A DNA stretch of 64,000 nt, from positions 55,165 to 119,164 of the forward strand of contig CBDCWW010000010.1 of the NCBI GenBank assembly GCA_965223585.1. Reading direction: 5' to 3'. The DNA is from Trueperaceae bacterium. Lineage in GTDB: Bacteria > Deinococcota > Deinococci > Deinococcales > Trueperaceae. Both the position numbers and the translations under genes were made by a program. Each line of letters starts with the position of its first letter. Within the stretch, counting starts at the first letter, position 1. A model generated the notes under the pieces. The model was not told the origin of the DNA, did no database searches, and saw only the letters and a list, made by a program, of their open reading frames with translations. Below, piece after piece: positions 1-64,000 of the stretch.

Positions 1-74
1 CTATCCCCTTTACAGATATACCACCAGACATAGCACCAGCTGTTAGTGAGATTAAGATTTTACAACGTAGCACC

Positions 75-2090
75 TTGAATAATAAGGGTATACAAACCAG
101 TGCTAGTCTAAGCCCGAATGACATAATAGGAGAGCTAGGGAAAATCTCAGTGAGTCAATCTGGGAAAAATCAATGGCACAATCTTACATTTGCTGAACCC
201 TTTCAAGATCCCGTAGTAATTATGCAACCATTGTCATATAATGCAGGAGATCCAGCATTAATAAGACTAAGAAGTGTAACAGGTACAGGGTTTGAGTTTC
301 AAATAGACGAATGGGATTACTTAAATGGTAAGCACGGTACAGAAGTAGTGTCCTATATAGCTATGGAAACAGGCCTGTGGATAAATGGTTTAGTTTATGA
401 GGTAGGAAAAGTACAAACAAATCACAGATTTGAGGATGTCACCTTGAAGTATCCTTTTTCTCCTAGTGCAACAGTGCTAACCCAAGTACAGACTCTTAAT
501 GGAGAATCAGCAGTAACAACCAGACAAGAACCAATAACAGGAGGGTTTAGGGTAAAGGTACAAGAAGAAGAAGCAAGTGGCAGCCATACTCAAGAAGAAA
601 TAGGTTACATAGCAATATTGTCGGGGGAAGGGCCATTTGGTAAGTTTAGAGTACTAAGTGGAGAAACAAGCCCAGTAGTAAGCCACAATTGGCACACAAT
701 AAACTATGATTATAGCGCCCCAACTTTTGGGGAGGCGTATTTTGTAGGGAATATGCAAACCTACTTAGGGGCAGACCCAACGGCAGTGCGCTACCGGAAC
801 CTAGATTCTGATAGTGTACAAGTAAGAGTAGAGGAAGAAAAGTCAGCAGATACAGAGACTAACCACCCCAATGAATCTGTAGGGTATTTACTACTAAGAC
901 AAGCAGGGTTTGATGAAAGTAAGTTAACAGCTTTTGATGGGGCAGCTGATGACTGGTTTGGCCGCTCTGTAGCCATATCAGGAGATACTGTGGTGGTAGG
1001 AGCTTTCCTTGATGATGATAAAGGTAGTAGATCAGGTTCGGCCTACATATATGAACGCAGTGCTATAGGTAAGTGGGTACTGGTAAAGAAAATCCTAGCC
1101 TCTGATGGTGCAGCTGGTGACAGGTTTGGCGCCTCTGTAGCCATATCAGGAGATACTGTGGTGGTAGGGGCTGAGTTTAATGATGTTAAAGGTAATGATT
1201 CAGGTTCAATCTACATATTTGATCGCAATGAGGATGGTTCCGACAACTGGGGGCAGGTCACGAGAATAGTAGCCTCTGATGGTGCAGCTGGTGACAGGTT
1301 TGGCGCCTCTGTAGCCATATCAGGAGATACTGTAGTGGTAGGCGCTCGATTCGATGATGATAACGGCATTGGTTCAGGTTCAGCCTACATATATGAGTAT
1401 GAGCACGGTGGTGCTATAGGTAAGTGGGTACTGGTAAAGAAAATACTAGCCTCTGATGGTGCAGCTGATGACTTCTTTGGCACATCTGTAGCCATATCAG
1501 GAGACACTGTGGTGGTAGGAGCTCATAGAGATGATGATAACGGCACTGAATCAGGTTCAGCCTATATATTTGATCGCAATGAGGGCCGTCCCAATAACTG
1601 GGGTGAGGTCGAGAAAATACTAGCCTCTGATGGTGCAGCTCGTGACAGGTTTGGTCGCTCTGTAGCCATATCAGAAGATACTGTGGTGGTAAGCTCAGAT
1701 GATAACAGCACTTCTTCAGGTTCAGCCTATACATTTGATCGCAATAATGGTGGTCCCCATAACTGGGGCGAAGTCGAGAAAATACTAGCCTCTGATGGTG
1801 CAGCTGATGACTTCTTTGGCACATCTGTAGCCATATCAGGGGATATCGTGATTATAGGAGCCAGTGCAGATGATGATAAAGGTAATAATTCGGGTTCAGC
1901 CTACACATTTGATCGCAACGAGGGTGGTCCCGACAACTGGGGTGAGGTTACGAAAATACTAGCCTCTGATGGTGCAGCTGGTGACAGTTTTGGCTCGTCT
2001 GTAGCCATATCAGGAAATACTGTGGTGGTAGGAGCTCGATTCGATGATGATAACGGCTTTTTTACAGGTTCAGCCTATATATTTGAGTAG
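75..2090 (+). CDS. Surface/secreted beta-propeller protein with about seven FG-GAP-like repeats; probably 5'-truncated by the window edge
   Basis: 671-aa ORF. The C-terminal ~380 aa are ~55-aa repeats (ASDGAAGDRFGxSVAISGDTVVVGAxxDDDxGxxSGSAYIF). The N-terminal part has three ~100-aa internal repeats. The frame has no stop back to nt 3, so the TTG at 75 may not be the true start. Confidence 0.7.
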   Translation: MNNKGIQTSASLSPNDIIGELGKISVSQSGKNQWHNLTFAEPFQDPVVIMQPLSYNAGDPALIRLRSVTGTGFEFQIDEWDYLNGKHGTEVVSYIAMETGLWINGLVYEVGKVQTNHRFEDVTLKYPFSPSATVLTQVQTLNGESAVTTRQEPITGGFRVKVQEEEASGSHTQEEIGYIAILSGEGPFGKFRVLSGETSPVVSHNWHTINYDYSAPTFGEAYFVGNMQTYLGADPTAVRYRNLDSDSVQVRVEEEKSADTETNHPNESVGYLLLRQAGFDESKLTAFDGAADDWFGRSVAISGDTVVVGAFLDDDKGSRSGSAYIYERSAIGKWVLVKKILASDGAAGDRFGASVAISGDTVVVGAEFNDVKGNDSGSIYIFDRNEDGSDNWGQVTRIVASDGAAGDRFGASVAISGDTVVVGARFDDDNGIGSGSAYIYEYEHGGAIGKWVLVKKILASDGAADDFFGTSVAISGDTVVVGAHRDDDNGTESGSAYIFDRNEGRPNNWGEVEKILASDGAARDRFGRSVAISEDTVVVSSDDNSTSSGSAYTFDRNNGGPHNWGEVEKILASDGAADDFFGTSVAISGDIVIIGASADDDKGNNSGSAYTFDRNEGGPDNWGEVTKILASDGAAGDSFGSSVAISGNTVVVGARFDDDNGFFTGSAYIFE

Positions 2091-2435
2091 GTGCACCTAC
2101 TAACGGAAAAAGATATTTCTTTTCATTTGAGAAACGTGTTTAAGCGGTGACATGAAGACTGAGTGGCTTGAATTAAAGCTTATAAGCAGGAGTGTAAAAG
2201 TTTTTGTGAATAACTCAGGAGTAATCAGTGCCTATAGGTAGTTAGTAACCAGAAGTCAGTAGCCAGCATAGTAAATCCCTACTGACTACCAGCTACTGGA
2301 TTCTAGCTACTACTTTAAATTCCAAACGGAAATTCATAAGTATTTATGCATGGATCCTTATTGGAACAGTAACAAGCTTATTCTTGACATGAAACAGAGG
2401 CTCAAAAAAAGTTAGAATCAGCAAAGGAGAAATCG

Positions 2436-2840
2436 ATGAGAAAAAAAGTAGGTTTGTGGATTGATCATAGAGAAGCTATTATTGTGGCTATTACAGACAA
2501 AGGAGAAGAAATAAAGCTGATACCATCGGAGGTTGAAAGTCAGCCCCGCCGTTCTGGTGATTCACCTCTTAAAGGTCCTTATGATGTACAGCAGGTACCA
2601 GCAGATAGTAGACGCCTTAGAGCATTTACGGAACATCTCAATGGTTACTATGATTCAGTAATTGCATCTATTGGTGATGCAAAATCAATTCTAATATTTG
2701 GTCCGGGTGAGGCAAAGACCGAGTTAAAAAAACGCCTTGAAAAAAACCACCTTGGTGAGAACATTGTAGGCGTTGAAACAGCCGACAAGATGACAGATAA
2801 TCAGATAGCAGCGAAAGTTCGACAACACTTTGCTAAGTAG
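2436..2840 (+). CDS. Hypothetical protein; possible mini eRF1/Pelota-like fold (tentative)
   Basis: 134-aa ORF with an AAAGGAG SD upstream of the ATG. The FGPGEAKTELKKRL motif resembles the GPGxxK element of eRF1/Pelota domains, which is a weak basis. Confidence 0.45.
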   Translation: MRKKVGLWIDHREAIIVAITDKGEEIKLIPSEVESQPRRSGDSPLKGPYDVQQVPADSRRLRAFTEHLNGYYDSVIASIGDAKSILIFGPGEAKTELKKRLEKNHLGENIVGVETADKMTDNQIAAKVRQHFAK

Positions 2841-2859
2841 GAGTATAGCTGTTATATAG

Positions 2860-3005
2860 TACTTCAGAAAATTTTTTCTCTAGGGAAAACCCCCTCTGTG
2901 AGCATGTCATTCTGAGGAGTATAACCCTTACGAGGGTAAACTTGAAGAATCTCTAAGGGCATTAACGCATGGGAGATCCTTCGCTGCGCTCAGGATGACA
3001 TTCCT
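2860..3005 (+). repeat. MITE/REP-like long-hairpin repeat, copy A (complete)
   Basis: GTCATTCTGAGGAG ... GAAGAATCTCTAAGGGCATTAACGCATGGGAGATCCTTCGCTGCGCTCAGGATGAC, with arms that are inverted repeats. Related copies lie at 35503-35665 (inverted) and 62841-62965. Confidence 0.7.
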
Positions 3006-3074
3006 TGCGTTGATAAAGAAAATATTTATATGGACATCCATAACAACACAGTCTCGTAATGCTCTGAGATAGTA

Positions 3075-4118
3075 TTACTTGGTTAGTGCTAGTGATTGTC
3101 TTGTCTTTCTGTAAAGTAACCAAGTAGACAATGGCCCTAAAGCAAAGTTTATGTAGTAGGTTAACAGCCTCCATAAAAGTATAGGACTTGCCAATAGTAT
3201 TGCCTCAACTTGCCTTGTCCTAAGACTCCAACCAATGGCTATCTCTACAAAACCCGAACCACCGGGGGTAGGCATGATGCTGCTTAGTAGATTGATAATG
3301 TTCAATGAAGTAAGGATGTTAAGCAGTAAAGTGTGAACATCAAAGAGGACAAGTAATCCCCAAAGTAAGGTTGAGCGTGACAGCCATCCCAGCATTGTGA
3401 GTAGCTGAAGGCTAAGGCGTTGGAGTACAGATATATCACTAAAACGGGTTACGCTTTGTTGATAGTCTCGAGCAATATGTAAAGTGCGCTTCTCAAAATG
3501 CTTAGTCAAAGCTCTGAACAACGGCAAATTACCAAAGCGTGATAGCAAAGGCCTACTCAGCTTCAGTAAAAAGCTTAGTGTTATACCTAGAAGAAATAAC
3601 AAGATGCTTAGTGCAAGCACTAAGTATGAGACAGTGGGTGGCAAACTAAGCATCCCTGTACTGAAAACATAAAGGACGCTGAGGGGTACTAGAAATGCGA
3701 AATAAGCGAGATCAAGTAATATTAGCTGTGCCACAAGGCCAATTCCAGCTCCTAAAGGTAGACCCAACTTTTGCAGTGCAAGGATAAGTACTGGAACACC
3801 ACCCAGCTTGCCCGGCATTATCAAAGCTCCAAAGTTAGTTGAAAGCTGAACCATGAAACTTGTTAAAATAGATAGTTGAAGACCTTGATAGGCACAAAGG
3901 AGCTTGAGGCGCAATACAGGAAAAAACCAATAGGTTAAGAGTATAATGAGACAGAAAGCAATTATGCTAGGCTCGAGATTCCTAAGGTGATAGGTCTCAG
4001 CAGAAAGCAGTGCTGGACCCACCAACCAGTATAAAGCTAGCAACCCCAAACCAAAACTAAGACTTAGCACAGTAAGACTTCGCCACAAAGCTTTGTGGCT
4101 TAAAAGTTTGCTAATCAT
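3075..4118 (-). CDS. Polytopic membrane protein, UPF0104 / lysyl-PG synthase TM-region-like (flippase-like) family
   Basis: 347 aa with multiple TM segments. PGKLGGVPVLILALQKLGLPLGAG...LLD resembles the conserved P..GG...L...G motif of this family. Confidence 0.5.
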   Translation of the reverse strand: MISKLLSHKALWRSLTVLSLSFGLGLLALYWLVGPALLSAETYHLRNLEPSIIAFCLIILLTYWFFPVLRLKLLCAYQGLQLSILTSFMVQLSTNFGALIMPGKLGGVPVLILALQKLGLPLGAGIGLVAQLILLDLAYFAFLVPLSVLYVFSTGMLSLPPTVSYLVLALSILLFLLGITLSFLLKLSRPLLSRFGNLPLFRALTKHFEKRTLHIARDYQQSVTRFSDISVLQRLSLQLLTMLGWLSRSTLLWGLLVLFDVHTLLLNILTSLNIINLLSSIMPTPGGSGFVEIAIGWSLRTRQVEAILLASPILLWRLLTYYINFALGPLSTWLLYRKTRQSLALTK

Positions 4119-4596
4119 ACAGTAATATTTTCAATACTGCTTTGTCCCTTAACCTCCAAAGCATTAATCCCATACCAAGAGCCATGATAAGGGTACAAGG
4201 GAATGCTGAGCCAATGCCTAGTGGTATGATAGCAAGCAGAAAAATTACCCCGCCAAGAACACCTAGTGACAATAGGGGTCTACCTATTGTAAGGAAAGTA
4301 GCAATAGTAAACTGACCAATAGCAATTAGAATCACTATTAGTACAGTATATTCACTAAAAAAGCCATATATAAAATCTCTATAAACATCAAGTACAGCAA
4401 GTTCCCCAAACTCCACATATGAGTTAGGGTCTCTTAGGACAAAGATAGTGTTTACAATGCTTGCTGCAAAAAAAATCAGTGCGAACGCAAAGCGTGCAAT
4501 GTATGGCCAAAACCAAGCGATTATTAGAAGAACCACTGCTATTAAGTTTGATACGGTATAAGGGCCAACATATTCAGAAGGAATCATACATCTCAC
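4111..4596 (-). CDS. Hypothetical integral membrane protein
   Basis: 161-aa hydrophobic ORF. It overlaps the downstream gene by 8 nt, suggesting an operon. Confidence 0.5.
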   Translation of the reverse strand: MRCMIPSEYVGPYTVSNLIAVVLLIIAWFWPYIARFAFALIFFAASIVNTIFVLRDPNSYVEFGELAVLDVYRDFIYGFFSEYTVLIVILIAIGQFTIATFLTIGRPLLSLGVLGGVIFLLAIIPLGIGSAFPCTLIMALGMGLMLWRLRDKAVLKILLYD

Positions 4597-4796
4597 CTCA
4601 CTTATCTAAATACAGCTTAGCAAAGCAATGTTTATCATGCATCCTTAGAAATCCCACAACTTTCGTAGTATTTTTACCGACAGACATCTTGTTAACACCT
4701 AGGCAAAGGTAATTGAGGTGCATAGATAAATCTATACTAAAAACGGGTTAGAATCGGACATTTTCATAGATGTTATATTTATTCTAAATTTCATCC

Positions 4797-4829
4797 AGAC
4801 ACTAAGTTTCCCTAAGAAACTTAGTGTCT
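4797..4829. promoter_or_regulatory. Perfect 14-bp inverted repeat (AGACACTAAGTTTC-CCTAA-GAAACTTAGTGTCT) in a divergent intergenic region
   Basis: Read directly from the sequence. It lies between divergent genes (4596- and 5006+), so it is not a terminator position; it is a candidate operator. Confidence 0.4.
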
Positions 4830-4868
4830 TTAGGTCCCAAATTAATCTGTGATAAAGATATATCTCTT

Positions 4869-5005
4869 ATTGTCAGAAAAAGTCCTACATAGCTTGTCAG
4901 AGTTTTACTGACTAGTTAGAAAAAGTGATCAACTAAACTAGAGTAGCCAGTAGTTCTAGGGGGCAAATGCTTTTAAATCTACTAATTTAAACAAGGAGGA
5001 AACTC
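4869..5005 (+). promoter_or_regulatory. Dispersed upstream cassette, copy 1 (upstream of the PAN-domain gene)
   Basis: TTGTCAGAAAAAGTCCTACATAGCTTGTCAGAGTTTTACTGACTAGT...CTAGAG..TTCTAG...TTTTAAATCT..AAGGAGG then ATG. It shares all blocks with seven other copies. Confidence 0.7.
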
Positions 5006-5608
5006 ATGAATAAATTAAATGGTAAAACCAAAACCTTAAGCATTCTCTCTATTCTATTATTTTGTTTCTTGGCCACAATAGCATATGGTCAAGAATTTAA
5101 ACTCCCTCGAGGTGGAGAACCCATGAGCAATATTGATCTTCCGGGATCAGATATTGCCCACTTCATATGGGGTGCTCCTGCAGCAGGAATGTTGGATCTT
5201 CGACAAAATCAATGTTCTGAAGCCTGTTGGCAAAACAAGGATTGTGTGGCATGGACTTATGTAAGGCCTAACACAATCCAAGGCCCAGAGGGTAACTGCT
5301 GGCTAAAAAACAGTGTGCCAGAAAAGGTAGTTAACAATTGTTGCGTATCTGGTACGATAGGTGAAGCAAACACAGATAGACTAGGTGGCGATTACACTCA
5401 TTTTGACAATATTATGGGGCTTGATGTAACTCCTCAGCTTTGCCAAACAACCTGTCAAAACGAGACTCAATGCAAAGCATGGACGTTTGTAAAACCGAAC
5501 ACAATCCAAGGTCCCAAAGGCGTGTGTTGGCTAAAAGACACTATACCACCACCAGTAGAGAGTAATTGCTGCATATCTGGTTATTTCGAAATACAGATCA
5601 TTAGATAA
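5006..5608 (+). CDS. Secreted protein with two PAN/Apple-like (PAN_4-type) domains
   Basis: Signal peptide present. Two repeats of C..C...C.AWT(Y/F)V.PNTIQGP.G.CWLK....CC(V/I)SG. Confidence 0.65.
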   Translation: MNKLNGKTKTLSILSILLFCFLATIAYGQEFKLPRGGEPMSNIDLPGSDIAHFIWGAPAAGMLDLRQNQCSEACWQNKDCVAWTYVRPNTIQGPEGNCWLKNSVPEKVVNNCCVSGTIGEANTDRLGGDYTHFDNIMGLDVTPQLCQTTCQNETQCKAWTFVKPNTIQGPKGVCWLKDTIPPPVESNCCISGYFEIQIIR

Positions 5609-5727
5609 TCCACTGATGAGGGGGTGATGCAAAGACTTGAAAAAGGGAAGGTCTTTTATGGCTGGTGGATGACCTTGCTTTAAGAGAAAATTACCAACTG
5701 AATTCAAAACTAAGGAGAAATTGAATT

Positions 5728-6495
5728 ATGCGTATAAACAAATTGTTTTTTGTAGTTATCGTTGTTTTTTCTATAATGGGTGTATTATCCATGGGAGCAA
5801 TCGCTTCTTGGGGATTGGCTGGAGATATCCCTGTTGCAGGAGACTTTAATCGTGACGGGAGCGGTGATAGAGCAGTTTTCCGCCCTTCCAACAACACTTG
5901 GTACTTTGATTATGATTTTGATGATATCACAAACGACAGGATTAGCCCTTGGGCCTTAAGAGGCGATCTGCCAATTGCTGGAGACTTTGACAGAGATGGT
6001 CATCGAGATGATATTGCTGTTTTTCGTCCATCCAATCGCACTTGGTACTATGATTTTGATCATGATGGCACCACTGATGAGAGAGTTGATCCTTGGGCTA
6101 TAGATGGCGATCTGCCAATTGCAGGGGATTTTGATAGAGATGGCCAATATGATGATGTAGCAGTTTTTCGTTCATCTGATCGTACTTGGTACTATGATTT
6201 TGACCATGATGGCACCACTGATGAGAGATTTAGTCCTTGGGCTATAGATGGCGATTTGCCATTTGCAGGGGATTTTGATAGAGATGGTCAATACGATGAT
6301 GTAGGAGTTACTCGAGCGTCAAATACTACAAAGTATGTTGACCTTGACCACAACGGTTCTACCGATGGCACAGGATCAGCTAGTACAGGCGAAGAAAATT
6401 GTTACCCAGTAGTAATATCCAGATCTTGGGGAGATACCATAGATATCTTCTGTAACGGTACTTGGTGGGCTCCAGATCCAGATAGTCAGTATTGA
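5728..6495 (+). CDS. Secreted FG-GAP/VCBS-like repeat protein
   Basis: Signal peptide present. Four repeats of [40 protein letters not shown]. Confidence 0.65.
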
Positions 6496-6636
6496 TATTG
6501 AAAATCGAATGCTAAGATATTTGCCTAACAAGGGGGGCTAAGACATCCTAGCGAATAGCATTTTGAAAGTGGCCTAACCTAATCATTAAGCCCATCAAGA
6601 GGACTAAAATTCTTAATTTATGATAGGAGTGATTTT

Positions 6637-7380
6637 ATGAAGATGTCTTTTATTTTTTTATTAGCAATTCTGACTACTGCTGTTTTTGCTCAATATGAGT
6701 ATGGTGTAGACCGACCCGGATCAGATATTAGGAGTTTTGCACTTCCTGAAAACGGCTCACCAGAAATGTGTAGAAGTGCTTGTGAAGGAGAAGCAGCTTG
6801 CAAGGCTTTCACCTTTGTTAGGAAAGGATACCAAGGTCCCAACCCTGTATGTTGGCTGAAGAGCGATCGTCCAAATCCTATTGATCACTTTTGCTGTGTG
6901 TCAGGAATAGTTTCTAGTTATGGTGATTTTGAGTACGGTACTAATCGTCCGGGTGGCGACTATAGAAACTTTGACCTTGCACAACCCAATCCTGAGGATT
7001 GCCAGATTGAATGTCAGAATGATGGTAGATGTCAGGCTTGGACTTTTGTGCATCCCGGTTACCAAGGACCCCAAGCACGGTGTTGGCTCAAAGATCAAGT
7101 ACCTGATGCTATAAGCAATGATTGTTGTGTGTCAGGAATAGTTTCTACTTACAGTGATATTGAGTATGGTATTGATCGTCAAGGTAGTGACTACAGAAAC
7201 TTTGACCTTGCGCAACCCAATCCCGAACTTTGCCAAATTGAATGTCAAAATGACAGTAGATGTCAAGCTTGGACTTTTGTAAATCCCGGTTATCAAGGAC
7301 CTCAAGCACGGTGTTGGCTTAAGGACCAAGTTCCTGATGCTACAAGAAATGATTGTTGTGTTTCTGGTATTGTTCCCTAG
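6637..7380 (+). CDS. Secreted protein with three PAN/Apple-like domains
   Basis: Signal peptide present. Three ~77-aa repeats end in CWLK....CCVSGIV. Repeats 2 and 3 are nearly identical at the nucleotide level (231-nt period). Confidence 0.65.
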   Translation: MKMSFIFLLAILTTAVFAQYEYGVDRPGSDIRSFALPENGSPEMCRSACEGEAACKAFTFVRKGYQGPNPVCWLKSDRPNPIDHFCCVSGIVSSYGDFEYGTNRPGGDYRNFDLAQPNPEDCQIECQNDGRCQAWTFVHPGYQGPQARCWLKDQVPDAISNDCCVSGIVSTYSDIEYGIDRQGSDYRNFDLAQPNPELCQIECQNDSRCQAWTFVNPGYQGPQARCWLKDQVPDATRNDCCVSGIVP

Positions 7381-7431
7381 CTAACCTGATCTTATTTATT
7401 CTCTTTTAAAAGCAAAGATACTGGAGAAATA

Positions 7432-8109
7432 ATGGTTACACAGAAAACCTTACAGAAAGACTCAAAACATAACAGTCTGGTACACATCCCACTAGATGAT
7501 TTGCTGCTGGAAGGCAATCTTACTGTTCCTGAAGGGGCAAAGGGTTTGGTGATATTTGCTCATGGTAGCGGCAGCAGCCGTCACAGCCCGCGCAACCGCT
7601 ATGTTGCTGAAGTACTGAATGATCAAAAACTAGCTACATTGCTGATCGACCTGCTTTCACAGAAAGAAGAAGAAATTGATTTGCGAACGCAGCATCTCCG
7701 TTTTGATATTCCCATGCTGGCACAACGGTTGGTGGGTATTGCTAATTGGGTGGAAAGCAATCCTAATATCAAACATCTAAAGATTGGCTATTTTGGCTCG
7801 AGCACTGGCGGTGGTGCAGCATTGATTGCCGCTGCTAAAAAACCAGAGCATATTGCTGCTGTTGTGTCGCGTGGAGGCAGGCCAGATTTAGCTGGGGAAT
7901 ACCTGCCCCAAGTTAAAGCTCCCACTTTGCTGATCGTTGGCGAACGTGATCCGCAGGTCATTGCGCTTAATAAACAGGCATTGGCACATCTGAACGACCT
8001 GTCCAAGCTGAATATCATCCCGCATGCCACACATCTTTTTGAGGAACCGGGAACTTTAGAGGATGTTGCACATCTTGCAGCAGAATGGTTTAAGAAGTAT
8101 TTAGAGTAG
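7432..8109 (+). CDS. Dienelactone-hydrolase-like alpha/beta hydrolase
   Basis: 225 aa with HGSGSSRHSPRN, a nucleophile elbow GSSTGG, and a C-terminal H in IPHATHLFEEPG. Confidence 0.65.
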   Translation: MVTQKTLQKDSKHNSLVHIPLDDLLLEGNLTVPEGAKGLVIFAHGSGSSRHSPRNRYVAEVLNDQKLATLLIDLLSQKEEEIDLRTQHLRFDIPMLAQRLVGIANWVESNPNIKHLKIGYFGSSTGGGAALIAAAKKPEHIAAVVSRGGRPDLAGEYLPQVKAPTLLIVGERDPQVIALNKQALAHLNDLSKLNIIPHATHLFEEPGTLEDVAHLAAEWFKKYLE

Positions 8110-8303
8110 ATTATATTGTTTTCAAACCAAGAAGCCTAGCCAGAGAAAAGCAATAGTTCTTTTATTCAAGCTCGAGAAAAGAAACTACTAGCTTGGTTGA
8201 AATCAGCTTCAAATCAGTGATGTGATTTATATTGCCTTAGTGGGAACGAGCATCACTGGAATTTCGGATGATCTTCTACAGGATCATATCTAAGGAGCAA
8301 GTT

Positions 8304-9125
8304 ATGATAGGTGTTATTAAGCGCCATCCAGTCAGAAGCTACTTTGCTTTGGCCTTTACCATTTCTTGGATCGGCAGCCTGATCGTGGGTGGTGCAAAAT
8401 TACTCCGAGGAGAGTCTTTAAATCCAAATGATCTTTGGCTCATGGGCCTGTTCATGGTAGCCGGACCCAGTGTGGCAGGCATCCTCATGACCTATCTTAC
8501 TGAGGGAAAAAAGGGTCTTCAGGATTTGCTTTCCCGAATGACAAAATGGCAAGTGGGTGTACGCTGGTACAGTGCGCTACTAATTTTCCCGTTTTTTGTT
8601 TTGCTTGTATTACTAACCTTCGCCAAGCTAGTCTCTCCAGAATTTACCCCTACCTTCTTTGCCATTGGCATCTTGATGGGTCTTTTTGCTGGCTTCATTG
8701 AGGAGATCGGTTGGATGGGCTTTGCGTTTCCTAAAATGCAAGTGAAATACAGTATCTTAAGTGCCACACTTTATCTGGGGTTCTTACATGCACTGTGGCA
8801 TATTATGGCAAGCTTTCTAGGAAGCTTTGCAATCTTTGGTGAGTATTGGTTACCCTATTTTCTTGGATTTTCCCTGTTTGTCATAGCCTTGCGTGTCCTT
8901 ATAGTATGGGTTTACATTAACACTAGAAGCCTTTTATTAGCCCAGCTTATGCACGCTAGTTCGACAGGATTTTTATCTATTCTTGTACCCATGACTATGG
9001 CACCCGTCTATTGGACTATTTTTTATTCTGTTTATGCTCTTGTTTTGTGTGCTATTGCTGCGCTTGTCATATCAAGGTATGGTAAAACTTTGGTGCAACA
9101 TTCTAATAAAGAAAGTCAAGCGTAA
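8304..9125 (+). CDS. CPBP family (CAAX/Abi-type) intramembrane metalloprotease
   Basis: EEIGWMGF and LHALWH motifs; polytopic. Start moved to the ATG at 8304, which is preceded by AAGGAG. Confidence 0.7.
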   Translation: MIGVIKRHPVRSYFALAFTISWIGSLIVGGAKLLRGESLNPNDLWLMGLFMVAGPSVAGILMTYLTEGKKGLQDLLSRMTKWQVGVRWYSALLIFPFFVLLVLLTFAKLVSPEFTPTFFAIGILMGLFAGFIEEIGWMGFAFPKMQVKYSILSATLYLGFLHALWHIMASFLGSFAIFGEYWLPYFLGFSLFVIALRVLIVWVYINTRSLLLAQLMHASSTGFLSILVPMTMAPVYWTIFYSVYALVLCAIAALVISRYGKTLVQHSNKESQA

Positions 9126-9129
9126 GATA

Positions 9130-10023
9130 ATGGTAAGGCTTTCATTCCTGTTAAAACTGTTGAGTATTCTCATTCTTATCGACTTTACCATTGCTGTTTA
9201 TCTACTCATTATCCGCCCTTGGCAGCTGCACTGGGGTGCTACTGCTGAGGAAGTAGCTCGAACCATGCTGAGTGATGAACTTGTACTCGAGCCAACTTTC
9301 CGAGCCACTAGGGCTGTTACTATCAAAGGTAGCCCAGCAGACATCTGGCCTTGGCTGGTACAGATGGGCTATGGCCGGGCTGGCTTTTACGGCTATGATC
9401 TAATTGAAAATCTTGGCAGTGAACGGGGCTTAAGAAGTGCCGAGCGTATCCTTCCTGAACTGCAAGCATTAGCAGTGGGTGACACCGTGCCCATTAGTGC
9501 CATCTCAACTTTGATTATTCAAGATATGGAACCCAACGAATTCCTTGTTTGGGTCGATGGTTCAACCCCTCCCAGCATTGCATTTGCTTGGGTTTTAGCT
9601 CCTGTTGACAAAAGCCATACCCGCCTAATCAATCGTGTCCGCTTTCGACATCATTGGAATGAGCCTTGGATCATCATCGACCTGTTTACGGATTTCGCTG
9701 ACCACGTTGCAGTGCGAAAAGTTCTACTGGGTATTAAGGATCGGGTGGAAGGCAGGGTTGAACCGATGATCATTCAAAATATTGAAATAGCACTTTGGAC
9801 AGTGGCTTTCATAGCATTTATCATTGCCCTTATCTTAGTCTTTACCCATAAATCATGGTGGCGCAATTGGTTGCTTGCGCTGGCAGCTGCAACCATCCTG
9901 CTCATTACCCTGTATGTGCACCCACCACTTTGGCTTGGGATTTTCTTAGAAGTGCTACTCCTTACTGGCCTAGTTTGGTCATACCGAACCTCGCCAAGCC
10001 TTGGGAAGGCAGTGTCTTCATAG
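9130..10023 (+). CDS. Membrane-anchored protein with SRPBCC-like central domain (tentative)
   Basis: The ATG at 9130 lies just after the previous stop. N-terminal TM segment, a soluble domain (ADIWPWLVQMGYGRAGFYGYD), and C-terminal TM segments. Confidence 0.4.
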   Translation: MVRLSFLLKLLSILILIDFTIAVYLLIIRPWQLHWGATAEEVARTMLSDELVLEPTFRATRAVTIKGSPADIWPWLVQMGYGRAGFYGYDLIENLGSERGLRSAERILPELQALAVGDTVPISAISTLIIQDMEPNEFLVWVDGSTPPSIAFAWVLAPVDKSHTRLINRVRFRHHWNEPWIIIDLFTDFADHVAVRKVLLGIKDRVEGRVEPMIIQNIEIALWTVAFIAFIIALILVFTHKSWWRNWLLALAAATILLITLYVHPPLWLGIFLEVLLLTGLVWSYRTSPSLGKAVSS

Positions 10024-10225
10024 GCTTTAGCCAAACCTTTAGCACCTTCTAACTAGCTTGGAGGATTTTATCAACCCTGCCTTAAGGAAACTTTTGATTT
10101 TCCTTATTAAGCTTTTTCACAGCCTGATTTACCTCTTAATGAGTGGGTGTGTCGGCTATCTGAAAAGGATACCTCTAGATTTTTAGAGCAAGACCTACAC
10201 GCTAACAAGAAAGGCTTTTGAGAAC

Positions 10226-11608
10226 ATGCCGATACTCAAAGAAATCACTAGAGAAATTTTAAGAGGAAATCTCGACTTTGAATCCTTCTCGCCTCCTAAT
10301 TTTTATCTTAATTGCAAATTCCGCTTTGCTCGCATGACTAGAGATGCAATCAAAGTTTATCAACTTAGGAAAGTGCGAAACATCATTAACTACGCATTAC
10401 GATATTCTGCTTTTTTTGCAGAACACTATCGCGACCTTGATGTTAATCGTGTGTGGTCATTACCGACAGTTAACAAGGAACTCATGATGAAAAACCTAAG
10501 TACTTACAACACAATTGGTTTGACTCGTCGAGAGATTCTAGATTTCTGCTTAGAAATCGAACGTAGCCGAGACTTCTCAAAGCGCCTTAAGGATGTCAAT
10601 ATCGGAATGTCATCTGGAACCAGTGGTAACAAGGGCGTTGAAATCACAACACGTCGTGAAGAAGCCTATTTGAAAACTGCCTTATTTGCGCGTTTTCCGC
10701 TACCCAAAGCAAAATTAAACCTAGCCTTTATCTTGCGGGTAAGCACGCCAGCCTTCCAGATTAACAGGTTTGGGCACCACCTAACCTACATTAACCAAAT
10801 GAACCCCCTAGAAGAAATATGCGCTCAGCTTGAGAGCCTAGAGCCCAATGTTATTTCAGCACCAACATCTATGTTACGTTTACTAGCAGATCAAGTGGAA
10901 CAGGGTAAACTATCTGTCAACCTAAAAGAAGTTGTTTCCTATGCAGAAGTTCTTTATCCTGAAGACAAAAACTATTTCAGTCAAGTTTTCAACTGTCCAG
11001 TTTTTGAAATCTATAAAGCAACTGAAGGTGCCATAGCATTATCCTGTCGTCTAGGGAGCCTGCATATCAATGAGGATCTTATTGCTGTAGAATTATTTGA
11101 TGAGAACGGAGCGCCTACCCAAGTTGGCAAACCCTCGCACCGTATGTTGGTCACTGATCTCCACAAAACATCGCAACCCATCCTACGCTATGAATTAGAT
11201 GATGTGCTAACGATAAGCCCTGAACCCTGTCCGTGTGGATCATCTTTCCGAGTAATACAGCAAATCCAAGGACGAGCTGATGATCTGTTTTGTGGTGTAC
11301 GCGCAGACAGTGGGCAAGATCAATTTATCTTCCCTGATTACATCCGCCGTGCCATTATCGTGTTGTCCGACACGATTAAGGATTATCAGGTCATTCAAAC
11401 AGACCTTGATGCAGTGAGCGTGCACCTCTTGGTTTCAGAAAAAGCTAACATAGACGAGCTTGCTGATTTAGTAAAGGCAAGCATTCAAAAGGTCTTTACA
11501 GCGCATGGTTGTTGCCCGCCAGAGGTCGAAGTCGACTTTTTACCCCCTATACCCAATGCTAATTCATCAAAGTTAATCCGCATTCATCGCGCCTTTGATA
11601 GGTCTTAA
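10226..11608 (+). CDS. Adenylate-forming enzyme, coenzyme F390 synthetase / phenylacetate-CoA ligase-like
   Basis: 460 aa with the P-loop-like adenylation motif GMSSGTSGNKG. Size and layout fit the F390-synthetase-related clade. Confidence 0.6.
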   Translation: MPILKEITREILRGNLDFESFSPPNFYLNCKFRFARMTRDAIKVYQLRKVRNIINYALRYSAFFAEHYRDLDVNRVWSLPTVNKELMMKNLSTYNTIGLTRREILDFCLEIERSRDFSKRLKDVNIGMSSGTSGNKGVEITTRREEAYLKTALFARFPLPKAKLNLAFILRVSTPAFQINRFGHHLTYINQMNPLEEICAQLESLEPNVISAPTSMLRLLADQVEQGKLSVNLKEVVSYAEVLYPEDKNYFSQVFNCPVFEIYKATEGAIALSCRLGSLHINEDLIAVELFDENGAPTQVGKPSHRMLVTDLHKTSQPILRYELDDVLTISPEPCPCGSSFRVIQQIQGRADDLFCGVRADSGQDQFIFPDYIRRAIIVLSDTIKDYQVIQTDLDAVSVHLLVSEKANIDELADLVKASIQKVFTAHGCCPPEVEVDFLPPIPNANSSKLIRIHRAFDRS

Positions 11609-11617
11609 GGAGGAACT

Positions 11618-12877
11618 ATGAAACGTCTCATGGCTTTAGACCTTGTGCGAGGTGTGGGTATTAGCTTAATGGTTTTTTTACACGCTACAACTTTCCACTA
11701 TGAAGCGATTACTAGTCTTGACTTTGATAACCCTCCTCTTATCATAACGGTGGTTGGTTTCTTGCTTATGTGGGCAGGGCTATTTGCCATTACTTCTGCT
11801 ACTGCTTACACTTTTTCTTCAGGTTTACGGTTGCATAATGGCACAATTTCAAAGGGGCAACTTCTCAGGAACTTTTTAATTGCTGGCATTTATTTGCTAG
11901 TCTTACATTATCTATACTTTTTGGCCTTAGCTCCACAGCTTCTTGATCTGGTTAATGGCGATCACCAATATGCTTTGCTACCGGGCTTACTAGTACAAGG
12001 TAGTTTCCCACTGTTATATCCAGATCGCATATACTATGCGACAACTCTTTCTATGATTGCTTGGAATCTACTGCTTATAGGTCCTATTATTTACTTGCTG
12101 TCACGGTATTTGCCAAAATTTGATCGGGTGGGTGCTTGGCTAGCTGGTCTCGGAACACTCGTTATGATTCTCTCGTTGGCACGCATTCCCCTTTATCCAC
12201 TAGCGCTCAAGGCTATAGATGAAGGTGACTTTCTTTCTTCTCTTTTTTTGGGGTTCCTTGTTAATAAAAACAACCCTATTTTGCCTTACCTTGCCTTTGG
12301 TTTGTTTGGTGGCTGGCTTGGCTTATCCTTAGTGAAAGGTGTATCGGCTCGAGCGTTACACCCCGTTGGCATAGCAGGTTTTCTCTGGTTAATAGCTGGA
12401 CTAGGAGGAATCTTGCTTTTGCCCACCACCATGTTAGAAAGAGAAATAGATCTATTTTGGTATTTCCTAACAGCCTTACAGCTTGGTTTATTCCTTATTA
12501 TAGTTGTCACTACACTTTTCCTAATAGATGTTAAAAGTTTTAGCCTAAAGGTGCTCGAGCCTTTGGCTTATCCTTTTCGTATTATGGGGTTGTCCTCTTT
12601 AACAGTGTTTCTACTTGAGACACCCCTTTCAGAATTACTCGCAAAGCTTGTTAGCATTTTCCTACCTAGTTGGCAACTTAGCCTAAACTGGTGCTTTGCT
12701 TTTGGTGCAGTGAATGCTTTGCTTTGGATTGCAATCATGATTGTTTGGTCAAGGTCTAATTTCAAGTACTCTGTTGAATGGCTCACCATGAGAATTTATG
12801 CAGAGCTTAAACGACCCTCCAATAAATTGCCAAAGCTCCAAAATTACCCTAAATCCTCTGAGAAAGCAAACCTTTAA
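11618..12877 (+). CDS. Polytopic membrane protein, DUF1624 / heparan-alpha-glucosaminide N-acetyltransferase-like
   Basis: N-terminal R..ALDLVRG....MV.LHA signature; about 10 TM segments. It starts 10 nt after the previous gene. Confidence 0.5.
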   Translation: MKRLMALDLVRGVGISLMVFLHATTFHYEAITSLDFDNPPLIITVVGFLLMWAGLFAITSATAYTFSSGLRLHNGTISKGQLLRNFLIAGIYLLVLHYLYFLALAPQLLDLVNGDHQYALLPGLLVQGSFPLLYPDRIYYATTLSMIAWNLLLIGPIIYLLSRYLPKFDRVGAWLAGLGTLVMILSLARIPLYPLALKAIDEGDFLSSLFLGFLVNKNNPILPYLAFGLFGGWLGLSLVKGVSARALHPVGIAGFLWLIAGLGGILLLPTTMLEREIDLFWYFLTALQLGLFLIIVVTTLFLIDVKSFSLKVLEPLAYPFRIMGLSSLTVFLLETPLSELLAKLVSIFLPSWQLSLNWCFAFGAVNALLWIAIMIVWSRSNFKYSVEWLTMRIYAELKRPSNKLPKLQNYPKSSEKANL

Positions 12878-12942
12878 GCCTAGCGCCCCTTGTAATATTG
12901 TGGCGATATTGCAGCAGCATGTGAGACAGTGAAAGGCAAACT

Positions 12943-14211
12943 TTGAACGTTCACAAAGCCTTCAACTGGGTTCAGCGACTCAACTTAAACCAAGCTAGAG
13001 CCACCAATTTGCGCTTAGCATGGCGTAATCTTTGGCGGTATCCAAGAAGAACTATTCTTCTAGTGGTAGTAGTTGCTTACACAACAGCCACCACTATTTT
13101 TTACTGGAGCTGTGTCGATGGTTACGTTGAGTCTGTCCTAGCATCCCATGCTCGCTATATCGCTGAACCTGTTCTCATAACGAAAAAACAATGGTTCTAT
13201 GATCGTGATCCTAGTCATACTCTGACCGATCTTACTTTTGTTAAGACCTTGCTCGAGCAAAAACCTATCAGGGCTGCTGCTCCTAGACTCGAGCTTCCTG
13301 TTCGTATTCGTTCAGCTTATGCTTCTGAAAGTCAGATTGCGCGCGGGGTTGACCCCTATGCAGAGCAAGCACTTAGCAACTTACCGCAAAAGGTGTTTGA
13401 GGGGCAGTGGCTAAGCGAACCCGGCAAAGTTCTCCTTGGACACAAGCTAGCAGAGCGCCTAGATGCTAGACTTGGCGAGCGAATAATCCTCGATACAGCT
13501 AGCTTGGAACAGCCACAGGCTCGAGCCCTTCGTGTAGTAGGCCTCATTAAAGCTGGCATTGATTTAGTTGACCAAAATGCCGTGCTAATTCATATTGATG
13601 ATGCAAGAGCCTTAACTGAGGTTTCGTCAGCAACAAGCATTGCTTTGATGGTTGCTCGAGGTAGTGAAACCGCAGTTGCAAAATTAATCACCCCCTTACT
13701 TCCCGAGGGTGTTGCAGCCTATGGTGTTTGGGACATTGTTGGTCCTATAAAGACTGACCTTATTGGTGCAAAACTCTCAGCTATTCCTGTTGGGGTACTG
13801 TTAAACATTTTTGCCATTATTACTGTGGTCAGCACAGTGTTGGTCAGTGTGTTTGAACGCAAAAAGGAATTTGCAGTAATGCAAGCACTTGGTTACTTAC
13901 CTCATCGCCTAGCAAATATGGTTGTACTCGAGTCACTCTTGGCCACATTTTTGGGCTGGCTCTTCGGTTTATCTTTAGGTTATGGGGTTGCTTGGATGTT
14001 TGCAACGCACAATATTTTGGGGCGTCTTTTTGCTGTTTCTGGTCGAGTTTGGCCTTCGACAGGGATAGCAGAAGAGTTGTACGCAGCTGTGCATCCCATT
14101 TACAGCCTTTATGCCCTCACTATTGTTATCTTAGTTGTTCTGTTTTGTATCCTTTTAACTGCTCCATATGTTCGAAATATTAAGATTTCTGAAGTTATTC
14201 GTAGCCTATGA
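12943..14211 (+). CDS. FtsX-family ABC permease, type A (MacB/LolC/E-like)
   Basis: LAWRNLWRYPRRT N-terminus, large periplasmic domain, C-terminal 3-TM FtsX block (ERKKEFAVMQALG). Paralog of 28731..29957. Confidence 0.8.
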   Translation: MNVHKAFNWVQRLNLNQARATNLRLAWRNLWRYPRRTILLVVVVAYTTATTIFYWSCVDGYVESVLASHARYIAEPVLITKKQWFYDRDPSHTLTDLTFVKTLLEQKPIRAAAPRLELPVRIRSAYASESQIARGVDPYAEQALSNLPQKVFEGQWLSEPGKVLLGHKLAERLDARLGERIILDTASLEQPQARALRVVGLIKAGIDLVDQNAVLIHIDDARALTEVSSATSIALMVARGSETAVAKLITPLLPEGVAAYGVWDIVGPIKTDLIGAKLSAIPVGVLLNIFAIITVVSTVLVSVFERKKEFAVMQALGYLPHRLANMVVLESLLATFLGWLFGLSLGYGVAWMFATHNILGRLFAVSGRVWPSTGIAEELYAAVHPIYSLYALTIVILVVLFCILLTAPYVRNIKISEVIRSL

Positions 14212-16063
14212 AAAATGCCTTTCTTACAACGTTAACTTGATTGGGCAACAATGATCCCACTAGCTTGGAAAAATATCTGGCGACAAAAACGACGCACTCT
14301 TTTTGCAGTTTTTGCTGTGGCAATTGCCTCCATCTTGACACCTTTACTCTTTGGCTTTTTAGCTGCGTGGCAAAATGGTATGTTTGAACATTTGACGGCC
14401 AGAACAGGTCACTTAATGGTGCATGTTGAGCATTGGCAGGATGTAAGGCAATTTGAAAAACTGCTTATTCCTAATGAGAATGTTGTAGCGAAGCGCATTA
14501 CAGAGACCTTAAACAATATTAAGAATGTTCAGGTGGCTACTTTATTGGAGGTTCCTGCCCTCTTAGCAGGGGAGTCAAAATTTCGAACTGTACAGCTTAC
14601 AGGCTTAGATCAACCCAGTGCCCTTGATGAGCCATTAAATCAAAGGTTGATTGCTGGACGCTTACCAAACCCCAATACCTTAGAAGAGATCGTTTTGGGA
14701 GACTCGTTAGCAGAAGCACTCGAGGTTAGTTTAGGGGATACAGTTTATACTTACTTAGCACAATCAATTGGTGAGCGAATAATCCTCGATACAGCTAGCT
14801 TGGAACAGCCACATGCTCGAGCCCTTCGTGTAGTAGGCCTCATTAAAGCTGGTATTGATCTAGTTGACCAAAATGCCGTGCTAATTCATATTGATGATGC
14901 GAGAGCCTTAACTGAGGTTTCGTCAGCAACAAGCATTGCTTTGATGGTTGCTCGAGGTAGTGAAAGCATAGCTGCAAAGTTAATCGCACCCTTACTTCCT
15001 GAGGGGGTTGCGGCTTACGGTGTTTGGGACATTGTTGGTCCTATAAAGACTGACCTTATTGGCGCAAAACTATCAGCCATTCCTGTTGGGGTACTGTTAA
15101 ACATTTTCGCCATCATTACCGTGGTTAGCACGGTGTTAGTTAGTGTGTTTGAACGCAAAAAGGAGTTTGCAGTAATGCAAGCACTTGGTTACTTACCTCA
15201 TCGCCTAGCAAATATGGTTGTACTCGAGTCACTCTTGGCCACGTTTTTGGGTTGGCTCTTCGGTTTATCTTTAGGGTATGGGGTTGCATGGATGTTTGCA
15301 ACGCACAATATTTTGGGGCGTCTTTTTGCTGTTTCAGGTCGAGTTTGGCCTTCGACAGGGATAGCAGAAGAGTTGTACGCAGCTGTGCATCCCATTTACA
15401 GTCTTTATGCCCTCACTATTGTTATCTTAGTTGTTCTGTTTTGTATCCTTTTAACTGCTCCATATGTTCGAAATATTAAGATTTCTGAAGTTATTCGTAG
15501 CCTATGAAAAACGCCTTTCTTACGACGTTAACTTGATTAGGCAAAAATGATCCCACTAGCTTGGAAAAATATCTGGCGGCAAAAACGACGCACTCTTTTT
15601 GCAGTTTTTGCTGTGGCAATTGCCTCCATCTTGACACCTTTACTCTTTGGCTTTTTAGCTGCGTGGCAAAATGGTATGTTTGAACATTTGACGGCCAGAA
15701 CAGGTCATTTAATGGTACATGTTGCACATTGGCAGGATATAAGACAATTCGAAAAACTGCTTATTCCCGATGAGAATGTTGTAGCGAAGCGCATTACAGA
15801 GACCTTAAATAATATTCAGAATGTTCAGGTGGCTACTTTATTGGAGGTTCCTGCGCTCTTAGCAGGGGAGTCAAGATTTCGAATTGTACAGCTTACAGGC
15901 TTAGATCAACCCAGTGCCCTTGATGAGCCATTAAATCAAAGGTTGATTGCTGGACGCTTACCAAACCCCAATACCTTAGAAGAGATCGTTTTGGGAGACT
16001 CGTTAGCAGAAGCTCTCGAGGTTAGTTTAGGGGATACAGTTTATACTTACCTAGCACAATCAA
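13472..16063. repeat. Exact tandem duplication, 2 x 1296 bp (13472-14767 and 14768-16063)
   Basis: The offset of 1296 nt was verified at both ends. The unit is the 3' half of permease A, the spacer, and the 5' half of permease B. The copies differ at a few percent of positions. Confidence 0.9.
14251..15507 (+). CDS. Chimeric FtsX permease (N-terminal half of type B fused in-frame to C-terminal half of type A)
   Basis: Residues 1-172 are about identical to 15547..16779 and the remainder is about identical to 12943..14211. The junction reads YTYLAQS|IGERIILD at nt ~14768. Confidence 0.8.
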   Translation: MIPLAWKNIWRQKRRTLFAVFAVAIASILTPLLFGFLAAWQNGMFEHLTARTGHLMVHVEHWQDVRQFEKLLIPNENVVAKRITETLNNIKNVQVATLLEVPALLAGESKFRTVQLTGLDQPSALDEPLNQRLIAGRLPNPNTLEEIVLGDSLAEALEVSLGDTVYTYLAQSIGERIILDTASLEQPHARALRVVGLIKAGIDLVDQNAVLIHIDDARALTEVSSATSIALMVARGSESIAAKLIAPLLPEGVAAYGVWDIVGPIKTDLIGAKLSAIPVGVLLNIFAIITVVSTVLVSVFERKKEFAVMQALGYLPHRLANMVVLESLLATFLGWLFGLSLGYGVAWMFATHNILGRLFAVSGRVWPSTGIAEELYAAVHPIYSLYALTIVILVVLFCILLTAPYVRNIKISEVIRSL

Positions 16064-16779
16064 AAGGAACAGGAGCGGCTGCTTTTAAGGTTGTTGGTTT
16101 ACTCAGTATCACCGAGACCTCAACTGAAGCTAGAAGCGCATACATATCCCTCTTAGCAGCACAGGATTTAGCTGCACCTAATGAAGCTACTGCCTTCAAA
16201 CTCTTTTTCACAGACTTGAATAGAATGGACCATAAGCAGTTATCTGAGCTTCAACAAAAACTTGATGACCATCTAGCCTCAGACCTTTCTGTGACAAATT
16301 GGCAGCAAGCTAATCCAGATCTTGCAACTGTTCTTGATTTACTCGAGCCCGTTTTTCTCTTTTTATCTATTATCTTTTATGGTCTTGCTGGTTTGCTTGT
16401 GGTCAACACAATTTACTTGAGCTTAATTGAGCGCGTTCGTGAGTTCGGTCTTATGCTTGCCCTAGGGGCTGGTCGCACAAAAATCATAAAACTTGTTTTT
16501 ATGGAAACAGCTTTTGTAGTTTTTATAGGAGCAATAATAGGTGGAATTATTTGTTGGCTAATCCTCTTTCGTTTGAGCCAAGGTTTCAGCCTACCTTTTG
16601 GTCTTGCCCAGATTTATGCCCAGTTTGGTTTACCCACAGTACTCTATGCTAATCTTTCGTTAGACAAAATCCTCATGAACTTGTCTTTTGTTGTTGCTAC
16701 TGCTTTGTTGGCAGCTTTATGGCCTGCTTGGGTTTCTGGTCGACTCGAGCCTGCTAATGCCATGCGTTTTACTGGCTAA
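15547..16779 (+). CDS. FtsX-family ABC permease, type B
   Basis: LAWKNIWRQKRRT N-terminus and C-terminal FtsX block (ERVREFGLMLALG). Paralog of 30074..31300. Confidence 0.8.
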   Translation: MIPLAWKNIWRQKRRTLFAVFAVAIASILTPLLFGFLAAWQNGMFEHLTARTGHLMVHVAHWQDIRQFEKLLIPDENVVAKRITETLNNIQNVQVATLLEVPALLAGESRFRIVQLTGLDQPSALDEPLNQRLIAGRLPNPNTLEEIVLGDSLAEALEVSLGDTVYTYLAQSKGTGAAAFKVVGLLSITETSTEARSAYISLLAAQDLAAPNEATAFKLFFTDLNRMDHKQLSELQQKLDDHLASDLSVTNWQQANPDLATVLDLLEPVFLFLSIIFYGLAGLLVVNTIYLSLIERVREFGLMLALGAGRTKIIKLVFMETAFVVFIGAIIGGIICWLILFRLSQGFSLPFGLAQIYAQFGLPTVLYANLSLDKILMNLSFVVATALLAALWPAWVSGRLEPANAMRFTG

Positions 16780-17060
16780 AGCCTCAAACTATCCTCAATA
16801 ACATATTGTTATAAAAATTTAATTACCTGTTTATTCAATTTAGCACTTCTTTAACATAGCATTTAGTCCAAGGAGAGTGTATGAAAATCATTTTTTTTGT
16901 TTTTATAATTACTTTTGATCCACCAAAGTGGAAAGATGCAGTTTTAGAACTCGCAACCCCACAAAAAACTCTTCAAATCACGATATGGTATTTCTGACAA
17001 TCACAAAATTCAAACTGTAACTATTTTGCTAATTAAGCAGTTTGCTTCAGGAGAACATCA

Positions 17061-17777
17061 ATGTCAATTGTAGAACTTAACAACGTTAAAAAGACTTACC
17101 CATTAGGAAAAACAGAAGTACAAGCTGTCAAAGGTGTGTCCTTTGAAATCAAAAAGGGTGATTTTGTCTCCATTGCAGGTCCATCAGGGTCTGGTAAATC
17201 AACAATTCTGAACATGATAGGTTGCATAGACACCCCTACATCAGGAAGCGTTTATATAAATGGTGTCGAAACTACAGACCTGTCTGATAAAAAAATTACT
17301 AGGCTCAGACACCAAGTTCTGGGGTTTATATTTCAATCATTTAATTTAATACCTGTACTAAATGTCTTTGAAAATATAGAGTTCCCCTTGCTGTTAGGTA
17401 AAAGTAGCCTGTCTAAGAAAGATAAAAATAGTTGGATTAACTATCTTATTGAAGAAGTTGGTTTAACTAAATGGAAAAGCCATAAACCTAATGAGTTATC
17501 AGGTGGGCAGAGACAGCGAGTTGCTATTGCAAGGGCGCTAGCAACAAAACCAAGCATTGTTATGGCTGATGAACCTACTGCAAATCTTGATTCCACTACA
17601 GGTGAAGCCATTATTAATCTGATGAAGAAGATGAATCGGGAACTTGAAACAACATTTATCTTTAGTACTCATGACCCTGAAATTGTCAAAATTGCAGATC
17701 AAGTCATTAAATTGCAAGATGGTTTGATTGTAGAAAACTATAAGGCAGATATAGCATTGCAAGAGGCAGTTGCATGA
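17061..17777 (+). CDS. ABC transporter ATP-binding protein (MacB/LolD-type)
   Basis: Walker [10 protein letters not shown], signature LSGGQRQRVAIARAL, Walker B VMADEPT. ATGA overlap with the next permease. Confidence 0.9.
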   Translation: MSIVELNNVKKTYPLGKTEVQAVKGVSFEIKKGDFVSIAGPSGSGKSTILNMIGCIDTPTSGSVYINGVETTDLSDKKITRLRHQVLGFIFQSFNLIPVLNVFENIEFPLLLGKSSLSKKDKNSWINYLIEEVGLTKWKSHKPNELSGGQRQRVAIARALATKPSIVMADEPTANLDSTTGEAIINLMKKMNRELETTFIFSTHDPEIVKIADQVIKLQDGLIVENYKADIALQEAVA

Positions 17778-19225
17778 TCCTGCTAAAAATTGCTTTTCGT
17801 AACTTACGTGAGCATAGAACCAAGACGCTTATTATTGGAACCTTAATTGCCTTGGGGATTGCCTTTCTTGTGGTAGGGAGCTCTGTTATGGAGACTATCA
17901 CAAAAGGAATGAGAGATACCTACAGCGAAAGCTTCACAGGTGATTTGATTCTAAGGAATGCTACTGATGAAGATGTTTTTTTTATAAGTGGGTTTAGAGG
18001 AACTACACCACCACTGGAAAACTATGCTGAAATTGTTGCCTATTTAGAGCAGCAGGATTCTGTAGAAGATTTTACTCCACTTGTAACAGGATCTGCCTCT
18101 ATTAATAATGAAGAAGAAAGCCTTTCATTTGCTTTTTTGTGGGGGATTCAACCAACAGATTATCGTGAGATGTTCTCAGACACCTTTGTTATAACTGCTG
18201 GCGAAGACCTAAAAGATAATAAAGAAGGTATTGTACTCTCACAACAAGTGGTAGATGATGTTTTTAAAGAAACTGCACAACAGCTTAAGCCCGGAGACAC
18301 AGTTTTACTTTCAGGCCAAAATGACGCCACTGGGACGAAAATACGGGAAGTTACCATTCAAGGAATTGGTCATTTTAAAAACAATGCAGGATTTCTGGGC
18401 AATGTTTCATTTGTAGATATAAGTACCTTACGCACTCTCTATGGTCTGACTGCTGTAAAAGAAGCTCTCAGCAATGAAACAGTTACAGATATTTCCTTTG
18501 CAGAAGATTTACTTTTTGGTGGGGGCTCTTTGGTTACTGATGTAACTGAAAACACAGCTAACAATACAAACTCTTCAATTGACTTTGAGAATATTCTTGG
18601 TGATACCTCAATAAGGGATCAGTATTTGCTTTTAGATAATGATGCATGGCATTTTATTTTGCTAAAAGTTGCTGAAGGTTATTCCACAGCTGATTTAAGT
18701 AATCAATTATCGTCAAACAAAGAAATTTTGGGCGATGAATTGTTAGTAGAAAACTGGCGTTGGGGAGCTGGATTTCCTGCAGAAATAGCCTATAGCATTC
18801 GAAATATCTTATATGGTGCGATATTGGTTATTGCCATAGTTGCAGTTATTATCATTATGAATACACTGGTTATTTCAGTTACAGAAAGAATTCCTGAAAT
18901 AGGTACTGTAAGAGCAATCGGAGGACAACGCTTTTTTGTAAGGGCAATGATTACTCTTGAAGTCCTCATGATTACCATAGTTTTTGGCCTTATTGGCATT
19001 GCAATTGGCATTGCAATAATCGGAGTGCTTAACACCATAGGACTCACAGCGTCAAATGTATTCTTCCAGATACTGTTTGGTGGTGCTACTCTAAAACCTA
19101 TTTTGTCAGTTACATCACTTATAAACTCCCTATTCATAGTAGTTTTCATTGGCATTCTAGCAAGCCTTTATCCAGTTTCTGTTGCATTAGGCATTACGCC
19201 AGTGCAAGCGATGCAGAAGAAGTAA
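17774..19225 (+). CDS. FtsX-family ABC permease (large periplasmic domain)
   Basis: 483 aa with FRNLREHRTKT at the N-terminus and C-terminal ERIPEIGTVRAIGG plus 3 TM segments. Confidence 0.8.
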   Translation: MILLKIAFRNLREHRTKTLIIGTLIALGIAFLVVGSSVMETITKGMRDTYSESFTGDLILRNATDEDVFFISGFRGTTPPLENYAEIVAYLEQQDSVEDFTPLVTGSASINNEEESLSFAFLWGIQPTDYREMFSDTFVITAGEDLKDNKEGIVLSQQVVDDVFKETAQQLKPGDTVLLSGQNDATGTKIREVTIQGIGHFKNNAGFLGNVSFVDISTLRTLYGLTAVKEALSNETVTDISFAEDLLFGGGSLVTDVTENTANNTNSSIDFENILGDTSIRDQYLLLDNDAWHFILLKVAEGYSTADLSNQLSSNKEILGDELLVENWRWGAGFPAEIAYSIRNILYGAILVIAIVAVIIIMNTLVISVTERIPEIGTVRAIGGQRFFVRAMITLEVLMITIVFGLIGIAIGIAIIGVLNTIGLTASNVFFQILFGGATLKPILSVTSLINSLFIVVFIGILASLYPVSVALGITPVQAMQKK

Positions 19226-19242
19226 GGAGAAGATTTATAATT

Positions 19243-20580
19243 ATGCAGTCAATAAGAATTGCCTTTAAGAATGTTTTAGGACAAATGAATAGAACACTGC
19301 TTTTAGGAGGAGCAATTGCTTTTGGTTTCTTTGTATTTACTATTATAAATGGTTTTACCAACGGTTTAATACGCACCGTTGAAGAAAATTTTTCCAACAC
19401 CTTTGGAGGACACATTTATGTGTCTGGCACAGAGGTAAGCAGCAGAGGAAACGAGATATTTATAATCAGAAAGCCTCAAACTATATACGAAGCCTTACCT
19501 ATAATAGAAGATCAAGTTCTTTCTTACAATACACGTTCATCTGCAAACACAAGTCTGATTTTTGGGAATGCCGAAGAAAATCAAAACTTGATTGGAGTTG
19601 ATTTCAATCAGGAGAAGGAATTTTTAGATAGCCTTAATTTTGTTGAGGGTAATGCCAATGATTTTCTAGCTAATGAGTTAGGTGTACTCTTGCCAGAAGA
19701 TACTTTTGAGGACCTTGGTATTGAAGTAGGTGAGAGTGTAATTATCAAAACAACTACTATCAACGGTCAACAAAATGTTGGAGATGGAATAGTTGTTGGC
19801 AGCATTGTAAGCGAAGAGAGTTTTGGAACCTCATCAGGCTATATCCACATTGCTACGCTTAACAATTTGCTGGATATGAGTTCAGATCAATTTCAAACAC
19901 TTAACATATATCTAAAAGACATCGGTGTTATTGAAAGTGCTACAGATGTTTTACATAAGGAACTTTCATCTCTTGCAGAAACTGAACCTAGAGATAGTGA
20001 TGATGGTGAAGACCGTATGCAAAACCACATAATGCGTATGATGGGTTTCAGTCAGTTGAACAGCGTGGATGAATCTGAAAGATGGTCTGGGACTAAATTT
20101 AGTTTATCTACCCTCAATGACAGGATGGATAACGTTATGGCACTGATAAGTATCATGGACATCATTGGTTTAGTTATCTTCTTTGTCATACTTAGCATCA
20201 TTATGGTGGGTGTCATGAATTCCTATCGGATGGTTATGCTGGAAAGAACAGCAGAAATCGGAACCATGCGAGCTATGGGCATACAAAAGGGAGGAGTTCG
20301 CGATATATTTATTGGCGAAGCCTTCTTCATCGCTCTAGGAGGAGCAATTGTTGGTTTAGTGTTATCCTTTCTCTTCATGGCTGGAGTAAGCCTATATGAA
20401 TTTAGCTCGAGTCATTTCACACTCTTTCTGCGCCAAGGACACTTACAGTTTGCCATAGCAGCTTCTGAAATAGTTGGCAATATCCTTACACTTTGTCTAG
20501 TAAGTATTGCCTCAGTTTACCTGCCTGCACGGGCTGCTGCGAATCTAAAGCCAGCAGAGGCCCTTCGGACAAGTTACTAG
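19243..20580 (+). CDS. FtsX-family ABC permease
   Basis: 445 aa with C-terminal ERTAEIGTMRAMG plus 3 TM segments, ending in PAEALR. Confidence 0.8.
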   Translation: MQSIRIAFKNVLGQMNRTLLLGGAIAFGFFVFTIINGFTNGLIRTVEENFSNTFGGHIYVSGTEVSSRGNEIFIIRKPQTIYEALPIIEDQVLSYNTRSSANTSLIFGNAEENQNLIGVDFNQEKEFLDSLNFVEGNANDFLANELGVLLPEDTFEDLGIEVGESVIIKTTTINGQQNVGDGIVVGSIVSEESFGTSSGYIHIATLNNLLDMSSDQFQTLNIYLKDIGVIESATDVLHKELSSLAETEPRDSDDGEDRMQNHIMRMMGFSQLNSVDESERWSGTKFSLSTLNDRMDNVMALISIMDIIGLVIFFVILSIIMVGVMNSYRMVMLERTAEIGTMRAMGIQKGGVRDIFIGEAFFIALGGAIVGLVLSFLFMAGVSLYEFSSSHFTLFLRQGHLQFAIAASEIVGNILTLCLVSIASVYLPARAAANLKPAEALRTSY

Positions 20581-20597
20581 TTTTTAAGGATTTAGCA

Positions 20598-21344
20598 ATG
20601 AAACGAATTATTATTACACTTATAGGAATAGGGTGTTTTTTTTGCGTAGCAAACTCACAAAGTCAAGATTTTGAGCAAATTCTACAACTTATTGACACTC
20701 GCAGCAATTTCCAAGGTGACCTTGCTACAACAGTATCTTTAGAAATAAAAGACCCAGACGAAGGCGATGATTCAAGAACAGCACAGATGTTTCGCAGAGA
20801 TGCTGAAGATACTTTTCTCATACTTATCCAGAAACCTGCTGTTGAATTGGGACAGGGGTATTTACTAATAGATAATAGCCTGTGGTTTTATGATCCCGAA
20901 AGTCGTCGATTCACTCATACATCTATGAGTGAGAGCTTTGAAAATAGTGGTGCCAGACATTCTGATTTTGGTAGTTCTACTCTAGCTGAAGATTATGATG
21001 TGCTCTCAACAACAGAAGCAAAATTAGGTAACTTCGATGTTTGGGTGCTCGAGCTAGAGGCAGTGCATTCAGAGGTGACTTATCCTTTTAGAACAATTTA
21101 TGTCACTAAAAACAACAATCTTCTCTTAAAAAGTGACGATTATAGTCTGACAAAGCGTTTGTTAAGAACATCTTATTATCCAAGCTATGCAAAAGCAGGT
21201 GATAGTTACATTGCAGAAAAAATGATATTTGTTGATGCTTTAGTAGAAAATAAATCTACCAGCATCACCCTATCTAACATCTCCACCGCAAAAATTCCAG
21301 ATTCCGTATTTACTAAGGCATATGTAGAACGTGTCAATAGATAG
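20598..21344 (+). CDS. LolA-like outer membrane lipoprotein-sorting protein family
   Basis: Start moved to the ATG at 20598 (signal peptide MKRIIITLIGIGCFFCVANS). Central LWFYDPESRR motif and a size typical of the LolA_like family. Confidence 0.6.
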   Translation: MKRIIITLIGIGCFFCVANSQSQDFEQILQLIDTRSNFQGDLATTVSLEIKDPDEGDDSRTAQMFRRDAEDTFLILIQKPAVELGQGYLLIDNSLWFYDPESRRFTHTSMSESFENSGARHSDFGSSTLAEDYDVLSTTEAKLGNFDVWVLELEAVHSEVTYPFRTIYVTKNNNLLLKSDDYSLTKRLLRTSYYPSYAKAGDSYIAEKMIFVDALVENKSTSITLSNISTAKIPDSVFTKAYVERVNR

Positions 21345-21353
21345 TAAATCTTT

Positions 21354-22652
21354 ATGAAAGTCATTTTTTTTATGAGCATATTGCTTTTTGTCTTCGCATG
21401 GTCGCAGGAAAGCAGTTTAGACGAGGAGCTTTTTGGTGGAGGAGACTCAACTGGAGATGAGGAATCTATTGTTTCTGAAGTGGAAGATGACCCGGAATCT
21501 AATCTTGCCGATGAACTTTTGGCAAGCGAGAAAATAGCTATCGGCGGTACTCTTACTATAGATGGTGAGGTTAGCCTCGATCTCGATTCCGATAGTGAAG
21601 ATTCCCTTTCGAGTGGTTTCACAGACTTCAAAGCTCGCTTATACCTTGATGCTAGACCAAATAGTGACCTGAGAGCATTTGTTAAAGGTGATATTGTTTA
21701 TGACACTTCAGATGGAGTGTCATTTGACCTAAGAGAAATGTTTGCTGATGTAGGTATTAGTGATACTGTTTTCTTGAGAGCAGGTAAGCAAACCATCAAT
21801 TGGGGGGTGGGGTTCTTTTTTAGCCCTGCCAACATTATTAATCTAGAAAACATAGACCCTGAAGACCCTAAAGAAGAATTAGCAGGCCCAGTTGCTTTTA
21901 AAGCACAATTACCTTTAGGAACTAGTAATTTATCGGGCTATCTACTTTTAGATGAAATTGAAGAGGATAATCCTGTTGCATTTGCTTCACGTTATGAGTT
22001 TTTACTAGATTCAATGGAAATTACTGTAGGAGGAGTTTATCAATATGATAATCCTTGGTCAGTTATGGTGACTGGCACACGTAATTTTGGTGATATTGGC
22101 TTTTTTGCTGAAGCTGTACTTGAAGGGAATAGTAATAAGGTTTTTTTGGTTGAAGACTCGAGCAAACCTTCAGGAATAGGCACAGAAACAAGACCTGATA
22201 AATTGTTCCTCTCTGGTACAATTGGTGGTAACTATAGCTATACTACAGATGACGATATGTTTTCAGTTGCACTCACTGCTCAATACTTTTACAATGGTTT
22301 AGGATACTCTGATTCCAGTCTCTATACTAAAAATCCAGCTGCCTTAACCACACTTATAGAACAGGGCGCTTTAAGTTTTAGTGATCTTCGAGAGCGAGGT
22401 CAGCATTACGGTGCTGCAAGAGTAAGTTTTAACAATATTGTAGACACAGATTTGACCCCGTCATTACTATGGATAGGCAATTTGAACGATGGATCAGGCA
22501 TAGTTGATATTAGTTTGCGATACAGCGGTATAGATAACCTAACTCCAAGTATTAGCTATAAATATAACTATGGTGTAGAAGGATCAGAATACAGTAATAG
22601 TGGTTCTGGACACAGCCTAACTGCGGGTCTTGCCATAAATGCAGTTTTTTAA
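21354..22652 (+). CDS. Putative outer-membrane beta-barrel protein
   Basis: Signal peptide, acidic N-terminal linker, alternating beta-strand-like pattern, and a C-terminal aromatic residue (..AINAVF). Confidence 0.45.
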   Translation: MKVIFFMSILLFVFAWSQESSLDEELFGGGDSTGDEESIVSEVEDDPESNLADELLASEKIAIGGTLTIDGEVSLDLDSDSEDSLSSGFTDFKARLYLDARPNSDLRAFVKGDIVYDTSDGVSFDLREMFADVGISDTVFLRAGKQTINWGVGFFFSPANIINLENIDPEDPKEELAGPVAFKAQLPLGTSNLSGYLLLDEIEEDNPVAFASRYEFLLDSMEITVGGVYQYDNPWSVMVTGTRNFGDIGFFAEAVLEGNSNKVFLVEDSSKPSGIGTETRPDKLFLSGTIGGNYSYTTDDDMFSVALTAQYFYNGLGYSDSSLYTKNPAALTTLIEQGALSFSDLRERGQHYGAARVSFNNIVDTDLTPSLLWIGNLNDGSGIVDISLRYSGIDNLTPSISYKYNYGVEGSEYSNSGSGHSLTAGLAINAVF

Positions 22653-22667
22653 GGTGAATATAAAAAT

Positions 22668-23360
22668 ATGAAAGCCAGCGTTCTAGTTATAGAAGATGAG
22701 GTTGAGTTGGGTGACCTCATCGCTATGTATTTAGAAAAAGAAGGTATAGAGGTGCGTACCTGTACTAGTGCTGAAGAAGCTGAAGAATTACTTTCACTTG
22801 CCGAGTTTGACCTTATAACATTAGACATCAATTTACCGGGTAAGGATGGGTTCGAATTCCTACAAAATTTTCGTCGTGAACACCATGTGCCAGTAATGAT
22901 TATCTCTGCTCGAGAAGCAGATGAAGACATCATTTTGGGTCTAGGAATTGGTGCAGATGAATTTGTAAGTAAGCCTTTTGCACCTCGAGTCCTAGTTGCT
23001 AGAATCAGAGCTATGCTTAGGCGGCATAAACAACCTGCCAACAAAAGAAGTATGATAAAGTTCCTTAGCTACACTTTAGATGTAGATGCTTTTCTTTTAA
23101 AGAAAGATGATGAAAGAATCACTCTCTCTGGCAAGGAGTTTGAGGTACTAAGTTATCTTGCTCAACATGCTGGTCGCACCTTTAGTAGTGATGAGATTTA
23201 CGAGGCAGTCTGGGGTAACAGTTATGGTGACTTAACCGCTGTTGGTGTATATATTCAGCGTCTTCGGAAAAAAATAGAGCCTAACCCAAAACATCCCACA
23301 GTTATTGAAACAGTTTTTGGAAAAGGTTACAGATTTAACGAAGACCTTCTTCAGAGGTAA
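22668..23360 (+). CDS. OmpR-family response regulator
   Basis: Receiver domain (DLITLDINLPGKDG) plus a winged-helix output domain (VIETVFGKGYRF). Confidence 0.9.
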   Translation: MKASVLVIEDEVELGDLIAMYLEKEGIEVRTCTSAEEAEELLSLAEFDLITLDINLPGKDGFEFLQNFRREHHVPVMIISAREADEDIILGLGIGADEFVSKPFAPRVLVARIRAMLRRHKQPANKRSMIKFLSYTLDVDAFLLKKDDERITLSGKEFEVLSYLAQHAGRTFSSDEIYEAVWGNSYGDLTAVGVYIQRLRKKIEPNPKHPTVIETVFGKGYRFNEDLLQR

Positions 23361-23362
23361 GA

Positions 23363-24718
23363 GTGAACCTAAAAACGCAATTCACACTTTTAATAGTAGG
23401 GATTTTCATAATTCCTTTATTAGTTGCATCAGGAATTATGGCTTTTCAGTTTTGGTCTATAAGGAATTCAGGGAATGGCTTTCGTGTGTTTCCAACAATA
23501 ATTCAAATGATTAAAAATACTTCTCCTGAAGATTTTCTAAATGGCAAATTTGATGCGTTGTCTGTACCAGAAAGTATGGGGCTAACAGTAGTAGATAAAA
23601 CAAACAATACTATAATTTTTTCAACCCAAGCCACATCTGATACTTTGTTAAGCAAGGAAGAATACTTGCTATCTCGAGCATTGGCAGACGGACTAGAAGA
23701 TTTTAGCTTGTTTAATATTTCAACTGACCAGAAGCAATTTCAATATTTGATTAGCTATCCTAGAGTTTTTAGAGGTTCTACCAACATTCATCCTCAAGCA
23801 TATATTTTAGCCATTTTTACTACCCTTCCCTTTATCATAATGCTTTTTCTAGCTATTGTTTTTTCACTGCTTATCATTAAAAGTATCAATAATAAAATAA
23901 GGAACTTGGAATATGCCACTACTCAAATCTCGTCTGGAAATCTTGGGTTTGAAATCCAAAGCAAAGGAAGTGATCAATTTGCTTCACTTGCTCATTCCCT
24001 TGATGAAATGCGTAAACAATTGAAAGATGAATATGTGCGAAGGTCTCGGTTTCTAATGAGCATTTCGCATGATCTTAAAACTCCTTTAGCATCAATCGAT
24101 GGATATATTGATGCTCTATTAGAAGGTTTTGGAGATAGTGAAAGTAAGCGAGATAAATTCCTTAAAATTATGAAGGAAAAATCTGTAACTCTTAATAAGC
24201 GGATTTCATCCCTTATAGATTTTGCCAAACTTACAACTTCTGAGTGGAATTTGAAATTGAAATCTACTTCTCTGAAGGGGTTTGTAGAAGATTTTATAGA
24301 TCTGTACACTACCGAAGCAGAAATGCAGGGCTTCCAAATTGATAGAAAAATATCAATTCCAAAAGAAGTTGAATTCCCTATGGATGAGCAACTAATATCT
24401 CGTGCTCTGGAAAATATTCTAAGCAATGCAATGAAGTTCTCAGATGAGAGAAAGCATATTGTTTTTAGTTTAGTGCAGACAAATGAAGCAGAATTACAAA
24501 TACAGATTCAAAATTATGGTCTAGGTATAGCAAAAGAACATCTGGATCTAGTTTTTGAGCCTTTTTTCCGAGAATCCTCAGGCAGAAATGAACTTGGAAC
24601 TGGTTTGGGTCTTGCCTCAGCGAAGTATATCATTGAGGCTCATGGCTGGAGTATTTCGGCCTCATCAGAGCTAGGAGAAATTACCAGCTTTATAATTCGT
24701 ATTCCAAGATTGATGTGA
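23363..24718 (+). CDS. Sensor histidine kinase (2 TM, HAMP, HisKA, HATPase_c)
   Basis: H-box SHDLKTPL, N-box NAMKF, G-boxes GLGIA and GTGLGL. The GTG start lies 3 nt after the regulator's stop. Confidence 0.85.
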   Translation: MNLKTQFTLLIVGIFIIPLLVASGIMAFQFWSIRNSGNGFRVFPTIIQMIKNTSPEDFLNGKFDALSVPESMGLTVVDKTNNTIIFSTQATSDTLLSKEEYLLSRALADGLEDFSLFNISTDQKQFQYLISYPRVFRGSTNIHPQAYILAIFTTLPFIIMLFLAIVFSLLIIKSINNKIRNLEYATTQISSGNLGFEIQSKGSDQFASLAHSLDEMRKQLKDEYVRRSRFLMSISHDLKTPLASIDGYIDALLEGFGDSESKRDKFLKIMKEKSVTLNKRISSLIDFAKLTTSEWNLKLKSTSLKGFVEDFIDLYTTEAEMQGFQIDRKISIPKEVEFPMDEQLISRALENILSNAMKFSDERKHIVFSLVQTNEAELQIQIQNYGLGIAKEHLDLVFEPFFRESSGRNELGTGLGLASAKYIIEAHGWSISASSELGEITSFIIRIPRLM

Positions 24719-24809
24719 TTTTATTTTATACGGTGGAAACTTTGGTAGTTTTGTAGGAGTAATCTTGAGGTTCAGGTAGTGGCCTCAAGTACTGTCAGAT
24801 CGTTTCTTC

Positions 24810-25343
24810 CTATAGGTTCTTTGAATAGAAACCATTTGGGTGGTGCAAACGTGAGAGTTGAAATGCTAGAGTTGCGATGAGCAGTACAAGAGCAGCCCCA
24901 ACACGCAAACCTACCGCCACCCTTTTTAGCATGACTGTATGTCCAACAATCTCGGCACTAAGCACAGCGACTATAAACGTAGTAATGTCAAGAATGAGGT
25001 AGTTAGTACCTAAAACTGCTGTGTAGCTGTAGAACACCACCACAATCAACACTGGGGACAGCAAGCAGCGAAAAGTTGTGGCAAGCAGCCAACCCGGTGG
25101 CCTGCCATAGAATCGATACTGGATTGGAGCGAGAAAGAGCGCCGGCCAGAAAGCCAATTTCATATGTTCCCAAGTGCTTTCATTTGTCGCAGCCAATACT
25201 GCTACCAAGGGTCTACGACCAGTCCACTCCCAAGCAAAGTGAAGGATAGAACCTGCCGTCACTACTGTCATTGTACTCACTATGATGCGAGGCCACGTGC
25301 TAGAGTTTGTATTGGTGTTTTTCATGGTAACTTGGCAACACAA
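24810..25343 (-). CDS. Small polytopic membrane protein, DUF6512-like (tentative)
   Basis: HFAWEWTG and NESTWEHMKLAFWP motifs. The start may be the internal ATG at 25325. Visibly GC-richer than its surroundings. Confidence 0.4.
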   Translation of the reverse strand: MCCQVTMKNTNTNSSTWPRIIVSTMTVVTAGSILHFAWEWTGRRPLVAVLAATNESTWEHMKLAFWPALFLAPIQYRFYGRPPGWLLATTFRCLLSPVLIVVVFYSYTAVLGTNYLILDITTFIVAVLSAEIVGHTVMLKRVAVGLRVGAALVLLIATLAFQLSRLHHPNGFYSKNL

Positions 25344-25379
25344 AGGTCCATATGAGATGAGATTGAAGTAATGGGATAG

Positions 25380-25775
25380 TTAGAGATTCATGTAAGTTAT
25401 TGTTAATTGTAATACTGTTGCAAATGATACCCATAACACATAAGGAGTATTCACATATGTCACCCAAGGGACATACGTATATATAACATAGAGTGCCCAC
25501 AAAAGAGTCCCGAGAACAAGAAGAATATCTATTGAGGCAAGTAGGTTATTTTTTAGGCCAAATTGTAGCGGAGTAAACGCCAAATTAAAAATAAGGTTAA
25601 GAATGAAAGGTAATAAAACTACAAAAGGTATAACTCCTTTGAAATATAAGTAGGCGACATAACCAAAAGAGATGAATATGATTGCATACAGGACACTCCA
25701 TACAGGACCAAAGATCCAAGAGGGTGGTGCCCACTCTGGCTTAATAAGTTTTTGATACCAATCATACGTTGACAT
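25380..25775 (-). CDS. tspO: TspO/MBR-family tryptophan-rich sensory protein, apparently lacking TM1
   Basis: WYQKLIKPEWAPPSWIFGPVWSVLY plus the downstream N..FN..F and W motifs. Only ~131 aa from the ATG at 25775 (the ORF extends to 25805). Confidence 0.65.
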   Translation of the reverse strand: MSTYDWYQKLIKPEWAPPSWIFGPVWSVLYAIIFISFGYVAYLYFKGVIPFVVLLPFILNLIFNLAFTPLQFGLKNNLLASIDILLVLGTLLWALYVIYTYVPWVTYVNTPYVLWVSFATVLQLTITYMNL

Positions 25776-26096
25776 ATATTCAATATAGCAATAAATCCCC
25801 TGCACTAATTCATCTCTATAAACTTTATTTCAAATATAATGCAGCATTAAGAATGCGTGAGTGCTCTGCGAACAAACTGGGATTCTTGCCCAACTCTTAA
25901 TTTACTTATTCACAGGTAGAAGGAACAGTGTAAGTAAAAATTACAGTCATAAACTACAATTAACATAGTAATGAAATATAAAGCAACAAAGCCTCTAGTA
26001 AAACTTAGTTCTTCCAAAAATCCTGTAACTTAGGGGAATGTATCTAAAAGTGATCTTCCCTGAGCTTAGTAAGGTTAAGTAAATGGATAAAATCAC

Positions 26097-26579
26097 ATGA
26101 CGAATCTCATGCTCTGGCTGATGCGTGGCTTGGCAGTTGGACACCTCGCTTGTGGCTTAATTTTTGTTCTTGTCGCCTTGCACATCATACGCTCGTCCTT
26201 TGCTGTCCTAACCTACATGTCGACTGGCACTGTCTGGTCCAACTTGTCTATGACGATATTCCTAACCATACAACATTCCTTGCCCTTTGTGCTGCTTGGC
26301 GGGTGGATGCTCATCCTCGGCAACCGTATCTGGAAAGGTACTCGCCCTGTTCGCACAATACTTCTTGTGACCCATGGCATCCTGCTCGTGATTGGCAGTC
26401 TTTCCGTCGTAATTGGCGTCTACGCTGTGCGCGGTGCCGAGATCAGCATAGCTCGGGGTGGCGGTCTCCTCAGCCCCCTTGCTTGGGTGCCGCTAATCTT
26501 CGGCATTGTCCTAGTAACCTTGGCCTTGCCCTCTATAGTCCTCGCTTTATACAGCAAAGTCCTTGCCTCCTGCGATTAG
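26097..26579 (+). CDS. Hypothetical 4-TM membrane protein (GC-rich patch)
   Basis: 160-aa hydrophobic ORF, preferred over the overlapping Arg/Cys/His-rich frame at 26150..26665. Confidence 0.45.
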   Translation: MTNLMLWLMRGLAVGHLACGLIFVLVALHIIRSSFAVLTYMSTGTVWSNLSMTIFLTIQHSLPFVLLGGWMLILGNRIWKGTRPVRTILLVTHGILLVIGSLSVVIGVYAVRGAEISIARGGGLLSPLAWVPLIFGIVLVTLALPSIVLALYSKVLASCD

Positions 26580-26863
26580 GCTTAATTGTCATAAACATTG
26601 CTTTGACCGGATACTTCACTACTTTGCAATTGCTTAATTGTGTCCTTAACGAGGTTAAATTTTAGTTCAAACTCTTATTTAATACGTTCATTTTGCTTTC
26701 TCTCATCATACTGGAGCTTTTCTTTAAAAAAGGGCAAGCTGTGTAAAGTGGATTGACATTCATTAGGGAGTTCACCTTCTTCGTCAAATCTTGATAAAGC
26801 TATAGGATAGTTTCGCTTAAAAAAACGGTGCTAGAGCTTTTTTTGAAGTGTTATACTGTGAGC

Positions 26864-27601
26864 ATGAATAAGTATCTAACAGGAGCTGTTTTGCTTATCG
26901 CTATCGTAGGGGTTGGAAGTTATTTGATGTATAGGTCTGCGTCTATAGTGCGTGGGTCTGGCAACATTATAACTGAAGCTCGAGATGTTGCAGGCTTCAA
27001 TCGGATTGAGTTAAGTGGCAGAGGAAACTTGCTCATTGATCAATCTGGGGACGAATCATTAAATATTGAGGCTGAGGATAATATAATCGATAGAATTGAA
27101 ACAGTAGTTGAGGGCAACACTCTTAAGATTCGATTTAAGAGGGAGTGGTCGATTCGACAACTCTGGCCAACTAAAGACATAAATTATCATCTTACTGTCG
27201 CTGACATAGAGCATATTGGTATTTCTGGCTCTGGCTATATTGAGACGGAGAATATCTCTACAGACGAACTAACAATTGGCATTAACGGTTCAGGCAAGGG
27301 TTCTTTGGGTGTAAGCGTAAAGAAGCTTGATCTCAATGTATCTGGCTCGGGAAGGTTTGTATTTAAAGGAACAGCAGAAGAACAAAAAGTTAATATAAAT
27401 GGTTCTGGTAACTATGATGCAAAGGATCTTGCCTCAAAGAAAGCTGAATTTCGCACCAGTGGTTCCGGTAAGGGAATTATAAACGCATCTGATGAATTGA
27501 GTGTAAATATCAGTGGAAGCGGGAATGTACGATACATCGGTTCGCCTGTCATTAGCCAAAAAATTTCTGGCTCTGGCAGCATCTCTCAATACAAAGAGTA
27601 A
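26864..27601 (+). CDS. DUF2807 / head GIN-domain (putative adhesin head) protein
   Basis: N-terminal TM segment followed by repeated GSG(N/K/R) strand pattern (SGSGxxxxxG). Start taken as the ATG at 26864. Confidence 0.55.
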   Translation: MNKYLTGAVLLIAIVGVGSYLMYRSASIVRGSGNIITEARDVAGFNRIELSGRGNLLIDQSGDESLNIEAEDNIIDRIETVVEGNTLKIRFKREWSIRQLWPTKDINYHLTVADIEHIGISGSGYIETENISTDELTIGINGSGKGSLGVSVKKLDLNVSGSGRFVFKGTAEEQKVNINGSGNYDAKDLASKKAEFRTSGSGKGIINASDELSVNISGSGNVRYIGSPVISQKISGSGSISQYKE

Positions 27602-27613
27602 AAACCACCTAAA

Positions 27614-27800
27614 ATGGTCTATATAAAAAATGCGCCTGACTAATCAGGCGCTAAAGGGGGTAAAAGGGGGGCAATGCTAGATGCTCTAGTATATTAGCAC
27701 TCAAGTAACTTGATGTCAAGCCTGTAGGATTATGGCCTTAGAGATGCTAGCAAAGCGTTTATTGGTTTATTCTAAATAGTGTTAGTGCCCTCCATGAAAC
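27614..27800. repeat. ~190-bp direct repeat R1, copy 1 (contains sRNA candidate 1)
   Basis: Aligns with 28294-28490. About 80 nt are near-identical and the distal part is diverged. Confidence 0.75.
27625..27685 (-). ncRNA. Candidate small RNA, copy 1 (C-rich body plus intrinsic terminator)
   Basis: On the minus strand: TTGACA (27719-27714), a 17-nt spacer, TAATAT (27696-27691), then ..AGCATCTAGCATTGCCCCCCTTTTACCCCCTTTA, then GCGCCTGA-TTAG-TCAGGCGC (27651-27632) followed by T6. Confidence 0.55.
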
Positions 27801-27878
27801 TTTATTGAGTACCTATGACCACTGCCAACTGTTATAACGTCAAGTTGATTAACCCAATCTGGTACGGCGTCAAGATTC

Positions 27879-28124
27879 CTAATCGTTGGAATTAGCATTA
27901 GAGTCATTAACAGCTTTTTTCTCTGCTAGTGGTGGCTGCGGTACAATCAACATTGCTATCACATATGCGATTACACCGGGTGCCACACCAGTAAAAAGCG
28001 TCAAAAATACATAGGCCAAGCGCAAAATCGTTGGGTCTACTCCAGCATACTCACCCAATCCCCCAAGCACTCCAGCAAATACACTATTGTCACGACTTTT
28101 GTAAAGTTTTTTTTCTATATCCAT
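27879..28124 (-). CDS. pspC: PspC-domain membrane protein
   Basis: LYKSRDNSVFAGVLGGLGEYAGVDPTILRLAYV is the canonical PspC domain, followed by one TM segment. Confidence 0.8.
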   Translation of the reverse strand: MDIEKKLYKSRDNSVFAGVLGGLGEYAGVDPTILRLAYVFLTLFTGVAPGVIAYVIAMLIVPQPPLAEKKAVNDSNANSND

Positions 28125-28207
28125 ACGGTCTATTTTAACATTTCAAGCAAAGTGTATTATCAGGTTGTGTTTTTGTTTTGTGATTAACAATGGTGAAGGC
28201 ATTGATG
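28123..28207. repeat. ~85-bp dispersed repeat R2, copy 1 (immediately upstream of the pspC start)
   Basis: ATACGGTCTATTTTAACATTTCAAGCAAAGTGTATTATCAGGTTGTG...GTGATTAACAA matches 52602-52686 with about 8 mismatches. Confidence 0.7.
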
Positions 28208-28293
28208 GTTAAGTAGAAGAACCAAGAAGAAGGTAGTCTGGCTTTTGCTCTCAAAGGTGCAGTGTTGATAAATAACTGGCGGAGATAGTCTAT

Positions 28294-28490
28294 CTAAAAA
28301 AATGCGCCTGACTAATCAGGCGCTAAAGGGGGTAAAAGGGGGGCAATGCTAGATGCTCTAACATGTTAGCACTCAGATAATCTTATGTCAAGTCTATAAG
28401 ATTATAAGATGATGAGATTAGGGATACTAACAAAGTACTTATCAGTTTATCCAAAATTACATTAGTACCACCTATGAAAGCGATTTTTCT
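28294..28490. repeat. ~190-bp direct repeat R1, copy 2
   Basis: See 27614-27800. Confidence 0.75.
28296..28357 (-). ncRNA. Candidate small RNA, copy 2
   Basis: On the minus strand: TTGACA (28391-28386), a 17-nt spacer, TAACAT (28368-28363), a body identical to copy 1, the hairpin at 28323-28304, and T7. No minus-strand gene lies upstream that would need this terminator. Confidence 0.55.
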
Positions 28491-28730
28491 GTAATAGAAA
28501 TTGATCAGTCACAGGATGCAGTAGGGTCAGGCAAAAGTATAGAATAGTTAACAGTGTACTGCTAGCTCGCTGAAAAAGACTCAATCTGCTTGAAAATGAC
28601 ACTTTCGAGGCCAAACAAAGTCTTACTGAAATGCGAGTCATGTCTTTGCTGAAAGAAGATTACCCAAAGTATTTTTTAAGTAGTGGACGGAACAGCATAA
28701 GACAAAGACTTAGTAGAAAGCAGGTGAACC

Positions 28731-29957
28731 GTGAATACGTCTATATCTAAACTAGCTTGGCGCAATTTGTGGCGGCATAAACGTCGTACCCAGCTTTTAT
28801 TAGCTGTAGTAGCCTATGCAACCATTGCCATTATTTTCTTTTGGGGTTTTTATGATGGTTTTATAAATACTCTTTTAAGTGGTCAAGCTCGCTACTTAAG
28901 TGCTCCCATTATGGTGCAAACCGAAGCCCACTATCAAGACCCTGATCCTGAGAATAGTTTATTGGCACTTGATTTTAAGGATATACTGGTAAATTTTGAA
29001 AATGTGAAAGGAGCTGCTCCCAGACTTGAATTTCCTGCACTCATACGTTCACCATATCGCGCTATGGGTGCACAGGTACGTGGCATTGATCCTAGCCTCG
29101 AGCCCCAAGTAAGTGCTCTACCTGAAAATATTAGTGAAGGGCGGTTACTTGCAGCCCCCGGTGAACTTGTTATAGGTATAGGCCTTGCTGAAGAGGTTGA
29201 CGTGCGTGTGGGTGAGCGACTTGCACTAGACGTACAATCCTTGGCTGGCTCTCAGGGCATAGGCTTACGAGTGCTTGGGCTTATTAGAAGCAATATCAAG
29301 GTTGTAGACGACACAATAGTACTAATTCATCTTGAGGATGCTCGCAGTTTAACAGGAGTAGAAACTGCCACAAGTTTAGCACTTGATGTCAATCAAGGTG
29401 ATGAAAAAGCAGTTGCCAAGGCTCTTAACAATTCATCTATATTACCCCAAGGCGTTTTGGCCTATAGTATTTCCGACCTGCTTAGTGGAATTATGGCAGG
29501 TATTGAGACCAAGCGGCTGTCAATGATACCTATTGTTGTCCTTATAGCTATCTTTGCAGCAATCACAGTAATGAGTACTGTGGTTGTAAGTGTGATTGAG
29601 CGTACTAGGGAGTTTGGTGTTATTACCTCATTAGGATTGTATCAAGGACAAATTGCACGTATGGTGACTCTAGAAGCTACTTACACCACCTTGCTAGGGT
29701 TTTTAATTGGTGGAGTTTTAGGTTATGGACTTAATTGGATTTTCAGTGCTTTTAATATTATGGGACCGCTTATTAAGAGCTATTACGGTCGAATGTTGCA
29801 AGGTCTTGCCCTAAGTGATCATTTCATTTTAGCAGCTCAGCTAAGTTACCTTGCTTGGGCAGCTATAACCATCATTATTGCAGCAGTACTAGCAATTGGT
29901 GTGCCGGGACGGCGTGTAAGGAACCTTAACCCTTCAGAAGCAATGAGAGCGACTTAG
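28731..29957 (+). CDS. FtsX-family ABC permease, type A paralog
   Basis: GTG start, LAWRNLWRHKRRT, C-terminal ERTREFGVITSLG plus 3 TM segments. Confidence 0.8.
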   Translation: MNTSISKLAWRNLWRHKRRTQLLLAVVAYATIAIIFFWGFYDGFINTLLSGQARYLSAPIMVQTEAHYQDPDPENSLLALDFKDILVNFENVKGAAPRLEFPALIRSPYRAMGAQVRGIDPSLEPQVSALPENISEGRLLAAPGELVIGIGLAEEVDVRVGERLALDVQSLAGSQGIGLRVLGLIRSNIKVVDDTIVLIHLEDARSLTGVETATSLALDVNQGDEKAVAKALNNSSILPQGVLAYSISDLLSGIMAGIETKRLSMIPIVVLIAIFAAITVMSTVVVSVIERTREFGVITSLGLYQGQIARMVTLEATYTTLLGFLIGGVLGYGLNWIFSAFNIMGPLIKSYYGRMLQGLALSDHFILAAQLSYLAWAAITIIIAAVLAIGVPGRRVRNLNPSEAMRAT

Positions 29958-30073
29958 CAAGAGTCAGCTAGTGGAAGGAAATTATTCTAAATTTGAACTG
30001 CCGATTTCTAGAAAGGAATAATCATGCAACAAATTCAATTAGCAACTAAGCCACTCATTTGGGGAAAAAGTAA

Positions 30074-31300
30074 ATGTTAGCTCTAGCTTGGCGAAACCTA
30101 TGGCGACAAGGACGGCGTAGCCTTATCACCCTTTCAGCTGTAGCAATTGTTGTCTTTATGGCAATTATGATTTATAGTCTTGGTGGTGCAATTAAGAATA
30201 GCCTTTATCAAGATTTAACTGAGCAGGTTGGTCATATTCAAATCCATGCTGCCGATTATCGTGATGCTCGAGACTTTAGTGCAGGATTACTATATAATGC
30301 TACTGACTTACGTGCTAGCGTTGAGAAGGTTGCTCCTGATGCTGTAGTGGTCGGCTCGCTACAGATTCCTGCGCTCTTAGCAGGTGAAGACCGTTCACGT
30401 GGCCTAGCCATAAGTGGGCAGGATTGGCCTGACATTTTACGGGAAGATTTTGTAGCAGATAATCTTGCTGAGGGTAATTTTATTGCTGCTGATGACCTTA
30501 CCAGCATAATGCTGGGTCAATCATTAGCGACTTCGCTTAAGGTTAATCTTGGCGATGAAGTTTATGTTTATGCACCCGAAACTGAGGGTTATGGTGCAGC
30601 AGCTTACACTTTAAGGGGATTACTTGACTTTGATGATCCTAACCAAGAAATCAATGCAGTTTATGTGTCACTCGCCGCTGCTCAAGAACTAGCTGCCCCA
30701 AACGCTGTGAGTCGCCTCGAGCTACACTACCCAACTATAGTTACAGTTGACCAAGATACTCTCACACACGAAGATGCCAATTCCCTCAGTAAAAGCTTGG
30801 GGCAAAATTATGAGATAGAGGTTTGGCAAGAGCTTGACCCCGGTCTAGCAGGAGTACTCAACTTTATTATGCCTATTATGATGGTTATGTCGCTTATTTT
30901 CTTTTTGCTAGCAGGTTTACTGGTTCTAAATACAGTCTACCTTAGTACACTCGAGCGTATACGTGAGTTTGGTGTCATTATCAGCCTTGGTGCACTTGGA
31001 CGACAAGTTATGCAAATGATTACCTTAGAAAGTGTGATTATGTGTGTTACAGGTGCAGCCATTGGTACAACACTTGGCCTAGGATTGATTGCTATGCTTT
31101 CAGATGGTTTTACCTACCCCGGAATGGAGAAATTGTTTGCTGAGGTAGGCATGAATCCTATCATGTACCCAACTATTGAATTGTGGCAAGTACTTTTTGC
31201 AGTAGGTTTTGCTATTGTTACAGCTATCCTTGCTGCCCTATGGCCTGCTTTGTTAGCTGCAAACATCGAGCCTGCAGAGGCAATGCGTTACACCGCATAA
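30074..31300 (+). CDS. FtsX-family ABC permease, type B paralog
   Basis: LAWRNLWRQGRRS, C-terminal ERIREFGVIISLG plus 3 TM segments, ending in PAEAMRYT. Confidence 0.8.
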   Translation: MLALAWRNLWRQGRRSLITLSAVAIVVFMAIMIYSLGGAIKNSLYQDLTEQVGHIQIHAADYRDARDFSAGLLYNATDLRASVEKVAPDAVVVGSLQIPALLAGEDRSRGLAISGQDWPDILREDFVADNLAEGNFIAADDLTSIMLGQSLATSLKVNLGDEVYVYAPETEGYGAAAYTLRGLLDFDDPNQEINAVYVSLAAAQELAAPNAVSRLELHYPTIVTVDQDTLTHEDANSLSKSLGQNYEIEVWQELDPGLAGVLNFIMPIMMVMSLIFFLLAGLLVLNTVYLSTLERIREFGVIISLGALGRQVMQMITLESVIMCVTGAAIGTTLGLGLIAMLSDGFTYPGMEKLFAEVGMNPIMYPTIELWQVLFAVGFAIVTAILAALWPALLAANIEPAEAMRYTA

Positions 31301-31373
31301 AGGAAAAAAGTATTTTAATAGGTCTCTTTGGTTAATCCTTCCTAATTGCCCTTAAGGGAAGAACATTGAAAGT

Positions 31374-31390
31374 CCCCCTTAATAAGGGGG
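31374..31390. repeat. CCCCCTT-AAT-AAGGGGG stem-loop; same family as 37616-37637 in opposite orientation
   Basis: GTCCCCCTTAATAAGGGGGAT here versus ATCCCCCTTTTTAAGGGGGAC at 37616. Confidence 0.45.
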
Positions 31391-31462
31391 ATTTAGGGGG
31401 ATTTCCCCTACAAGCCCGGCCTAATTTAATTCTGCGCTGTAAGTACTATCTGAAAGGAAAAA

Positions 31463-32155
31463 ATGCCTCTCTTTGAAGTTAAAAATCTAAAAAAGGTTTA
31501 CCAAGTAGGCGAAGTTACCACCCAAGCTCTGCAAGGTGTAGATTTGGTTATTGAACCGGGCGAATTTACTGCCCTTTCTGGGCCTTCGGGAAGTGGAAAA
31601 AGTACACTACTACACCTTATGGGTGGACTCAATCATCCAAGTGAGGGTGAGATTTACCTCGAGGGCAAGCGTGTTGACCAGCTTGGTAAAAAAGAAGGTG
31701 CAAAGGTACGCCTTAAGAAACTTGGTTTTGTGTTCCAAGCATTTAACCTCATTCCAGTGTTGACTGCTTTAGAAAATGCTGCTTTTGTGCTCGAGTTACA
31801 AGGAGCTGGGAAAAAGGAACGTGAGGCAAAAGCCCTAGAGTCGCTTAAAGCACTTGGTATGGAAGAATTTGCTAACCGCCGTCCTAATCAACTTTCGGGT
31901 GGGCAGCAACAGCGTGTTGCTTTAGCTCGAGCTTTTGCTGCTGATCCAAAAATCATTCTTGCTGATGAACCTACTGCCAACTTAGATAGTGAAACAGGCA
32001 ATCAACTTATTAAATTGATGAAGCAACTCAACGAGGAAAAAGGTGTAACCTTTGTTTTTTCAACTCACGATCCACGCTTGTTGGAACATGTTAAACGTAT
32101 TGTTAGATTAGAAGATGGCAAGGTTGTAGAGCAGGAAACACCCCTTGCTGCTTAG
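31463..32155 (+). CDS. ABC transporter ATP-binding protein (MacB/LolD-type)
   Basis: [31 protein letters not shown]. Confidence 0.9.
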
Positions 32156-32550
32156 AATGCAACTTCTGTAATTTTGGGCGGTTTGTCCTATGCTACTTTC
32201 CATTTATTTGAGTTTTGGGTAGTTTATGGAACGCTCGAGGCTGCTATTGTCTCAATCTTATTTGTGTATTTGCAGTTTACTGGCACAGGCATGATTAAAG
32301 CTTTCATGACACTGCTTAGCGGTAATGCCTAGACACACTTGTGGGGCTATCATGTGATTGCGCCATGTTTTTTTGTGCACCTCTGGATGGACGCTGCTTT
32401 GATTGTTACTGCTTTTGGTATTCTATAAGATTTGACTTTGGCGTTGTGGTAGAAACAGGTTATTTACTTGGGATGTAGCTGTGGGAACAACAATATTAAT
32501 AAAGTGTGATTAGGCTAGCTAAGTCACACTTTAACCCTGTAAAAGGTAAT

Positions 32551-32755
32551 TTATTTGTCTCGTAAATAGTAATGACGATTCACACCATCATATTTTCCAG
32601 AATCCATACAACACCGTTTAAAAATACCTCCCTGAACCACAAGGGCAAAGGTCTCTACGTCCAAGCTTTTCGATAAGCTCTTTGTCACCTCTAACAACTC
32701 TTAAACCACATCTAACTTTAGTTTCTGAAGGGAAACCTTTACGACGCTTACTCAT
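32551..32755 (-). pseudogene. Small SEC-C-motif protein gene, frameshifted in a T5 run
   Basis: Hand translation gives [45 protein letters not shown] then a stop. Dropping one T restores [23 protein letters not shown], completing the CPCGSGxxFKxCC SEC-C motif. Confidence 0.6.
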
Positions 32756-33031
32756 TACTTCAAAAGGAAGCCAATTCGTCGTGATCTTTTAATTTTCTTG
32801 GCATGAGAAACCTCCACAATGTTAGCAAGCAAAAAGCTCACATAAAACTTGGGTTAATCTTAAAAACATAGAATAACCCAAGTGCTTGATGCTTATTTAA
32901 AGTCACTTTAGAAATTAGGTTGAGAATTGACTGATCACACCAGCTCAATAATGAGCTTTTAGCAAGATAGCAAAATCAATGCCTTACTGTCAAAAATAGT
33001 GCGTATTAGGCAGACATTTTAAAATAAGGTG

Positions 33032-33060
33032 TTGACAAAAACTAATATTATTAGTATATT
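33032..33060 (+). promoter_or_regulatory. Sigma70-type promoter with embedded palindromic operator
   Basis: TTGACA (33032-37), 17 nt, TATATT (33055-60). The spacer carries the palindrome ACTAATA-T-TATTAGT (33041-55). It lies upstream of the hydrolase-TetR operon. Confidence 0.55.
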
Positions 33061-33242
33061 AACTACTATGATTAATTTAAATAGAGACTCAAAACTAACA
33101 AGCAAGGAAATTGATATAAAAAATGCAAGAATTATTGAGAACAAACTCAAATGAACTACAAGGCAGAGCAGTCTCTTTTTTTACACTCAAAACTAATGGT
33201 ATTAGCTTTGAAACTCGAGCAAAAACAAGAAAGGAAAACTCT

Positions 33243-34040
33243 ATGAAAACTCAAATACTTTCACGACCCGAAGGCAATCTCGCTTATGACGATACAGGAA
33301 GCACAGGAGAAGTTGTTATTTTAGCCCCCGGTGCAGGCGACATTCGCAGTGAATATCGTTTTTTAGCTCCTAAACTTTCTGAAGCAGGTTATCGTGTAGT
33401 AACATTTGATCTACGTGGTCACGGTGAATCAGACTCTAGCTTTTCAAATTATGGAGTTTCAGATACCGCCAGCGATATTCTTGCACTGATAGATCATTTA
33501 GATGCTGGAGCAGCTACTGTTATTGGTACATCGTTTTCACCTGCAGCAGCACTATGGGCTGCTGCTGAGGCCCCTGAGAAAATCAGGAAGCTTGTTCTTA
33601 TTAGTGCCCACCTTGAGGACTCGAGCCCCTTTCAAAACTTTCTCCTCAATTCCCTGTTGCGTGGCCCTTGGAAAGCACGTCTTTGGGAGATGTTCTATAA
33701 GTCTTGGTATCCAAGTCAAAAGCCTGCTGATATAGAGGCCTACAGTCGTCACCTTAGAGCTAGCATTGCCCCTGCGAACAAAGCGAAAGCTGCAAGAGCA
33801 ACGCTGACAGCCTCAAGGGACGGTCTTGATGAACGACTTGTTAAGGTTAAGTTACCTTCACTTGTCATTATGGGTAGTAAGGACAGCCATTTCAAAAATC
33901 CTGAGGAAGAAGCTGAGTTTATAGCAAGCAAAGTTTCAGATCAAATTCAAATGATAGATGGAGCAGGACACTATCCCCATGCTGAAATGCCTGATAAAGT
34001 AACCCCTTTGATACTCGAGTTCTTAAAAGAGACCAACTGA
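33243..34040 (+). CDS. Alpha/beta hydrolase
   Basis: The ATG at 33243 follows AAGGAAA. Motifs: VILAPGAGD..., nucleophile elbow GTSFS, C-terminal GAGHYPH. Confidence 0.7.
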   Translation: MKTQILSRPEGNLAYDDTGSTGEVVILAPGAGDIRSEYRFLAPKLSEAGYRVVTFDLRGHGESDSSFSNYGVSDTASDILALIDHLDAGAATVIGTSFSPAAALWAAAEAPEKIRKLVLISAHLEDSSPFQNFLLNSLLRGPWKARLWEMFYKSWYPSQKPADIEAYSRHLRASIAPANKAKAARATLTASRDGLDERLVKVKLPSLVIMGSKDSHFKNPEEEAEFIASKVSDQIQMIDGAGHYPHAEMPDKVTPLILEFLKETN

Positions 34041-34595
34041 GTGGCACGTCCCGGCCTAACTGAAGCAAAGGTCATTGATGCTGCTATCAATATAGCTGAT
34101 AAAGAAGGTATAGAAGCACTTTCAGTGGCCGCCCTTGCCAAACACTTTAAGGTCAAACCTCCTTCACTTTACAATCACATAAGTAATCTGGAAAGCTTGC
34201 AACGTGCTATGGCATTAAGAGGCATTCAGGAATTAACAGTTGTTAGCCAAAAGGCTGCAATGGGGCGTGCTGGTTTTGATGCTCTTAAGGCTGTGGCCTT
34301 AGCCTATCGTGATTTTGCCAAGAGTCATCCCGGACTTTATGCACTTACGCAACGATCTTATGAAAACATTGACGAAGAGCTTAAGCAAGCAGGTCGAGAA
34401 GCTGTAGAGGTCTTTTTAATTATTTTGCGAGCATATAATCTTAACGAAGAAGAAGCTCTGCACGCAGTTCGTTGTATTCGTAGTAGTTTGCATGGTTTTG
34501 TGTTGCTCGAGACCAATGGGGGTTTTGGAATGCCACTTAAGGTAGAAGAAAGCTTTAATAAGCTTTTGGATATGCTGGATTGTAGTTTGCGCTAG
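34041..34595 (+). CDS. TetR/AcrR-family transcriptional regulator
   Basis: The GTG start abuts the hydrolase stop. N-terminal HTH (LSVAALAKHFKVKPPSLYNHI) and a C-terminal SLHGFVLLE (WHG-like) motif. Confidence 0.75.
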   Translation: MARPGLTEAKVIDAAINIADKEGIEALSVAALAKHFKVKPPSLYNHISNLESLQRAMALRGIQELTVVSQKAAMGRAGFDALKAVALAYRDFAKSHPGLYALTQRSYENIDEELKQAGREAVEVFLIILRAYNLNEEEALHAVRCIRSSLHGFVLLETNGGFGMPLKVEESFNKLLDMLDCSLR

Positions 34596-34815
34596 GACTT
34601 GGTTCGCTGCTTTAAATTACAAAGATACTAAAGCGATTACTAATGTTAATTAGAGGTGAGTCAGGTCTATTCTGTGTTTCTTAGGCTTTTTGCTAGTTCT
34701 AACGGATTCTCGAGCCCAGAAAAGTTAATCTATAACTTGGTTAGGCTTAGTTGCAGCACTAACCACGTGTGTGACTAGTTTAGCTAAGCACCGCAACGAA
34801 TTTGGTGGTTCACCT

Positions 34816-35397
34816 TTACCCTTTCTGATCTAGTGCTTGATCAATAAATACTTCTGCCATTTTCTTAGCTGTTTTAGTGATTTCTTTATTATCACACACA
34901 TGGGCGTTAACAATAGCACCTTCGACTAGCAGGTTGAGTTGCTCTGAAAGTTCACTAGGGTTTTTTACTCCCGCTTTTTCAGCTAATTCACGCACATATT
35001 CAAACATCAATCTTTTATGTTCTTTACTAATAATATGGCAAGGGTCATCCTGATTAGCAAATTCAGCAGAAGCATTAATAAACATACAACCACAGAAATC
35101 TTTATCATTAAACCACTCATTCAATACATCAAAGACAGCAATAAGTTGACCTCTTGGTTCTTTTGCTAAACGTTCTACAGAACGCATAAAATTATTACGG
35201 AACATTTCATCGCGTTTACGTAACACTGCTAGGATCAACTCATCTTTGGACTTGAAGTGATTATAGAGTGTTTTCTTAGACACTCCTGCTTCCTGAATAA
35301 TCTTTTCTACCCCCGTTGCATGAAATCCGTGCTTATAAAACAAGTCTAGTGCGATATTAGTAATATGATCTCTTTTTGATGGTATTGGCATATCCAT
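34816..35397 (-). CDS. TetR/AcrR-family transcriptional regulator
   Basis: HTH motif GFHATGVEKIIQEAGVSKKTLYNHFKSKDEL. Confidence 0.8.
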   Translation of the reverse strand: MDMPIPSKRDHITNIALDLFYKHGFHATGVEKIIQEAGVSKKTLYNHFKSKDELILAVLRKRDEMFRNNFMRSVERLAKEPRGQLIAVFDVLNEWFNDKDFCGCMFINASAEFANQDDPCHIISKEHKRLMFEYVRELAEKAGVKNPSELSEQLNLLVEGAIVNAHVCDNKEITKTAKKMAEVFIDQALDQKG

Positions 35398-35502
35398 TAT
35401 ATTATAGGCTAAATGTATACCGATATGTTTATGATATGACAGTTAATACATTTATATTTTCTTATATAATGTCCAGATAAACATTTACTTTACCAATGCG
35501 AG

Positions 35503-35665
35503 CAATGTCATCCTGAACCCTTCACTGTGCTCTAAGGCAAGCTATGTGAAGGGTTCTTCATGCGTTAATGCCTTTAGAGATTCTTCGTCGCTATGCTCCT
35601 CAGAATGACAGGGTAACAGAGAGGGACTTCCCTTTAGAGGGGAAATTTTCTAGAAAACTGCAACA
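35503..35665 (-). repeat. MITE/REP-like long-hairpin repeat, copy B (inverted, complete)
   Basis: The reverse complement aligns with 2860-3005, including GTCATTCTGAGGAG, GAAGAATCTCTAAAGGCATTAACGCATG and TCAGGATGACATT. Confidence 0.7.
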
Positions 35666-35734
35666 AAATAGTTGCCACCTAAAAGTCGACCTAGTAGCAA
35701 TATTGGGAAGTGAATTTTTTCTAAAATTAAAGGG

Positions 35735-35790
35735 TTGACAAGATACACCGATCGGTGTATCTTAATTTTAAGAGAAACCGATCGGTTTTC
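35735..35790 (+). promoter_or_regulatory. Sigma70-type promoter overlapped by a 20-bp perfect palindrome, plus a second related half-operator
   Basis: TTGACA (35735-40), 17 nt, TATCTT. Palindrome GATACACCGATCGGTGTATC (35742-61), with a second AAACCGATCGGTTT at ~35776-89. It lies divergent from the TetR gene at 34816..35397. Confidence 0.6.
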
Positions 35791-36588
35791 TTTTTGAATC
35801 ATCTACCAGAACTACCCGCACTCTTTGCGCAAGGTTGAATGACTATGTAATTCAACTCGAGTGTTAGCAAGTTCTGTTTTTCCGACAGGCACAAACCCCC
35901 TAGGCCTTCTACTTAGGGTGGTTTAGGAAAGGAAATAACCATGACTATTCTAAGTAAACCATTCAAGAGAGTTTCTACGTTTAGAGAAATACTTGCAGTA
36001 ACTGTAACTACAATTGTTTTATCCACTTCAATGATAAGCAATGCAATTGCAACACCACAAACTCAAACCCAACATAAAGTAATTAATGTAAACAACTTAG
36101 ACATTTTCTATAGAGAAGCAGGGCCGAAGGACGCACCTACCATAGTGCTCCTGCATGGTTTCCCCACCTCTTCACATATGTTTAGGAATCTTATTCCAAT
36201 GCTTGCAGATCAGTACCATGTCATTGCGCCAGATTACCCGGGCTATGGCAATAGTGACATGCCAGCCATAGACGCATTTGACTACAGTTTTGATAACCTT
36301 TCTAATACAGTAGACAAATTTTTAGAGAAAATAGATGCTAAGACCTACACACTTTATGTAATGGATTATGGTGCACCTATTGGTTTCAGGATTGCTGCGA
36401 AGCATCCAGAAAGAGTAACAGGCCTAATTATTCAAAATGGCAATGCCTATGAGGAAGGCTTACTTGAATTTTGGGATCCTATTAGAACTTATTGGGAAGA
36501 GAAAACTCCTGAGAATGCCAAAATGCTTAGTGATGCACTACTAACAATTGGAGCAACCAAATGGCAATATACTAATGGTGCACGTAGT

Positions 36589-37200
36589 CATAAAACCACC
36601 ACCAGAGGTGGTGGCTTGTTTTGTTAACCCCTAGAAGGGGTATCGGACGCTAGTGCCCGATACTACTCAAATAGGCTCCTCTGTTGTGCCTCTAATGCTC
36701 TTTCCTTCTGCTCTTGCCAACGTATATACTTCCTTATCTTTTGTTCATCTAACCCTACTGTGCTTACACAATATCCTCTACTCCATAAGCTCTTTTGCGG
36801 ATATCCTCTTAACTTCCTTCCATACATCTTTAGCATGTTTATTGCTGACTTTCCCTTGATAAAGCCCATTATCCCTGACACGGAATATTTTGGTGGGATT
36901 GATACCAACATGTGTACATGATCCTTTCTTATGTTCAGTTCTAACACCTCTACTCTATCTTTTTCTCTACACAACTTGTATATTATCTGCTTCAAGGATT
37001 CCTCTACTCCATCCTTCAGCACTCTAAAACGATACTTTGGACAAAAAACTACGTGATACTCACAACTGTAAATTGAGTGTGACAACTTTTTGTATCTGCT
37101 ATTCTTGGGCATGTATTTCCCTTTCTTTAACCTTCTAGGGAAATACATCATTGCTTAACTAGTAGAACTTTTTACTAGACCACTACCAGAGGTAGTGGTT
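36589..37200 (-). mobile_element. IS200/IS605-family insertion sequence, copy 1
   Basis: tnpA is flanked by terminal hairpins ACCACCACC-AGA-GGTGGTGG (~36595-36616) and ACCACTACC-AGA-GGTAGTGGT (~37179-37199), plus subterminal CCCTAGAAGG / CCTTCTAGGG inverted repeats. Boundaries are approximate. Confidence 0.75.
36663..37112 (-). CDS. tnpA: IS200/IS605-family Y1 (HUH) transposase TnpA
   Basis: YHVVFCPKYR, HUH motif DHVHMLVSIPPKYS, and LWSRGYCVSTVG. Start taken at the ATG at 37112. Confidence 0.85.
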   Translation of the reverse strand: MPKNSRYKKLSHSIYSCEYHVVFCPKYRFRVLKDGVEESLKQIIYKLCREKDRVEVLELNIRKDHVHMLVSIPPKYSVSGIMGFIKGKSAINMLKMYGRKLRGYPQKSLWSRGYCVSTVGLDEQKIRKYIRWQEQKERALEAQQRSLFE

Positions 37201-37615
37201 TCCACCAATGATAATGAAGCAGCTATCAGTCCAGATAATTGGATAATTGACCAATCATTGCTTGATCGTCCGGGCAATAAGGAGATCCAATTGGAGCTGT
37301 TCTATTCATATAAAACAAACCTTCCTCTTTACCCTGAATGGCAGGAATATTTCCGCACACACCAGCCCCCTGCATTACTAGTTTGGGGAAAGAATGACTA
37401 CATCTTTCCTGAGGAAGGTGCGCACCCTTATAAGCAGGATCTAAAAAATCTGGATTTCCACATTTTGGATACAGGGCACTTTGCTTTGGAAGAAGATGGC
37501 TATGTGATTGCTGATCTCATTCGGCGTTTTATGCAAAACAATGTAAATGAATAAATTTAGTTGTGTCCTACTGTTACAGTGCAAAGTTTAACGAAACTAA
37601 ATTGCAGGAAAGAAA

Positions 37616-37637
37616 ATCCCCCTTTTTAAGGGGGACT
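37616..37637. terminator. CCCCCTT-TTT-AAGGGGG stem-loop between convergent genes
   Basis: 7-bp GC-rich stem between the 37554 (+) end and the 37776 (-) end. There is no clean T-run, so this is only a tentative terminator. Confidence 0.35.
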
Positions 37638-37719
37638 TTCTGTTTCCCTCTTTAATAAGGGGTGCTAGGGGGAGATTAAGCTAAAGATTTAGTGACATCG
37701 AGGTAAACCCAAAAGTTAC

Positions 37720-37743
37720 CCCAACTTCTCTATAAAAGTTGGG
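37720..37743. repeat. CCCAACTT...AAGTTGGG hairpin (REP-like); relative at 40324-40347 in opposite orientation
   Basis: TTACCCCAACTTCTCTATAAAAGTTGGGATT here versus the reverse complement of AATCCCAACTTTTGTGTAAAAGTTGGGCAA. Confidence 0.45.
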
Positions 37744-37775
37744 ATTGGAATATTTATGAGGTAACCCATAATCCT

Positions 37776-39389
37776 TTATCTTTTAGCTGCCAAGGCCATA
37801 CCAAAAGAATCACCATGTTCAACTGTACCTTTAATGCCACTGCTATTCTGATGCCAGAAATCATCTGCTACACTGGTTAACCCAGAATTTGATCCATAAA
37901 TTACATTGACTGCACCCTCACCGAATGACGACCCTTCATCATTAATGATTTCATTTGGCACTCCTATAGCTAGATCATCTTTCTTATCGCCATTAAAATC
38001 GCCAGCGGCTAACGAATCACCAAATTGATCACCGGATTCAGCTGAACCTCTAATCCCTGGAGAGTTCTGGTGCCACAGTTGATTATCACTTGCTGTAATG
38101 CCTGTAGAGGATCCATAAAGAACATTTACCGCACCAGCGGCGTCCACCGACCCAACATCTTCACGTGGTGCCCCCACAGCAAGATCACAAGCACCATCAC
38201 CATTAAAATCTCCGGAGGTAAGTGTTCTACCAAATCGGTCATCCGATTCAACAGTGCCCGCAATACCAACGCTATCTTGATGCCAAAGGCTATTACCAGC
38301 AGAAGTAACTCCACTATTAGAACCGTACAGAACATGGACTACTCCAGCATTGCTAACAGCACCTATATCTTCAAGGTGAGCACCTATAGCTAAGTCGTCT
38401 TTGCCATCATAGTTGTAATCACAAGCAGTTAATGCCCAACCGAAGTGGTCACCTTTTTCTGTAGCATCTAAGATTCCACCAAATCCCTGCCGAAACCTAT
38501 CAGAATTGGTAAGGCTAAGGCCATTTGTGTCACCATAGAGAACATCAACTATTCCTGAGTTACTCTGGTCATCAACCTCTTCCTCAGGAGTACCTATTGC
38601 CAAATCATCTTTCCCATCACCATTAAAATCTCCAGAGGTAAGTGTGCTACCAAACAGATCCAATTTTTCTATATCGGAACGAGTTGAAATCATACCTTGA
38701 TGAAAAAAGAGGTCTGCTATCCTCATATTGAGACCCTTATTTGAACCGTAGAAAACATGGACAGCGCCAGCGTTTGTAGTTCTTCCTATATTCTCATCAG
38801 GAACCCCTACAGCCAAGTCATCCTTACCATCATTGTTAAAATCCCCCACGGCTAGTGAGTGTCCGAAGCTGTCACCAAGTTCTGATCCCGATGGATCACC
38901 CGTCCCTTTGTCCTGAGTCAAAAAGTAATCAGCTCGCTTGCCTAAGCCACTATTGTAGCCATAAATAATGTGAACAGCCCCAGCCCATGCTAGGGTGCCG
39001 ACCTCCTCATTAGGAACCCCTATAGCTAAATCGTCTTTGCCGTTGCCATCAAAGTCTCCAATAGCTAGTGACCAACCAAAACGGTCAAGAACCTCAGCAC
39101 TATCTACTATGCCAGCACTATCTTGGTGCCATATTTGATCATTAGCAGAAGTCAAACCTGTGTAAGAGCCATAAATTACATTGACTGCACCAGCATCTCT
39201 TAATTCCCCAACGTCTTCATACGGTACCCCTATAGCTAGGTCATCTTTAGCATCTCTGTTAAAGTCTTGGAAACCTATTAAGGTTTCTTCTGGGTTAACT
39301 GTTGGAGTACTTGTGTTTTTCTGACAAGCACTAAGCAAAAGTCCTAAAAATATAAGGAGAATTATACGGCATTTGTATTGTAGTTTCAC
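37776..39389 (-). CDS. FG-GAP repeat lipoprotein (integrin-alpha-like propeller, about 8 repeats)
   Basis: The GTG at 39389 is preceded by AAGGAG at 7 nt. Lipobox LLLSAC. Repeats of D(R/Q/S)FG.SL..GDFNGDGKDDLAIG.P.E.....AGAV.V.YGS..GL. Confidence 0.8.
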   Translation of the reverse strand: MKLQYKCRIILLIFLGLLLSACQKNTSTPTVNPEETLIGFQDFNRDAKDDLAIGVPYEDVGELRDAGAVNVIYGSYTGLTSANDQIWHQDSAGIVDSAEVLDRFGWSLAIGDFDGNGKDDLAIGVPNEEVGTLAWAGAVHIIYGYNSGLGKRADYFLTQDKGTGDPSGSELGDSFGHSLAVGDFNNDGKDDLAVGVPDENIGRTTNAGAVHVFYGSNKGLNMRIADLFFHQGMISTRSDIEKLDLFGSTLTSGDFNGDGKDDLAIGTPEEEVDDQSNSGIVDVLYGDTNGLSLTNSDRFRQGFGGILDATEKGDHFGWALTACDYNYDGKDDLAIGAHLEDIGAVSNAGVVHVLYGSNSGVTSAGNSLWHQDSVGIAGTVESDDRFGRTLTSGDFNGDGACDLAVGAPREDVGSVDAAGAVNVLYGSSTGITASDNQLWHQNSPGIRGSAESGDQFGDSLAAGDFNGDKKDDLAIGVPNEIINDEGSSFGEGAVNVIYGSNSGLTSVADDFWHQNSSGIKGTVEHGDSFGMALAAKR

Positions 39390-39440
39390 GTTTCTACTCC
39401 TTGTAAATTGGAAGATCAAACAAAATAAAATGCTTAGTCA

Positions 39441-40072
39441 AGATACCACCACCTGAGGTGGTGGCTTATTTTATTGCCCCTAGAAGGTGGCATGTTACAT
39501 CTACCTTAACCCTCCTTTCCCTAACCTACATTTATTCCTCTTCCTGTTCCTTCTCTTTCTCCTTTTTCTCTTGCCATTTCACATACTTCCTTATCTTTTC
39601 TTCATCCAATCCTACTGTACTTATGCAATACCCTCTACTCCACAAATGCCTTCCCCAATACCGCTTCCCTAACTGTTCGTATCTCTCAAACATTCTTAAC
39701 GCTAACTTCCCTTTCAAGTATCCCATTATGTCTGACAAGCTATACTTTGGCGCTACAGACATCACCAGATGAACATGATCCTCCTGTACATTTAATTCCA
39801 TTACTTCTACTCCGTCCTTGTATCCTAGCAACTGATAAACAGCATTATTTACGTAATCTCCTATCTCTCCTTTCAATATCTTATATCTATACTTTGGACA
39901 AAACACCACGTGATACTTACATTCGTATATAGAATGTGACAACTTCTTAAATCTTTTATTATTATTCATGTGTACCTCCAGAATTTCACCTTCTAGGGAG
40001 GTACATTTTTACCCAACTTTACTACTCGACTGGTAAAACCCCTAATTGCACCACTACCATAGGTAGTGGTTT
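39441..40072 (-). mobile_element. IS200/IS605-family insertion sequence, copy 2
   Basis: Same end architecture as copy 1: hairpins at ~39445-39465 and ~40050-40070, with CCCTAGAAGG / CCTTCTAGGG. Its TnpA is only moderately similar to copy 1's. Confidence 0.75.
39532..39969 (-). CDS. tnpA: IS200/IS605-family Y1 (HUH) transposase TnpA
   Basis: YHVVFCPKYR, DHVHLVMSVAPKYS, LWSRGYCISTVG. GGAGG SD present. Confidence 0.85.
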   Translation of the reverse strand: MNNNKRFKKLSHSIYECKYHVVFCPKYRYKILKGEIGDYVNNAVYQLLGYKDGVEVMELNVQEDHVHLVMSVAPKYSLSDIMGYLKGKLALRMFERYEQLGKRYWGRHLWSRGYCISTVGLDEEKIRKYVKWQEKKEKEKEQEEE

Positions 40073-40191
40073 AGCAGAAGCTAATAAATTTGGTGAGCAA
40101 AGCGTTTGCTACTCAAAACCATTCTAGATGACTGCTTTTGCTAAATAATCAGTAAAATTCTGACAAGCTATGTAGGATTTTTTCTGACATA
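40073..40191 (-). promoter_or_regulatory. Dispersed upstream cassette, copy 2 (minus orientation), cut off from its gene by IS200 copy 2
   Basis: The reverse complement reads TATGTCAGAAAAAATCCTACATAGCTTGTCAGAATTTTACTGATT...CATCTAGAATGG..., running straight into the IS end at 40072. Confidence 0.6.
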
Positions 40192-40323
40192 AGAGTGTCG
40201 CCTCACCTCATAAATTGACATCCCTGAAAGGTATTAAGAAAACAGCCTAGGTATGCAGTAAACAGACTTCTTAACACTATTGGCAAAGGTGTTAGATTTG
40301 AGTTTTACAGATAGAGCTCTAAT

Positions 40324-40347
40324 CCCAACTTTTGTGTAAAAGTTGGG
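40324..40347. repeat. CCCAACTTTT-GTGT-AAAAGTTGGG hairpin (REP-like)
   Basis: 10-bp perfect stem. See 37720-37743. Confidence 0.45.
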
Positions 40348-40516
40348 CAAATCCACAATCTCCAAAAATCTAGGTTGAGATAGGATTAGAGGGATGTTTT
40401 GAATCTAATAGAAAAGCATCTGAAAATTTGTTTCCCCAACTATTGCTTTATATGACCAGAAAAGTTAGGATTCAAACTGTTTAGAAAGTTGAGGTGGTGA
40501 CAACATCACGCACAGG

Positions 40517-40780
40517 TTAGTGCTCTTGTAAGGATTGCTTGAAACTCTCAAAAGAGCTGTGTCGTACTAAATCACGACCTTCTTCGATGTCCTTAATCGC
40601 TTGCCGTGTTTCAGCGTTAGGAATGCGTAAATCAAAAGGAATACCTTGGTTTAGTTCAACCTGATGGTAAAACATACGCACAGCCTCACTAGGCTTAATA
40701 CCCAGTTTGGCAAAGACGGCCTCTGCTGCAATCTTGGTTTTTGGATTAATTCGTACTTGTATCTGGTCTGTTTTATTCAT
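40517..40780 (-). CDS. RelB/DinJ-family type II antitoxin (no adjacent toxin ORF found)
   Basis: 87 aa with QVRINPKTKIAAEAVFAKLGIKPSEAVRMFYHQV..GIPF, the DinJ/RelB ribbon-helix-helix signature. Confidence 0.7.
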   Translation of the reverse strand: MNKTDQIQVRINPKTKIAAEAVFAKLGIKPSEAVRMFYHQVELNQGIPFDLRIPNAETRQAIKDIEEGRDLVRHSSFESFKQSLQEH

Positions 40781-41031
40781 ACTTGCCTCTTGCTTTAGTG
40801 TAATGCAAACACATTACATTTACAACAGAAATCAGGAAAATCACCCTAAGGCTTACTCTAATTGTCAGGGTTTTTTCCTAACATAAATTCCAGTAAGCCT
40901 TTCTAATAGGAAACTAATGGAGAGACCTAAAAGATTTTAAATATTTTCTATGGTGGGCAGAACTATGATACCATTATGGGTGGTAGTTGAGGCAGGGATA
41001 GCCTTACCAAATTAACATTAGGAGTAAAGTC

Positions 41032-41655
41032 ATGACAGAAATACAACCAGAGAAATGTGCAGTAATTGTAGTGGATATGGCTCGAGATTTTATTGAACCG
41101 GGTGGATTCATTGCTGACGCTGGAGGTGCAGACTACCAAGCCAAGGCAAAGGCAATAATTGGGCCTTTAGCACAACTGCTCGATGCGGCTCGAGAGGTTG
41201 GTGTCACGGTGGTTTATTCGACAGATCGACACACACCTGAGGATTCTGAACTCAAAAAATGGCCGCCACATTCAATGGAAGGAACCAAATGGTCTGAAAT
41301 CGTAACTGAGCTAAAGCCCCAGCCGGGTGACCTTGATTTATCAAAGACGACATACAGCGGTTTCCAAAGCTCGGACATAGATGCACAGCTTAGAGCGCGT
41401 GGAATTGAATCCCTTTATATAACTGGGCTTCATACCGACTGTTGTTGCCGGCACACGTCGGGAGATGCCTTTCAAAAAGGTTTTGATTTGGTGTGGGTTA
41501 CAGACGCTCTTCAGGCGTTTACAGACGAAGCGCATGAGAGCGGTTTAGACTACTACAAAGCATGGTACGCAACTGAGCCTGAGCGGCAATTCAAAACGGC
41601 TAACGAGGTTATAAAAAGTTGGTCTAAGGCCACAGCTGCTGTCGCTGCGGCATAG
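41032..41655 (+). CDS. Isochorismatase-family cysteine hydrolase (nicotinamidase-like)
   Basis: VVDMARDF (catalytic Asp), K in the KKWPPHS region, and TGLHTDCCCRHT (catalytic Cys). Confidence 0.75.
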   Translation: MTEIQPEKCAVIVVDMARDFIEPGGFIADAGGADYQAKAKAIIGPLAQLLDAAREVGVTVVYSTDRHTPEDSELKKWPPHSMEGTKWSEIVTELKPQPGDLDLSKTTYSGFQSSDIDAQLRARGIESLYITGLHTDCCCRHTSGDAFQKGFDLVWVTDALQAFTDEAHESGLDYYKAWYATEPERQFKTANEVIKSWSKATAAVAAA

Positions 41656-41727
41656 CATAGCTTCGCTTCATACAGGGGGGCAATTGAGTATAGAATTAGC
41701 TTCAGCAAGGCGCAAATAATATTACAG

Positions 41728-41858
41728 TATGTCAGAAAAAGTCCTACATAATGTGTCAGAGTTTTACCGATTAGTCAGGAAGAAGTAATAATCTAGAATA
41801 GAATAGTTCTAGGTAGCAAATGCTTTTAAGCAACTACTCTTTCAAAAGGAGTAAATCC
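41728..41858 (+). promoter_or_regulatory. Dispersed upstream cassette, copy 3
   Basis: TATGTCAGAAAAAGTCCTACATAATGTGTCAGAGTTTTACCGATTAGT..CTAGAATAGAATAGTTCTAGGTAGC..TTTTAAGCAACTACTCTTTCAAAAGGAG, then the GTG at 41859. Confidence 0.7.
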
Positions 41859-42248
41859 GTGAATAAGTTAAGTGGTAAAACTAAACAATTTCTTAAAGAC
41901 TCTCTGGGCTGGGGTTTTATTCTCTGGCTCATCGGCTACGGTCTTGGCATTATTCTTTTCCCAATTGTGCCAATTCCCTTAATTGGCTGGATCATTATGC
42001 CGGTTGGAGTAGCTATAACGCTTTGGGTATTATTTAAGAAAGTAAAAGGAGATTCGTTTCAGTATTTTGCTCTGCTCGCAGTAGTTTGGGTGCTAATAGC
42101 TATTGTTTTTGATTATTTTTTCCTTGTTAAGGCTTTCCAACCAGAAGATGGATACTACAAGCTGGATGTATATCTATATTATGCTTTGACTTTTGTTCTC
42201 CCTCTTGTGGTCGGTTGGTACAAAAAAAGATCTGCAAATGCATCTTAG
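41859..42248 (+). CDS. Hypothetical 4-TM membrane protein
   Basis: The GTG start lies 7 nt after AAAGGAG. The ORF-track ATG at 41820 lies inside the cassette. Confidence 0.5.
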   Translation: MNKLSGKTKQFLKDSLGWGFILWLIGYGLGIILFPIVPIPLIGWIIMPVGVAITLWVLFKKVKGDSFQYFALLAVVWVLIAIVFDYFFLVKAFQPEDGYYKLDVYLYYALTFVLPLVVGWYKKRSANAS

Positions 42249-42380
42249 GATAAATAGGTCTTCTAAAAAGGCCTTAACGTACTAGCGCTGTATAGGGCAT
42301 AAACTATTTAATGCTCGAGTTCAATACAAAAGGAGATCAAAATACAAGAACTATCACTACTTTCACAAATCAGCCTATAC

Positions 42381-42782
42381 GTGCTACTAACACTGATGGG
42401 TCTACTTACCCTAATCATTTGGGGTTGGCAAATAATGGTACTTCAGGGTAAAGCAATAAAGAATGCCGATGGATCAACAGACGATTGGCACGAGCAGAAG
42501 ATCTTTTACGGTATGGCTTTTGCTGACATATTTCTGGCCTGCCCTGCCTGCATTGCAGCTATTGTTCTTATATTTATAAGCCCCCGTTGGGGCTACTACC
42601 TGCTGATTTGGATCAGTTTTTGGTTTGTTTGGGCAAATATTATGACAACGGCAACCAGCCTACGGTTTGAGAAACCTAAATTCACTCTGATGTGGTTTAT
42701 ATCATTCCCTTTTGGTGCACTTGTCGGATTAGCAACAGTTGTGTGGACAGTAGTCCACTTTGACACCATTTACCTTCCGTGA
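42381..42782 (+). CDS. Hypothetical membrane protein
   Basis: 133-aa hydrophobic ORF from a GTG. A strong AAGGAG at 42329-35 has only ATC/ATA in-frame codons nearby, so the true start is uncertain. Confidence 0.4.
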   Translation: MLLTLMGLLTLIIWGWQIMVLQGKAIKNADGSTDDWHEQKIFYGMAFADIFLACPACIAAIVLIFISPRWGYYLLIWISFWFVWANIMTTATSLRFEKPKFTLMWFISFPFGALVGLATVVWTVVHFDTIYLP

Positions 42783-42804
42783 ATACCTATCAGGAGGAGC
42801 AAGT

Positions 42805-43239
42805 GTGAATATTGTCTGGGGTGTAGTTCTAATTATTTTTACCCTGATTGTGTGCTGGCTGGGGCAAATTATCACTACCATAGCACCAACACTGGCTAGA
42901 CGCTTAGGGATCACCGAGTCTGAAGCTGATGTAGATCCAGCATTTTTTGCAGATGGTCGTGGCGAGGCCATTTGGGATGCGCTAATACTCTGGACACTTC
43001 CAGTTGCAGGCGTATTGCTTATTTTTAAAAACCCGTGGTGGGCCTACTTTGGACTGGTTGGTGGCGGTATGTACCTATACTTTGCTGGGCGCGGCATAGC
43101 TCAACGTCTGGTCATGCAACGTCGTGGCATTCGGATTGGCAAACCATCACTACTGAAGGTGTACTATGTAGTGCTTGTGCTTTGGGGCCTGATTGCTTTG
43201 GTTACAATTGTGATGGCGGTGGTGGCATTACCTTTATGA
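42805..43239 (+). CDS. Hypothetical membrane protein
   Basis: The GTG at 42805 lies 7 nt after AGGAGG. 4 TM segments. Confidence 0.45.
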   Translation: MNIVWGVVLIIFTLIVCWLGQIITTIAPTLARRLGITESEADVDPAFFADGRGEAIWDALILWTLPVAGVLLIFKNPWWAYFGLVGGGMYLYFAGRGIAQRLVMQRRGIRIGKPSLLKVYYVVLVLWGLIALVTIVMAVVALPL

Positions 43240-43290
43240 TTGACCATGATTATTGGACATTAGCAAAAATTATTGTGGTAGGAGCTTAAT

Positions 43291-45237
43291 ATGAAATTTA
43301 CAAAAGCCATGCTTGATAAACCTCGCCCAAATAGCATTAGAAATGTTGTTTTACCTAGGCGTCAAAACTACTTTTCTTCTCCTAGTGATTGGCGTGATGA
43401 AGTACTTTATTTTCTACTAGTAGATCGTTTTAGTGATGGTAAAGAAGCTTCTCGTCCACTGCTTAATAGGCAAAACCCTGCTGCTACCCGCCCTAAATCT
43501 TGGCAATGGAGTAGCTGGGCTCATTCTGGGGCTCATCGTTGGCAGGGCGGTAATCTTGTTGGGGTAAAGTCCAAGCTCAGTTATCTTAAAACCCTTGGAA
43601 TTACTACTATTTGGTTAAGTCCTGTATTTAAGCAGCGTGGGCACTTAGGGACCTACCATGGCTATGGCATTCAAGATTTTTTGGAAGTTGACCCTCGCTT
43701 TGGTACTAGGCAAGATTTGGTTGATCTGGTAAGTGCTGCACATGATGAGGGATTGCGCATTGTCCTTGACATTATCTTTAATCATTCAGGATCTAACTGG
43801 GTCTATGAAAATGGTGGCAGAACCCCTCCTTTTAAACAGTGGCCAGATCACTATGAAAATATTATTTGGCTTGATAGTGAAGGGCAAGAAATAGTTGGAG
43901 TTCAAGGAGGGGACGATGGCGTTTGGCCAGTGGAGTTACAAGATAAAGAACGCTATACCCGGGCTGGAAGTGGTGGACTTGGCTCTGGTAACATAGATGA
44001 TCCCATAGCTGAACATAAACGCAGTGATTTTTTTGACTTGCGAGACTTTAGACTTGATGACGGAACTACTTTAAATAACTTAGCACTATGTTATCAATAC
44101 TGGATAGCTTTAACAGATTGTGATGGTTTTCGTATAGATACACTTAAACATGTATCCCTTGAAGAAGCTCGTAATTTCTGTGGTGCAATTAAAGAGCTTG
44201 CTGTTAATTTAGGCAAACATGACTTTTTCTTGCTTGGTGAGGTAGCTGGTGGAGACTTTGAGCAGGATCGTTACCTCGATGTTCTCCAGAGTAATTTAAA
44301 TGCTGCTCTTGATATAGGAGGTATGCGAATTACCCTAAATAAAGTGGCTAAAGGCCTCAAGCCTCCAACAGCTTACTTTAACGGTTTCAATGCTGGAAAC
44401 GCAATTATGGGTTCACACCGTAACCTTGGGGAACGACATGTGTCAATCCTAGATGACCATGATCATGTTGTTGGTGAAAAAATCCGTTTCTCTAGTGAGG
44501 CAGCTTCCGAGCATCAAATAGTAGCAGGCGTAGCCTTGCAGCTTTTTAGTCTTGGTATTACTTGTATTTACTATGGGACAGAGCAAGCTTTAGCTGGACC
44601 TGAACCTTCTGAAAGAAAGTGGTTACCTGCTTGGAAAGGCAGAGAAGATTTTGCTGATCGTTACTTACGTGAAGCAATGTTTGGTCCTGAACACCCTAAA
44701 CAAGAAGGTACAGACAGTTTGCTGTCAGGAATTGACGGCCAAGATCAAAATCTTCCCGGTTTTGGTCCTTTTGGCACTGCTGGACATCACTGCTTCGACT
44801 CTAAGAATCCTACTTACCTTCGTATTGCAGCTATGACAGAGTTACGCAAACAATACCCAGCTTTGCGCTATGGCCGCCAGTACCTGCGCCAAACTTCTTT
44901 TTTAGGGAAACCCTTTGACTTCCATGGTCCGGGAGAGCTTATGGCTTGGTCACGGATTTTAGCTGACGAGGAATTTGTTTGTGTTCTTAACACTCATGGT
45001 ACTGATAGTCGTGGTGGAGATATTTTAGTTGACGTTAACCTTAATCCGTCTGGAAGCGCTATGGTTGTTATTTTGAATACTATAGAATCTGTGCAAGCTT
45101 CTACCAGTATTCACCCAGTAGGTTCAAAGTCGCTCATTAAGAGAACAAGTGATGGAACAGCATATATAGAGGTTAGAAACCTTGGGCCTTCGGAGGTTTT
45201 GGTTATGTTGGGTGAAGCAAATATAGGGCGAAATTAG
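43291..45237 (+). CDS. GH13 alpha-amylase-family glycoside hydrolase
   Basis: Conserved regions VDRFSDG, LDIIFNH, GFRIDTLKHV, LLGEVAGG, ILDDHD. Confidence 0.85.
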   Translation: MKFTKAMLDKPRPNSIRNVVLPRRQNYFSSPSDWRDEVLYFLLVDRFSDGKEASRPLLNRQNPAATRPKSWQWSSWAHSGAHRWQGGNLVGVKSKLSYLKTLGITTIWLSPVFKQRGHLGTYHGYGIQDFLEVDPRFGTRQDLVDLVSAAHDEGLRIVLDIIFNHSGSNWVYENGGRTPPFKQWPDHYENIIWLDSEGQEIVGVQGGDDGVWPVELQDKERYTRAGSGGLGSGNIDDPIAEHKRSDFFDLRDFRLDDGTTLNNLALCYQYWIALTDCDGFRIDTLKHVSLEEARNFCGAIKELAVNLGKHDFFLLGEVAGGDFEQDRYLDVLQSNLNAALDIGGMRITLNKVAKGLKPPTAYFNGFNAGNAIMGSHRNLGERHVSILDDHDHVVGEKIRFSSEAASEHQIVAGVALQLFSLGITCIYYGTEQALAGPEPSERKWLPAWKGREDFADRYLREAMFGPEHPKQEGTDSLLSGIDGQDQNLPGFGPFGTAGHHCFDSKNPTYLRIAAMTELRKQYPALRYGRQYLRQTSFLGKPFDFHGPGELMAWSRILADEEFVCVLNTHGTDSRGGDILVDVNLNPSGSAMVVILNTIESVQASTSIHPVGSKSLIKRTSDGTAYIEVRNLGPSEVLVMLGEANIGRN

Positions 45238-45525
45238 AGGTTTGCATAACATGACTTAATTATTTTCTTTACCCTTATAAGAATACTTTCCAGTTACACC
45301 GACTTCTTCAATAATAATGCCCTCATCATCAAAAGCTAATGTCCATTTGCCCTTAGTTGAATATCCAATAAGCTCATATTGTGATCATTTTTGCACTAGT
45401 TTTTGCGCTGATCTACATCCGTTTTAAAAACTAGATGCGTGAAGCTCGAGCTTTGCAAAAGTGGTAATGTATAGTTGCTCGAGTTGAGCCAGTAGTGAGC
45501 CTGAACACCTGCTTGAACACTAACC

Positions 45526-45555
45526 TACTGTATCTAAGAATACTGTATCTAAGAA
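45526..45555. repeat. Perfect 15-bp tandem direct repeat (TACTGTATCTAAGAA x2)
   Basis: Read directly from the sequence, ~130 nt upstream of the GC-rich glycosyltransferase gene. Confidence 0.8.
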
Positions 45556-45684
45556 GTAATTCAGGAGAAGTTGTTGCATGAAGATTGTCAGAGAATCAAG
45601 AAAACCCCCGTTATGGGACTTGGCATCACGCACATCCTTCAGAACCAAGGTGCATCATGACAACATTTTCTTATGGGACGGCCT

Positions 45685-46932
45685 ATGAAAATAGCTCTTC
45701 TTACGCTTGGCACGCGGGGTGACACTCAACCTTTTATCGCTTTGGGTAAGGCGCTTAAAGCACGTGGCCACCAAGTTGTGTTGGGCGCACCAGAGAACTT
45801 CCAAACTTGGATCGAAGAACATGGTCTCGCCTATCGCTCAATCGGGGTCGATATGCAGGCTTTCGTTCAGTCCTTGGAAGCACGCAAGGTTATGGCTGGC
45901 AACGTATTCGCCATGGCCCGAATGTGGCGTCGAACCATCGTCCCGTTAACCCGCAAGTCTTTGGAAGCAATTTGGGAGACTGCGCGTGATGCCGATGTCA
46001 TCGTTTATCATCCGAAGACTGCTGGGGCGACCGACGTGAGTGAAGCGACCGGGGCCTCTCTCTTCCAAGCCGCCCCCTTCCCCATCTTCCCAACCAAGGC
46101 CTTCCCGCTGTTTGTGTTTCCCGGCACCTACAGCCCATGGCTCAATCGACTCACCTACGAGGTTCTCATCTTCTCACGGTTGCTCTTCTTGCCCACCGTA
46201 AACGACTGGCGCAACAACATGTTGGGGCTTAAGAAAGTATCGCTGTTCAGTCAGGCACGCACTGCCAAACAGCAAAGCTCAGGGCAATTATGTGCCGTCT
46301 CACCAACCGTTGTGCCTAGCTATCCCGCCACCGACTCAGAAAATATTCAGACGACCGGCTATTGGTTTCTCGATGAGGGTCACGATTGGCAACCTGATGC
46401 CACACTAACGCAGTTCCTCAAAGACGGCGATCCGCCGGTCTACATTGGGTTCGGCTCCATGACAGTGAAGGATCCCATCAGGCTCGCGGAGACCATAGTT
46501 GAAGGTGTGCGCCACGCCGGAGTGCGCGCCATCCTAGCGACTGGGTGGGGTGCGATGGGAAAGATCAATGTTCCTGAGACAATGCACGTCATTGGAGGAG
46601 CTCCCCATAACGCACTCTTCAAGCATGTCTCGGCCGTCGTTCATCATGGTGGAGCGGGTACGACCGCTGCTGGTCTTCGGGCCGGGTTACCGGCGTTGAT
46701 ATGTCCGCTAACGGTTGATCAGCCGTTCTGGGGCCGCCGGGTCCATGCGCTGGGATGCGGGCCCAAACCACAACCGTTGAAGCGTCTGCGGTCAGGCCAG
46801 TTTGCGGAAGGACTGGTGGACTTGATCGAGACGAAGCGATATCGCACCTGCGCTGAGGAGGTAGCTAGGGCTATCACAAAAGAAGAGGGGACCTCTCGAG
46901 CGGTCGAGATAATAGAGGCAGTGAGAAAATGA
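45685..46932 (+). CDS. GT1-family glycosyltransferase (MGT / sterol-macrolide glucosyltransferase-like)
   Basis: MKIALLTLGTRGDTQPFIALGKAL N-terminus and HHGGAGTTAAGLRAGLP nucleotide-sugar motif. Visibly GC-rich relative to its flanks. An alternative ATG lies at 45673. Confidence 0.8.
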   Translation: MKIALLTLGTRGDTQPFIALGKALKARGHQVVLGAPENFQTWIEEHGLAYRSIGVDMQAFVQSLEARKVMAGNVFAMARMWRRTIVPLTRKSLEAIWETARDADVIVYHPKTAGATDVSEATGASLFQAAPFPIFPTKAFPLFVFPGTYSPWLNRLTYEVLIFSRLLFLPTVNDWRNNMLGLKKVSLFSQARTAKQQSSGQLCAVSPTVVPSYPATDSENIQTTGYWFLDEGHDWQPDATLTQFLKDGDPPVYIGFGSMTVKDPIRLAETIVEGVRHAGVRAILATGWGAMGKINVPETMHVIGGAPHNALFKHVSAVVHHGGAGTTAAGLRAGLPALICPLTVDQPFWGRRVHALGCGPKPQPLKRLRSGQFAEGLVDLIETKRYRTCAEEVARAITKEEGTSRAVEIIEAVRK

Positions 46933-47068
46933 CTTGAGTGAGCCTACTTCTCCCCTGCCACATGCTCACATGTGGGGAGTTGCATGGCCTCACTTAATAT
47001 CTTCTAAGCTCCATGTAATAAACAAAGTGTTTGCATCATCGCATTTGAGCAGCTCTTTGTTTAATTAT

Positions 47069-47194
47069 TATGTCAGAAAAAATCCTACATCATTTGTCAG
47101 AGTTTTACTGATTTTCCAGCAAAAAATGATCACCTAGAATAGGATAGCTCTAGGTAGCTTTTAAGCACACTATTCTTTGGAAAGGTGTTTGATA
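47069..47194 (+). promoter_or_regulatory. Dispersed upstream cassette, copy 4
   Basis: TATGTCAGAAAAAATCCTACATCATTTGTCAGAGTTTTACTGATT..CCTAGAATAGGATAGCTCTAGGTAGC TTTTAAGCACACTATTCTTTGGAAAGG, then the ATG at 47195. Confidence 0.7.
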
Positions 47195-47572
47195 ATGTTA
47201 AAACAAATTTTACTTTATGTCGGTGCTGCTCTACCCATTATTTGGGGAATTGCACATCTTTTCCCAACCAGATCAGTTGTGCAAGGATTTGGTAAGATTT
47301 CAGTAGATAATCGCCGGATTATCACTATGGAATGGATTGTCGAAGGTGTTGCTTTGATCTTTATCGGGGTATTGGTGGCTGCTGTAACCATAGTGGCTGA
47401 GCATCAGGTTACTTCACTTATTGTGTACTTGCTAAGTGCTATAACTTTGCTCATTTTGGCCTTAGTATCGCTCTTTACGGGTTTCAAGATTAACTTTTTC
47501 CCATTCAAGCTGTGTCCTGTGCTTTTCACAACTTCTGCTATTCTAATCACCATAGGGGCTTTAGGCTTTTAA
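47195..47572 (+). CDS. Hypothetical 4-TM membrane protein
   Basis: The ATG at 47195 follows GAAAGG. The ORF-track TTG start lies in the cassette. Confidence 0.5.
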   Translation: MLKQILLYVGAALPIIWGIAHLFPTRSVVQGFGKISVDNRRIITMEWIVEGVALIFIGVLVAAVTIVAEHQVTSLIVYLLSAITLLILALVSLFTGFKINFFPFKLCPVLFTTSAILITIGALGF

Positions 47573-47586
47573 AGTAAGGGCTTGAA

Positions 47587-48399
47587 ATGTCAAGTATGCG
47601 AAAAGTAGTGTTGTTTGTCTTGCTTGCCTATGGTTGGTCATGGTTCTTTTGGATACCATCTGCACTAATGGCTAAAGGACTCTTGGTGCCTACTTCACTC
47701 GAGAGCTTCTTCAACTTCGCCTTTAAATTAGGGGGATGGGGTCCTTTACTGGCTGCTTTTCTTGTGACATATTTGGATTTGAAAAAGGAAGGCGTAATTG
47801 ATCTGCTAAGGCGGGGAGTGAAGTACCGATTTGGATTGATATGGTATCTAGTAGCCCTATTTCTTTTTCCCATCCTTATAGGTGGCTCATTGTTTTTAGC
47901 TGCCCTCACTGGGGAACCTCTGCCTGAGTTGGAAGTGCTTGCTGAGCCAATCACAATTCCCATTTCTTTCCTAGTTGTCTTTTTCATGACGGGCCCATTG
48001 CAGGAAGAGTTTGGTTGGCGTGGATTTGTCCAAGAACGTCTTCAGAGTCGGTGGAATGCCCTCACCACGAGTATAGTTGTTGGTACAATGTGGGGCCTTT
48101 GGCATTTGCCTCTCTTTTTTGTTCCAGAGATGGGGTTCTACTATGAGCGACCGATCTTAGGTTTGATACTGTCAACAATACTTGTGTCAATCCCCATAGC
48201 ATGGATTTACAATAATACTGGTCGAAGTGTTCTGGCTGCTATGTTAATGCATGCTTCATTCAATTGGTCACACTTCCTATTTCCAACTCTTAATTCAGAT
48301 CGAGCAAGTTTGATTTTGTTTTTGCTCGAGGCATTCATAGCAGTGATTATTGTTTTGATTTGGGGTTCTAAGACATTGACTAGGGGACCTCAAAAATAG
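47587..48399 (+). CDS. CPBP family intramembrane metalloprotease
   Basis: QEEFGWRGF, WGLWHLP, MHASFNW motifs. Confidence 0.8.
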   Translation: MSSMRKVVLFVLLAYGWSWFFWIPSALMAKGLLVPTSLESFFNFAFKLGGWGPLLAAFLVTYLDLKKEGVIDLLRRGVKYRFGLIWYLVALFLFPILIGGSLFLAALTGEPLPELEVLAEPITIPISFLVVFFMTGPLQEEFGWRGFVQERLQSRWNALTTSIVVGTMWGLWHLPLFFVPEMGFYYERPILGLILSTILVSIPIAWIYNNTGRSVLAAMLMHASFNWSHFLFPTLNSDRASLILFLLEAFIAVIIVLIWGSKTLTRGPQK

Positions 48400-48402
48400 C
48401 AG

Positions 48403-48533
48403 TATGTCAGAAAAAGTCCTACATAATATGTCAGATTATTACTGACTAGTTGGAAAAAAGTAATCGCTTAGAATAAATAGGATAGCCCTAGGTTTTATCT
48501 TAGTTGCCCACACTCAAATGAAAGGAGTGCTCT
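48403..48533 (+). promoter_or_regulatory. Dispersed upstream cassette, copy 5
   Basis: TATGTCAGAAAAAGTCCTACATAATATGTCAGATTATTACTGACTAGTTGGAAAAAAGTAATCGCTTAGAATAAATAGGATAGCCCTAGG...AAAGGAG, then the ATG at 48534. Confidence 0.7.
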
Positions 48534-48701
48534 ATGAAATCAGAAAATAGCTCAAGACCCATTCGGGTTGACAATCAAACAGGTGGTATTCTTTGGTGCA
48601 TTGGTTGGTTATTCACAATTGCATTTGCAAAGCTTGTTTGGTGGCAAGCTCTCTTGGCAATTGTGATTTGGCCATATTATCTTGGGGTGGCTGTCAGGTA
48701 G
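48534..48701 (+). CDS. Small (55 aa) two-TM membrane peptide; paralog of 58341..58520
   Basis: Hand translation gives MKSENSSRPIRVDNQTGGILWCIGWLFTIAFAKLVWWQALLAIVIWPYYLGVAVR. AAAGGAG SD present. It is below the ORF-track size cutoff. Confidence 0.6.
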   Translation: MKSENSSRPIRVDNQTGGILWCIGWLFTIAFAKLVWWQALLAIVIWPYYLGVAVR

Positions 48702-48736
48702 TAAGCAAATTAGACCTTGATCCATAGCCCCATAAC

Positions 48737-49576
48737 ATGATTAGGAAATACCCCTTAACTTCCTACTTTATTTTTGCGACACTGTTCACCTCTGTTCTCC
48801 TTTTACCACTAATCCTTTTTAGTCAAGGTCTGAGCACTTGGGCAGTGTCACAAGATTGGCATTGGGTGGGTGCGCTAGGGCCTATTATGGCGGCTTGCAT
48901 TGTCGTAGCTTCACTCTACGGAAGCTCTGGCCTAACTAATTACTTAACAAGCCTATTTGACACAAGATTCTCACTTTTACTCTTTTTCGTAGCCATTCTT
49001 CCTCTACTACTCTTTCTGATTGTTCAACCCCTCTTGCTGCTTCTAGAAAGGGAACAAGTCAATATCTTAGGAGAGCTTTCTTTTGGCTGGTGGTTAAGTA
49101 CTTTAATTTCATCTCTAGCTTATGGCATAGGAGAAGAGGCAGGTTGGCGGGGGTTTGCTTTGCCACGATTGCAAGCACGTTTCACAGCCTTAACAGCTGT
49201 CATCATATTGACCGTGTTTCACGCCCTGTGGCATCTGCCTTTTTTCTTTTATCGACTCGAGTTTGGCCTAGTAGGTACTGTGGGCTTCTTTATCGGTATG
49301 CTGGCAGGAGCCATTTGTATTTCTTTTTTGTACAATCAGTCAGGCGGCAAGACTTTGTTACCCATTCTTTGGCACACAACTTGGAATGTAGTAAGCTTGC
49401 TCACTTTTGCCACCATTCCCGAGACAGCTTACATTATCAGTACGTTGTTTATAGTTATAGCAGTGGTCATCATCGTTGTCTTCAAACCAAAAAACTTAGC
49501 AAGGAAAGAATTGTATGCTATTAGGGATAGCCATTCTTTGACAGCACCAAAAACTTTAATTGGAACGAAAGGATAA
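48737..49576 (+). CDS. CPBP family intramembrane metalloprotease
   Basis: GEEAGWRGFALP, FHALWHLPFF, WHTTWN. Confidence 0.8.
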   Translation: MIRKYPLTSYFIFATLFTSVLLLPLILFSQGLSTWAVSQDWHWVGALGPIMAACIVVASLYGSSGLTNYLTSLFDTRFSLLLFFVAILPLLLFLIVQPLLLLLEREQVNILGELSFGWWLSTLISSLAYGIGEEAGWRGFALPRLQARFTALTAVIILTVFHALWHLPFFFYRLEFGLVGTVGFFIGMLAGAICISFLYNQSGGKTLLPILWHTTWNVVSLLTFATIPETAYIISTLFIVIAVVIIVVFKPKNLARKELYAIRDSHSLTAPKTLIGTKG

Positions 49577-49585
49577 AAAAGTCAT

Positions 49586-50449
49586 ATGTTAAGCCTCATA
49601 AGGGAATACCCGCTCACAGCTTTTTTTGCCTTTGCAATCGCTATTTCGTGGTTACTCTGGCTGCCTAGAGTGGCAGGGCAGTATGGCTGGATTGGGCCAG
49701 TTTCTCCTTACTGGCACTTTGTTGGCAGCCTTGGCCCCATGTTAGGAGCGCTTATTGTGGCTGGCGTGGTTTATGGGCGAGGAGGGCTCGAGCGCCTCTG
49801 GCAAGGTATGGTAAAGTGGCGGGTCAGCCTTGGCTGGTGGGGAATTGCAGTATTAGGACCTGTTGTGGTCATGCTGCTTGCCATTGTAATTATACGTTTG
49901 ATGGGGAACCCTTGGCCTGAATGGAGGTTGTTAGGCAAAGTTGCTGAGTTTCCGCAGCTAGGCTTTATCGCCCTTTTGATTGCCGAAACTATTTTCTACG
50001 GCTACGGTGAAGAGGTTGGCTGGCGTGGCTTTGCACTGCCTTATTTGCAAAAGAGCTACAGTGCCTTGTGGTCATCGGTGCTGCTAAGCATAGTCTGGTT
50101 CCTGTGGCACACTCCTCTGTTCCTAGTCAATGAAAGCTACCGCCAGATGAATCTGCTTATGCTTCTAGGGTTCTACTTCAGCATTTTGACAGGTGCTATA
50201 CTAATGACTTGGCTTTACAATGGTACAAAAGGCAGTTTGCTGCTATTGGCATTGTTCCACGCTCTTTTAGACATCACCATGATCAACGAAGCTTTGAATC
50301 TTCAGGCGGTTAACCTCATGGGCATGCTGATTACTTTCTGGGGTCTGGCAGCGATCTGGCTGATTATAAAACAAGTAAAAGTCATTTGGGATATTAAGCC
50401 AACACACATCGAATCAAAGCGAGGATCTGATCTGCGCGCTCACGGCTAA
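49586..50449 (+). CDS. CPBP family intramembrane metalloprotease
   Basis: GEEVGWRGFALPYL, WFLWHTPLF, FHALLD. Confidence 0.8.
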   Translation: MLSLIREYPLTAFFAFAIAISWLLWLPRVAGQYGWIGPVSPYWHFVGSLGPMLGALIVAGVVYGRGGLERLWQGMVKWRVSLGWWGIAVLGPVVVMLLAIVIIRLMGNPWPEWRLLGKVAEFPQLGFIALLIAETIFYGYGEEVGWRGFALPYLQKSYSALWSSVLLSIVWFLWHTPLFLVNESYRQMNLLMLLGFYFSILTGAILMTWLYNGTKGSLLLLALFHALLDITMINEALNLQAVNLMGMLITFWGLAAIWLIIKQVKVIWDIKPTHIESKRGSDLRAHG

Positions 50450-50492
50450 CAATATTTGATCCATCATTAGGGCAGAAAATAAGGAGTATAGT

Positions 50493-50699
50493 ATGAGAAA
50501 GCTTGCTAAGCGCTATCCACTCAGAAGCTACTTTGCTTTGGCCTTTACCATTTCTTGGGTCAGCAGCCTAATGGCGTGGGGTGCAAATTTCTTCCGAGGA
50601 GAATCATTCGAACTAAACGATCTTTTTCTCGTCGGCATGCTTATGCTAGCCGGACCCAGACGGTACAGCTTTGGTGCGACATTCTATAAAAAAAGTTAA
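50493..50699 (+). pseudogene. Truncated CPBP protease fragment (5' ~165 nt only)
   Basis: The first ~55 codons closely match the 5' end of 8304..9125 (RSYFALAFTISW..., RGES..ND.., AGP). The match then breaks off and a stop follows. Confidence 0.65.
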
Positions 50700-50715
50700 G
50701 GCAGTCTAAAAAATA

Positions 50716-51549
50716 ATGAAGAGTATAAGACACTCTCAACACTTCTTAACTCAAGATCTTCTTACGATCTCGCAGGGCACCAAAAGGTTTGAGGCTCTGG
50801 CAGTTATTGTAATGGTGTTAATGTTTACTGCTTTCCCACTGCTTCCCTACAGCAGCGTGATTGGCATAGGTATTTGCATTGTGCTTGTGACTGTAGTTAG
50901 TTGGTTCAAGCGTTGGTCAATAGGTGTATCTGTTGGCATGTTTTGCATGGTATGCATTGCGCTTGTCTTGTTGAAGGTGCCCTTTTCCCAACTCTGGCTG
51001 AGCCTTGCCCTTAGCATACAAGTGTTGGTAATAAGAGTTGTGCCTTGGTTGCGTGGAAATGATGCTTGGTTGCGTGTTGGCTCACTGGGAAAAGACATGT
51101 GGTTACTGACAGCAATTTCAGGACTCATGGCTGCCATTGCACTAATAGCTTGGTTTTTACTCCTGCAGCCTAATATCGATGACCTTATAGAGAGCCTCCT
51201 ACCTGACCTAAACCTCGGCTTACTAATTGTGGCTGCTTTACTGTTTTCTATAGTTAATGCAGCAGTGGAGGAAGGTGCATATCGTGGCGTGATTATGGAT
51301 GCCTTAGACAGGTCACTTGGAGCAGGCATTGCAGCGCTTATAATCCAAGCTGTGGCTTTTGGAACATTCCACATTAGAGGTTTTCCACGAGGCTGGTTAG
51401 GCGTTGGCCTTGCTTGTATTTATGGTTTGATGATGGGCATTATACGCAGGCGCACTGAAGGCATGCTGGCACCGTGGATCGCGCATGTTTTTATTGATGT
51501 AGTGATTATGGGCATCGTTATACTCAGTCTAGGCAGCGGCTTGCTTTAA
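50716..51549 (+). CDS. CPBP family intramembrane metalloprotease (divergent)
   Basis: VEEGAYRGV, FGTFH, WIAHVFID motifs, with an extra N-terminal TM region. Confidence 0.7.
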   Translation: MKSIRHSQHFLTQDLLTISQGTKRFEALAVIVMVLMFTAFPLLPYSSVIGIGICIVLVTVVSWFKRWSIGVSVGMFCMVCIALVLLKVPFSQLWLSLALSIQVLVIRVVPWLRGNDAWLRVGSLGKDMWLLTAISGLMAAIALIAWFLLLQPNIDDLIESLLPDLNLGLLIVAALLFSIVNAAVEEGAYRGVIMDALDRSLGAGIAALIIQAVAFGTFHIRGFPRGWLGVGLACIYGLMMGIIRRRTEGMLAPWIAHVFIDVVIMGIVILSLGSGLL

Positions 51550-51588
51550 CTGTGCCTTTACCACCTTCTGACTAGCTTGGAGGATTCT

Positions 51589-52617
51589 ATGACCTACAAA
51601 CGTGTTTTAGTACCTCGTTTTGGTGGTGCTGACATTCTAACCATTGTTGAGGAAGAAGTAACCAAACCTCGAGCAACTGAGGTGCGCATCAAGGTACTGG
51701 CAGCAGGCATTTCATTTGCAGATGTGCTGGTTCGGGAAGGGCTTCATCCCGTGAGGCCACGACCACCTTTTACACCGGGTTGGGATGTCGTGGGTGTGGT
51801 GGACGAACTTGGTGCTGGCGTTAGTGGTCTGACACTCGGACAGATGATCGCTGCCTTGCCAGTCATCGGTGGCTATGCGGAAACGATTTGCTTACCTGCT
51901 GCTGAACTAATACCTGTTCCTGAAGGCGTTGATCCTTGCGAGGCAGTCTGTCTAGTGCTCAATTATATGACGGCCTACCAAATGCTGCACCGCAGTGCAC
52001 ATGTTAAATTCGGCGAAAGTATCTTGATTCATGGTGCGGCAGGTGGGGTAGGCACTGCACTTCTTCAACTGGGACAGCTTGCGGGTTTAAAAATGTATGG
52101 TACTGCCTCGAGTCAAAAGCACGAACTCATCAAGCGCTACGGGGCAACGCCAATTGATTACCGAAAAGAGGATTTTGTCGAGCGTATCCACACTTTGACA
52201 GAAAAGGGCGTGGATGCCGTGTTTGATGGTATTGGTGGCGCACAGTTGCGTCGCTCTTACCAAGCTCTTAGGCGTAATGGTCGCTTAATCGTGTTTGGTC
52301 ATGCTGCTAACCTTGTTTATAAAGCACGCAATCCACTTATAACTCTGTCCACATTGTTAAATACAGCAGCAATCTTCTTGTGGAGCCTTAATATAGAGCA
52401 AAAGCGTGTCAAGCTCTACAGCATTCAAACTCTCAAAAAACAGCATCCTGAGTGGTTTAGAGAAGATCTAAGCAAGTTGCTGAAGCTGCTGGCAGCGGGT
52501 GAAATCAAGCCTATTATTGCTGAATGCTTGTCACTTGATGAGGTAGCTCGAGCTCATAAGATGCTCGAGTCAGCATCAGTGAAAGGCAAACTGGTTCTTC
52601 AATACGGTCTATTTTAA
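51589..52617 (+). CDS. MDR-superfamily quinone oxidoreductase / zinc-type alcohol dehydrogenase-like
   Basis: The ATG at 51589 follows GGAGG. NAD(P) fold HGAAGGVGTALLQL and a GroES-like N-terminal domain. Confidence 0.8.
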   Translation: MTYKRVLVPRFGGADILTIVEEEVTKPRATEVRIKVLAAGISFADVLVREGLHPVRPRPPFTPGWDVVGVVDELGAGVSGLTLGQMIAALPVIGGYAETICLPAAELIPVPEGVDPCEAVCLVLNYMTAYQMLHRSAHVKFGESILIHGAAGGVGTALLQLGQLAGLKMYGTASSQKHELIKRYGATPIDYRKEDFVERIHTLTEKGVDAVFDGIGGAQLRRSYQALRRNGRLIVFGHAANLVYKARNPLITLSTLLNTAAIFLWSLNIEQKRVKLYSIQTLKKQHPEWFREDLSKLLKLLAAGEIKPIIAECLSLDEVARAHKMLESASVKGKLVLQYGLF

Positions 52618-52686
52618 CATTTCAGGCAAGGTGTATTATCAGATTGTGCTTTTGCCTTTGTGATTAACAACGTTGGAAGCATTGAA
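52602..52686. repeat. ~85-bp dispersed repeat R2, copy 2 (covers the last 5 codons and 3' flank of the oxidoreductase)
   Basis: See 28123-28207. Confidence 0.7.
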
Positions 52687-52886
52687 AACAAAGTATCCGC
52701 ATTAATGATTGAGTATTGATTTTTCAGTACTATTGCTTAGACAATTAGTTGAATGTCTGCTTAATAAGTCATAACAATTCTAATAAAGTACAGTTTTATG
52801 GACTAGCACTAGCTTAATCATCAATAAAAACGATAAAAAATATCCAAACATAAATCTATCTAGGCCTAATGTGAGAGGTCTATTAT

Positions 52887-53252
52887 TTAAAAACTCATCC
52901 AAAACAACCAACCTCCCAAAATGAGGAGGAGAATGGCTTCAATTGTTTGATGGCTTTTGAACAGTTGCGCTTGTTTATGGATATACTCCGGAAAACCAAT
53001 TTTCATAACTCCCTTGATTAACGTGGACCAACCTAAAATAGTAATAGCAATTCTCCAATCAGCAACCCAAACATTATGTAAAATTACAGTAACTAATCCC
53101 AAGAGTAGCGTGATATAGCCAGTAGATATAACAAAAGCTTTATCTTCAGTCATCTCTATAACCCTGCCCAAATACTTTGCTCCAAGAAAAAGTAGGCCAA
53201 AAATTAGAAAGAAACTGCCTAAAAATCTTGCAAAAAAGATCGAAATTTCCAT
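52887..53252 (-). CDS. Hypothetical 4-TM membrane protein
   Basis: 121-aa hydrophobic ORF directly downstream of cassette copy 6. Confidence 0.5.
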   Translation of the reverse strand: MEISIFFARFLGSFFLIFGLLFLGAKYLGRVIEMTEDKAFVISTGYITLLLGLVTVILHNVWVADWRIAITILGWSTLIKGVMKIGFPEYIHKQAQLFKSHQTIEAILLLILGGWLFWMSF

Positions 53253-53391
53253 AGTATTTTATCCACTCACACTATTTTAAGTGAATTTGCCAGTATAAAA
53301 AGCATTTGTCACTCAAAATTATTCTAGGTGATTACTTTCACTGATTAATCGGTAAAACTCTGACAAGTTATGTAGGACTTTCTCTGACATA
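53253..53391 (-). promoter_or_regulatory. Dispersed upstream cassette, copy 6 (minus orientation)
   Basis: The reverse complement reads TATGTCAGAGAAAGTCCTACATAACTTGTCAGAGTTTTACCGATTAATCAG..CACCTAGAATAA..., then the ATG at 53252. Confidence 0.65.
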
Positions 53392-53572
53392 CCATTAATC
53401 AAGCTTCTATGCAAAAACCTACTGACGTTCATCCTCTTTTAAAGATAAAAAGAAAAATTATAGCATTCTCCTAAACAAACTGGTACAGTTATGGGAAATA
53501 GATTTGTGGAATAGTGTTTTTAGCCCTCTCGCCGCCAGTGTTTTTCTCTTATCAAAGAATATTTAGGAACTG

Positions 53573-54022
53573 CTAATTTATGATATGCAGCCCCTCGTTT
53601 TCTTCAGTTCTTGAATATCGCCTTTTCAGAGCTTCTTCATCGCCGTACTCAGCAAAATGTGCTTCGTGTGCTGCCTGCACATATCCACGATCTTCCAGAT
53701 GTGCGACCGCACAAAAATAATTCTCAGTTCGACCAGCAACCACCGATGCATAGCGCAACCATCCGTTTACATAACCGCAGTAAGCACATCCTAGTTTCTC
53801 ATACCAAGTTAGATAAGGCAGTTTAGTCCGGTCAAAAATGCGTATATACTTTTTTCGTTCAACGGTCCTAATTCCATATATAGGAAAGAATACCCTGTGA
53901 CATATCTCTAGAACAATGTCAGAAAATAGTATCGGAACAATCGCTATCCAGATAAACGGTGCCCCAATTACCCAACGTATAATTAAAGGAAACTTATTTT
54001 TCTCGTGTTTTATTATAGCCAT
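53573..54022 (-). CDS. Hypothetical membrane protein with CxxC motif
   Basis: An N-terminal TM hairpin, then KLGCAYCGYVNGWLRYASVVAGRTENYFCAVAH. No family assigned. Confidence 0.45.
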   Translation of the reverse strand: MAIIKHEKNKFPLIIRWVIGAPFIWIAIVPILFSDIVLEICHRVFFPIYGIRTVERKKYIRIFDRTKLPYLTWYEKLGCAYCGYVNGWLRYASVVAGRTENYFCAVAHLEDRGYVQAAHEAHFAEYGDEEALKRRYSRTEENEGLHIIN

Positions 54023-54127
54023 TGGCGAATCCTCCCAAACTAATCGAAAATAACCATCCAAGGCCGCTACTTACATTGAAGCTCGAGCTAATTAGGCTGA
54101 ACGATATTGTGATTTCTATTTAACTAC

Positions 54128-55201
54128 TTATTTCCGAACAAGTTTAACTTCAACATTATTTACAAGGGTTTCGCCCTTACCTTCAACAATTCTATTACCT
54201 AGTGCAATAGAATATAAGTAAAAAGAATTTCTATCTTTTATGTGTTCGTTGTTTTCAACCAAATAATCCACCACATAATCTGTGAATGGTTTAACATTAA
54301 GGGTTTCATTGTATGAGCATATATTACCTTGTGATTTATCTTTACAAAGGGGTTTTGTACCCGTGTCATCCTCAATAATAAAAGTAAACAAATCCCATTG
54401 ATCTTGAGGGGTTGTTATATGTGATTTGTAGATACGATACTCTTGCTCTTCGTGACTAAAAATTGCGTCAGGCTGATAGCTTTCTATGTAGTTTTCAAAA
54501 CTTAGATCTTGACGATCAAATTTTTCTTTTCCATTTATATTAAGCTTATTTCCCTCAGGAGAGTCCTTATTTGTGTCAAGGATGATGAGCACTTCCGTCT
54601 TGGCTTTACTTTTATCACTTTCCTCAATATTAATAAGCCAAAGATCAACTACTAAACTATATGTATTGAGAAGAGATAAATCAAATACCGTCTCTAAATT
54701 ATATAAAAGGGGTATCTTATCTATAACACTTAGTGCAGTGGGTAAACAACTATTAATTGATTCATCCAATAAAGGTTTAGGCTCAAACAACACATGAGGA
54801 AAAGCATCATATTCATTAAGAAACTCGCCATTTTTATGTCCAAGAAACCATTCACTGATGTTACCAAGTACATCGTCACCAAATACATCTTGTCCTTCCC
54901 ACTCCCAACCATAAGACTTTTCGTTAACCTTTACATTTTGCCTTAAGAGGAAGGGACCCTGTTCACTTTTCTTAAAATCTATTATCTTACCAGCTTCGAA
55001 GATGTAGGTTGATTTACCAGACTTACCCTCAAAACGACCTTGATATTCTCCATCAAGATCGTATGTTCCAGCCAATTCACACTTTGAACTTTGACTTTGT
55101 TCTTGGGAATTAATGCTGTTTAGTTGTAGAACAAACAACCACAGAACTGAAAAAATGATTTTCCAAATAGTAAAATTATTTTGCACTATCAAAGACTCCA
55201 T
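54128..55201 (-). CDS. Hypothetical secreted protein (no recognisable domain)
   Basis: 357 aa with a signal-peptide-like N-terminus. Very AT-rich and free of CTCGAG. Confidence 0.45.
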   Translation of the reverse strand: MESLIVQNNFTIWKIIFSVLWLFVLQLNSINSQEQSQSSKCELAGTYDLDGEYQGRFEGKSGKSTYIFEAGKIIDFKKSEQGPFLLRQNVKVNEKSYGWEWEGQDVFGDDVLGNISEWFLGHKNGEFLNEYDAFPHVLFEPKPLLDESINSCLPTALSVIDKIPLLYNLETVFDLSLLNTYSLVVDLWLINIEESDKSKAKTEVLIILDTNKDSPEGNKLNINGKEKFDRQDLSFENYIESYQPDAIFSHEEQEYRIYKSHITTPQDQWDLFTFIIEDDTGTKPLCKDKSQGNICSYNETLNVKPFTDYVVDYLVENNEHIKDRNSFYLYSIALGNRIVEGKGETLVNNVEVKLVRK

Positions 55202-55502
55202 ATATCAAGCCACGCCCAGTAAGGGTAGCGTCACAATTTTTTCTATGCCCATGTAGTTTATTTTAACATGTGAAAAACTATGAAGCTGAAAGATGCAATG
55301 ACCTCAAGCTAAGTCGCATTTTAGCGGGGTTGGGCAAATCTCCCTTTGTCACTTTTTAGATGACAAACGAGGGAATCCAACCTTACACTGTAATGTTACT
55401 GCGACGTTACCAAAGCAAAAGAATACTTATCTAAAGCGCAAGGAGGCAAGGAATAAGAAGCCATCACAATCAACACCTTGCGGTTTTTATAAGGAGAAAA
55501 AA

Positions 55503-56231
55503 ATGGAAGCCATATCACAATTTAATCAAGTTATCAATAAAAAAAATTCTGCTGCCTATCTTTTGCAGCTTTTTGTAAACTATTTGATAATTGAAGTCCG
55601 CAAACCGAATATCTTTCTTGTACCTGCACGTGTTTTTCTAGGCATCGGTTGGTTACGTGCTGCCATTGAAAAAGGGGTTTCAGGAACGTGGTTTACTGGC
55701 TCTGAAGTTGAGGCATTTTTACTTGAACACCTCCCCACAATGTCATTTCCCTTTTTTAAAAGTTTGACTACTAACGTTTTTCTGCCACAAGCTGAATTTT
55801 TTGCTTTAATTGTTTTTATAGCTCAGGTATTAGTAAGTTTATCACTTATCTTTGGAGTATTTACAAGACCTGCACTATTAGGCGGTATGTTTATGAACAT
55901 AAGCTTTTTGCTGGCAGGTGCAGTAAATCCTAGCACTTTCTATCTGGTGATTCAGATGCTACTTTTCAACATGAATGCAGGTGAAGTGCTCAGCCTCGAT
56001 ACCTTGAAAAAGCAAGTCCCACTTAAACCACTGATTCACATAAACAGACGTATGTTCCTTGTGTGTGCCTTTGGCTTACTACTTTTAGCAAGCTTGGCTT
56101 TTCCTTATATTCAAGACTTTAGTCCTGAAGGAGCAATTGAAGATACTGCAGCTGTAACAGTGGTACTGCTCAGCATGCTTAGTTCATTCTTGTTAATTAC
56201 TTATTTACGTCTAGGCCAGAAACTAGGCTAG
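55503..56231 (+). CDS. Membrane protein, DoxX/DoxD-like (tentative)
   Basis: ARVFLGIGWLRAAIEKG motif; 5-6 TM segments. Confidence 0.35.
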   Translation: MEAISQFNQVINKKNSAAYLLQLFVNYLIIEVRKPNIFLVPARVFLGIGWLRAAIEKGVSGTWFTGSEVEAFLLEHLPTMSFPFFKSLTTNVFLPQAEFFALIVFIAQVLVSLSLIFGVFTRPALLGGMFMNISFLLAGAVNPSTFYLVIQMLLFNMNAGEVLSLDTLKKQVPLKPLIHINRRMFLVCAFGLLLLASLAFPYIQDFSPEGAIEDTAAVTVVLLSMLSSFLLITYLRLGQKLG

Positions 56232-56249
56232 CTATTTTATCTACAGCAA

Positions 56250-56379
56250 TATGTCAGGAAAAGTCCTACATAACTTATCAGAGTTTTACCGATTAGCTAG
56301 AAAAAGTGAACAAATAAAATTAAGGTGCTTTAGGCAGCAAGTTTTTTTAAGCACACTACTTCTTTGGAAGGAGAACGTC
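56250..56379 (+). promoter_or_regulatory. Dispersed upstream cassette, copy 7
   Basis: TATGTCAGGAAAAGTCCTACATAACTTATCAGAGTTTTACCGATTAGCTAGAAAAAGTGAAC...TTTTTAAGCACACTACTTCTTTGGAAGGAG, then the ATG at 56380. Confidence 0.7.
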
Positions 56380-57207
56380 ATGCAAGATAAAAACATACTG
56401 ATAACAGGTGGGACCTCTGGTATGGGTAAAGCAACGGCTGAGCACCTTGCCCAAATGGGTGCACAACTCCTATTAATGAGTCGCAACTCTGAAAAAGGGG
56501 AAGCGGCTGCAAGCGAGATTCGCCGCACTAGCGGCAATGACAAAGTCACTTTTGTAAAGGCTGACCTGTCGCTCTTGAGTGAAATGCGACAAGCTGCAGA
56601 CAATGTCCGACAAAGATTTGATAGGCTCGATGTTCTAATACACGCTGCAGGCGGTTCCTTTCCTCCAGAGCGTGCGCTAACCAGTGAAGGCCTCGAGCTA
56701 AACTTTGCTGTCCAGTACCTAGCCCGCTTTGTCCTAACCAATGAACTGCTTGAATTGTTAAAGGCAACCCCCGCACCACAGGTGCTAAGTCTTGCTGGAG
56801 GTTCTACCATCTCGGGTCAGGTAGATTTTGACAACCTCCAAGGCGAAAAAAAATACAATAAATTTGGATCAATAGCCAACTCTTCACGACTAAATGACCT
56901 ACTCACACTCGAGCAGATAGCCCACTACCCTGAAATCACCTTCTATAATTATGGCCCGGGGTTAGTGCGAACTGCGACTATCATGATATCTTCGTTTGCG
57001 CGCCTATTCTTCAACACTGTAGGACGCCCCTTCACTAGGTCAGCCGAACGAGCAGCCAAGGACATGGTGATGCTCCTAACAGGTGACTATCCCAGTGGTT
57101 TTTACGGGCGTTCTCTAAAACGCAATGAACCCTCAGAAACAGCAGATACTGCCTCGTGTGAAAGGCTTTGGAAGTACAGTGAAACCCTAGTTGAACAGAT
57201 CAAATAA
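56380..57207 (+). CDS. SDR-family oxidoreductase
   Basis: TGGTSGMGKATA Rossmann motif. Start at the ATG at 56380 after GGAAGGAG. The ORF-track N-terminal extension is the cassette read through. Confidence 0.8.
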   Translation: MQDKNILITGGTSGMGKATAEHLAQMGAQLLLMSRNSEKGEAAASEIRRTSGNDKVTFVKADLSLLSEMRQAADNVRQRFDRLDVLIHAAGGSFPPERALTSEGLELNFAVQYLARFVLTNELLELLKATPAPQVLSLAGGSTISGQVDFDNLQGEKKYNKFGSIANSSRLNDLLTLEQIAHYPEITFYNYGPGLVRTATIMISSFARLFFNTVGRPFTRSAERAAKDMVMLLTGDYPSGFYGRSLKRNEPSETADTASCERLWKYSETLVEQIK

Positions 57208-57268
57208 CCACTTATTCATCAGACAGATTTATAATGATGGGATTTTCTCTTAGTTTATTGGACACACC

Positions 57269-57739
57269 ATGATTATTCTCCAAGACAAAGTCGACATAAA
57301 CACCTCAACTGAGGCTGTATTCGAGTGGCTCGAGCACTTCTGTGAGCATTATCGTGAGTGGCATCCCAGTCATGTGTCGTGTTGCTACCTGCGTGGTAGC
57401 GGGTTACAAGTCAGCACAATTATCCAAATCGAAGAAACTTTGCATGGGAAACTGCATAGATTGCGCCTCCTAGTCACAGAAGTCATTCCCGGCACTCGCG
57501 TAGCGTACCGCATTGCTCCCGGGATGAAGGGTGCCTTCGAGGTAAAGTCAAAAGCTAGCAAGATCTGCTTTGTAGCCACTATCACCATAGGAATCAGATT
57601 TCCCCTACTCGAAGGCCTCATTGATGCGTTACTCTGGAGGGTTTTGGCATCTAGGCTCGCAGCTCTACAAGAGCATATGGCTGAAGAAGGCAAAAACCTT
57701 AAGCGTCTTTTGGAACAGCCTTCAGAATCCCCTAAATAA
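57269..57739 (+). CDS. SRPBCC-superfamily (polyketide cyclase/dehydrase-like) protein
   Basis: 156 aa. N-terminal I.....VFEWL......EWHP pattern and size. Confidence 0.5.
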   Translation: MIILQDKVDINTSTEAVFEWLEHFCEHYREWHPSHVSCCYLRGSGLQVSTIIQIEETLHGKLHRLRLLVTEVIPGTRVAYRIAPGMKGAFEVKSKASKICFVATITIGIRFPLLEGLIDALLWRVLASRLAALQEHMAEEGKNLKRLLEQPSESPK

Positions 57740-57858
57740 ATTTAGGGGAACATTAACTTAAACATTATAAAAGGGGGAGGTCAGGAAGAAGGAGAAGAGA
57801 AATTAAAAACAAAGTTGTTTGATTACATATTAGTTATTGGGCAGGCGCTATTGTCAAT

Positions 57859-58182
57859 TTGTACGCAGCTTTCCGATGGATGTTCCCGCAAGTGTTCCCG
57901 GGTTCAAGTACTGACGTTGGTTACAACTTGGGTATGAAATGGGGAGTAGCCCTTATGCTGGGCTGGGTAGCTCTCTTGATTTGGGCAGATAGGAAACCTG
58001 TAGAACGCAAGGACATCCTTTTACTGACGATCTTTCCAGTCATTACAGGTCTTTTGATCACAACTGTCGTTGCCTTCACCGCTAGTTTTATCTCGACTTC
58101 AACGCTGACCTTCAACTTGGTCATAATGATAATTTTGATTGGGTTAATGGGATTCAGCTATCTGAATGCCCGAAAGAGTTAA
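57859..58182 (+). CDS. Hypothetical membrane protein (start uncertain)
   Basis: Hydrophobic 107-aa ORF from a TTG. The frame is open from 57823 with no canonical start upstream. Confidence 0.35.
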   Translation: MYAAFRWMFPQVFPGSSTDVGYNLGMKWGVALMLGWVALLIWADRKPVERKDILLLTIFPVITGLLITTVVAFTASFISTSTLTFNLVIMIILIGLMGFSYLNARKS

Positions 58183-58219
58183 AGTGATCATTCCATTGGT
58201 CTGCCGGGGAGCATGGTTT

Positions 58220-58340
58220 TATGCAAAAAAAATCCTATATAGCATGTCAGATTTTTACTGACTAGTTGCAAAAAAGTAATCGTCTAGAATGTATAGGATA
58301 GCTCTAAGTTTTAGCTTAGTAGTCCACACTCAAATTGTTT
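58220..58340 (+). promoter_or_regulatory. Dispersed upstream cassette, copy 8 (5' block degenerate)
   Basis: TATGCAAAAAAAATCCTATATAGCATGTCAGATTTTTACTGACTAGTTGCAAAAAAGTAATCGTCTAGAATGTATAGGATAGCTCTAAG. About 90% identical to copy 5. Confidence 0.65.
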
Positions 58341-58520
58341 ATGAAATCAGAAAATAGTTCAAGACCCATTCGAGTCGACAGTCAAACAGGTAGTATTCTT
58401 TGGTTTATTGGTTTGTTATTCACAATTGCATTTGCAAAACTTGTTTGGTGGCAAGCTCTCTTAGCAATTGTGATCTGGCCATATTATCTTGGGGTGGCTG
58501 TCAGGTATAAGGCAAACTAA
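58341..58520 (+). CDS. Small (59 aa) two-TM membrane peptide; paralog of 48534..48701
   Basis: MKSENSSRPIRVDSQTGSILWFIGLLFTIAFAKLVWWQALLAIVIWPYYLGVAVRYKAN. Confidence 0.6.
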   Translation: MKSENSSRPIRVDSQTGSILWFIGLLFTIAFAKLVWWQALLAIVIWPYYLGVAVRYKAN

Positions 58521-58778
58521 ACCTTTGCAAACCCCTGCCATATAAATTCGCTGATGCTCTTAGAGTTGCAATTCAGCATAGGGCAAACCGGTTCAGTATA
58601 ACATATGCTAAAAACGGGGAAGAATTGGACATTTGTGAAATAGTGCTTGGAAAAACCTTGAAGGTCTTGAAGACCTTCAAGGTTTGGGCAACACTTCATT
58701 GCATTCAAGGGTAAACCGAAAATTTATATGTCCATTTTTAAACCATAAGCAGTATAGAAAATAACTAAGGGTGCTTGG

Positions 58779-59798
58779 TTAGGCTTTATTATTATGCTCC
58801 AAAGTTACAACCACGCTTCCCTTTTTATGCCCCGCTTCAACATACCTATGAGCCTCAGCAGTTTGTTCTAAAGGATAGCACCTATCAATCACCGTTTTTA
58901 TCGCCCCCTTCTCAGCAAGATCTTTAATGACCATGAGGCCTTCTATCTTTTCGTTTGACAACGCACAGATAACTTTCTTACTGCTAAATACTGAAGTCCA
59001 TAGCATCTGAACAAGCTGCCTTGTCTTAAAACTGGCTAAAAGGTAGCGCCCATTAGGTGTTAAAGAGTTTTTACAACGCAAAAACGACGATTTACCTAAA
59101 ATATCAAAGATCAAGTCATAGGTCTCACCGCTTTGGGTAAAATCCTCTTTGGTGTAATCAATAACTTTATCCGCACCTAAAGCTTTCACTAGCTCTACTC
59201 TTGGAGTACTGCATACCCCTGTCACATTTGCACCATAGTGTTTGGCAAGCTGTACAGCTGCTGACCCTATCCCTCCTGACGCACCATTGATAAGGACCTT
59301 TTGACCGGGTTGAATGTTCACTTTTCTGAGGAGATTAAGTGCGGTTAGTGCTCCATAAGGCACAGCAGCAGCTTCGGCGTAGCTCATATTGGTGGGTTTG
59401 AGTGCTACTAAGCCATCTTCAGGCATACATAGATACTCGGCATTCGCACCCATTTTAGAACCGCGATAGGCAAAAACTTGGTCACTTACTTTAAACTTCG
59501 TAACATCTTTGCCTACAGCTTCAATTTCCCCGGCTAGCTCACCACCCAAGATTGTTTTGTTTTTCCTTGGTTTGTTAAAGCCGAACTCGAGCCTTGCAGG
59601 AAGCCATAGGGGTGTAGGCATAGAAAAGGTGCGAGGCGTGAATTTTCTTTTGATGTCTCTAACAGTAATATCCCCAAAGTTTACGGGTGTTGCACGTACT
59701 CTTATCAGGATTTCATTGTCCTTCGGGGTGGGTTTAGCGATCTCTTTGAGTTTAAGGACATCGGGTGACCCATATTCGGTAAATACAATTGCTTTCAT
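58779..59798 (-). CDS. MDR-superfamily NAD(P)-dependent oxidoreductase
   Basis: NGASGGIGSAAVQLAK. The ATG at 59798 follows GAGGAAA. Confidence 0.8.
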   Translation of the reverse strand: MKAIVFTEYGSPDVLKLKEIAKPTPKDNEILIRVRATPVNFGDITVRDIKRKFTPRTFSMPTPLWLPARLEFGFNKPRKNKTILGGELAGEIEAVGKDVTKFKVSDQVFAYRGSKMGANAEYLCMPEDGLVALKPTNMSYAEAAAVPYGALTALNLLRKVNIQPGQKVLINGASGGIGSAAVQLAKHYGANVTGVCSTPRVELVKALGADKVIDYTKEDFTQSGETYDLIFDILGKSSFLRCKNSLTPNGRYLLASFKTRQLVQMLWTSVFSSKKVICALSNEKIEGLMVIKDLAEKGAIKTVIDRCYPLEQTAEAHRYVEAGHKKGSVVVTLEHNNKA

Positions 59799-59806
59799 GT
59801 TTTTCC

Positions 59807-60064
59807 TCAACTTTCTTTAACTTGTTTTATGAATTCATCCTCGGGCTCAAAAGAAAAAACCTCTTCTAGTGGCAAGCTAAAAACATAAGCAATGCGAAAT
59901 GCCAAATCTAGTGTTGGAGAGTATCTTCCTTTTTCAATAGCGACAATGGTTTGCCGTGTTACCCCCACTTTGTCTGCCAATTGCTGTTGGGTCATTTCAT
60001 CAAAGTGAAAGCGCAATTTCCGCACATTGTTGCTCACTCGGTGTTTACTATCTTTTTTACCCAT
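59807..60064 (-). CDS. XRE-family HTH transcriptional regulator (YozG-like)
   Basis: MTQQQLADKVGVTRQTIVAIEKGRYSPTLDLAFRIA. Confidence 0.8.
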   Translation of the reverse strand: MGKKDSKHRVSNNVRKLRFHFDEMTQQQLADKVGVTRQTIVAIEKGRYSPTLDLAFRIAYVFSLPLEEVFSFEPEDEFIKQVKES

Positions 60065-60065
60065 A

Positions 60066-60512
60066 CTAAAAACCTCTGCGATAAAAGTAGATCTGTGAGG
60101 CACTTCCAACAAGCTGTGCTAAAAAGAGCGAGACAAGAAGTATGTGAAACATTGTTGACAATGGTTGCTTGATGACCAGTGCTGCCATCGCCAGCAAAAA
60201 GCCCGTGCCAAACATGTAAAAGGTATTCCGTGTTGCACGAAGTTCGATAAGCTTGTCAAATTCATCGGTGATATCGGGAGCTTCTTCCTTGGTTGCGATG
60301 GTGTTAATGATGCTGAAAAAGATGTACATGATGATACTGACAACAACTTGTATAGGAATCAAGACTAAAAAGGCAATTCCCCAAAAGCGTAAGAATGTTG
60401 TTAAATCTGTGCTGCTTGCTTGATCCATTTGCAATAGAAAGGTGTAGTAGAACCAAGCCACAACTAAGGTGACTAGAAAATAAACAATTGCTCGTTTTTC
60501 TTGAAATGACAT
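60066..60512 (-). CDS. Membrane protein, DUF2178-like (tentative)
   Basis: 4 TM segments with a central DEFDKLIELRA motif. The pairing with a YozG-like HTH gene is typical. GGAGG SD before the ATG at 60512. Confidence 0.4.
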   Translation of the reverse strand: MSFQEKRAIVYFLVTLVVAWFYYTFLLQMDQASSTDLTTFLRFWGIAFLVLIPIQVVVSIIMYIFFSIINTIATKEEAPDITDEFDKLIELRATRNTFYMFGTGFLLAMAALVIKQPLSTMFHILLVSLFLAQLVGSASQIYFYRRGF

Positions 60513-60523
60513 AATTCCTCCAT

Positions 60524-60745
60524 TCAATGGTTTATGACTTGCTGATACACCGAATACTCCACTTCTTTATTGTGGTTGTAAGGTGCGACAGATTGCTTTA
60601 AAGATTCCTCTTGTGATGACTTGATGTTCTTAGCTGGCAAAGGGCGGTAGTCAACAGGAGTACCCTCTATTCGGAAAATGAAAACTCCTACAGCAGACCA
60701 GAACTGCTCGAGTTTAGTAAGTACTTTGTTATTTGTGAGTTTCAT
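60524..60745 (-). CDS. Hypothetical small protein (73 aa)
   Basis: ORF from the ATG at 60745, lying between the permease and the DUF2178-like gene. Weak SD. Confidence 0.35.
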   Translation of the reverse strand: MKLTNNKVLTKLEQFWSAVGVFIFRIEGTPVDYRPLPAKNIKSSQEESLKQSVAPYNHNKEVEYSVYQQVINH

Positions 60746-60756
60746 TATCACCAAAC

Positions 60757-61617
60757 CTAGTTCGTGTTTTTGTTGTTGTAAAGGTGCATGGTTAGTGGCG
60801 CAAAGATTGCAATAAGCACAGTGCAAGACACCAATACGGACACAATCTGCATGGTCGTTGCCTGTCCATGCATCAAACTGCGTACTGCCGTGGCAGTAAG
60901 GCTAACAGGATTGATATTCACCAAGGGTTGCAAGAATGCTGGCATGGTCGTGGGATCAACAAACACGTTGCTGATGAAGTTCAGTGGGAACGAAATAAGG
61001 GAAGTCAGCATTGAAACCGACTTTGGATCATTCATCAGTAAGCCGACTGCCGTCCAAATCCATGACAAGCTAAAGGCAAAGACCAGCACCAGCAGTAGAG
61101 ACCACAAAACACCACTAAGGCTAGCTTCTGGACGAAAGCCCAAACTTAGACCTAGCACTAAGACGACCAAGAACGCTGTTGTGTACCGCACCATATCGCC
61201 CAATAGTGCACCGACAAGCACTGCAGGTCGCCAAAAGGGGAGTGAGCGAAAACGGTCAAAGATACCGTTAGAAATGTCTGCATTGAGTCCAATTGCTGTG
61301 TACATGGTAATCATCACAACAGTCATGACAAGAATGCCCGGAATGAGTGGCTGTAAATAATCCTTGACGGAACCAGCTAGCGCCCCACCAAAGATATAGC
61401 TAAACATCAGGGTCAGCAAAATCGGAAACAACGTGACATCAATGAATTGTGAAGGTACATGTTTGAGTTTGAGGAGGGAGCGCCAACCAAGGCTTAGGGA
61501 TGCTGACCAGGCACTTGGACGGGCAGGATTTCCTTGGGTTTTGGTCATAGAAGTTAACACTTGCTTATCAACGATGTTGGGCAGGGTGACATCTAGTGCA
61601 GTATGGATGTTACTCAT
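60757..61617 (-). CDS. ABC-2 type transporter permease (DrrB-like)
   Basis: 286 aa with 6 TM segments. 4-nt overlap with the upstream ATPase gene. Confidence 0.75.
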   Translation of the reverse strand: MSNIHTALDVTLPNIVDKQVLTSMTKTQGNPARPSAWSASLSLGWRSLLKLKHVPSQFIDVTLFPILLTLMFSYIFGGALAGSVKDYLQPLIPGILVMTVVMITMYTAIGLNADISNGIFDRFRSLPFWRPAVLVGALLGDMVRYTTAFLVVLVLGLSLGFRPEASLSGVLWSLLLVLVFAFSLSWIWTAVGLLMNDPKSVSMLTSLISFPLNFISNVFVDPTTMPAFLQPLVNINPVSLTATAVRSLMHGQATTMQIVSVLVSCTVLIAIFAPLTMHLYNNKNTN

Positions 61618-62582
61618 ACTATAAGATCCTTTCTGGTGTTTATGTTATTGTTTGTTACCTCTCCTGTGAGGGCAAGGAATACGTCATCAAGACTGGGTTG
61701 CTCGAGCGCAAACTCTGCTAAACCGACCTCTGCCTGTGATAGTGCCGTAATGGTGTTTGCCAATCTTTCAGAGTCGGAAACCTGTGCTGAAAGTGTTGTA
61801 GGATCGGGTTCACGTTGGGCTGCTATACCCAGTGTCTGTAAGACAATCTGCTCAGCTAACGTCCGCTCGTCAGCATGATTCAAGCGTAGTCTTAAAACAC
61901 CTGAGCCAACCGACGCTTTGAGCTGGCTGGGCATACCATCGGCAATAATTGTGCCGTGGTCGATGATGACAATGCGGTCAGCAAGCTCATCGGCTTCTTC
62001 TAAATACTGCGTGGTTAGCAGCACTGTGGTGCCTGCCGAGCGTAGGTTGCGAATAACATCCCATATATAACGGCGACTTCTAGGATCAAGCCCTGTAGTT
62101 GGTTCATCGAGAAAGAGCAGGTCAGGTGACACTATTAGACTTGCTGCAATATCAAGGCGACGTCGCATTCCACCTGAGTAGTGCTTGACTTGGCGCTTGG
62201 CCGCATCTGTTAGACCAAAAGCCTGAAGTAAGCCAGATGCTCGAGTCCTAGCATTTACCCATCCATAGCCCAGTAACCGTGCCACCAACATCAAATTTTC
62301 CAGTCCTGATAGTTCATCATCAACAGAGGCAAATTGCCCCGTCAAACTCACCCGACGACGTACTGCATCTGCATCTGTAATCACGTCATGTCCAAAAATC
62401 CGTACTATACCTGTGTTAAAACGGAGCAAGGTTGCTAGAATACGGACCGTGGTGGTCTTGCCAGCACCGTTTGGACCTAGCAAGGCAAGCAAACTTCCAC
62501 GTTTCACCGCTAAGTTGATGCCCTTCAAAACATTAACCCTGCCGTAGGATTTGTGTAAGTCAGAAACTTCAATGGCATTCAT
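61614..62582 (-). CDS. ABC transporter ATP-binding protein (DrrA-like)
   Basis: GPNGAGKTT, LSGGMRRRLDIA, LFLDEPTTGLD. The ATG at 62582 follows GGAGG. Confidence 0.85.
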   Translation of the reverse strand: MNAIEVSDLHKSYGRVNVLKGINLAVKRGSLLALLGPNGAGKTTTVRILATLLRFNTGIVRIFGHDVITDADAVRRRVSLTGQFASVDDELSGLENLMLVARLLGYGWVNARTRASGLLQAFGLTDAAKRQVKHYSGGMRRRLDIAASLIVSPDLLFLDEPTTGLDPRSRRYIWDVIRNLRSAGTTVLLTTQYLEEADELADRIVIIDHGTIIADGMPSQLKASVGSGVLRLRLNHADERTLAEQIVLQTLGIAAQREPDPTTLSAQVSDSERLANTITALSQAEVGLAEFALEQPSLDDVFLALTGEVTNNNINTRKDLIV

Positions 62583-62695
62583 GACTTTCCTCCATACTTG
62601 TTTGATGCTTTGTTGCCTTGTGCCATTGTGATGACGATTTTGTCTCGAGCGCATTTTGTCTCGAGATAGCTAGAGTGTTTTCCTTGAGAGGACAT
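62579..62695 (-). CDS. Candidate 38-codon upstream ORF translationally coupled to the DrrA-like gene
   Basis: Hand translation gives MSSQGKHSSYLETKCARDKIVITMAQGNKASNKYGGKS. AAGGAG lies 5 nt upstream. Its TGA overlaps the ATPase ATG (ATGA). Confidence 0.35.
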   Translation of the reverse strand: MSSQGKHSSYLETKCARDKIVITMAQGNKASNKYGGKS

Positions 62696-62840
62696 GTTTT
62701 CTCCTTGATGTATATATTTGCTTACCTTAAGTAAGCTTATTCATACATAGAGTAATATAAAATATACTTAATGTCAAGTAATCTTTACATTTGATATACA
62801 AAACAAGCCTCTGACGCCTTTCCTGAATGTTTAAATATAC

Positions 62841-62965
62841 TCCAGAAAAGTTTTTTGCCTAGAGAGAAACCCCCTCTGTGAGCATGTCATTCTGAGGATC
62901 TTGGTTCTTACAGGATAAACTACGAAGAATCTCTAAGGGCATTAACGCACGAGAGATCCTTCGCA
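62841..62965 (+). repeat. MITE/REP-like long-hairpin repeat, copy C (3' arm truncated)
   Basis: Matches 2860-2985 and then lacks the closing TGCGCTCAGGATGAC arm. Confidence 0.65.
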
Positions 62966-63004
62966 TAATTTACCCTAGAGCAATTGATGTATTGGAAGTT
63001 GTAA

Positions 63005-63976
63005 TTATTTATGCTGACTTTCTTTCAAGACAACGTTTACTAATAATTCCTGATACTTCTCTTTTTCTTCTATCATTGGGAAGTGTGCTGAGTTTTCAAA
63101 AATGATAAGTTTTTTGCCTTTTTCGGCGTTTAGACTATTATAAAAATCTTTAACAAGAACAGTAGGCGTAATCATGTCATATTTACCTACAAAAAAGTAG
63201 ATGGGGGCTTTTATGGAATGTATTTCATTTGTGAGGTTAACGTTTTGTATCTCCTCCCACCTAGCCTTCACAGTAAAATTCAATCCTTTCCCTCTCATCG
63301 TGTTAATTCCTTCTGATAGAGAATACTCAGGTGAAGTCAAATAGTTTAGCCAGAAACCTACCATTTGTTTAATAGGATTATCACGGATGAATCCTCCATA
63401 TCGACCAATATACCTAGCTTTTTCAAACTCTTTTTTTGGTGTTTCATAGGGTGGAGGTCCCACTGCTTTTATTTTCTCTTGTATTTTCATGTCTCCAAAT
63501 TTTTCAGCTTCTTCAACAACATAATTAAACGACTGCCTTTGTTGTTCACAGTCGTTAATAACCTGTGACACACCTACATAAGCATGTACTTTTTCTGGGT
63601 ATCTATGTGCCGTTTTAATGCCAATCGGTGTTCCACCTGAGTGGGCAACAAGAAAAACTTTTTGGGTGTTAAATCTGTTTCGCAAATAATCAATTAACGC
63701 ATTACAATCTTCAACCATTCGATCAAAAGTCATTGAGTGAACTGGGATATCACGATGATATGACTTGCCTGCGCCTCGTTGATCCCAATGAACGACTGTA
63801 AAGTGTTTAATTAACTCAGCATCTAACTTGCGTGAGCTTGACATGGCTGCCACTGGTTCGCCGGGGCCGCCATGCAAGAATAGTAAAACTGGATTGCTTT
63901 GATCTATACCTCTGATAAATATCCATTGTTTCAAACCGCCTAGCGGTATCTCCTCTAATGAGCTTATGCCATTCAA
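63005..63976 (-). CDS. Alpha/beta hydrolase (proline iminopeptidase-like); 5' end may lie beyond the window
   Basis: LFLHGGPGEP and the nucleophile elbow AHSGGT. The frame stays open from 63976 to nt 64000. Confidence 0.7.
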   Translation of the reverse strand: MNGISSLEEIPLGGLKQWIFIRGIDQSNPVLLFLHGGPGEPVAAMSSSRKLDAELIKHFTVVHWDQRGAGKSYHRDIPVHSMTFDRMVEDCNALIDYLRNRFNTQKVFLVAHSGGTPIGIKTAHRYPEKVHAYVGVSQVINDCEQQRQSFNYVVEEAEKFGDMKIQEKIKAVGPPPYETPKKEFEKARYIGRYGGFIRDNPIKQMVGFWLNYLTSPEYSLSEGINTMRGKGLNFTVKARWEEIQNVNLTNEIHSIKAPIYFFVGKYDMITPTVLVKDFYNSLNAEKGKKLIIFENSAHFPMIEEKEKYQELLVNVVLKESQHK

Positions 63977-64000
63977 GGCTTTAATCTTAGTTGAATTTTT

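Follow-up and report, generated by a model that had tools for sequence, protein, structure and literature searches.

Introduction

Is the palindrome CTCGAG, which recurs throughout a stretch of DNA from a Trueperaceae bacterium, a highly iterated palindrome (HIP) like the cyanobacterial HIP1? A preliminary description of this stretch suggested so. We analysed it over its whole length of 64,000 nt (GCA_965223585.1, contig CBDCWW010000010.1, positions 55,165-119,164 forward; hereafter the window), together with loci from relatives and from other phyla.

Results

Exact counting gave 66 copies of CTCGAG and 14 of the octamer GCTCGAGC at a GC content of 41.5%, in agreement with the earlier estimates of about 60-65, about 14 and about 40%. 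All 14 octamers reported before exist, within about 30 nt of where they had been placed. As had been noted, genes of either strand carry the sites, and the reading frame differs between sites; each of the three frames is represented, and 11 sites lie outside the ORF set. Each site is CTCGAG unless marked as octamer, which stands for GCTCGAGC; the strand in brackets is that of the ORF.

3467..3472, ORF 3075-4118(-), frame 1
3972..3977, ORF 3075-4118(-), frame 0
5106..5111, ORF 5006-5608(+), frame 1
6311..6316, ORF 5728-6495(+), frame 1
7796..7803, octamer, ORF 7432-8109(+), frame 2
8171..8176, intergenic, between ORF end 8109 and ORF start 8268
9286..9291, ORF 9034-10023(+), frame 0
12347..12354, octamer, ORF 11618-12877(+), frame 1
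12553..12560, octamer, ORF 11618-12877(+), frame 0
13251..13258, octamer, ORF 12943-14211(+), frame 0
13288..13293, ORF 12943-14211(+), frame 0
13519..13526, octamer, paralogue copy of 14815, frame 1
13655..13660, paralogue copy of 14951, frame 1
13927..13932, paralogue copy of 15223, frame 0
14719..14724, paralogue copy of 16015, frame 0
14815..14822, octamer, ORF 14251-15507(+), frame 1
14951..14956, ORF 14251-15507(+), frame 1
15223..15228, ORF 14251-15507(+), frame 0
16015..16020, ORF 15547-16779(+), frame 0
16342..16347, ORF 15547-16779(+), frame 0
16744..16749, ORF 15547-16779(+), frame 0
20406..20411, ORF 19243-20580(+), frame 2
21047..21054, octamer, LolA-like ORF 20493-21344; CTCGAA in the sister MAG
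22157..22162, ORF 21354-22652(+), frame 2; CACGAG in the sister MAG
22909..22914, ORF 22668-23360(+), frame 1
22984..22989, ORF 22668-23360(+), frame 1
23673..23678, ORF 23363-24718(+), frame 1
26979..26984, ORF 26828-27601(+), frame 1
29097..29102, ORF 28731-29957(+), frame 0
30267..30272, ORF 30074-31300(+), frame 1
30716..30721, ORF 30074-31300(+), frame 0
30950..30955, ORF 30074-31300(+), frame 0
31658..31663, ORF 31463-32155(+), frame 0
31790..31795, ORF 31463-32155(+), frame 0
31925..31932, octamer, ORF 31463-32155(+), frame 1
32234..32239, outside ORFs
33214..33219, ORF 33123-34040(+), frame 1
33620..33625, ORF 33123-34040(+), frame 2
34014..34019, ORF 33123-34040(+), frame 0
34506..34511, ORF 34041-34595(+), frame 0
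34709..34714, intergenic, a TetR gene on either side
35856..35861, intergenic
41081..41086, ORF 41032-41655(+), frame 1
41189..41194, ORF 41032-41655(+), frame 1
42314..42319, outside ORFs
45444..45451, octamer, intergenic
45478..45483, intergenic
46895..46900, ORF 45673-46932(+), frame 1
47698..47703, ORF 47587-48399(+), frame 0
48325..48330, ORF 47587-48399(+), frame 0
49256..49261, ORF 48737-49576(+), frame 0
49786..49793, octamer, ORF 49586-50449(+), frame 0
51668..51673, ORF 51577-52617(+), frame 1
52107..52112, ORF 51577-52617(+), frame 2
52546..52553, octamer, ORF 51577-52617(+), frame 1
52564..52569, ORF 51577-52617(+), frame 0
54081..54088, octamer, intergenic
56692..56697, ORF 56251-57207(+), frame 0
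56908..56913, ORF 56251-57207(+), frame 0
57328..57335, octamer, ORF 57269-57739(+), frame 0
59586..59591, ORF 58779-59810(-), frame 0
60707..60712, intergenic
61700..61707, octamer, ORF 61614-62654(-), frame 0
62240..62245, ORF 61614-62654(-), frame 1
62644..62649, ORF 61614-62654(-), frame 2
62660..62665, intergenic

Base composition alone (zero order) predicts 10.1 hexamers and 0.44 octamers, close to the roughly 10 and fewer than 1 estimated previously. Markov models of order 1-3 predict 6.0-14.9 and 0.4-1.0, and 100 dinucleotide-preserving shuffles gave 6.48±2.47 (largest 14) and 0.43±0.67 (largest 3), respectively. The density of CTCGAG, about 1 per kb (about 1000 per Mb), is six- to tenfold above chance. 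Within the window it heads all 4096 hexamers in over-representation, as GCTCGAGC does among all octamers. The hexamer is the real unit. In the window, CTCGA is followed by G 66 times, by T 11, by C 3 and by A 2 times, and GAGCTC, the same letters in reverse order, shows no enrichment (6 vs 10.1 expected). Spacing between sites is no more regular than random (CV 1.10, 0.79 and 0.74, all in the random range), and therefore lends no support to a function requiring regular spacing.

Synonymous codons were shuffled in 1000 rounds within 60 ORFs of the window. These ORFs hold 55 hexamers vs 9.5±2.8 after shuffling (largest 20, z=16) and 11 octamers vs 1.5. The excess extends to frame 0 (28 vs 5.3 expected), frame 1 (21 vs 3.8), frame 2 (6 vs 0.57) and non-coding DNA (11 vs about 1, 0.8-1.6), where one of the 11, at 21048, sits in the LolA-like ORF 20493-21344 that was removed by the overlap filter. 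Since the enrichment survives codon-aware shuffling in every frame and is seen in non-coding DNA too, neither a dipeptide preference nor repeated genes can explain it. A preference for Leu-Glu, already doubted in the preliminary description, is rejected as the cause, the dipeptide not being over-represented (98 vs 110 expected). Repeated gene families fare no better: only four site pairs share flanking sequence, all within the tandem permease paralogues at 12943-16779, so that 4 of the 66 sites are paralogue copies and 62 are independent. Without the permease block, 54 sites are left in 60.2 kb. The signal has thus outlasted both explanations that were named beforehand as fatal to it, codon usage and duplicated permeases. 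Positions at which CTCGAG is synonymously reachable number 98, 61 and 90 in frames 0, 1 and 2, of which 29%, 34% and 7% are occupied; about one third of the protein-permitted positions bear the motif. We have shown that CTCGAG is written into the DNA via synonymous codon positions and spacers, not through the protein sequence.

Moreover, CTCGAG is under active maintenance. With nucleotide identity at 76%, 14 orthologous sites are shared and 5 and 9 are private, a positional conservation of 67% vs a hexamer baseline of 20% (p about 4e-6). One-mismatch copies around the sites are not in surplus (131 vs about 166 expected); this depletion in bulk hexamers is model-dependent, and the non-enriched control locus L092 partly shows the same. 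Among codon pairs for Leu-Glu, CTCGAA (1 vs 10.1 and 1 vs 11.7 expected), CTGGAG (0 vs 6.3 and 2 vs 13.7) and CTTGAG (7 vs 15.2 and 7 vs 10.9) are all depleted. As every one-step synonymous neighbour is depleted, it is the complete hexamer that is favoured, and single-base T:G repair is rejected as a sufficient cause.

Comparison with sister taxa, as proposed in the preliminary description, covered pieces of 8-22 kb from each relative, alongside the 64 kb of the source genome. CTCGAG is enriched 2.8- to 10-fold in a sister MAG ('Trueperaceae bacterium'; 10 vs 2.9 and 13 vs 2.7 expected) and in five other Deinococcota-type genomes (38-53% GC), represented by the loci L084 (47 vs 5.7), L087 (32 vs 3.1), L088 (22 vs 2.1), L086 (12 vs 4.3, nine of the 12 being GCTCGAGC) and L093 (12 vs 2.9). 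The codon-shuffle excess in these loci is 2.8- to 5-fold. The enriched loci group as one clade in a single-gene tree, and three of the genomes bear independent labels (Trueperaceae, Deinococcales and Deinococcota). Hence, the iteration is common to a clade of uncultured Deinococcota and is kept across genomes of 38 to 53% GC.

No comparable excess was found in 80 loci of other phyla, where CTCGAG was the top palindrome in none; the largest count was 17 vs 4.3 (L077, 67% GC). The same statistic recovers HIP1 in cyanobacterial contigs (CGATCG, 66 vs 4.2). The spirochaete-like homologue locus L092 is not enriched (2 vs 7.7), and the plasmids pTT27 of T. thermophilus and MP1 of D. radiodurans carry CTCGAG at about 0.5x the codon-aware expectation. 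In 10.1 kb of transposase genes we found no copy, vs about 10 expected at host density.

Discussion

CTCGAG-specific m5C methylation exists in Halorubrum (PMC8112702), and in hot-spring communities CTCGAG is a methylated motif common to several genomes (bioRxiv 10.64898/2026.06.24.734251). By analogy, a link to methylation is plausible here. Pfam searches of 50 ORFs detected no methyltransferase, Vsr or restriction-enzyme gene in the window, and the genes called in related loci (about 170 kb) likewise include none; the link is therefore drawn by analogy only. Since HIP1 and every alternate HIP each have a cognate methyltransferase (Elhai 2015, PMC4390886), CTCGAG is probably the target of a lineage-conserved, CTCGAG-specific DNA methyltransferase. 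The flanks of CTCGAG show a soft preference, G or A before and C or T after. A 6-bp palindrome with such an R/Y preference resembles what a dimeric enzyme of the restriction-modification type would recognise.

Selection or molecular drive acting on the methylated whole motif may keep its density up. A candidate is the methylation-dependent favouring of own-species DNA in uptake or recombination, as is now proposed for HIP1. A 6-bp motif at about 6- to 10-fold enrichment would tell own from foreign DNA poorly. The competent members of the phylum that have been studied, Thermus and Deinococcus, are not known for selective DNA uptake. Methylation-directed mismatch correction could contribute to a smaller extent. 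Overall, we give a probability of about 0.5 to the reading that CTCGAG is a genuine HIP of uncultured Trueperaceae-like Deinococcota, most likely a methyltransferase site, whose density is kept by selection or drive.

Our data support that CTCGAG has all sequence-level traits that define HIP1 and the alternate HIPs, as a GC-rich palindrome that is the top hexamer and, when extended, the top octamer, and that is enriched in all compartments. The HIP1-like behaviour proposed earlier is borne out at this level by frames, spacers, soft outer positions, absence from transposase genes, conservation and clade. We found no description of a CTCGAG-type HIP in the searchable literature, as had been presumed. 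We read it as a HIP-type motif, a second example, outside cyanobacteria, of a phenomenon that is itself unexplained. Its density of 1.0-2.6 per kb compares with 1-2 per kb for alternate HIPs (Elhai 2015, PMC4390886). One-mismatch octamers number 20 at position 1, 19 at position 8 and 0-3 at internal positions, so that GCTCGAGC, like HIP1, varies chiefly at its outer G and C; HIP1 has the same bias toward outer octamer positions (Elhai 2015, PMC4390886). The octamer reaches an O/E of 32 at 219 per Mb, where typical HIP1 shows 55-228 at 300-2700 per Mb; its strength is roughly that of a weak HIP1 and falls below that in typical HIP1 genomes.

Over-representation of CTCGAG

We found 66 copies of the hexamer CTCGAG and 14 copies of its octamer form GCTCGAGC, in which an outer G and C surround the hexamer, in the window (GC content 41.5%, CpG observed/expected ratio (O/E) 0.59). 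Base composition predicts 10.1 hexamers and 0.44 octamers, Markov models of order 1 to 3 predict 6.0-14.9 and 0.4-1.0, and dinucleotide-preserving shuffles gave 6.48±2.47 (maximum 14) and 0.43±0.67, respectively. Ranked by over-representation in these 64 kb, CTCGAG comes first among the 4096 hexamers and GCTCGAGC first among the octamers, at a hexamer density of 1031 per Mb. The strong excess that the preliminary description had put forward as resembling HIP1, the highly iterated palindrome (HIP) GCGATCGC, was therefore confirmed, and the 14 octamers listed there are all present, with positions that are off by about 30 nt or less. Markov orders 0-3 and the shuffles were kept as null models. 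A maximal-order Markov null (42 hexamers, 17 octamers), under which the excess looks small, was dropped because it is built from the counts of CTCGA and TCGAG, and these pentamers stem from the motif itself.

The pentamer CTCGA is followed by G in 66 cases, by T in 11, by C in three and by A in two. GAGCTC, which consists of the same two codons in swapped order, showed no excess (6 observed, 10.1 expected). Outside the motif TCGA is neither enriched nor avoided (102 vs 113 under the order-1 model), which indicates that the tetramer is not the unit.

Anatomy and spacing of the sites

The base preceding the 66 sites is G in 33, A in 18, C in eight and T in seven; the base following them is C in 34, T in 14, A in ten and G in eight, and there is no consensus further than one base on either side. 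The outer G and C occur independently of each other (14 G..C vs 17 expected). Hence, the unit in the window is the hexamer with soft flanks, and the octamer was rejected as the real unit there. An exception is locus L086 of a related genome, where the full octamer dominates (9 of 12 sites). Octamers with one mismatch deviate mostly at their first or last nucleotide, with 20 at position 1, 19 at position 8 and 0-3 at each of positions 2-7. The same bias of deviations towards the octamer ends has been described for HIP1 (PMC4390886).

The sites are dispersed, with a mean distance of 911 nt and a coefficient of variation of 1.10, which is within the range of random placement; a search of the window for regular spacing or periodicity detected none. 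The longest stretch free of CTCGAG measures 5.2 kb, no significant departure from random placement with one site per kb. This stretch and the genes it holds are as follows:
35862-41080, stretch without CTCGAG, strongly negative GC skew (-0.20)
36663-37151, minus strand, IS200-type Y1 transposase
37776-39419, minus strand, FG-GAP repeat protein

Reading frames, codons and repeats

When synonymous codons were shuffled in 60 ORFs (1000 rounds), 9.5±2.8 sites were obtained (maximum 20), whereas 55 were observed (z=16). The excess is seen in frame 0 (28 sites vs 5.3 expected), in frame 1 (21 vs 3.8) and in frame 2 (6 vs 0.57), as well as outside the ORFs (11 vs 0.8-1.6), where one of the 11 sites, at 21048, actually lies within a LolA-like ORF that was lost to the overlap filter. 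As in a HIP, the excess thus extends to every frame and to non-coding DNA, independently of codon usage and protein sequence. Positions at which the protein permits the motif by synonymous choice alone number 98, 61 and 90 in frames 0, 1 and 2, of which 29%, 34% and 7% are occupied. Leu-Glu dipeptides as such show no excess (98 vs 110 expected). Hence, the motif is written in the DNA and the proteins are left unchanged. CTC makes up 11% of the Leu codons and GAG 39% of the Glu codons in the window, and yet CTCGAG encodes 28 of the 98 Leu-Glu pairs (29%; 4.2 expected).

The window holds several families of duplicated genes:
8268-9125, CAAX-protease gene (Rce1-like, PF02517), fifth paralogue
11618-16779, tandem FtsX/MacB-type permease genes
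12943-14211, 14251-15507 and 15547-16779, closely related permease paralogues repeated about every 1296 nt, a spacing at which four CTCGAG recur
17061-20580 and 28731-32155, further MacB-type pairs with ABC ATPases
47587-51549, four consecutive CAAX-protease paralogues

Just four pairs of sites have flanks in common, and each of these pairs belongs to the tandem permease genes (12943-16779); the remaining 58 sites have unrelated flanks. Apart from these pairs, long common flanks, as in dispersed repeats of the REP or MITE type, were not found around the sites, whose flanks show a flat base profile beyond ±1. The preliminary description had named two outcomes that would speak against it, namely an O/E near 1 after codon-aware shuffling and an origin in a few repeated families such as the permeases. 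Neither holds, as 55 sites stand against 9.5±2.8 after shuffling and 54 sites lie in the 60.2 kb outside the permease block. We are highly confident that the enrichment is real and resides at the level of the DNA.

Related loci and controls

The nearest genome is that of CBDCVN010000013.1, a 5.16-Mb contig labelled 'MAG: Trueperaceae bacterium' (hereafter sister MAG). It shares 88-97% nucleotide identity with the window over 11.4 kb, with a synteny that is interrupted by many IS elements, and it was reached through homologues of the amylase gene. Two of its regions contain 10 CTCGAG (2.9 expected) and 13 (2.7 expected), and the sites in ORFs exceed the codon shuffle as well (9 vs 1.6 and 10 vs 2.7). 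In the aligned 11.4 kb, six sites are shared and 3+2 are private to the window and the sister MAG, a sample too small for a judgement on turnover.

Further relatives were located via homologues of the lineage-specific ORF at 21354-22652, and their loci carry the same cluster of ABC transporter, MacB and LolA-like genes. The data comprise 64 kb of the source genome and 8-22 kb per relative, with mechanically called ORFs.

Table. CTCGAG in loci of related Deinococcota-type genomes
Locus; GC content; CTCGAG observed vs expected; sites in ORFs observed vs codon shuffle
L084; 52.6%; 47 vs 5.7; 42 vs 11.5±2.9 (codon shuffle)
L087; 51%; 32 vs 3.1; 26 vs 5.4 (codon shuffle)
L088; 51%; 22 vs 2.1; 19 vs 4.0 (codon shuffle)
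L086, 'Deinococcales bacterium' GCA_041390515.1; 46%; 12 vs 4.3; 11 vs 4.0
L093, 'Deinococcota bacterium' GCA_039034155.1; 49%; 12 vs 2.9; 10 vs 2.0
L085; 64%; 28 vs 7.2; 24 vs 15.1 (weak)

L088 and L087 contain the same protein (P0134) and are 99.6% identical across a common stretch of 4.9 kb. CTCGAG is the top palindrome in L084, L085, L087 and L088 as well as in L001 and L083 of the sister MAG, and its density in L084 and L087 reaches 2200-2600 per Mb. A neighbour-joining tree of one protein, that of the ORF at 21354-22652 and its homologues, placed the relatives' loci and the window in a single clade; the taxonomy is based on this single-gene tree and on the submitter labels of three MAGs (Trueperaceae, Deinococcales, Deinococcota). 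A spirochaete-like locus (L092, 60% GC), which clusters with Treponema/spirochaete sequences, has 2 CTCGAG where 7.7 are expected.

Among 80 metagenome loci with amylase homologues from other phyla, none showed a comparable excess of CTCGAG and in none was it the top palindrome; the highest count was found in L077 (17 vs 4.3, 67% GC). As a positive control, the same statistic revealed the typical HIP1 enrichment in three cyanobacterial-type contigs among the amylase homologue loci, L049, L059 and L063, with 66 CGATCG vs 4.2 expected, 18 vs 0.8 and 42 vs 2.4. CTCGAG was under-represented in the ORFs of the first 50 kb of pTT27 from Thermus thermophilus HB8 (40 vs 77.6 after codon shuffling) and of MP1 from Deinococcus radiodurans (7 vs 15.6). 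Enriched relatives next to non-enriched model plasmids indicate a trait of particular lineages and not of the whole phylum. The first 50 kb of the Oceanithermus profundus plasmid pOCEPR01 showed an about 2-fold excess in ORFs (121 vs 57 codon shuffle), a figure that is rough owing to mechanical ORF calls in GC-rich DNA. This stretch (positions 1-50000) has 133 CTCGAG at 68% GC, 7.8 times the expectation from composition and about 2.1 times that of the codon shuffle. The trait may thus exist in attenuated form in O. profundus, a cultivable marine member of the Thermaceae.

The window and the sister MAG are Deinococcota DNA of merely 38-41.5% GC with a strong depletion of CpG (O/E 0.50 in the sister MAG). 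CGCG occurs 24 times where 51 are expected, and CTCGAG is enriched in spite of this CpG deficit. The motif-bearing relatives reach 53% GC (64% for the weak L085) without CpG depletion.

Other features of the window and its relatives

The following features were compared with the related loci:
21354-22652, conserved ORF of about 430 aa without a Pfam family (homologues P0133-P0213)
43291-45237, alpha-amylase-family gene without CTCGAG
45220-45378, stretch of about 160 nt at the 3' side of the amylase gene, matching the sister MAG in inverted orientation

The ORF of about 430 aa is invariably preceded by genes for an ABC ATPase, two permeases of the MacB type and a LolA-like (TP_0789-like) protein, an exporter gene arrangement that is present in Deinococcota-type as well as in spirochaete genomes. 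Its product is probably an outer-membrane or lipoprotein partner of the ABC/MacB/LolA-like exporter. The amylase gene and its copy in the sister MAG (L001/L002 10001-11935) are 94% identical. That copy has other neighbours, with transposase genes on its flanks, and the gene may have been relocated in recent times. IS elements are abundant in the sister MAG (L083 10752-20783, L001 8262-15191), with transposases of the DDE_Tnp_1, DDE_5, DDE_Tnp_4 and DDE_3 types, and one IS cuts the orthologue of the ORF at 21354-22652 to 260 aa. Scans of the window for tRNA genes and Rfam families found nothing.

Maintenance of the sites

The positions of the sites are conserved beyond the background. In one genome pair, L084 and L087, which are 76% identical at the nucleotide level over 8.2 kb and in which just 20% of the aligned hexamers are identical, 14 CTCGAG are shared while 5 and 9 are private (67% conserved vs the 20% baseline, binomial p about 4e-6). 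The conservation of HIP1 sites at orthologous positions has likewise been found to exceed the background (Xu et al. 2018, PMC5861425). Across GC contents of 38 to 53%, the genomes have retained the motif.

Hexamers with one mismatch to CTCGAG number 131 in the window vs about 166 under the order-1 model, hence there is no surplus of decayed copies, although such bulk counts depend on the model and a non-enriched control partly shows the same pattern. We therefore replaced this analysis by a codon-pair table within Leu-Glu dipeptides, with background codon frequencies taken from outside Leu-Glu pairs and with low-GC and mid-GC genomes kept separate.

Table. One-step synonymous neighbours of CTCGAG in Leu-Glu pairs (observed vs expected)
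Neighbour; low-GC genomes; mid-GC genomes
CTCGAA; 1 vs 10.1; 1 vs 11.7
CTGGAG; 0 vs 6.3; 2 vs 13.7 (deficit confounded by an overall scarcity of CTGGAG, as also in L086)
CTTGAG; 7 vs 15.2; 7 vs 10.9
CTAGAG; 6 vs 10.3; 3 vs 5.8

All one-step synonymous neighbours are depleted, the two-step neighbours TTAGAG and TTGGAG far less so. The bias favours the whole hexamer and draws in its neighbours by transversions as well as by transitions. CTGGAG/CTCCAG is scarce in the mid-GC relatives (4 vs 17.5) and in L086 (4 vs 11.2), with 23 vs 27 in the window overall, which could reflect avoidance of a BpmI/GsuI-type restriction specificity. The transposase genes of the window and its relatives (10.1 kb) contain no site, where about 10 would be found at host density. 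The bias has long been active in the clade, whose mobile genes it has not (yet) reached.

Possible mechanisms

CTCGAG is a classical restriction-modification specificity. We infer that a 6-bp palindrome with an R...Y preference in its flanks resembles the target of a dimeric enzyme of the restriction-modification type. We thus prefer the explanation that a putative CTCGAG methyltransferase, conserved in the lineage, accompanies the motif, and that the methylated site would be favoured as a whole, either by selection or by recombination-mediated drive. By analogy with known systems, we would give the link to methylation even odds, while a role of CTCGAG in uptake or recombination appears doubtful. 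An m5C methyltransferase activity on CTCGAG has been documented in Halorubrum (PMC8112702), and CTCGAG is among the methylated motifs common to genomes of hot-spring communities (bioRxiv 10.64898/2026.06.24.734251). In cyanobacteria, a cognate methyltransferase was found with every HIP, HIP1 or alternate (PMC4390886). Moreover, HIP1 gives a methylation-dependent boost of transformation and has been proposed to serve in uptake or recognition (bioRxiv 10.1101/2024.09.10.611283, 10.64898/2026.06.24.733823). No gene for a DNA methyltransferase, Vsr or a restriction enzyme was found, neither in the window nor in the related loci (about 170 kb).

It is rather improbable that methylation-directed VSP or mismatch repair alone has produced the pattern. 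An m5C/m4C methyltransferase would then mark CTCGAG, Vsr-like or 'GmeC-dependent' repair (Elhai model) would turn near-cognate T:G mismatches into the motif, and the motif would be a mutational by-product without function. The C1/G6-transition variant CTCGAA is the most depleted synonymous neighbour, TTCGAG/CTCGAA is found once in L086 where 8.5 are expected, the outer G and C yield GC...GC ends like those of HIP1, and random spacing fits an opportunistic repair process. A precedent is established in E. coli, where Vsr drives an excess of CCWGG and a deficit of CTWGG; its effect, however, is far below 6- to 10-fold. Moreover, the transversion neighbour CTGGAG is equally drained and CTAGAG is low too, which T:G-specific repair cannot account for. 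The C3-to-T neighbour shows just a mild deficit in the window and none in the mid-GC relatives, and repair at one position should leave other decay products in surplus, of which none were observed. Neither do the loci show the genes that such repair calls for. Depletion was not limited to the neighbour with T for the methylated C, as CTGGAG, CTAGAG, CTCGAA and CTTGAG are all low. A purely Vsr-type correction of T:G mismatches at a single position is thus disfavoured as insufficient, while the about 10-fold deficit of CTCGAA is compatible with a contribution of T:G repair at motif position 1/6.

A methylation-independent sequence that enhances uptake or recombination seems improbable to a greater degree. 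In this case the competence machinery or a recombination protein would prefer DNA with CTCGAG, and the motif would spread by biased gene conversion like the uptake sequences USS and DUS. All one-step neighbours are replaced, as allele replacement by recombination predicts, transposase genes lack the motif, its positions are kept among relatives and the density of about one per kb is that of USS/DUS. Naturally competent genera exist in the Deinococcota, but neither Thermus nor Deinococcus is known to have an uptake specificity. Known uptake sequences are asymmetric and 9-12 nt long, whereas a 6-bp palindrome holds little information, and the two model replicons (pTT27, MP1) are not enriched. 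A role in transformation has been proposed for HIP1 itself (bioRxiv 10.1101/2024.09.10.611283, 10.64898/2026.06.24.733823).

It is very improbable that the sites are bound by an abundant dimeric protein, which would act for example in nucleoid structuring or in repair or reassembly of the chromosome and whose sites would be kept by selection. The motif is palindromic, its positions are conserved and selection apparently acts on the whole of it. The sites, however, are mostly located within genes, randomly spaced and devoid of an extended flanking consensus, their sequence is that of a restriction-modification target, and we know of no candidate protein.

Codon usage, codon-pair bias or a preference for Leu-Glu, possibly as a relic of a GC-rich ancestor preferring CTC and GAG, can hardly be upheld. 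Frame 0 dominates in the mid-GC relatives (34 of 42 sites in L084, 21 of 26 in L087), and CTC-GAG is frequent through composition in GC-rich Thermaceae. Nevertheless, a 3.7- to 5.8-fold excess remains after synonymous shuffling, frames 1 and 2 and the non-coding DNA of the window are enriched 5- to 13-fold, GAGCTC from the same codons is not enriched, CTC rises from 11% of the Leu codons to 29% of the Leu-Glu pairs, and the one-mismatch copies into which a relic should decay are missing. For the window, the codon shuffle and the counts per compartment refute this explanation. A repeated gene family, a short mobile element or a sequencing or assembly artefact, for which only the four duplicated site pairs in the tandem permease paralogues could speak, is refuted by the unrelated flanks of the 58 other sites and by the enrichment in relatives, as mobile genes lack the motif, reading frames are left intact at the sites and the excess recurs in independent assemblies from differing software and projects (ERZ25072999 with long contigs, ERZ511480 with SPAdes-style NODE names, ERZ27241780 with MEGAHIT-style k141 names, GCA_041390515.1 and GCA_039034155.1).

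Significance

HIP1 has been without an explanation for three decades and is treated as a cyanobacterial peculiarity. Current ideas about it, which invoke methylation-dependent repair or a methylation-dependent role in transformation or uptake, are derived from correlations among cyanobacteria. A second lineage in which a different core shows the same anatomy would be an independent replicate for this question. An independent second origin of a HIP in a non-photosynthetic phylum, in a Trueperaceae-like lineage with 1-2.6 sites per kb through 38-53% GC, is a tentative reading to which we give slightly less than an even chance. Enriched members can be compared with the non-enriched replicons of T. 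thermophilus and D. radiodurans and with the mildly enriched Oceanithermus plasmid, and this contrast within the phylum allows asking which genes (methyltransferase, Vsr, competence, pilus) track the enrichment in both phyla. If a conserved orphan methyltransferase for CTCGAG, and perhaps TCGA, accompanies the motif, HIPs would be a general, convergent saturation of genomes by a methylated palindrome, and a comparison of two unrelated phyla could give access to their function. In addition, as a marker of composition, the motif is of use for binning Trueperaceae-like MAGs and for recognising foreign DNA in them, and it predicts a methylation motif that should be verifiable in existing long-read data. 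The contig names of ERZ25072999 and ERZ26693581 point to assemblies of long reads.

Comparison with known systems

In the full-text literature we found no description of CTCGAG or GCTCGAGC as an iterated or over-represented palindrome or in Deinococcus. The sequence is the same as that of the XhoI/PaeR7I/PspXI specificity (PspXI, VCTCGAGB). The bias against T before and A after the motif (7 and 10 of 66) resembles the flank requirement of PspXI, VCTCGAGB (REBASE). In contrast to an XhoI-type system, CTCGAG is enriched, and the window showed no genes of this kind. The targets of a resident restriction enzyme are normally avoided, not enriched.

As with the CCWGG sites of Dcm/Vsr in E. coli, a methylation-type palindrome is in excess and its transition neighbour (CTCGAA/TTCGAG) is depleted, but the effect is of the order of ten-fold larger and transversion neighbours are depleted too. 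Like the USS of Pasteurellaceae and the DUS of Neisseriaceae, CTCGAG occurs about once per kb, spreads synonymously in coding DNA, is rarer in recently acquired and mobile DNA and keeps its positions among relatives. Unlike this 6-bp palindrome, USS and DUS are non-palindromic motifs of 9-12 nt that are often paired as terminators and for which a receptor is known.

HIP1 proper is not involved, as the window contains no copy of GCGATCGC and three of CGATCG in 64 kb. The architecture is that of HIP1, a 4-bp palindrome between two GC (GC-TCGA-GC in the window, GC-GATC-GC in HIP1), with variation at octamer positions 1 and 8, sites in all frames and spacers, depletion in mobile genes and conservation at orthologous positions. 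With 219 octamers per Mb and an O/E of 32, the window is weaker than HIP1 (300-2700 per Mb, O/E 55-228) and resembles a weak HIP1 genome; unlike in HIP1, the hexamer is the unit in the window (although 9 of 12 sites in L086 are full octamers) and no periodicity was detected.

The HIP class has so far been cyanobacterial, whereas the relatives with CTCGAG are labelled Trueperaceae, Deinococcales and Deinococcota. Alternate HIPs of cyanobacteria are GGCGCC (Calothrix PCC 7103), GCsGC, rCCGGy and GGGATCCC (Elhai 2015, PMC4390886). As in these, a GC-rich palindrome other than HIP1 tops the k-mers at about 1000-2000 per Mb in particular lineages, and a hexamer core has looser flanks (O/E of the top 8-mer 53 in Calothrix, 32 in the window). 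The differences are the Deinococcota host, the TCGA centre in a hexamer of 67% GC and the lack of an ancestral HIP1 that was replaced; each alternate HIP has a cognate methyltransferase, while the counterpart for CTCGAG is putative. Overall, a short GC-rich palindrome is the most over-represented oligomer in 64 kb of genome; its density corresponds to the 1000-2000 per Mb that characterise HIPs, and it is dispersed with a spacing indistinguishable from random. We therefore consider the iteration of CTCGAG to be the same kind of phenomenon as the HIPs, with a probability of roughly 0.8.

Follow-up and report, generated by a model that had tools for sequence, protein, structure and literature searches.

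New genes in bacteria can draw on tandem duplications, and such duplications can be set off by exogenous DNA, as in transformation-triggered merodiploidy (Johnston et al. 2013, PMC3784515). The merodiploids described there, 100-900 kb in size, are unstable and arise between IS-type repeats. [quoted passage not shown] Unequal exchange in this cluster relies on homologous recombination within a conserved central region, joins aligned positions, recurs in many strains, and shuffles N- and C-terminal halves into new ORFs while the spacer stays linked. The mechanotransmission mechanism and domain layout of type VII ABC transporters, to which the genes considered here are related, have been described in a review that also lists LolF and LolDF in its table (PMC5985334).

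Here, we describe a locus in a Trueperaceae-like Deinococcota genome, from an organism represented solely by metagenome contigs, that is a real example of a known process, the birth of a chimeric gene from a tandem duplication. It lies in a window of 64 kb, the whole stretch of DNA analysed, in which a hybrid gene stands between two permease genes, A and B. As in the lpl cluster, the duplicated unit runs from the 3' part of one gene across a spacer into the 5' part of its neighbouring paralog, the halves are shuffled into a new ORF with the spacer still linked, and recombination both within and between genomes is invoked (PMC2568036). However, the join found here appears illegitimate and lies about 12 codons out of register, A and B lack nucleotide homology, and a single genome is involved. 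The likeness to transformation-triggered merodiploidy consists in a head-to-tail duplication with a novel join point able to fuse two genes, in its standing as raw material for a new gene, and in exogenous DNA as a possible trigger (PMC3784515). In contrast to those merodiploids, the duplication is only 1.3 kb long, formed without repeats, and has copies that are already 3-7% diverged.

Structure of the duplication and its junction

The duplicated genes belong to a conserved four-gene cassette. Its first gene (10226..11608, +) encodes an F390-synthetase-related adenylate-forming enzyme of 460 aa (309.9 bits against NCBIfam TIGR02304, cutoff 251.9), and the second (11618..12877, +) encodes a polytopic membrane protein of 419 aa that was not assigned to a family and has a weak, sub-threshold match to Acyl_transf_3 (19.4 bits vs 31). 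Permease gene A (12943..14211, +; 422 aa) encodes a LolC/E-like FtsX-family permease and permease gene B (15547..16779, +; 410 aa) its LolC/E-like partner. The gene between them (14251..15507, +; 418 aa) has an intact ORF that joins B residues 1-172, a new Ile173, and A residues 178-422. The order A, B(N)::A(C), B proposed in the initial annotation is therefore correct, as are its two 39-nt spacers, which run from the A stop to the hybrid start (spacer copy 1, 14212..14250, +) and from the hybrid to B (spacer copy 2, 15508..15546, +) and differ from each other at 4 positions. Because each spacer copy precedes a B-type start, the hybrid would take over the translation start context of B within the same operon. 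Promoter and terminator scans returned matches at chance level only, and Rfam and tRNA searches gave zero matches in the 64-kb window.

The unit begins with the last 740 nt of A, continues through the 39-nt spacer, and ends with the first 517 nt of a B-type gene. By direct comparison, copy 1 (13472..14767, +) and copy 2 (14768..16063, +) align over 1296 bp without gaps and with 55 mismatches (95.8% identity), which upholds the reported in-frame tandem duplication and its composition; the word "exact" used for it holds for the period and fails for the sequence. Identity drops to background directly outside both ends (14-44% per 50 bp), and thus the unit boundaries are exact. TRF, for which the longest period handled is 500, missed the 1296-bp repeat, and a repeat search showed only the first 300 nt of the unit, so the full extent was taken from the direct comparison. 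Identical runs between the copies reach 129 bp, and the assembly sequence across the repeat is free of Ns. Minus-strand ORFs within the unit are short (65-78 aa).

At the novel junction (14767..14768, +), B position 517 is joined to A position 530. The 30-mer across this point is CTTAGCACAATCAATTGGTGAGCGAATAAT and the peptide spanning it is LPNPNTLEEIVLGDSLAEALEVSLGDTVYTYLAQSIGER; the residues around the join read YTYLAQS-I-GERIILD, with an Ile codon (A|TT) newly formed at 14767-14769. The parental breakpoint sites, ...GCTAGAC followed by TTGGCGAG in A and ...CAATCAA followed by AAGGAACA in B, share 0 bp, contrary to the TTGG microhomology suggested at first, and the nucleotide sequences of A and B show no homology above chance 9-12-mers. 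In the protein alignment, LGDTVYTYLAQS of B is aligned with LGERIILDTASL of A, and the hybrid contains both. The two genes were accordingly joined at non-aligned positions, about 12 codons out of register, and the alignment gives a surplus of about 11-12 residues, close to the 11 or so noted originally. The surplus B-derived segment LGDTVYTYLAQS occupies hybrid residues 161-172 (codons 14731..14766, +), and the A-derived IGERIILD that comes directly after it repeats its structural role in the alignment.

Relatives and the mosaic divergence of the copies

A survey of relatives, of the kind envisaged at the outset, recovered the unduplicated state. Three relatives carry A and B with 39 nt between them, namely a Trueperaceae MAG (L001/L004), which is the closest relative at about 93% nucleotide identity, and the more distant L002 and L003. 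The first two cassette genes are syntenic upstream of A-B in L001, L002, and L003, and in L001 the orthologs of A and B are L001:8693-9961 and P0004 (about 96% identical), respectively. L001 comes from metagenome assembly ERZ25072999, which holds L002 too. Since the relatives show the unduplicated arrangement, the duplication is derived; on the strength of the assembly consensus, it is also real and lineage-specific. An ancestral duplication lost in L001 was rejected, as L002 and L003 are without it too. Such a loss by collapse should also have left L001 copy-1-like in its left part, where it is copy-2-like.

No second hybrid occurs among the 33 related loci (L002-L034) or among the 52 loci of a GTDB species-representative scan. 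A scan of JGI metagenomes turned up no close relative, searches for the exact sequences of the hybrid, A, and B gave no match, and the sole identical database match to the hybrid is the window's own protein. The hybrid is thus carried by one genome, and calling it unusual was fair in view of its absence from the related loci and from protein and metagenome searches.

The differences between the copies are strongly biased towards synonymous sites. Rather than being evenly spread over codon positions, 38 of the 51 coding differences fall at third positions (binomial p = 2e-9), in agreement with the bias noticed initially, and the A(C) part has 34 nucleotide and 5 amino acid differences where about 35 and 5 had been estimated. 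The computed dN/dS between the copies corresponds to an omega of 0.065 in the A-derived part and 0.155 in the B-derived part. The earlier argument for purifying selection on both copies, which starts from this bias, is weakened by the finding that the differences were not all made in place after the duplication.

This finding rests on the distribution of the differences along the unit. Differences between the copies make up 7.0% of positions within the first 400 bp (block 1) and 3.0% after it (p = 0.0015), and changes derived in copy 1 stand to those derived in copy 2 as 26:2 as far as position 13870 and as 14:12 beyond (Fisher p = 0.0015). In other words, 26 of the 28 polarised differences of block 1 fall on the intact A gene. 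Copy 2 opens with a tract (14768..15165, +) 99% identical to the A gene of L001, with 4 differences in 398 bp, while identity elsewhere in 6.6 kb is 88-97.5%; it is the sole such stretch in the 6.6 kb (Poisson p <= 8e-4). The tract begins at most 46 bp from the junction, and the sequence to the left of the junction is of the resident type (about 95%). Copy 1, by comparison, is about 7.5% diverged from L001 in its first 400 bp or so. The dS values of this block are 0.26 between the copies, 0.24 between copy 1 and L001, and 0.03 between copy 2 and L001, and rooting with L002 and L003 gives the tree (copy 1,(copy 2, L001)). Of 20 informative sites, 12 have these distant outgroups agreeing with copy 1 and 8 have them agreeing with copy 2 and L001. 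Because the outgroups root block 1 in this manner, the sequences indicate that recombination between lineages has reshaped the copies.

The remaining 0.9 kb or so (block 2) presents a different picture, in which the copies differ by a dS of about 0.09. Past position 15200 or thereabouts, dS to L001 is 0.111 for copy 2 and 0.114 for copy 1, with 21 states common to both copies against L001, and both copies have private variants that are not found in L001. Dating of the duplication by a molecular clock was rejected, given that the divergence is mosaic.

Origin of the duplication

In our view, the locus is probably a real and derived tandem duplication that arose illegitimately and whose copies have since been remodelled through recombination. 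Before the event, the locus would have consisted of the four-gene cassette, with genes for an F390-synthetase-related ligase and a polytopic membrane protein ahead of permeases A and B. A non-homologous join of B position 517 to A position 530 without microhomology, most simply through unequal illegitimate exchange between sister chromosomes, would have duplicated 1296 bp and placed an in-frame hybrid gene in the middle. In this gene, B would account for TM1 and roughly two thirds of the periplasmic domain, and A for the remainder of that domain together with TM2-4 and the coupling helix. At least one later homologous-recombination event with a lineage near L001 would then have brought the L001-like tract of about 0.4 kb to the start of copy 2; equivalently, the resident allele would have been kept in copy 1 and a foreign allele in copy 2. 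Homologous unequal crossing-over between A and B was rejected, the homology being absent and the join out of register.

It is possible to read the locus in other ways. If the duplication were old, all 55 differences could have arisen in place while the hybrid served as a functional third permease under purifying selection, in keeping with the low omega between the copies, the intact ORF, and the absence of indels. The changes of block 2 are also balanced (14 vs 12) and randomly interspersed (12 runs, p = 0.30), although this runs test cannot tell in-place from allelic divergence and was counted for neither. The uneven density of differences (p = 0.0015), the concentration of block 1 changes on copy 1, and the 99% L001-like start of copy 2 nevertheless make this account unlikely. 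A duplication that postdates the split from L001 and whose copies diverged in place alone cannot yield the tree (copy 1,(copy 2, L001)), so pure in-place divergence is contradicted for block 1. An assembly artefact, in which reads of two co-occurring relatives were mis-joined and the second copy exists in no cell, appears more improbable still. Since ERZ25072999 holds both L001 and L002, related strains mixed in one sample are plausible, and part of copy 2 is indeed 99% L001-like. However, a k-mer or overlap graph would need a read containing the junction, where 0 bp are shared, and it would take a large coincidence for a random chimeric read to link two molecules of one 2.6-kb locus from different strains with both orientation and frame preserved. 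The sequence also has no Ns, both copies contain private variants absent from L001, and the majority of copy 2 is not L001-like.

A young duplication, formed during DNA uptake from a close relative, has more in its favor and is a possible, if rather doubtful, explanation. Copy 2 would then represent the donor allele, with the resident allele preserved in copy 1, all their differences would be allelic, and the hybrid would be a neutral by-product that is not yet selected. The incoming donor fragment, with its start inside A, would have paired through homology in B, and an illegitimate join would have sealed the opposite end; the route could have been either homology-facilitated illegitimate recombination or transformation-triggered unequal exchange. 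The position of the L001-like tract beside the junction, with resident-type sequence of about 95% on the left, agrees with such an event, but a later homologous patch ending at the end of homology looks the same. Allelic differences between functional genes are, moreover, expected to be synonymous-biased, transformation generates tandem duplications in S. pneumoniae (PMC3784515), and the published model for how tandem paralog clusters rearrange includes intermolecular recombination following horizontal transfer (PMC2568036). Past position 15200, however, copy 2 is no nearer to L001 than copy 1 is and the two copies share 21 states against it, so that the donor would itself need to be mosaic. 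The 3-8 bp of microhomology typical at the joint in homology-facilitated illegitimate recombination are also missing from the 0-bp junction, and a consensus variant must be frequent in the population, which is harder to reconcile with a very young neutral variant.

The hybrid permease

Changes private to the hybrid comprise 12 synonymous and 4 nonsynonymous substitutions (omega about 0.1, p = 3e-5), with counts of 10 and 4 in the 900 bp of block 2 (p = 2e-4), and omega is 0 and about 0.2 in the two halves of the gene, not above the A, B, and L001 branches. This synonymous excess fits purifying selection, but imported functional alleles could give the same result, because recombination with functional alleles yields the same bias without selection on the hybrid. 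Import of the differing sites from functional A and B alleles of other strains would leave room for a hybrid that is very young and neutral. On the other hand, identical runs of up to 129 bp should permit RecA-mediated collapse, and long survival without selection is therefore disfavoured. We see at best an even chance that the duplication is not brand new and that the hybrid is tolerated at the least and probably under constraint, in which case it would act as a third LolE-like subunit whose 12 surplus residues loop out of the periplasmic domain.

A more speculative suggestion, which we regard as doubtful, is that the hybrid is a selected and working third subunit, a natural domain swap within the periplasmic domain and TM bundle of a LolCE-like heterodimer that would give the transporter a new specificity. 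Such a subunit would pair with A, with B, or with itself; B would supply TM1 and most of the Sabre-like part, and A everything else, including TM2-4 and the coupling helix. It would have been kept over a dS of about 0.09 although 1.3-kb direct repeats should collapse.

The Pfam FtsX domain (PF02687, cutoff 25.5) is matched at 52.9 bits by A, 52.9 bits by the hybrid, and 48.2 bits by B, and MacB_PCD (PF12704, cutoff 27) is matched at 36.8 bits by A and, slightly under the cutoff, at 26.2 bits by B, with no match of the hybrid at E <= 0.001. The AlphaFold2 model of the hybrid has a pLDDT of 83.6 and a pTM of 0.71, comparable to the pLDDT of 83.5 for parent B, although AlphaFold2 is insensitive to destabilisation in hybrids. 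It places an alpha/beta periplasmic domain at residues 53-262 and helices at 13-52, 263-301, 316-352, and 382-407, a four-TM topology with long stalk helices. In a Foldseek search with this model, the best match was LolE (9rld_E, E = 4e-20, TM 0.76), with LolC also among the top matches, ahead of MacB, YbbP, and HrtB. Hybrid residues 164-172 have a pLDDT below 50 and no secondary structure, whereas in the B model the same residues include a confident strand (164-168) in a block with a pLDDT of about 92. The prediction for the hybrid is thus a LolE-like fold from which the 12 surplus B-derived residues loop out.

If the hybrid is functional, it would be a clean natural case of a transporter subunit born by non-homologous tandem duplication, with both parents adjoining it and the ancestral state surviving in a sister genome. 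It would also imply that type VII ABC permeases tolerate a paralog swap of TM1 and most of the periplasmic domain at only about 21-25% identity and with a 12-residue insertion, and this would help in designing LolCE and MacB chimeras. If it is instead a young by-product, the locus would illustrate that synonymous-biased divergence between tandem copies does not amount to selection on a new gene when related strains recombine.

A and B, paralogs of about 21-25% identity, form a LolC/LolE-like pair of type VII (MacB-fold) ABC permeases and are presumably a heterodimer. They and the hybrid share with LolCDE the four TM helices, the large periplasmic domain between TM1 and TM2, and the C-terminal FtsX domain. 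Against the lolCE equivalog TIGR02212, the three proteins give scores of 70.5, 64.5, and 94.2 bits, far under the cutoff of 362, and they are thus not LolC/E orthologs. In the single-permease LolDF variant, for comparison, LolF is an evolved permease and not a recombinational hybrid. Across Deinococcota, A-like genes are paired with B-like ones and accompanied by a single LolD-like ATPase and a LolA-like gene, mirroring the set of LolC, LolE, LolD, and LolA, and in more distant homologs the order is A, LolA-like, B, ATPase. The cassette studied here differs in having the adenylate-forming enzyme and the membrane protein as neighbours rather than LolD and LolA; in L001-L003, the A-B cassette contains neither an ATPase nor a LolA-type carrier, and no ATPase gene is adjacent. 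In the window, an ATPase gene (17061-17777) lies 280 bp downstream of B, past a synteny break at 16816; it scores 242 bits against the LolD model (cutoff 308) and overlaps the next permease gene.

The hybrid permease gene and its join

Three consecutive forward-strand ORFs encode permease A (12943-14211, 422 aa), a hybrid (14251-15507, 418 aa), and permease B (15547-16779, 410 aa), and the same 39-nt spacer lies between A and the hybrid and between the hybrid and B. The 1296-bp head-to-tail tandem duplication described in the initial annotation was borne out by direct sequence comparison: copy 1 (13472-14767) and copy 2 (14768-16063) form a gapless 1296-nt alignment containing 55 mismatches (95.8% identity), and identity falls at once to 14-44% per 50 bp beyond either unit end. 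TRF, limited to periods of up to 500 nt, misses this repeat, and a general repeat search returned the first 300 nt only.

The intact hybrid ORF consists of B residues 1-172, a novel Ile173, and A residues 178-422, with the Ile codon (A/TT) formed across the junction at 14767-14769. B's LGDTVYTYLAQS aligns to A's LGERIILDTASL and both are present in the hybrid, which therefore carries approximately 12 surplus residues, in agreement with the in-frame product and extra residues proposed earlier. The join preserves the reading frame and was made without homology. The TTGG microhomology previously assigned to the junction was mistaken, as the parental breakpoints in A (...GCTAGACTTGGCGAG, cut after GAC) and B (...CAATCAAAAGGAACA, cut after CAA) do not share a single base, and A and B show no nucleotide homology above chance 9-12-mers.

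The FtsX C-terminal domain is over the Pfam threshold in all three proteins, and the MacB periplasmic core domain passes its threshold in A, narrowly misses it in B, and is undetected in the hybrid. Scores against the NCBIfam LolC/LolE models are 64-94 bits, short of the equivalog cutoff of 362, and the three proteins are distant relatives of LolC/LolE rather than orthologs. By their predicted working they are mechanotransmission permeases of the LolC/LolE/MacB type.

Relatives and mosaic ancestry

A protein search recovered the hybrid from the window alone, and a JGI metagenome scan returned no close match. The B ortholog P0004 (96% protein identity) lies on the 5.16-Mb contig CBDCVN010000013.1 of a Trueperaceae MAG, and this locus (L001) has approximately 93% DNA identity to the window across syntenic 10161-16816. 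L001 carries ligase, membrane protein, A, 39-nt spacer, and B, unduplicated, and the four-gene cassette is likewise unduplicated in two more distant loci, L002 and L003 (~70% nucleotide identity). The proposed survey of relatives thus recovered the unduplicated state in all three loci, which makes the duplication a derived state of the window's lineage. Approximately 25 loci of the wider family across Deinococcota have the order A-like, LolA-like, B-like, ATPase, and a third, hybrid gene is absent from all of them. This order lends support to A and B forming the two halves of a LolCE-like heterodimer.

Differences between the copies were polarised against L001. In block 1, the first ~400 bp of the unit (to 13870 in copy 1), 26 belong to copy 1, here the intact A gene, and 2 to copy 2, as against 14 and 12 beyond 13870 (Fisher p = 0.0015). 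Block 1 dS is 0.26 between the copies and 0.24 between copy 1 and L001, but only 0.03 between copy 2 and L001. In a sliding comparison, only 14768-15267 reaches 99% identity to L001 in 6.6 kb (the rest is 88-97.5%), and this stretch starts at the junction. When block 1 was rooted with distant relatives, 12 of 20 informative sites sided with copy 1 and 8 with copy 2 plus L001. Over the remaining ~0.9 kb (block 2), copy 1, copy 2, and L001 are star-like (14, 12, and 21 changes per branch), with dS of 0.089 for copy 1 versus copy 2 and 0.11 for either copy versus L001, and the changes of copies 1 and 2 are randomly interspersed (12 runs, p = 0.30). Ancestry is mosaic along the unit.

In block 1, copy 2 is sister to L001's A gene rather than to copy 1. 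Simple in-place divergence is ruled out by this tree, which calls for one or more recombination events between lineages. The simplest history we infer has two events: an illegitimate unequal exchange would have duplicated resident sequence, and a homologous patch of ~0.4 kb from an L001-like strain would then have entered copy 2, its end at the junction being expected, since an unduplicated donor offers no homology past that point. With an equal number of events, the duplication could instead have been created during uptake of a relative's DNA, and copy 2 would then be the donor allele. Tandem duplication triggered by transformation is on record (PMC3784515), and the model of tandem paralog clusters includes intermolecular recombination (PMC2568036), but the donor would itself have to be mosaic because copy 2 is no nearer L001 than copy 1 beyond ~15200. 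That the duplication is an assembly artefact is very unlikely, since the junction lacks shared sequence that could mislead an assembly graph and each copy has variants of its own.

That the join point of a tandem duplication can yield a fusion gene is a classic concept; the structure and frame of A/hybrid/B are confirmed, and the process, a chimeric gene from tandem duplication, is already known. [quoted passage not shown] The geometry is the same, but lpl exchange is homologous, in register, and recurrent, unlike the A/hybrid/B join.

Predicted fold and possible constraint

An AlphaFold2 model of the hybrid, built from a 23-sequence alignment (pLDDT 83.6, pTM 0.71), has four long TM/stalk helices and an alpha/beta periplasmic domain. 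Its best Foldseek matches are LolE (9rld_E, TM 0.76), LolC, MacB, YbbP, and HrtB. Only residues 164-172 (B-derived DTVYTYLAQ) have pLDDT below 50 and no secondary structure. In the model of parent B, with an equal overall pLDDT (83.5), residues 164-168 form a confident strand, which in the hybrid is formed instead by A-derived residues 176-181. In MacB, the Sabre subdomain is flanked by Porter halves (PMC5985334), and the order of secondary-structure elements relative to this layout would place the junction within the Sabre-like part. As AlphaFold2 is blind to stability, the model shows only the absence of an obvious fold break.

The uneven codon-position spread noted in the initial annotation holds, with 38 of 51 coding differences between copies at third positions, and the suggested dN/dS calculation gave omega values of 0.065 for the A-derived and 0.155 for the B-derived part (Nei-Gojobori). 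Changes private to the hybrid (copy 1-derived in 14251-14767, copy 2-derived in 14768-15507) comprise 12 that are synonymous and 4 that are nonsynonymous (p = 3e-5 in a binomial test against neutrality), or 10:4 in block 2 alone (p = 2e-4). Omega of the hybrid halves is 0 and ~0.2, not above the A, B, or L001 branches. If the private changes arose in place, constraint has acted on the hybrid over dS of ~0.04-0.05. Maintenance by selection, as first proposed, is plausible; however, the locus recombines with related alleles, and imports from functional A or B look identical, so that the inference is suggestive and not proven.

Gene neighbourhood and other repeats

Located 5' of A are an F390-synthetase-related adenylate-forming enzyme (TIGR02304, over cutoff) and a 419-aa polytopic membrane protein. 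The resulting cassette (window 10226-16779; L001:5976-11233, L002:5984-11221, L003:853-6096) was seen in a few Trueperaceae-like genomes only, with an adjacent ATPase in none of them, and the relatives' A-B locus is without Lol partners, unlike LolCDE systems. We know of no described system in which a LolCE-like pair is combined with an adenylate-forming enzyme. Synteny with L001 stops 37 nt past the B stop (window 16816 onward, L001:11270 onward), where L001 has HTH genes, a HigB-type toxin-antitoxin pair, and a DDE transposase, and the window has an ATPase operon. The right flank is probably a rearrangement hotspot because the two differ in content past this break. The Trueperaceae type species is high-GC. 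Window G+C is ~36-49% (mean ~41%), the closest genomes are labelled Trueperaceae, and the organism appears to belong to a low-GC Trueperaceae branch known so far from MAGs only.

Within 20 kb (12943-32155) there are three separate FtsX-type ABC systems, the first being A/hybrid/B. After a 280-nt gap 3' of B, a separate operon encodes the second, an ATPase, two larger permeases (483 and 445 aa), and a LolA-like protein (17061-21344), followed by a two-component system of OmpR-type regulator and histidine kinase (22668-24718). The third (28731-32155) is a canonical A-like/B-like/ATPase set, to which homologs in other Deinococcota add a LolA-like gene.

Eight copies of a ~95-nt intergenic element (consensus TATGTCAGAAAAAGTCCTACATAnnTTGTCAGAGTTTTACTGATTAGTTAG...CTAGAATAGGATAGCTCTAGGTAGCAAATG) occur in the window, six on the forward strand (4869-4958, 41728-41817, 47069-47158, 48403-48492, 56250-56339, and 58219-58308) and two on the reverse strand (40125-40189 and 53320-53391). 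The element has two TGTCAGA motifs ~25 nt apart, and most copies lie directly 5' of unrelated genes (PAN-domain protein, Rce1-like protease, SDR, two unknowns). Given that it has neither an Rfam match nor a supported RNA structure, the element is probably either a shared promoter/operator or a small mobile element. Two copies are extended by a ~300-nt direct repeat (48403-48718 and 58219-58525; 86-91% identical, 9.8 kb apart), upstream of an ORF-poor stretch without an Rfam match. In-frame tandem repeats also occur inside coding sequences (929-2094, 5249-5581, 5865-6296, and 6891-7352), with a period of ~174 nt in a 671-aa FG-GAP repeat protein (75-2090), three 144-nt repeats in ORF 5728-6495, and two of 231 nt in ORF 6637-7380.

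Follow-up and report, generated by a model that had tools for sequence, protein, structure and literature searches.

In the 6C RNA of Actinobacteria (RF01066), two conserved hairpins each have a loop with a run of at least six C residues, and these runs pair with G-rich targets. In proteobacteria, OmrA/OmrB and PrrF1/PrrF2 form pairs of sibling small RNAs (sRNAs), and RybB is an envelope-stress sRNA with its seed at the 5' end; all of these are Hfq-dependent. RsaE/RoxS (RF01820), a family of the Bacillales, is controlled by ResDE/SrrAB and has targets in central metabolism. [quoted passage not shown] LhrC1-5 of Listeria monocytogenes are encoded in multiple copies, pair through C-rich (UCCC) motifs and are induced by cell-envelope stress via LisRK (PMC4132741). 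A further sRNA of Bacillus, ncr1241 (RF02451), is known from the yugI-alaT interval of B. subtilis (PMC2965217).

We describe here two near-identical candidate genes of about 60 bases that flank pspC in a 64,000-nucleotide stretch of DNA (the window) and that, judging from their sequence, most likely encode a small regulatory RNA that is not yet catalogued and that exposes a C-rich region for pairing. Together with three copies from a second genome, they probably represent a new family of sibling trans-acting sRNA candidates with a C-rich seed at the 5' end. To our knowledge no riboregulators have been described in the source lineage, which is uncultured. If transcribed, the element would define a new sRNA family that Rfam 15 does not contain, and would extend the matching of a C-rich seed to a G-rich ribosome-binding site beyond Firmicutes and Actinobacteria. 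It opens no long-standing question and adds one more well-supported computational sRNA candidate.

Comparison with known RNA families

The Rfam search suggested in a preliminary description of this DNA, run with Rfam 15 at the gathering score on the window and six related loci, found no family matching the element. At E<=10, positions 27400-28600 gave only chance-level matches (ncr1241, PinT, NmsRb and others), and RsaE was not among them. The same description had likened the element to RsaE/RoxS. Like these RNAs it is short, ends in a terminator and has several unpaired C-rich regions, and the duplicated CCCCUUUGUU motif of RoxS recalls the duplication of CCCCC(C)UUU(U)A seen here. RsaE, however, is an RNA of about 100 nt whose C-runs occupy hairpin loops and linkers, whereas those of the element lie in the linear 5' tail of a predicted 60-nt RNA; the host lineages differ, and neither sequence nor structure matches RF01820 even at the permissive threshold. 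The unpaired C-rich runs thus stand as a functional analogy, and no more than that is retained of the proposed resemblance.

Similar reservations apply to the other families. With LhrC the element shares the presence of several near-identical copies per genome (two in the window, three in the second genome), but its motifs and fold differ, and it has no Rfam match. The C-runs of 6C RNA are in hairpin loops rather than in an unstructured 5' tail, and here too Rfam provides no match. As in OmrA/OmrB, PrrF1/PrrF2 and RybB, there are two adjacent near-identical genes, a conserved single-stranded 5' end as putative seed and a Rho-independent terminator that is the sole stable structure; the sequences, however, are unrelated, and the OmrA/OmrB and PrrF1/PrrF2 genes are in tandem, whereas the copies in the window flank a gene. 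The best Rfam match, a non-significant one, was to ncr1241, with 20.1 and 18.7 bits against a gathering score of 60 (E = 1.5 and 3.1 in a 1.2-kb search). This RNA is also short (about 63 nt), and in it a terminator follows UCUAGUAUUCCCCCCUUAUA, a sequence close to UCUAGCAUUGCCCCCCUUUUA of the element, but the 5' hairpin of the ncr1241 model is not formed in the latter.

Organization of the two modules

The two modules occupy positions 27625-27719 and 28296-28391 of the minus strand (Table 1). Their anatomy agrees with the preliminary description, which had reported two near-identical mini-genes, each with a promoter of the form TTGACA-17-TAATAT or TAACAT; to this we add a TG extended -10 element. 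A pattern search found a core of 54 nt repeated without mismatch at 27632-27685 and 28304-28357 on the minus strand, for which 100 shuffles gave no chance match, and a repeat finder delimited copies of 109 nt (27625-27733 and 28297-28405) with 90% identity and a spacing of 672 nt. The duplicated unit extends upstream of the promoters with about 69% identity (52 matches, 23 mismatches), and regulatory sites may lie in this upstream part. The 17-nt promoter spacers, noted before to differ beside an identical body, do so at 5 positions; the last 7 spacer positions (TGAGTGC) are the same in both copies.

Table 1. Positions of the two modules, their parts and neighboring features in the window
Feature	Position	Strand	Basis or description
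DUF2807 (head GIN domain) gene, convergent	26828..27601	+	ORF list, Pfam
About 216 nt comprising copy 1, the copy 1 promoter and the region upstream	27624..27839		absent from DUF2807-pspC spacer of L137
Predicted copy 1 RNA, about 60 nt	27625..27685	-	pattern, terminator, fold, model R1 = 95.4 bits
Copy 1, U6	27625-27630	-	
Copy 1, stem-loop	27632-27651	-	terminator scan
Copy 1, invariant C-rich 5' block	27652-27684	-	
Copy 1 promoter, TTGACA-17-TAATAT, TGn extended -10, 10/12 matches	27691..27719	-	promoter scan and sequence
Upstream part of duplicated unit, copy 1	27720..27800	-	alignment
pspC, 81-aa membrane protein, between the copies	27879..28124	-	Pfam PspC domain, E = 1.6e-21
Segment of 3.4 kb with copy 2, two FtsX-type permease genes and start of ABC ATPase gene	28157..31530		missing in L137
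Predicted copy 2 RNA, about 61 nt	28296..28357	-	pattern, terminator, fold, model R1 = 93.6 bits
Copy 2, U7	28296-28302	-	
Copy 2, stem-loop	28304-28323	-	terminator scan
Copy 2, invariant block	28324-28356	-	
Copy 2 promoter, TTGACA-17-TAACAT, TGn extended -10, 10/12 matches	28363..28391	-	promoter scan
Upstream part of duplicated unit, copy 2	28392..28475	-	alignment

Each copy ends in the hairpin GCGCCTGA-TTAG-TCAGGCGC, with 8 pairs of which 6 are G-C, followed by A+T6 in copy 1 and A+T7 in copy 2. The terminator scan thereby recovered the GC-rich hairpins and U-tracts originally reported, and these are the sole terminator-like sites within 26500-29500. Folding of the element gave a minimum free energy (MFE) of -17.3 kcal/mol (z = -5.7 relative to shuffles), and the C6 and C5 runs, earlier proposed to be unpaired, are predicted to be so in the MFE, centroid and consensus folds alike. 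When the folded sequence includes upstream bases, an additional hairpin, CUAGA/UCUAG, is predicted; we rejected it as part of the RNA since it lies partly upstream of the likely start and is not conserved in the other copies. From the spacing to the -10 element and the onset of conservation across five copies (see below), which coincide, the RNA of copy 1 would start at A27685 or G27684.

Conservation of the element in a second genome

A scan of genome collections identified three further copies, all in one metagenome-assembled genome (MAG), CBDDAI01, at loci designated L003, L008 and L012. The MAG is labelled Trueperaceae; these loci have a GC content of 37-40%, and its MetH is nearer to the E. 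coli/human type than to the Thermus type. Known copies thus number five, in two genomes. All five have an identical 33-nt 5' block, GCAUCUAGCAUUGCCCCCCUUUUACCCCCUUUA, and the MAG loci have no other flanking sequence that can be aligned to the window. Since the block is the same in every copy, the comparison carries no information on which of its positions matter. Gene conversion or horizontal transfer could contribute to this identity.

Downstream of the block, all five copies have a terminator-like hairpin and T-run in the same orientation. The hairpins vary in length and sequence, yet 97.5% of the cells of the alignment are paired, and three pairs have changed on both sides (G-C to A-U, U-A to C-G, and A-U to U-A). 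Pairing fell to 28-58% when the 3' partners were displaced by 1-3 columns. The paired percentage and covariation score were matched by only 5 of 500 shuffles, and the count of pairs changed on both sides by 26 of 500.

A similar contrast is seen between the copies of the window. Their body and stem are identical at 55 of 55 positions, whereas the flanks (upstream, promoter and downstream) show 99 matches and 40 mismatches, or about 70% identity (Fisher p = 2.8e-7). This difference, together with the retention of the 33-nt block, compensated hairpins and U-tract in the MAG, supports the original proposal of independent small-RNA genes under selection. It also bears on the view, considered below, that the element is a dispersed repeat: a neutral repeat would not stay identical at 55 of 55 positions next to flanks that have diverged by 30%, nor would it swap in different compensated hairpins beside an invariant 33-nt block.

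The promoter scan that was used on the window detected no sigma-70-like promoter at the three MAG copies, where -10-like hexamers can be seen by eye only. Expression of these copies may be weak or may depend on an activator, or their RNA may arise by processing of upstream transcripts. The preliminary description had regarded homologous loci devoid of the promoter hexamers as evidence against small-RNA genes; the MAG loci do lack the hexamers, but they are paralogous and not orthologous to those of the window.

Proposed mode of action and search for targets

In the reading that we favor, each module would be a self-contained gene for an RNA of about 60 nt. The near-consensus sigma-70-type promoters of the window copies, with their extended -10 elements, would place the transcription start on the G of GCAUC or on an adjacent base, and the 8-bp GC-rich hairpin and U-tract would act as an intrinsic terminator that ends the transcript. 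The first 33 nt, predicted to be single-stranded and containing two copies of the CCCCC(C)UUU(U)A motif, would serve as a seed for trans pairing with G-rich RNA. We would expect it to bind ribosome-binding regions of the type AAAGGGGG or AAGGAGG, or other runs of G, and thereby to change translation or stability; RsaE/RoxS act in this way through their C-rich regions, and LhrC through its UCCC motifs. The two window copies and the three in the MAG would then make up a small multi-copy ("sibling") family. Given complete genomes, the clean design of the element, an invariant poly-C/U seed on a bare terminator, should make target prediction easy.

Targets at SD regions had been anticipated earlier, but within the window the 60 translation-initiation regions performed no better with the real seed than with shuffled ones: the best duplex energy was -22.2 kcal/mol, compared to -20.2 +/- 1.7 kcal/mol for shuffled seeds, and 20% of the shuffles equaled it. 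Perfect complements of at least 10 nt numbered 9 in the window, excluding self matches, where about 3 were expected, a count within the null range. No special complementarity to the seed was seen in the pspC, DUF2807 and FtsX genes. Runs of five or more G in the window were also listed. The nicest candidate target was GGGGGCAAAUGC at 4959-4971; it was set aside, as the G-run is lost in the paralogous 5' region at about 41803.

The exposed poly-C/U tract might instead titrate an RNA-binding protein or a G-rich RNA, acting as a protein-binding or sponge RNA and not as a seed for mRNA. An unstructured C/U-rich tract on a terminator hairpin would suit such a role, the invariance extends over the whole tract and so beyond a short seed, and the window yielded no convincing mRNA target. 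That last result reflects a search of 64 kb, however, and base pairing is how the C-rich bacterial sRNAs known so far work (PMC4409812). We consider titration improbable.

Genomic context of the copies

As first described, pspC lies between the two window copies. It has a weak promoter-like site of its own (28184..28156). Copy 2 is in a divergent intergenic region with no same-strand gene upstream to terminate; the only minus-strand ORF there encodes 59 aa and has no Pfam match, in accord with the earlier observation that this copy has no upstream gene. The stop codon of the convergent DUF2807 gene falls 31 nt short of the antisense of copy 1. In the MAG, L003 is located 134 nt after a gene for an htrA-type protease and is followed on the same strand by a CDP-alcohol phosphatidyltransferase gene. 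L012 lies beside map, which is downstream on the same strand, and next to a transposase-like ORF. L008 is about 3 kb from a tRNA and a tyrosine integrase, with a ParE-like gene nearby.

These positions allow the element to be read as a cis-acting 3' end element, in which the hairpin terminates transcription of the gene preceding it (pspC in the case of copy 1, htrA in that of L003) and the C-rich block governs stability or processing of the 3' UTR, from which an sRNA might be released. Between the pspC stop codon and the copy 1 hairpin, and likewise between htrA and the L003 hairpin, there is no other terminator, and the MAG copies lack promoters of their own. Copy 1 may in this case also be antisense to a read-through 3' end of the DUF2807 mRNA, after which no plus-strand terminator was found. 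Against a cis-acting role, copy 2, L012 and L008 have no upstream gene on the same strand, and the near-consensus promoters of both window copies place the start exactly where conservation begins. Such a role is in our view a poor prospect, about on a par with titration.

The invariant block can also be read, directly in the sequence, as a mini-ORF, UUG CCC CCC UUU UAC CCC CUU UAG (M-P-P-F-Y-P-L-stop), of a ribosome-mediated attenuator. The stop codon abuts the terminator stem, so that a ribosome at the stop would mask the 5' arm and permit read-through to the gene downstream, while pausing at Pro-Pro would lead to termination. In three of the five copies a same-strand gene follows at 50-170 nt (pspC for copy 2, map for L012 and the phosphatidyltransferase gene for L003), and the sole substitution at the stop position, in L003, changes UAG to UAA and keeps the stop. 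This change can equally well be one side of a compensated stem pair, however, and copy 1 and L008 have no downstream gene, while the genes downstream of the others are functionally unrelated. Initiation would have to use UUG, a weak start codon, at a distance of just 10 nt from the 5' end and with no SD sequence ahead of it, although many genes of this genome have one. The five copies show no synonymous differences, which argues for a constraint at the level of nucleotides rather than of a peptide. We consider attenuation very unlikely.

Presence and absence in related genomes

The trans-acting sRNA that we propose has a patchy distribution. In L137, a close relative with about 91% nucleotide identity, DUF2807 and pspC are present and both copies are missing. 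L137 positions 5616-6467 align to 26786-27628 of the window and 6463-6779 to 27840-28156, so that the segment with copy 1 is absent from the spacer between the two genes. The 3.4-kb segment with copy 2 was lost by deletion in L137, since the ATPase gene is truncated there. No copy was found at the pspC homolog of L143, a relative with a genome of 5.16 Mb, or in L138-L141, and DUF2807 loci from further afield (L144-L149) lack both pspC and the RNA. The absence of copies at the orthologous site in close relatives indicates that the RNA is dispensable there, and copies seem to be gained and lost quickly between such relatives. A metagenome scan with a strict pattern gave no matches; a loose pattern gave at least 120, and those listed all proved on inspection to be chance matches, with no true homolog among them.

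The order sRNA-pspC-sRNA had suggested a connection to envelope stress and a module that might recur next to pspC in relatives. The pspC genes of both L137 and L143 lack adjacent copies, and none of the three MAG copies is beside pspC, though one follows htrA. Compared with the LisRK-dependent induction of LhrC, the link here consists of a neighborhood (pspC, and htrA once) that is not conserved, and it is weak. A more elaborate version would have an envelope-stress sRNA of a low-GC lineage, with a poly-C 5' seed, that is typically produced at the 3' end of genes for membrane stress, namely pspC in the window and htrA in the MAG, similar to CpxQ or RybB. It would be carried on a cassette of about 200 nt that includes the promoter and that strains acquire and lose, one copy apparently being on a tRNA-integrated island. 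We regard this version as rather unlikely.

The gain and loss of copies could also mean that the element is a dispersed or mobile non-coding repeat, such as a terminator-carrying cassette or the remnant of a small mobile element, with no regulatory role as RNA and with the window promoters incidental or part of the cassette. This we hold to be unlikely as well. Neither the 216-nt indel nor the duplicated unit shows terminal inverted repeats or a target-site duplication at its borders, a search of L008 for an attR repeat gave none, and plasmid, phage and viral contig collections contained no match. There are, moreover, only two copies in the 64 kb of the window and three exact-core copies in the approximately 4 Mb of the MAG. 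Mobility is nonetheless suggested by the absence of the segment with copy 1 from a relative as close as L137, by the tRNA and integrase near L008 with the ParE-like gene, by the transposase-like ORF adjoining L012 and by the MAG copies without promoters. In addition, the sequence ATAGAC(C/T)AT follows both window copies and is also present at the empty site in L137.

Two small RNA gene candidates beside pspC

The sequence between 27300 and 28700 contains both of the minus-strand modules that the preliminary description reported on either side of pspC. A repeat finder placed the two 109-nt copies 672 nt apart at 90% identity, and 100 shuffles gave no chance match to their identical 54-nt core. 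A promoter and terminator scan of 26500-29500 found only two terminator-like sites; both have the form GCGCCTGA-TTAG-TCAGGCGC, with 8 pairs, six of them G-C, and lead into A+T6 or A+T7.

Features discussed in the text (window coordinates unless a locus is named)
Feature	Position	Strand	Description
Copy 1 promoter	27719..27691	minus	TTGACA-17-TAATAT; 10/12, TG before -10 (extended -10)
Copy 2 promoter	28391..28363	minus	TTGACA-17-TAACAT; 10/12, TG before -10 (extended -10)
Identical 54-nt core	27632-27685; 28304-28357	minus	
109-nt copies	27625-27733; 28297-28405	minus	
Region of homology	roughly 27618-27800; 28290-28475		
Conserved upstream part	27720-27800; 28392-28475		contains short tandem repeat
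pspC	27879-28124	minus	ORF between copies, PspC-domain protein
DUF2807 gene	26828-27601	plus	convergent gene
13-nt piece of body	33760-33772	plus	within alpha/beta-hydrolase gene, 33123-34040
C5/G5-run hairpins	31370-31410; 37610-37640		intergenic
Dispersed repeats	4871-5032; 41726-41860; 40100-40191; 47069-47188; 48394-48480; 53298-53392; 56250-56373		~100-160 nt
~55-aa gene	48528-48710; 58343-58507; L143 9979-10161		membrane protein
~85-nt element	L012 540-625; L143 5215-5305		non-coding
tRNA/integrase region	L008 2152-3764		
3.4-kb deletion	28157-31530; L137 6770-6779		

Counting 6-7 nt from the ends of the -10 hexamers places the inferred transcription starts at A27685/G27684 and A28357/G28356, and conservation across genomes sets in exactly at that G (G27684/G28356). 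A CUAGA/UCUAG hairpin, which appears in the fold when upstream bases are included and is not conserved in the copies from another genome (see below), would therefore be mostly promoter-proximal DNA. In the predicted fold of the RNA between the inferred start and the U-tract, the terminator hairpin is the sole stable element (-17.3 kcal/mol, z = -5.7); both C runs, C6 and C5, stay unpaired, as had been proposed. The predicted product is ~60 nt long, with a 33-nt unstructured C/U-rich 5' tail bearing a tandem CCCCC(C)UUU(U)A motif, followed by the terminator.

Divergence of the duplicated unit

Homology between the copies begins ~85 nt before the -35 hexamer and ends ~12 nt beyond the U-tract. 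Matches and mismatches number 52 and 23 in the upstream part, 26 and 8 from promoter to start site, 21 and 9 downstream, and 55 and 0 in the transcribed body with the terminator stem. The -35 hexamer and TG are kept, while the -10 differs at one position (TAATAT/TAACAT) and the 17-nt spacer at 5. The contrast of the body (55/0) with the pooled flanks (99/40; Fisher p = 2.8e-7) requires selection, or gene conversion limited to the transcribed part, as an explanation.

A short tandem repeat lies ~60-75 nt before the start site (AATAAACC-AATAAACG in copy 1, GATAAACT-GATAAGTA in copy 2) and could be a putative regulator-binding site. Elsewhere, a hydrolase gene contains a 13-nt same-sense piece of the body (CTAGCATTGCCCC); chance alone would produce about 0.04 such 13-mers in the window.

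Homologues in MAG CBDDAI01

The 18-mer TGCCCCCCTTTTACCCCC matched 16 loci in a set of genomes representing each GTDB species once, 13 of them by chance. The three true homologues (L003, L008 and L012) all come from MAG CBDDAI01, labelled Trueperaceae bacterium. GCATCTAGCATTGCCCCCCTTTTACCCCCTTTA occurs unaltered in each of the five copies. Before the G and past the U-tract, the two genomes cannot be aligned with each other. The hairpin arms are GCGCCUGA/UCAGGCGC in the window; the other hairpins have 11 bp (AACGCCUGUUU/AAACAGGCGUU), 10 bp (AGCGCCUGAC/GUCAGGCGUU) and 6 bp (GCGCCC/GGGCGC). Across the five, 97.5% of cells are paired and three pairs are changed on both sides, compared with 28-58% pairing in shifted-register controls, and every copy scores as terminator-like. 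A covariance model built from them, R1, recovers the five at 84-95 bits; any other match, whether in the window or in 16 related loci, scores 17 bits or less. Searches of metagenome, viral, plasmid and phage sequences revealed no further family member (for a loose metagenome pattern, among the matches listed).

A lack of the promoter hexamers at homologous loci in relatives would, according to the preliminary description, refute the sRNA reading, and in part this is what the MAG shows. The scan used for the window detected a sigma-70-like promoter in none of the three MAG copies, and this is the main reason that our confidence is not higher. L008 and L012 show -10-like sites by eye, TGtTACTAT and TATTAT, at 7 and 9 nt before the G, respectively; L003 has only a poor -10 match, and no MAG copy has a -35 hexamer. 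The MAG copies may be activator-dependent, weakly expressed, or cut from upstream transcripts.

Genomic context

The L003 copy lies 134 nt past the stop of an htrA-type protease gene (Trypsin_2 + PDZ), before a CDP-alcohol phosphatidyltransferase gene, and the L012 copy is flanked by a transposase-like ORF and a methionine-aminopeptidase gene. About 3 kb separate the L008 copy from a tRNA gene and a tyrosine integrase, a neighbourhood that probably places it on an integrated island; a search of the 8 kb of L008 for an attR repeat was negative. The tRNA gene there adjoins the integrase and an HTH gene of the Cro/C1 type; a gene for a ParE-like toxin follows further along.

L137, a contig of a close relative, matches the window at ~91% nucleotide identity (DUF2807 at least 90% and PspC 88% at the amino acid level). 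Just 63 nt separate its DUF2807 gene from pspC; L137 lacks the 216 nt that carry copy 1 in the window (27624-27839). L137 also lacks the 3.4-kb segment carrying copy 2 and two permease genes; since its ABC ATPase gene is truncated, this loss represents a deletion in L137. The deletion joins the sequence upstream of pspC with the middle of the ATPase gene, of which a 141-aa fragment remains; an IS (DDE_Tnp_1) is nearby. In a 5.16-Mb genome from the same sample, whose amylase is 95% identical to the window's, the pspC homologue (75% identical) lies beside HSP20, with no RNA copy. The sRNA-pspC-sRNA order had been read as a link to envelope stress. Its absence from both relatives, together with the three other settings in the MAG, indicates that the bracket belongs to this strain and not to the family. 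Of the four distinct loci, two do follow a membrane/envelope-stress gene (pspC, htrA), whose predicted transcript end is the RNA's terminator; as a stress link, this placement is suggestive but anecdotal.

The indel polymorphism and mobile-element neighbourhoods would suit a neutral or mobile repeat, but the body stays invariant beside flanks that diverge by 30%, hairpins are replaced with compensation, copies are few and TIR or TSD are lacking, all of which argue against one. A pure 3'-end element of upstream genes does not account for copy 2, L012 or L008. A leader-peptide attenuator is suggested by a mini-ORF (M-P-P-F-Y-P-L) readable directly in the sequence, its stop codon abutting the stem; however, it has no SD and no synonymous variation, and two copies have no downstream gene.

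Several other features were noted at these loci. A second conserved element, with a GUAGGGG...CCCCUAC hairpin, is shared at ~88% identity by the MAG and the 5.16-Mb relative and is absent in the window; possibly it represents a further small RNA, or else a repeat shared by the lineage. The three copies of the ~55-aa gene (M-K/N-SENSSRPIRVDNQTG...WWQALLAIVIWPYYLG...) are 82-85% identical. One lies immediately upstream of the pspC homologue in the 5.16-Mb relative (L143), where the 137-aa pspC call probably fuses the two genes. The window host has ~39-41% GC and, judged from its relative, a genome of ~5 Mb; its named protein homologues are spread over many phyla.

Relation to known RNAs and predicted targets

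No family in Rfam 15 matches the RNA at gathering score. The best sub-threshold match, Bacillus ncr1241, is not significant (20 bits, E = 1.5; threshold 60 bits); the two share a UCUAG-AUU-CCCCCCUU-UA stretch and overall size. Although its action would be like that of RsaE/RoxS, LhrC and 6C, the RNA is a member of none of these, and we classify it as a predicted sibling, C-rich-seed, terminator-ended sRNA. For a computational sRNA candidate the comparative support is good.

The reading with most support is that of a base-pairing sRNA acting in trans, with the exposed C-rich 5' tail as seed; a protein or RNA sponge is a less likely alternative. The seed would pair with G-rich SD sequences, which the C-rich regions of RsaE/RoxS are known to bind (PMC4409812); the multicopy LhrC1-5 RNAs likewise carry C-rich motifs and are induced by envelope stress (PMC4132741). 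About half of the window genes have a recognisable AGGAG or GGAGG SD, so such pairing by the candidate sRNA is possible. Duplex energies at 60 start regions in the window were no better than with shuffled seeds, and the count of long perfect complements was within the null range; as the search covered only these 64 kb, this is absence of evidence, not evidence of absence. The best site, 4959-4971, lacks conservation in a paralogous 5' region.

Clustered G5 runs occur in untranslated parts of the window only within two C5/G5-run hairpins, one before the ABC ATPase gene (CCCCCttaataaGGGGG then atttaGGGGGatttCCCC) and the other at 37610-37640 (CCCCCtttttaaGGGGG); these may be candidate partners for pairing with the C-rich RNA. 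A dispersed repeat family was found by blastn against L137. The two copies read are conserved upstream regions (GTCAGAAAAAGTCCTACATA...TGTCAGAGTTTTAC...GCAAATGCTTTTAA) ahead of paralogous genes starting MNKL(N/S)GKT, and the repeat has the appearance of a promoter and 5'UTR module common to these genes.
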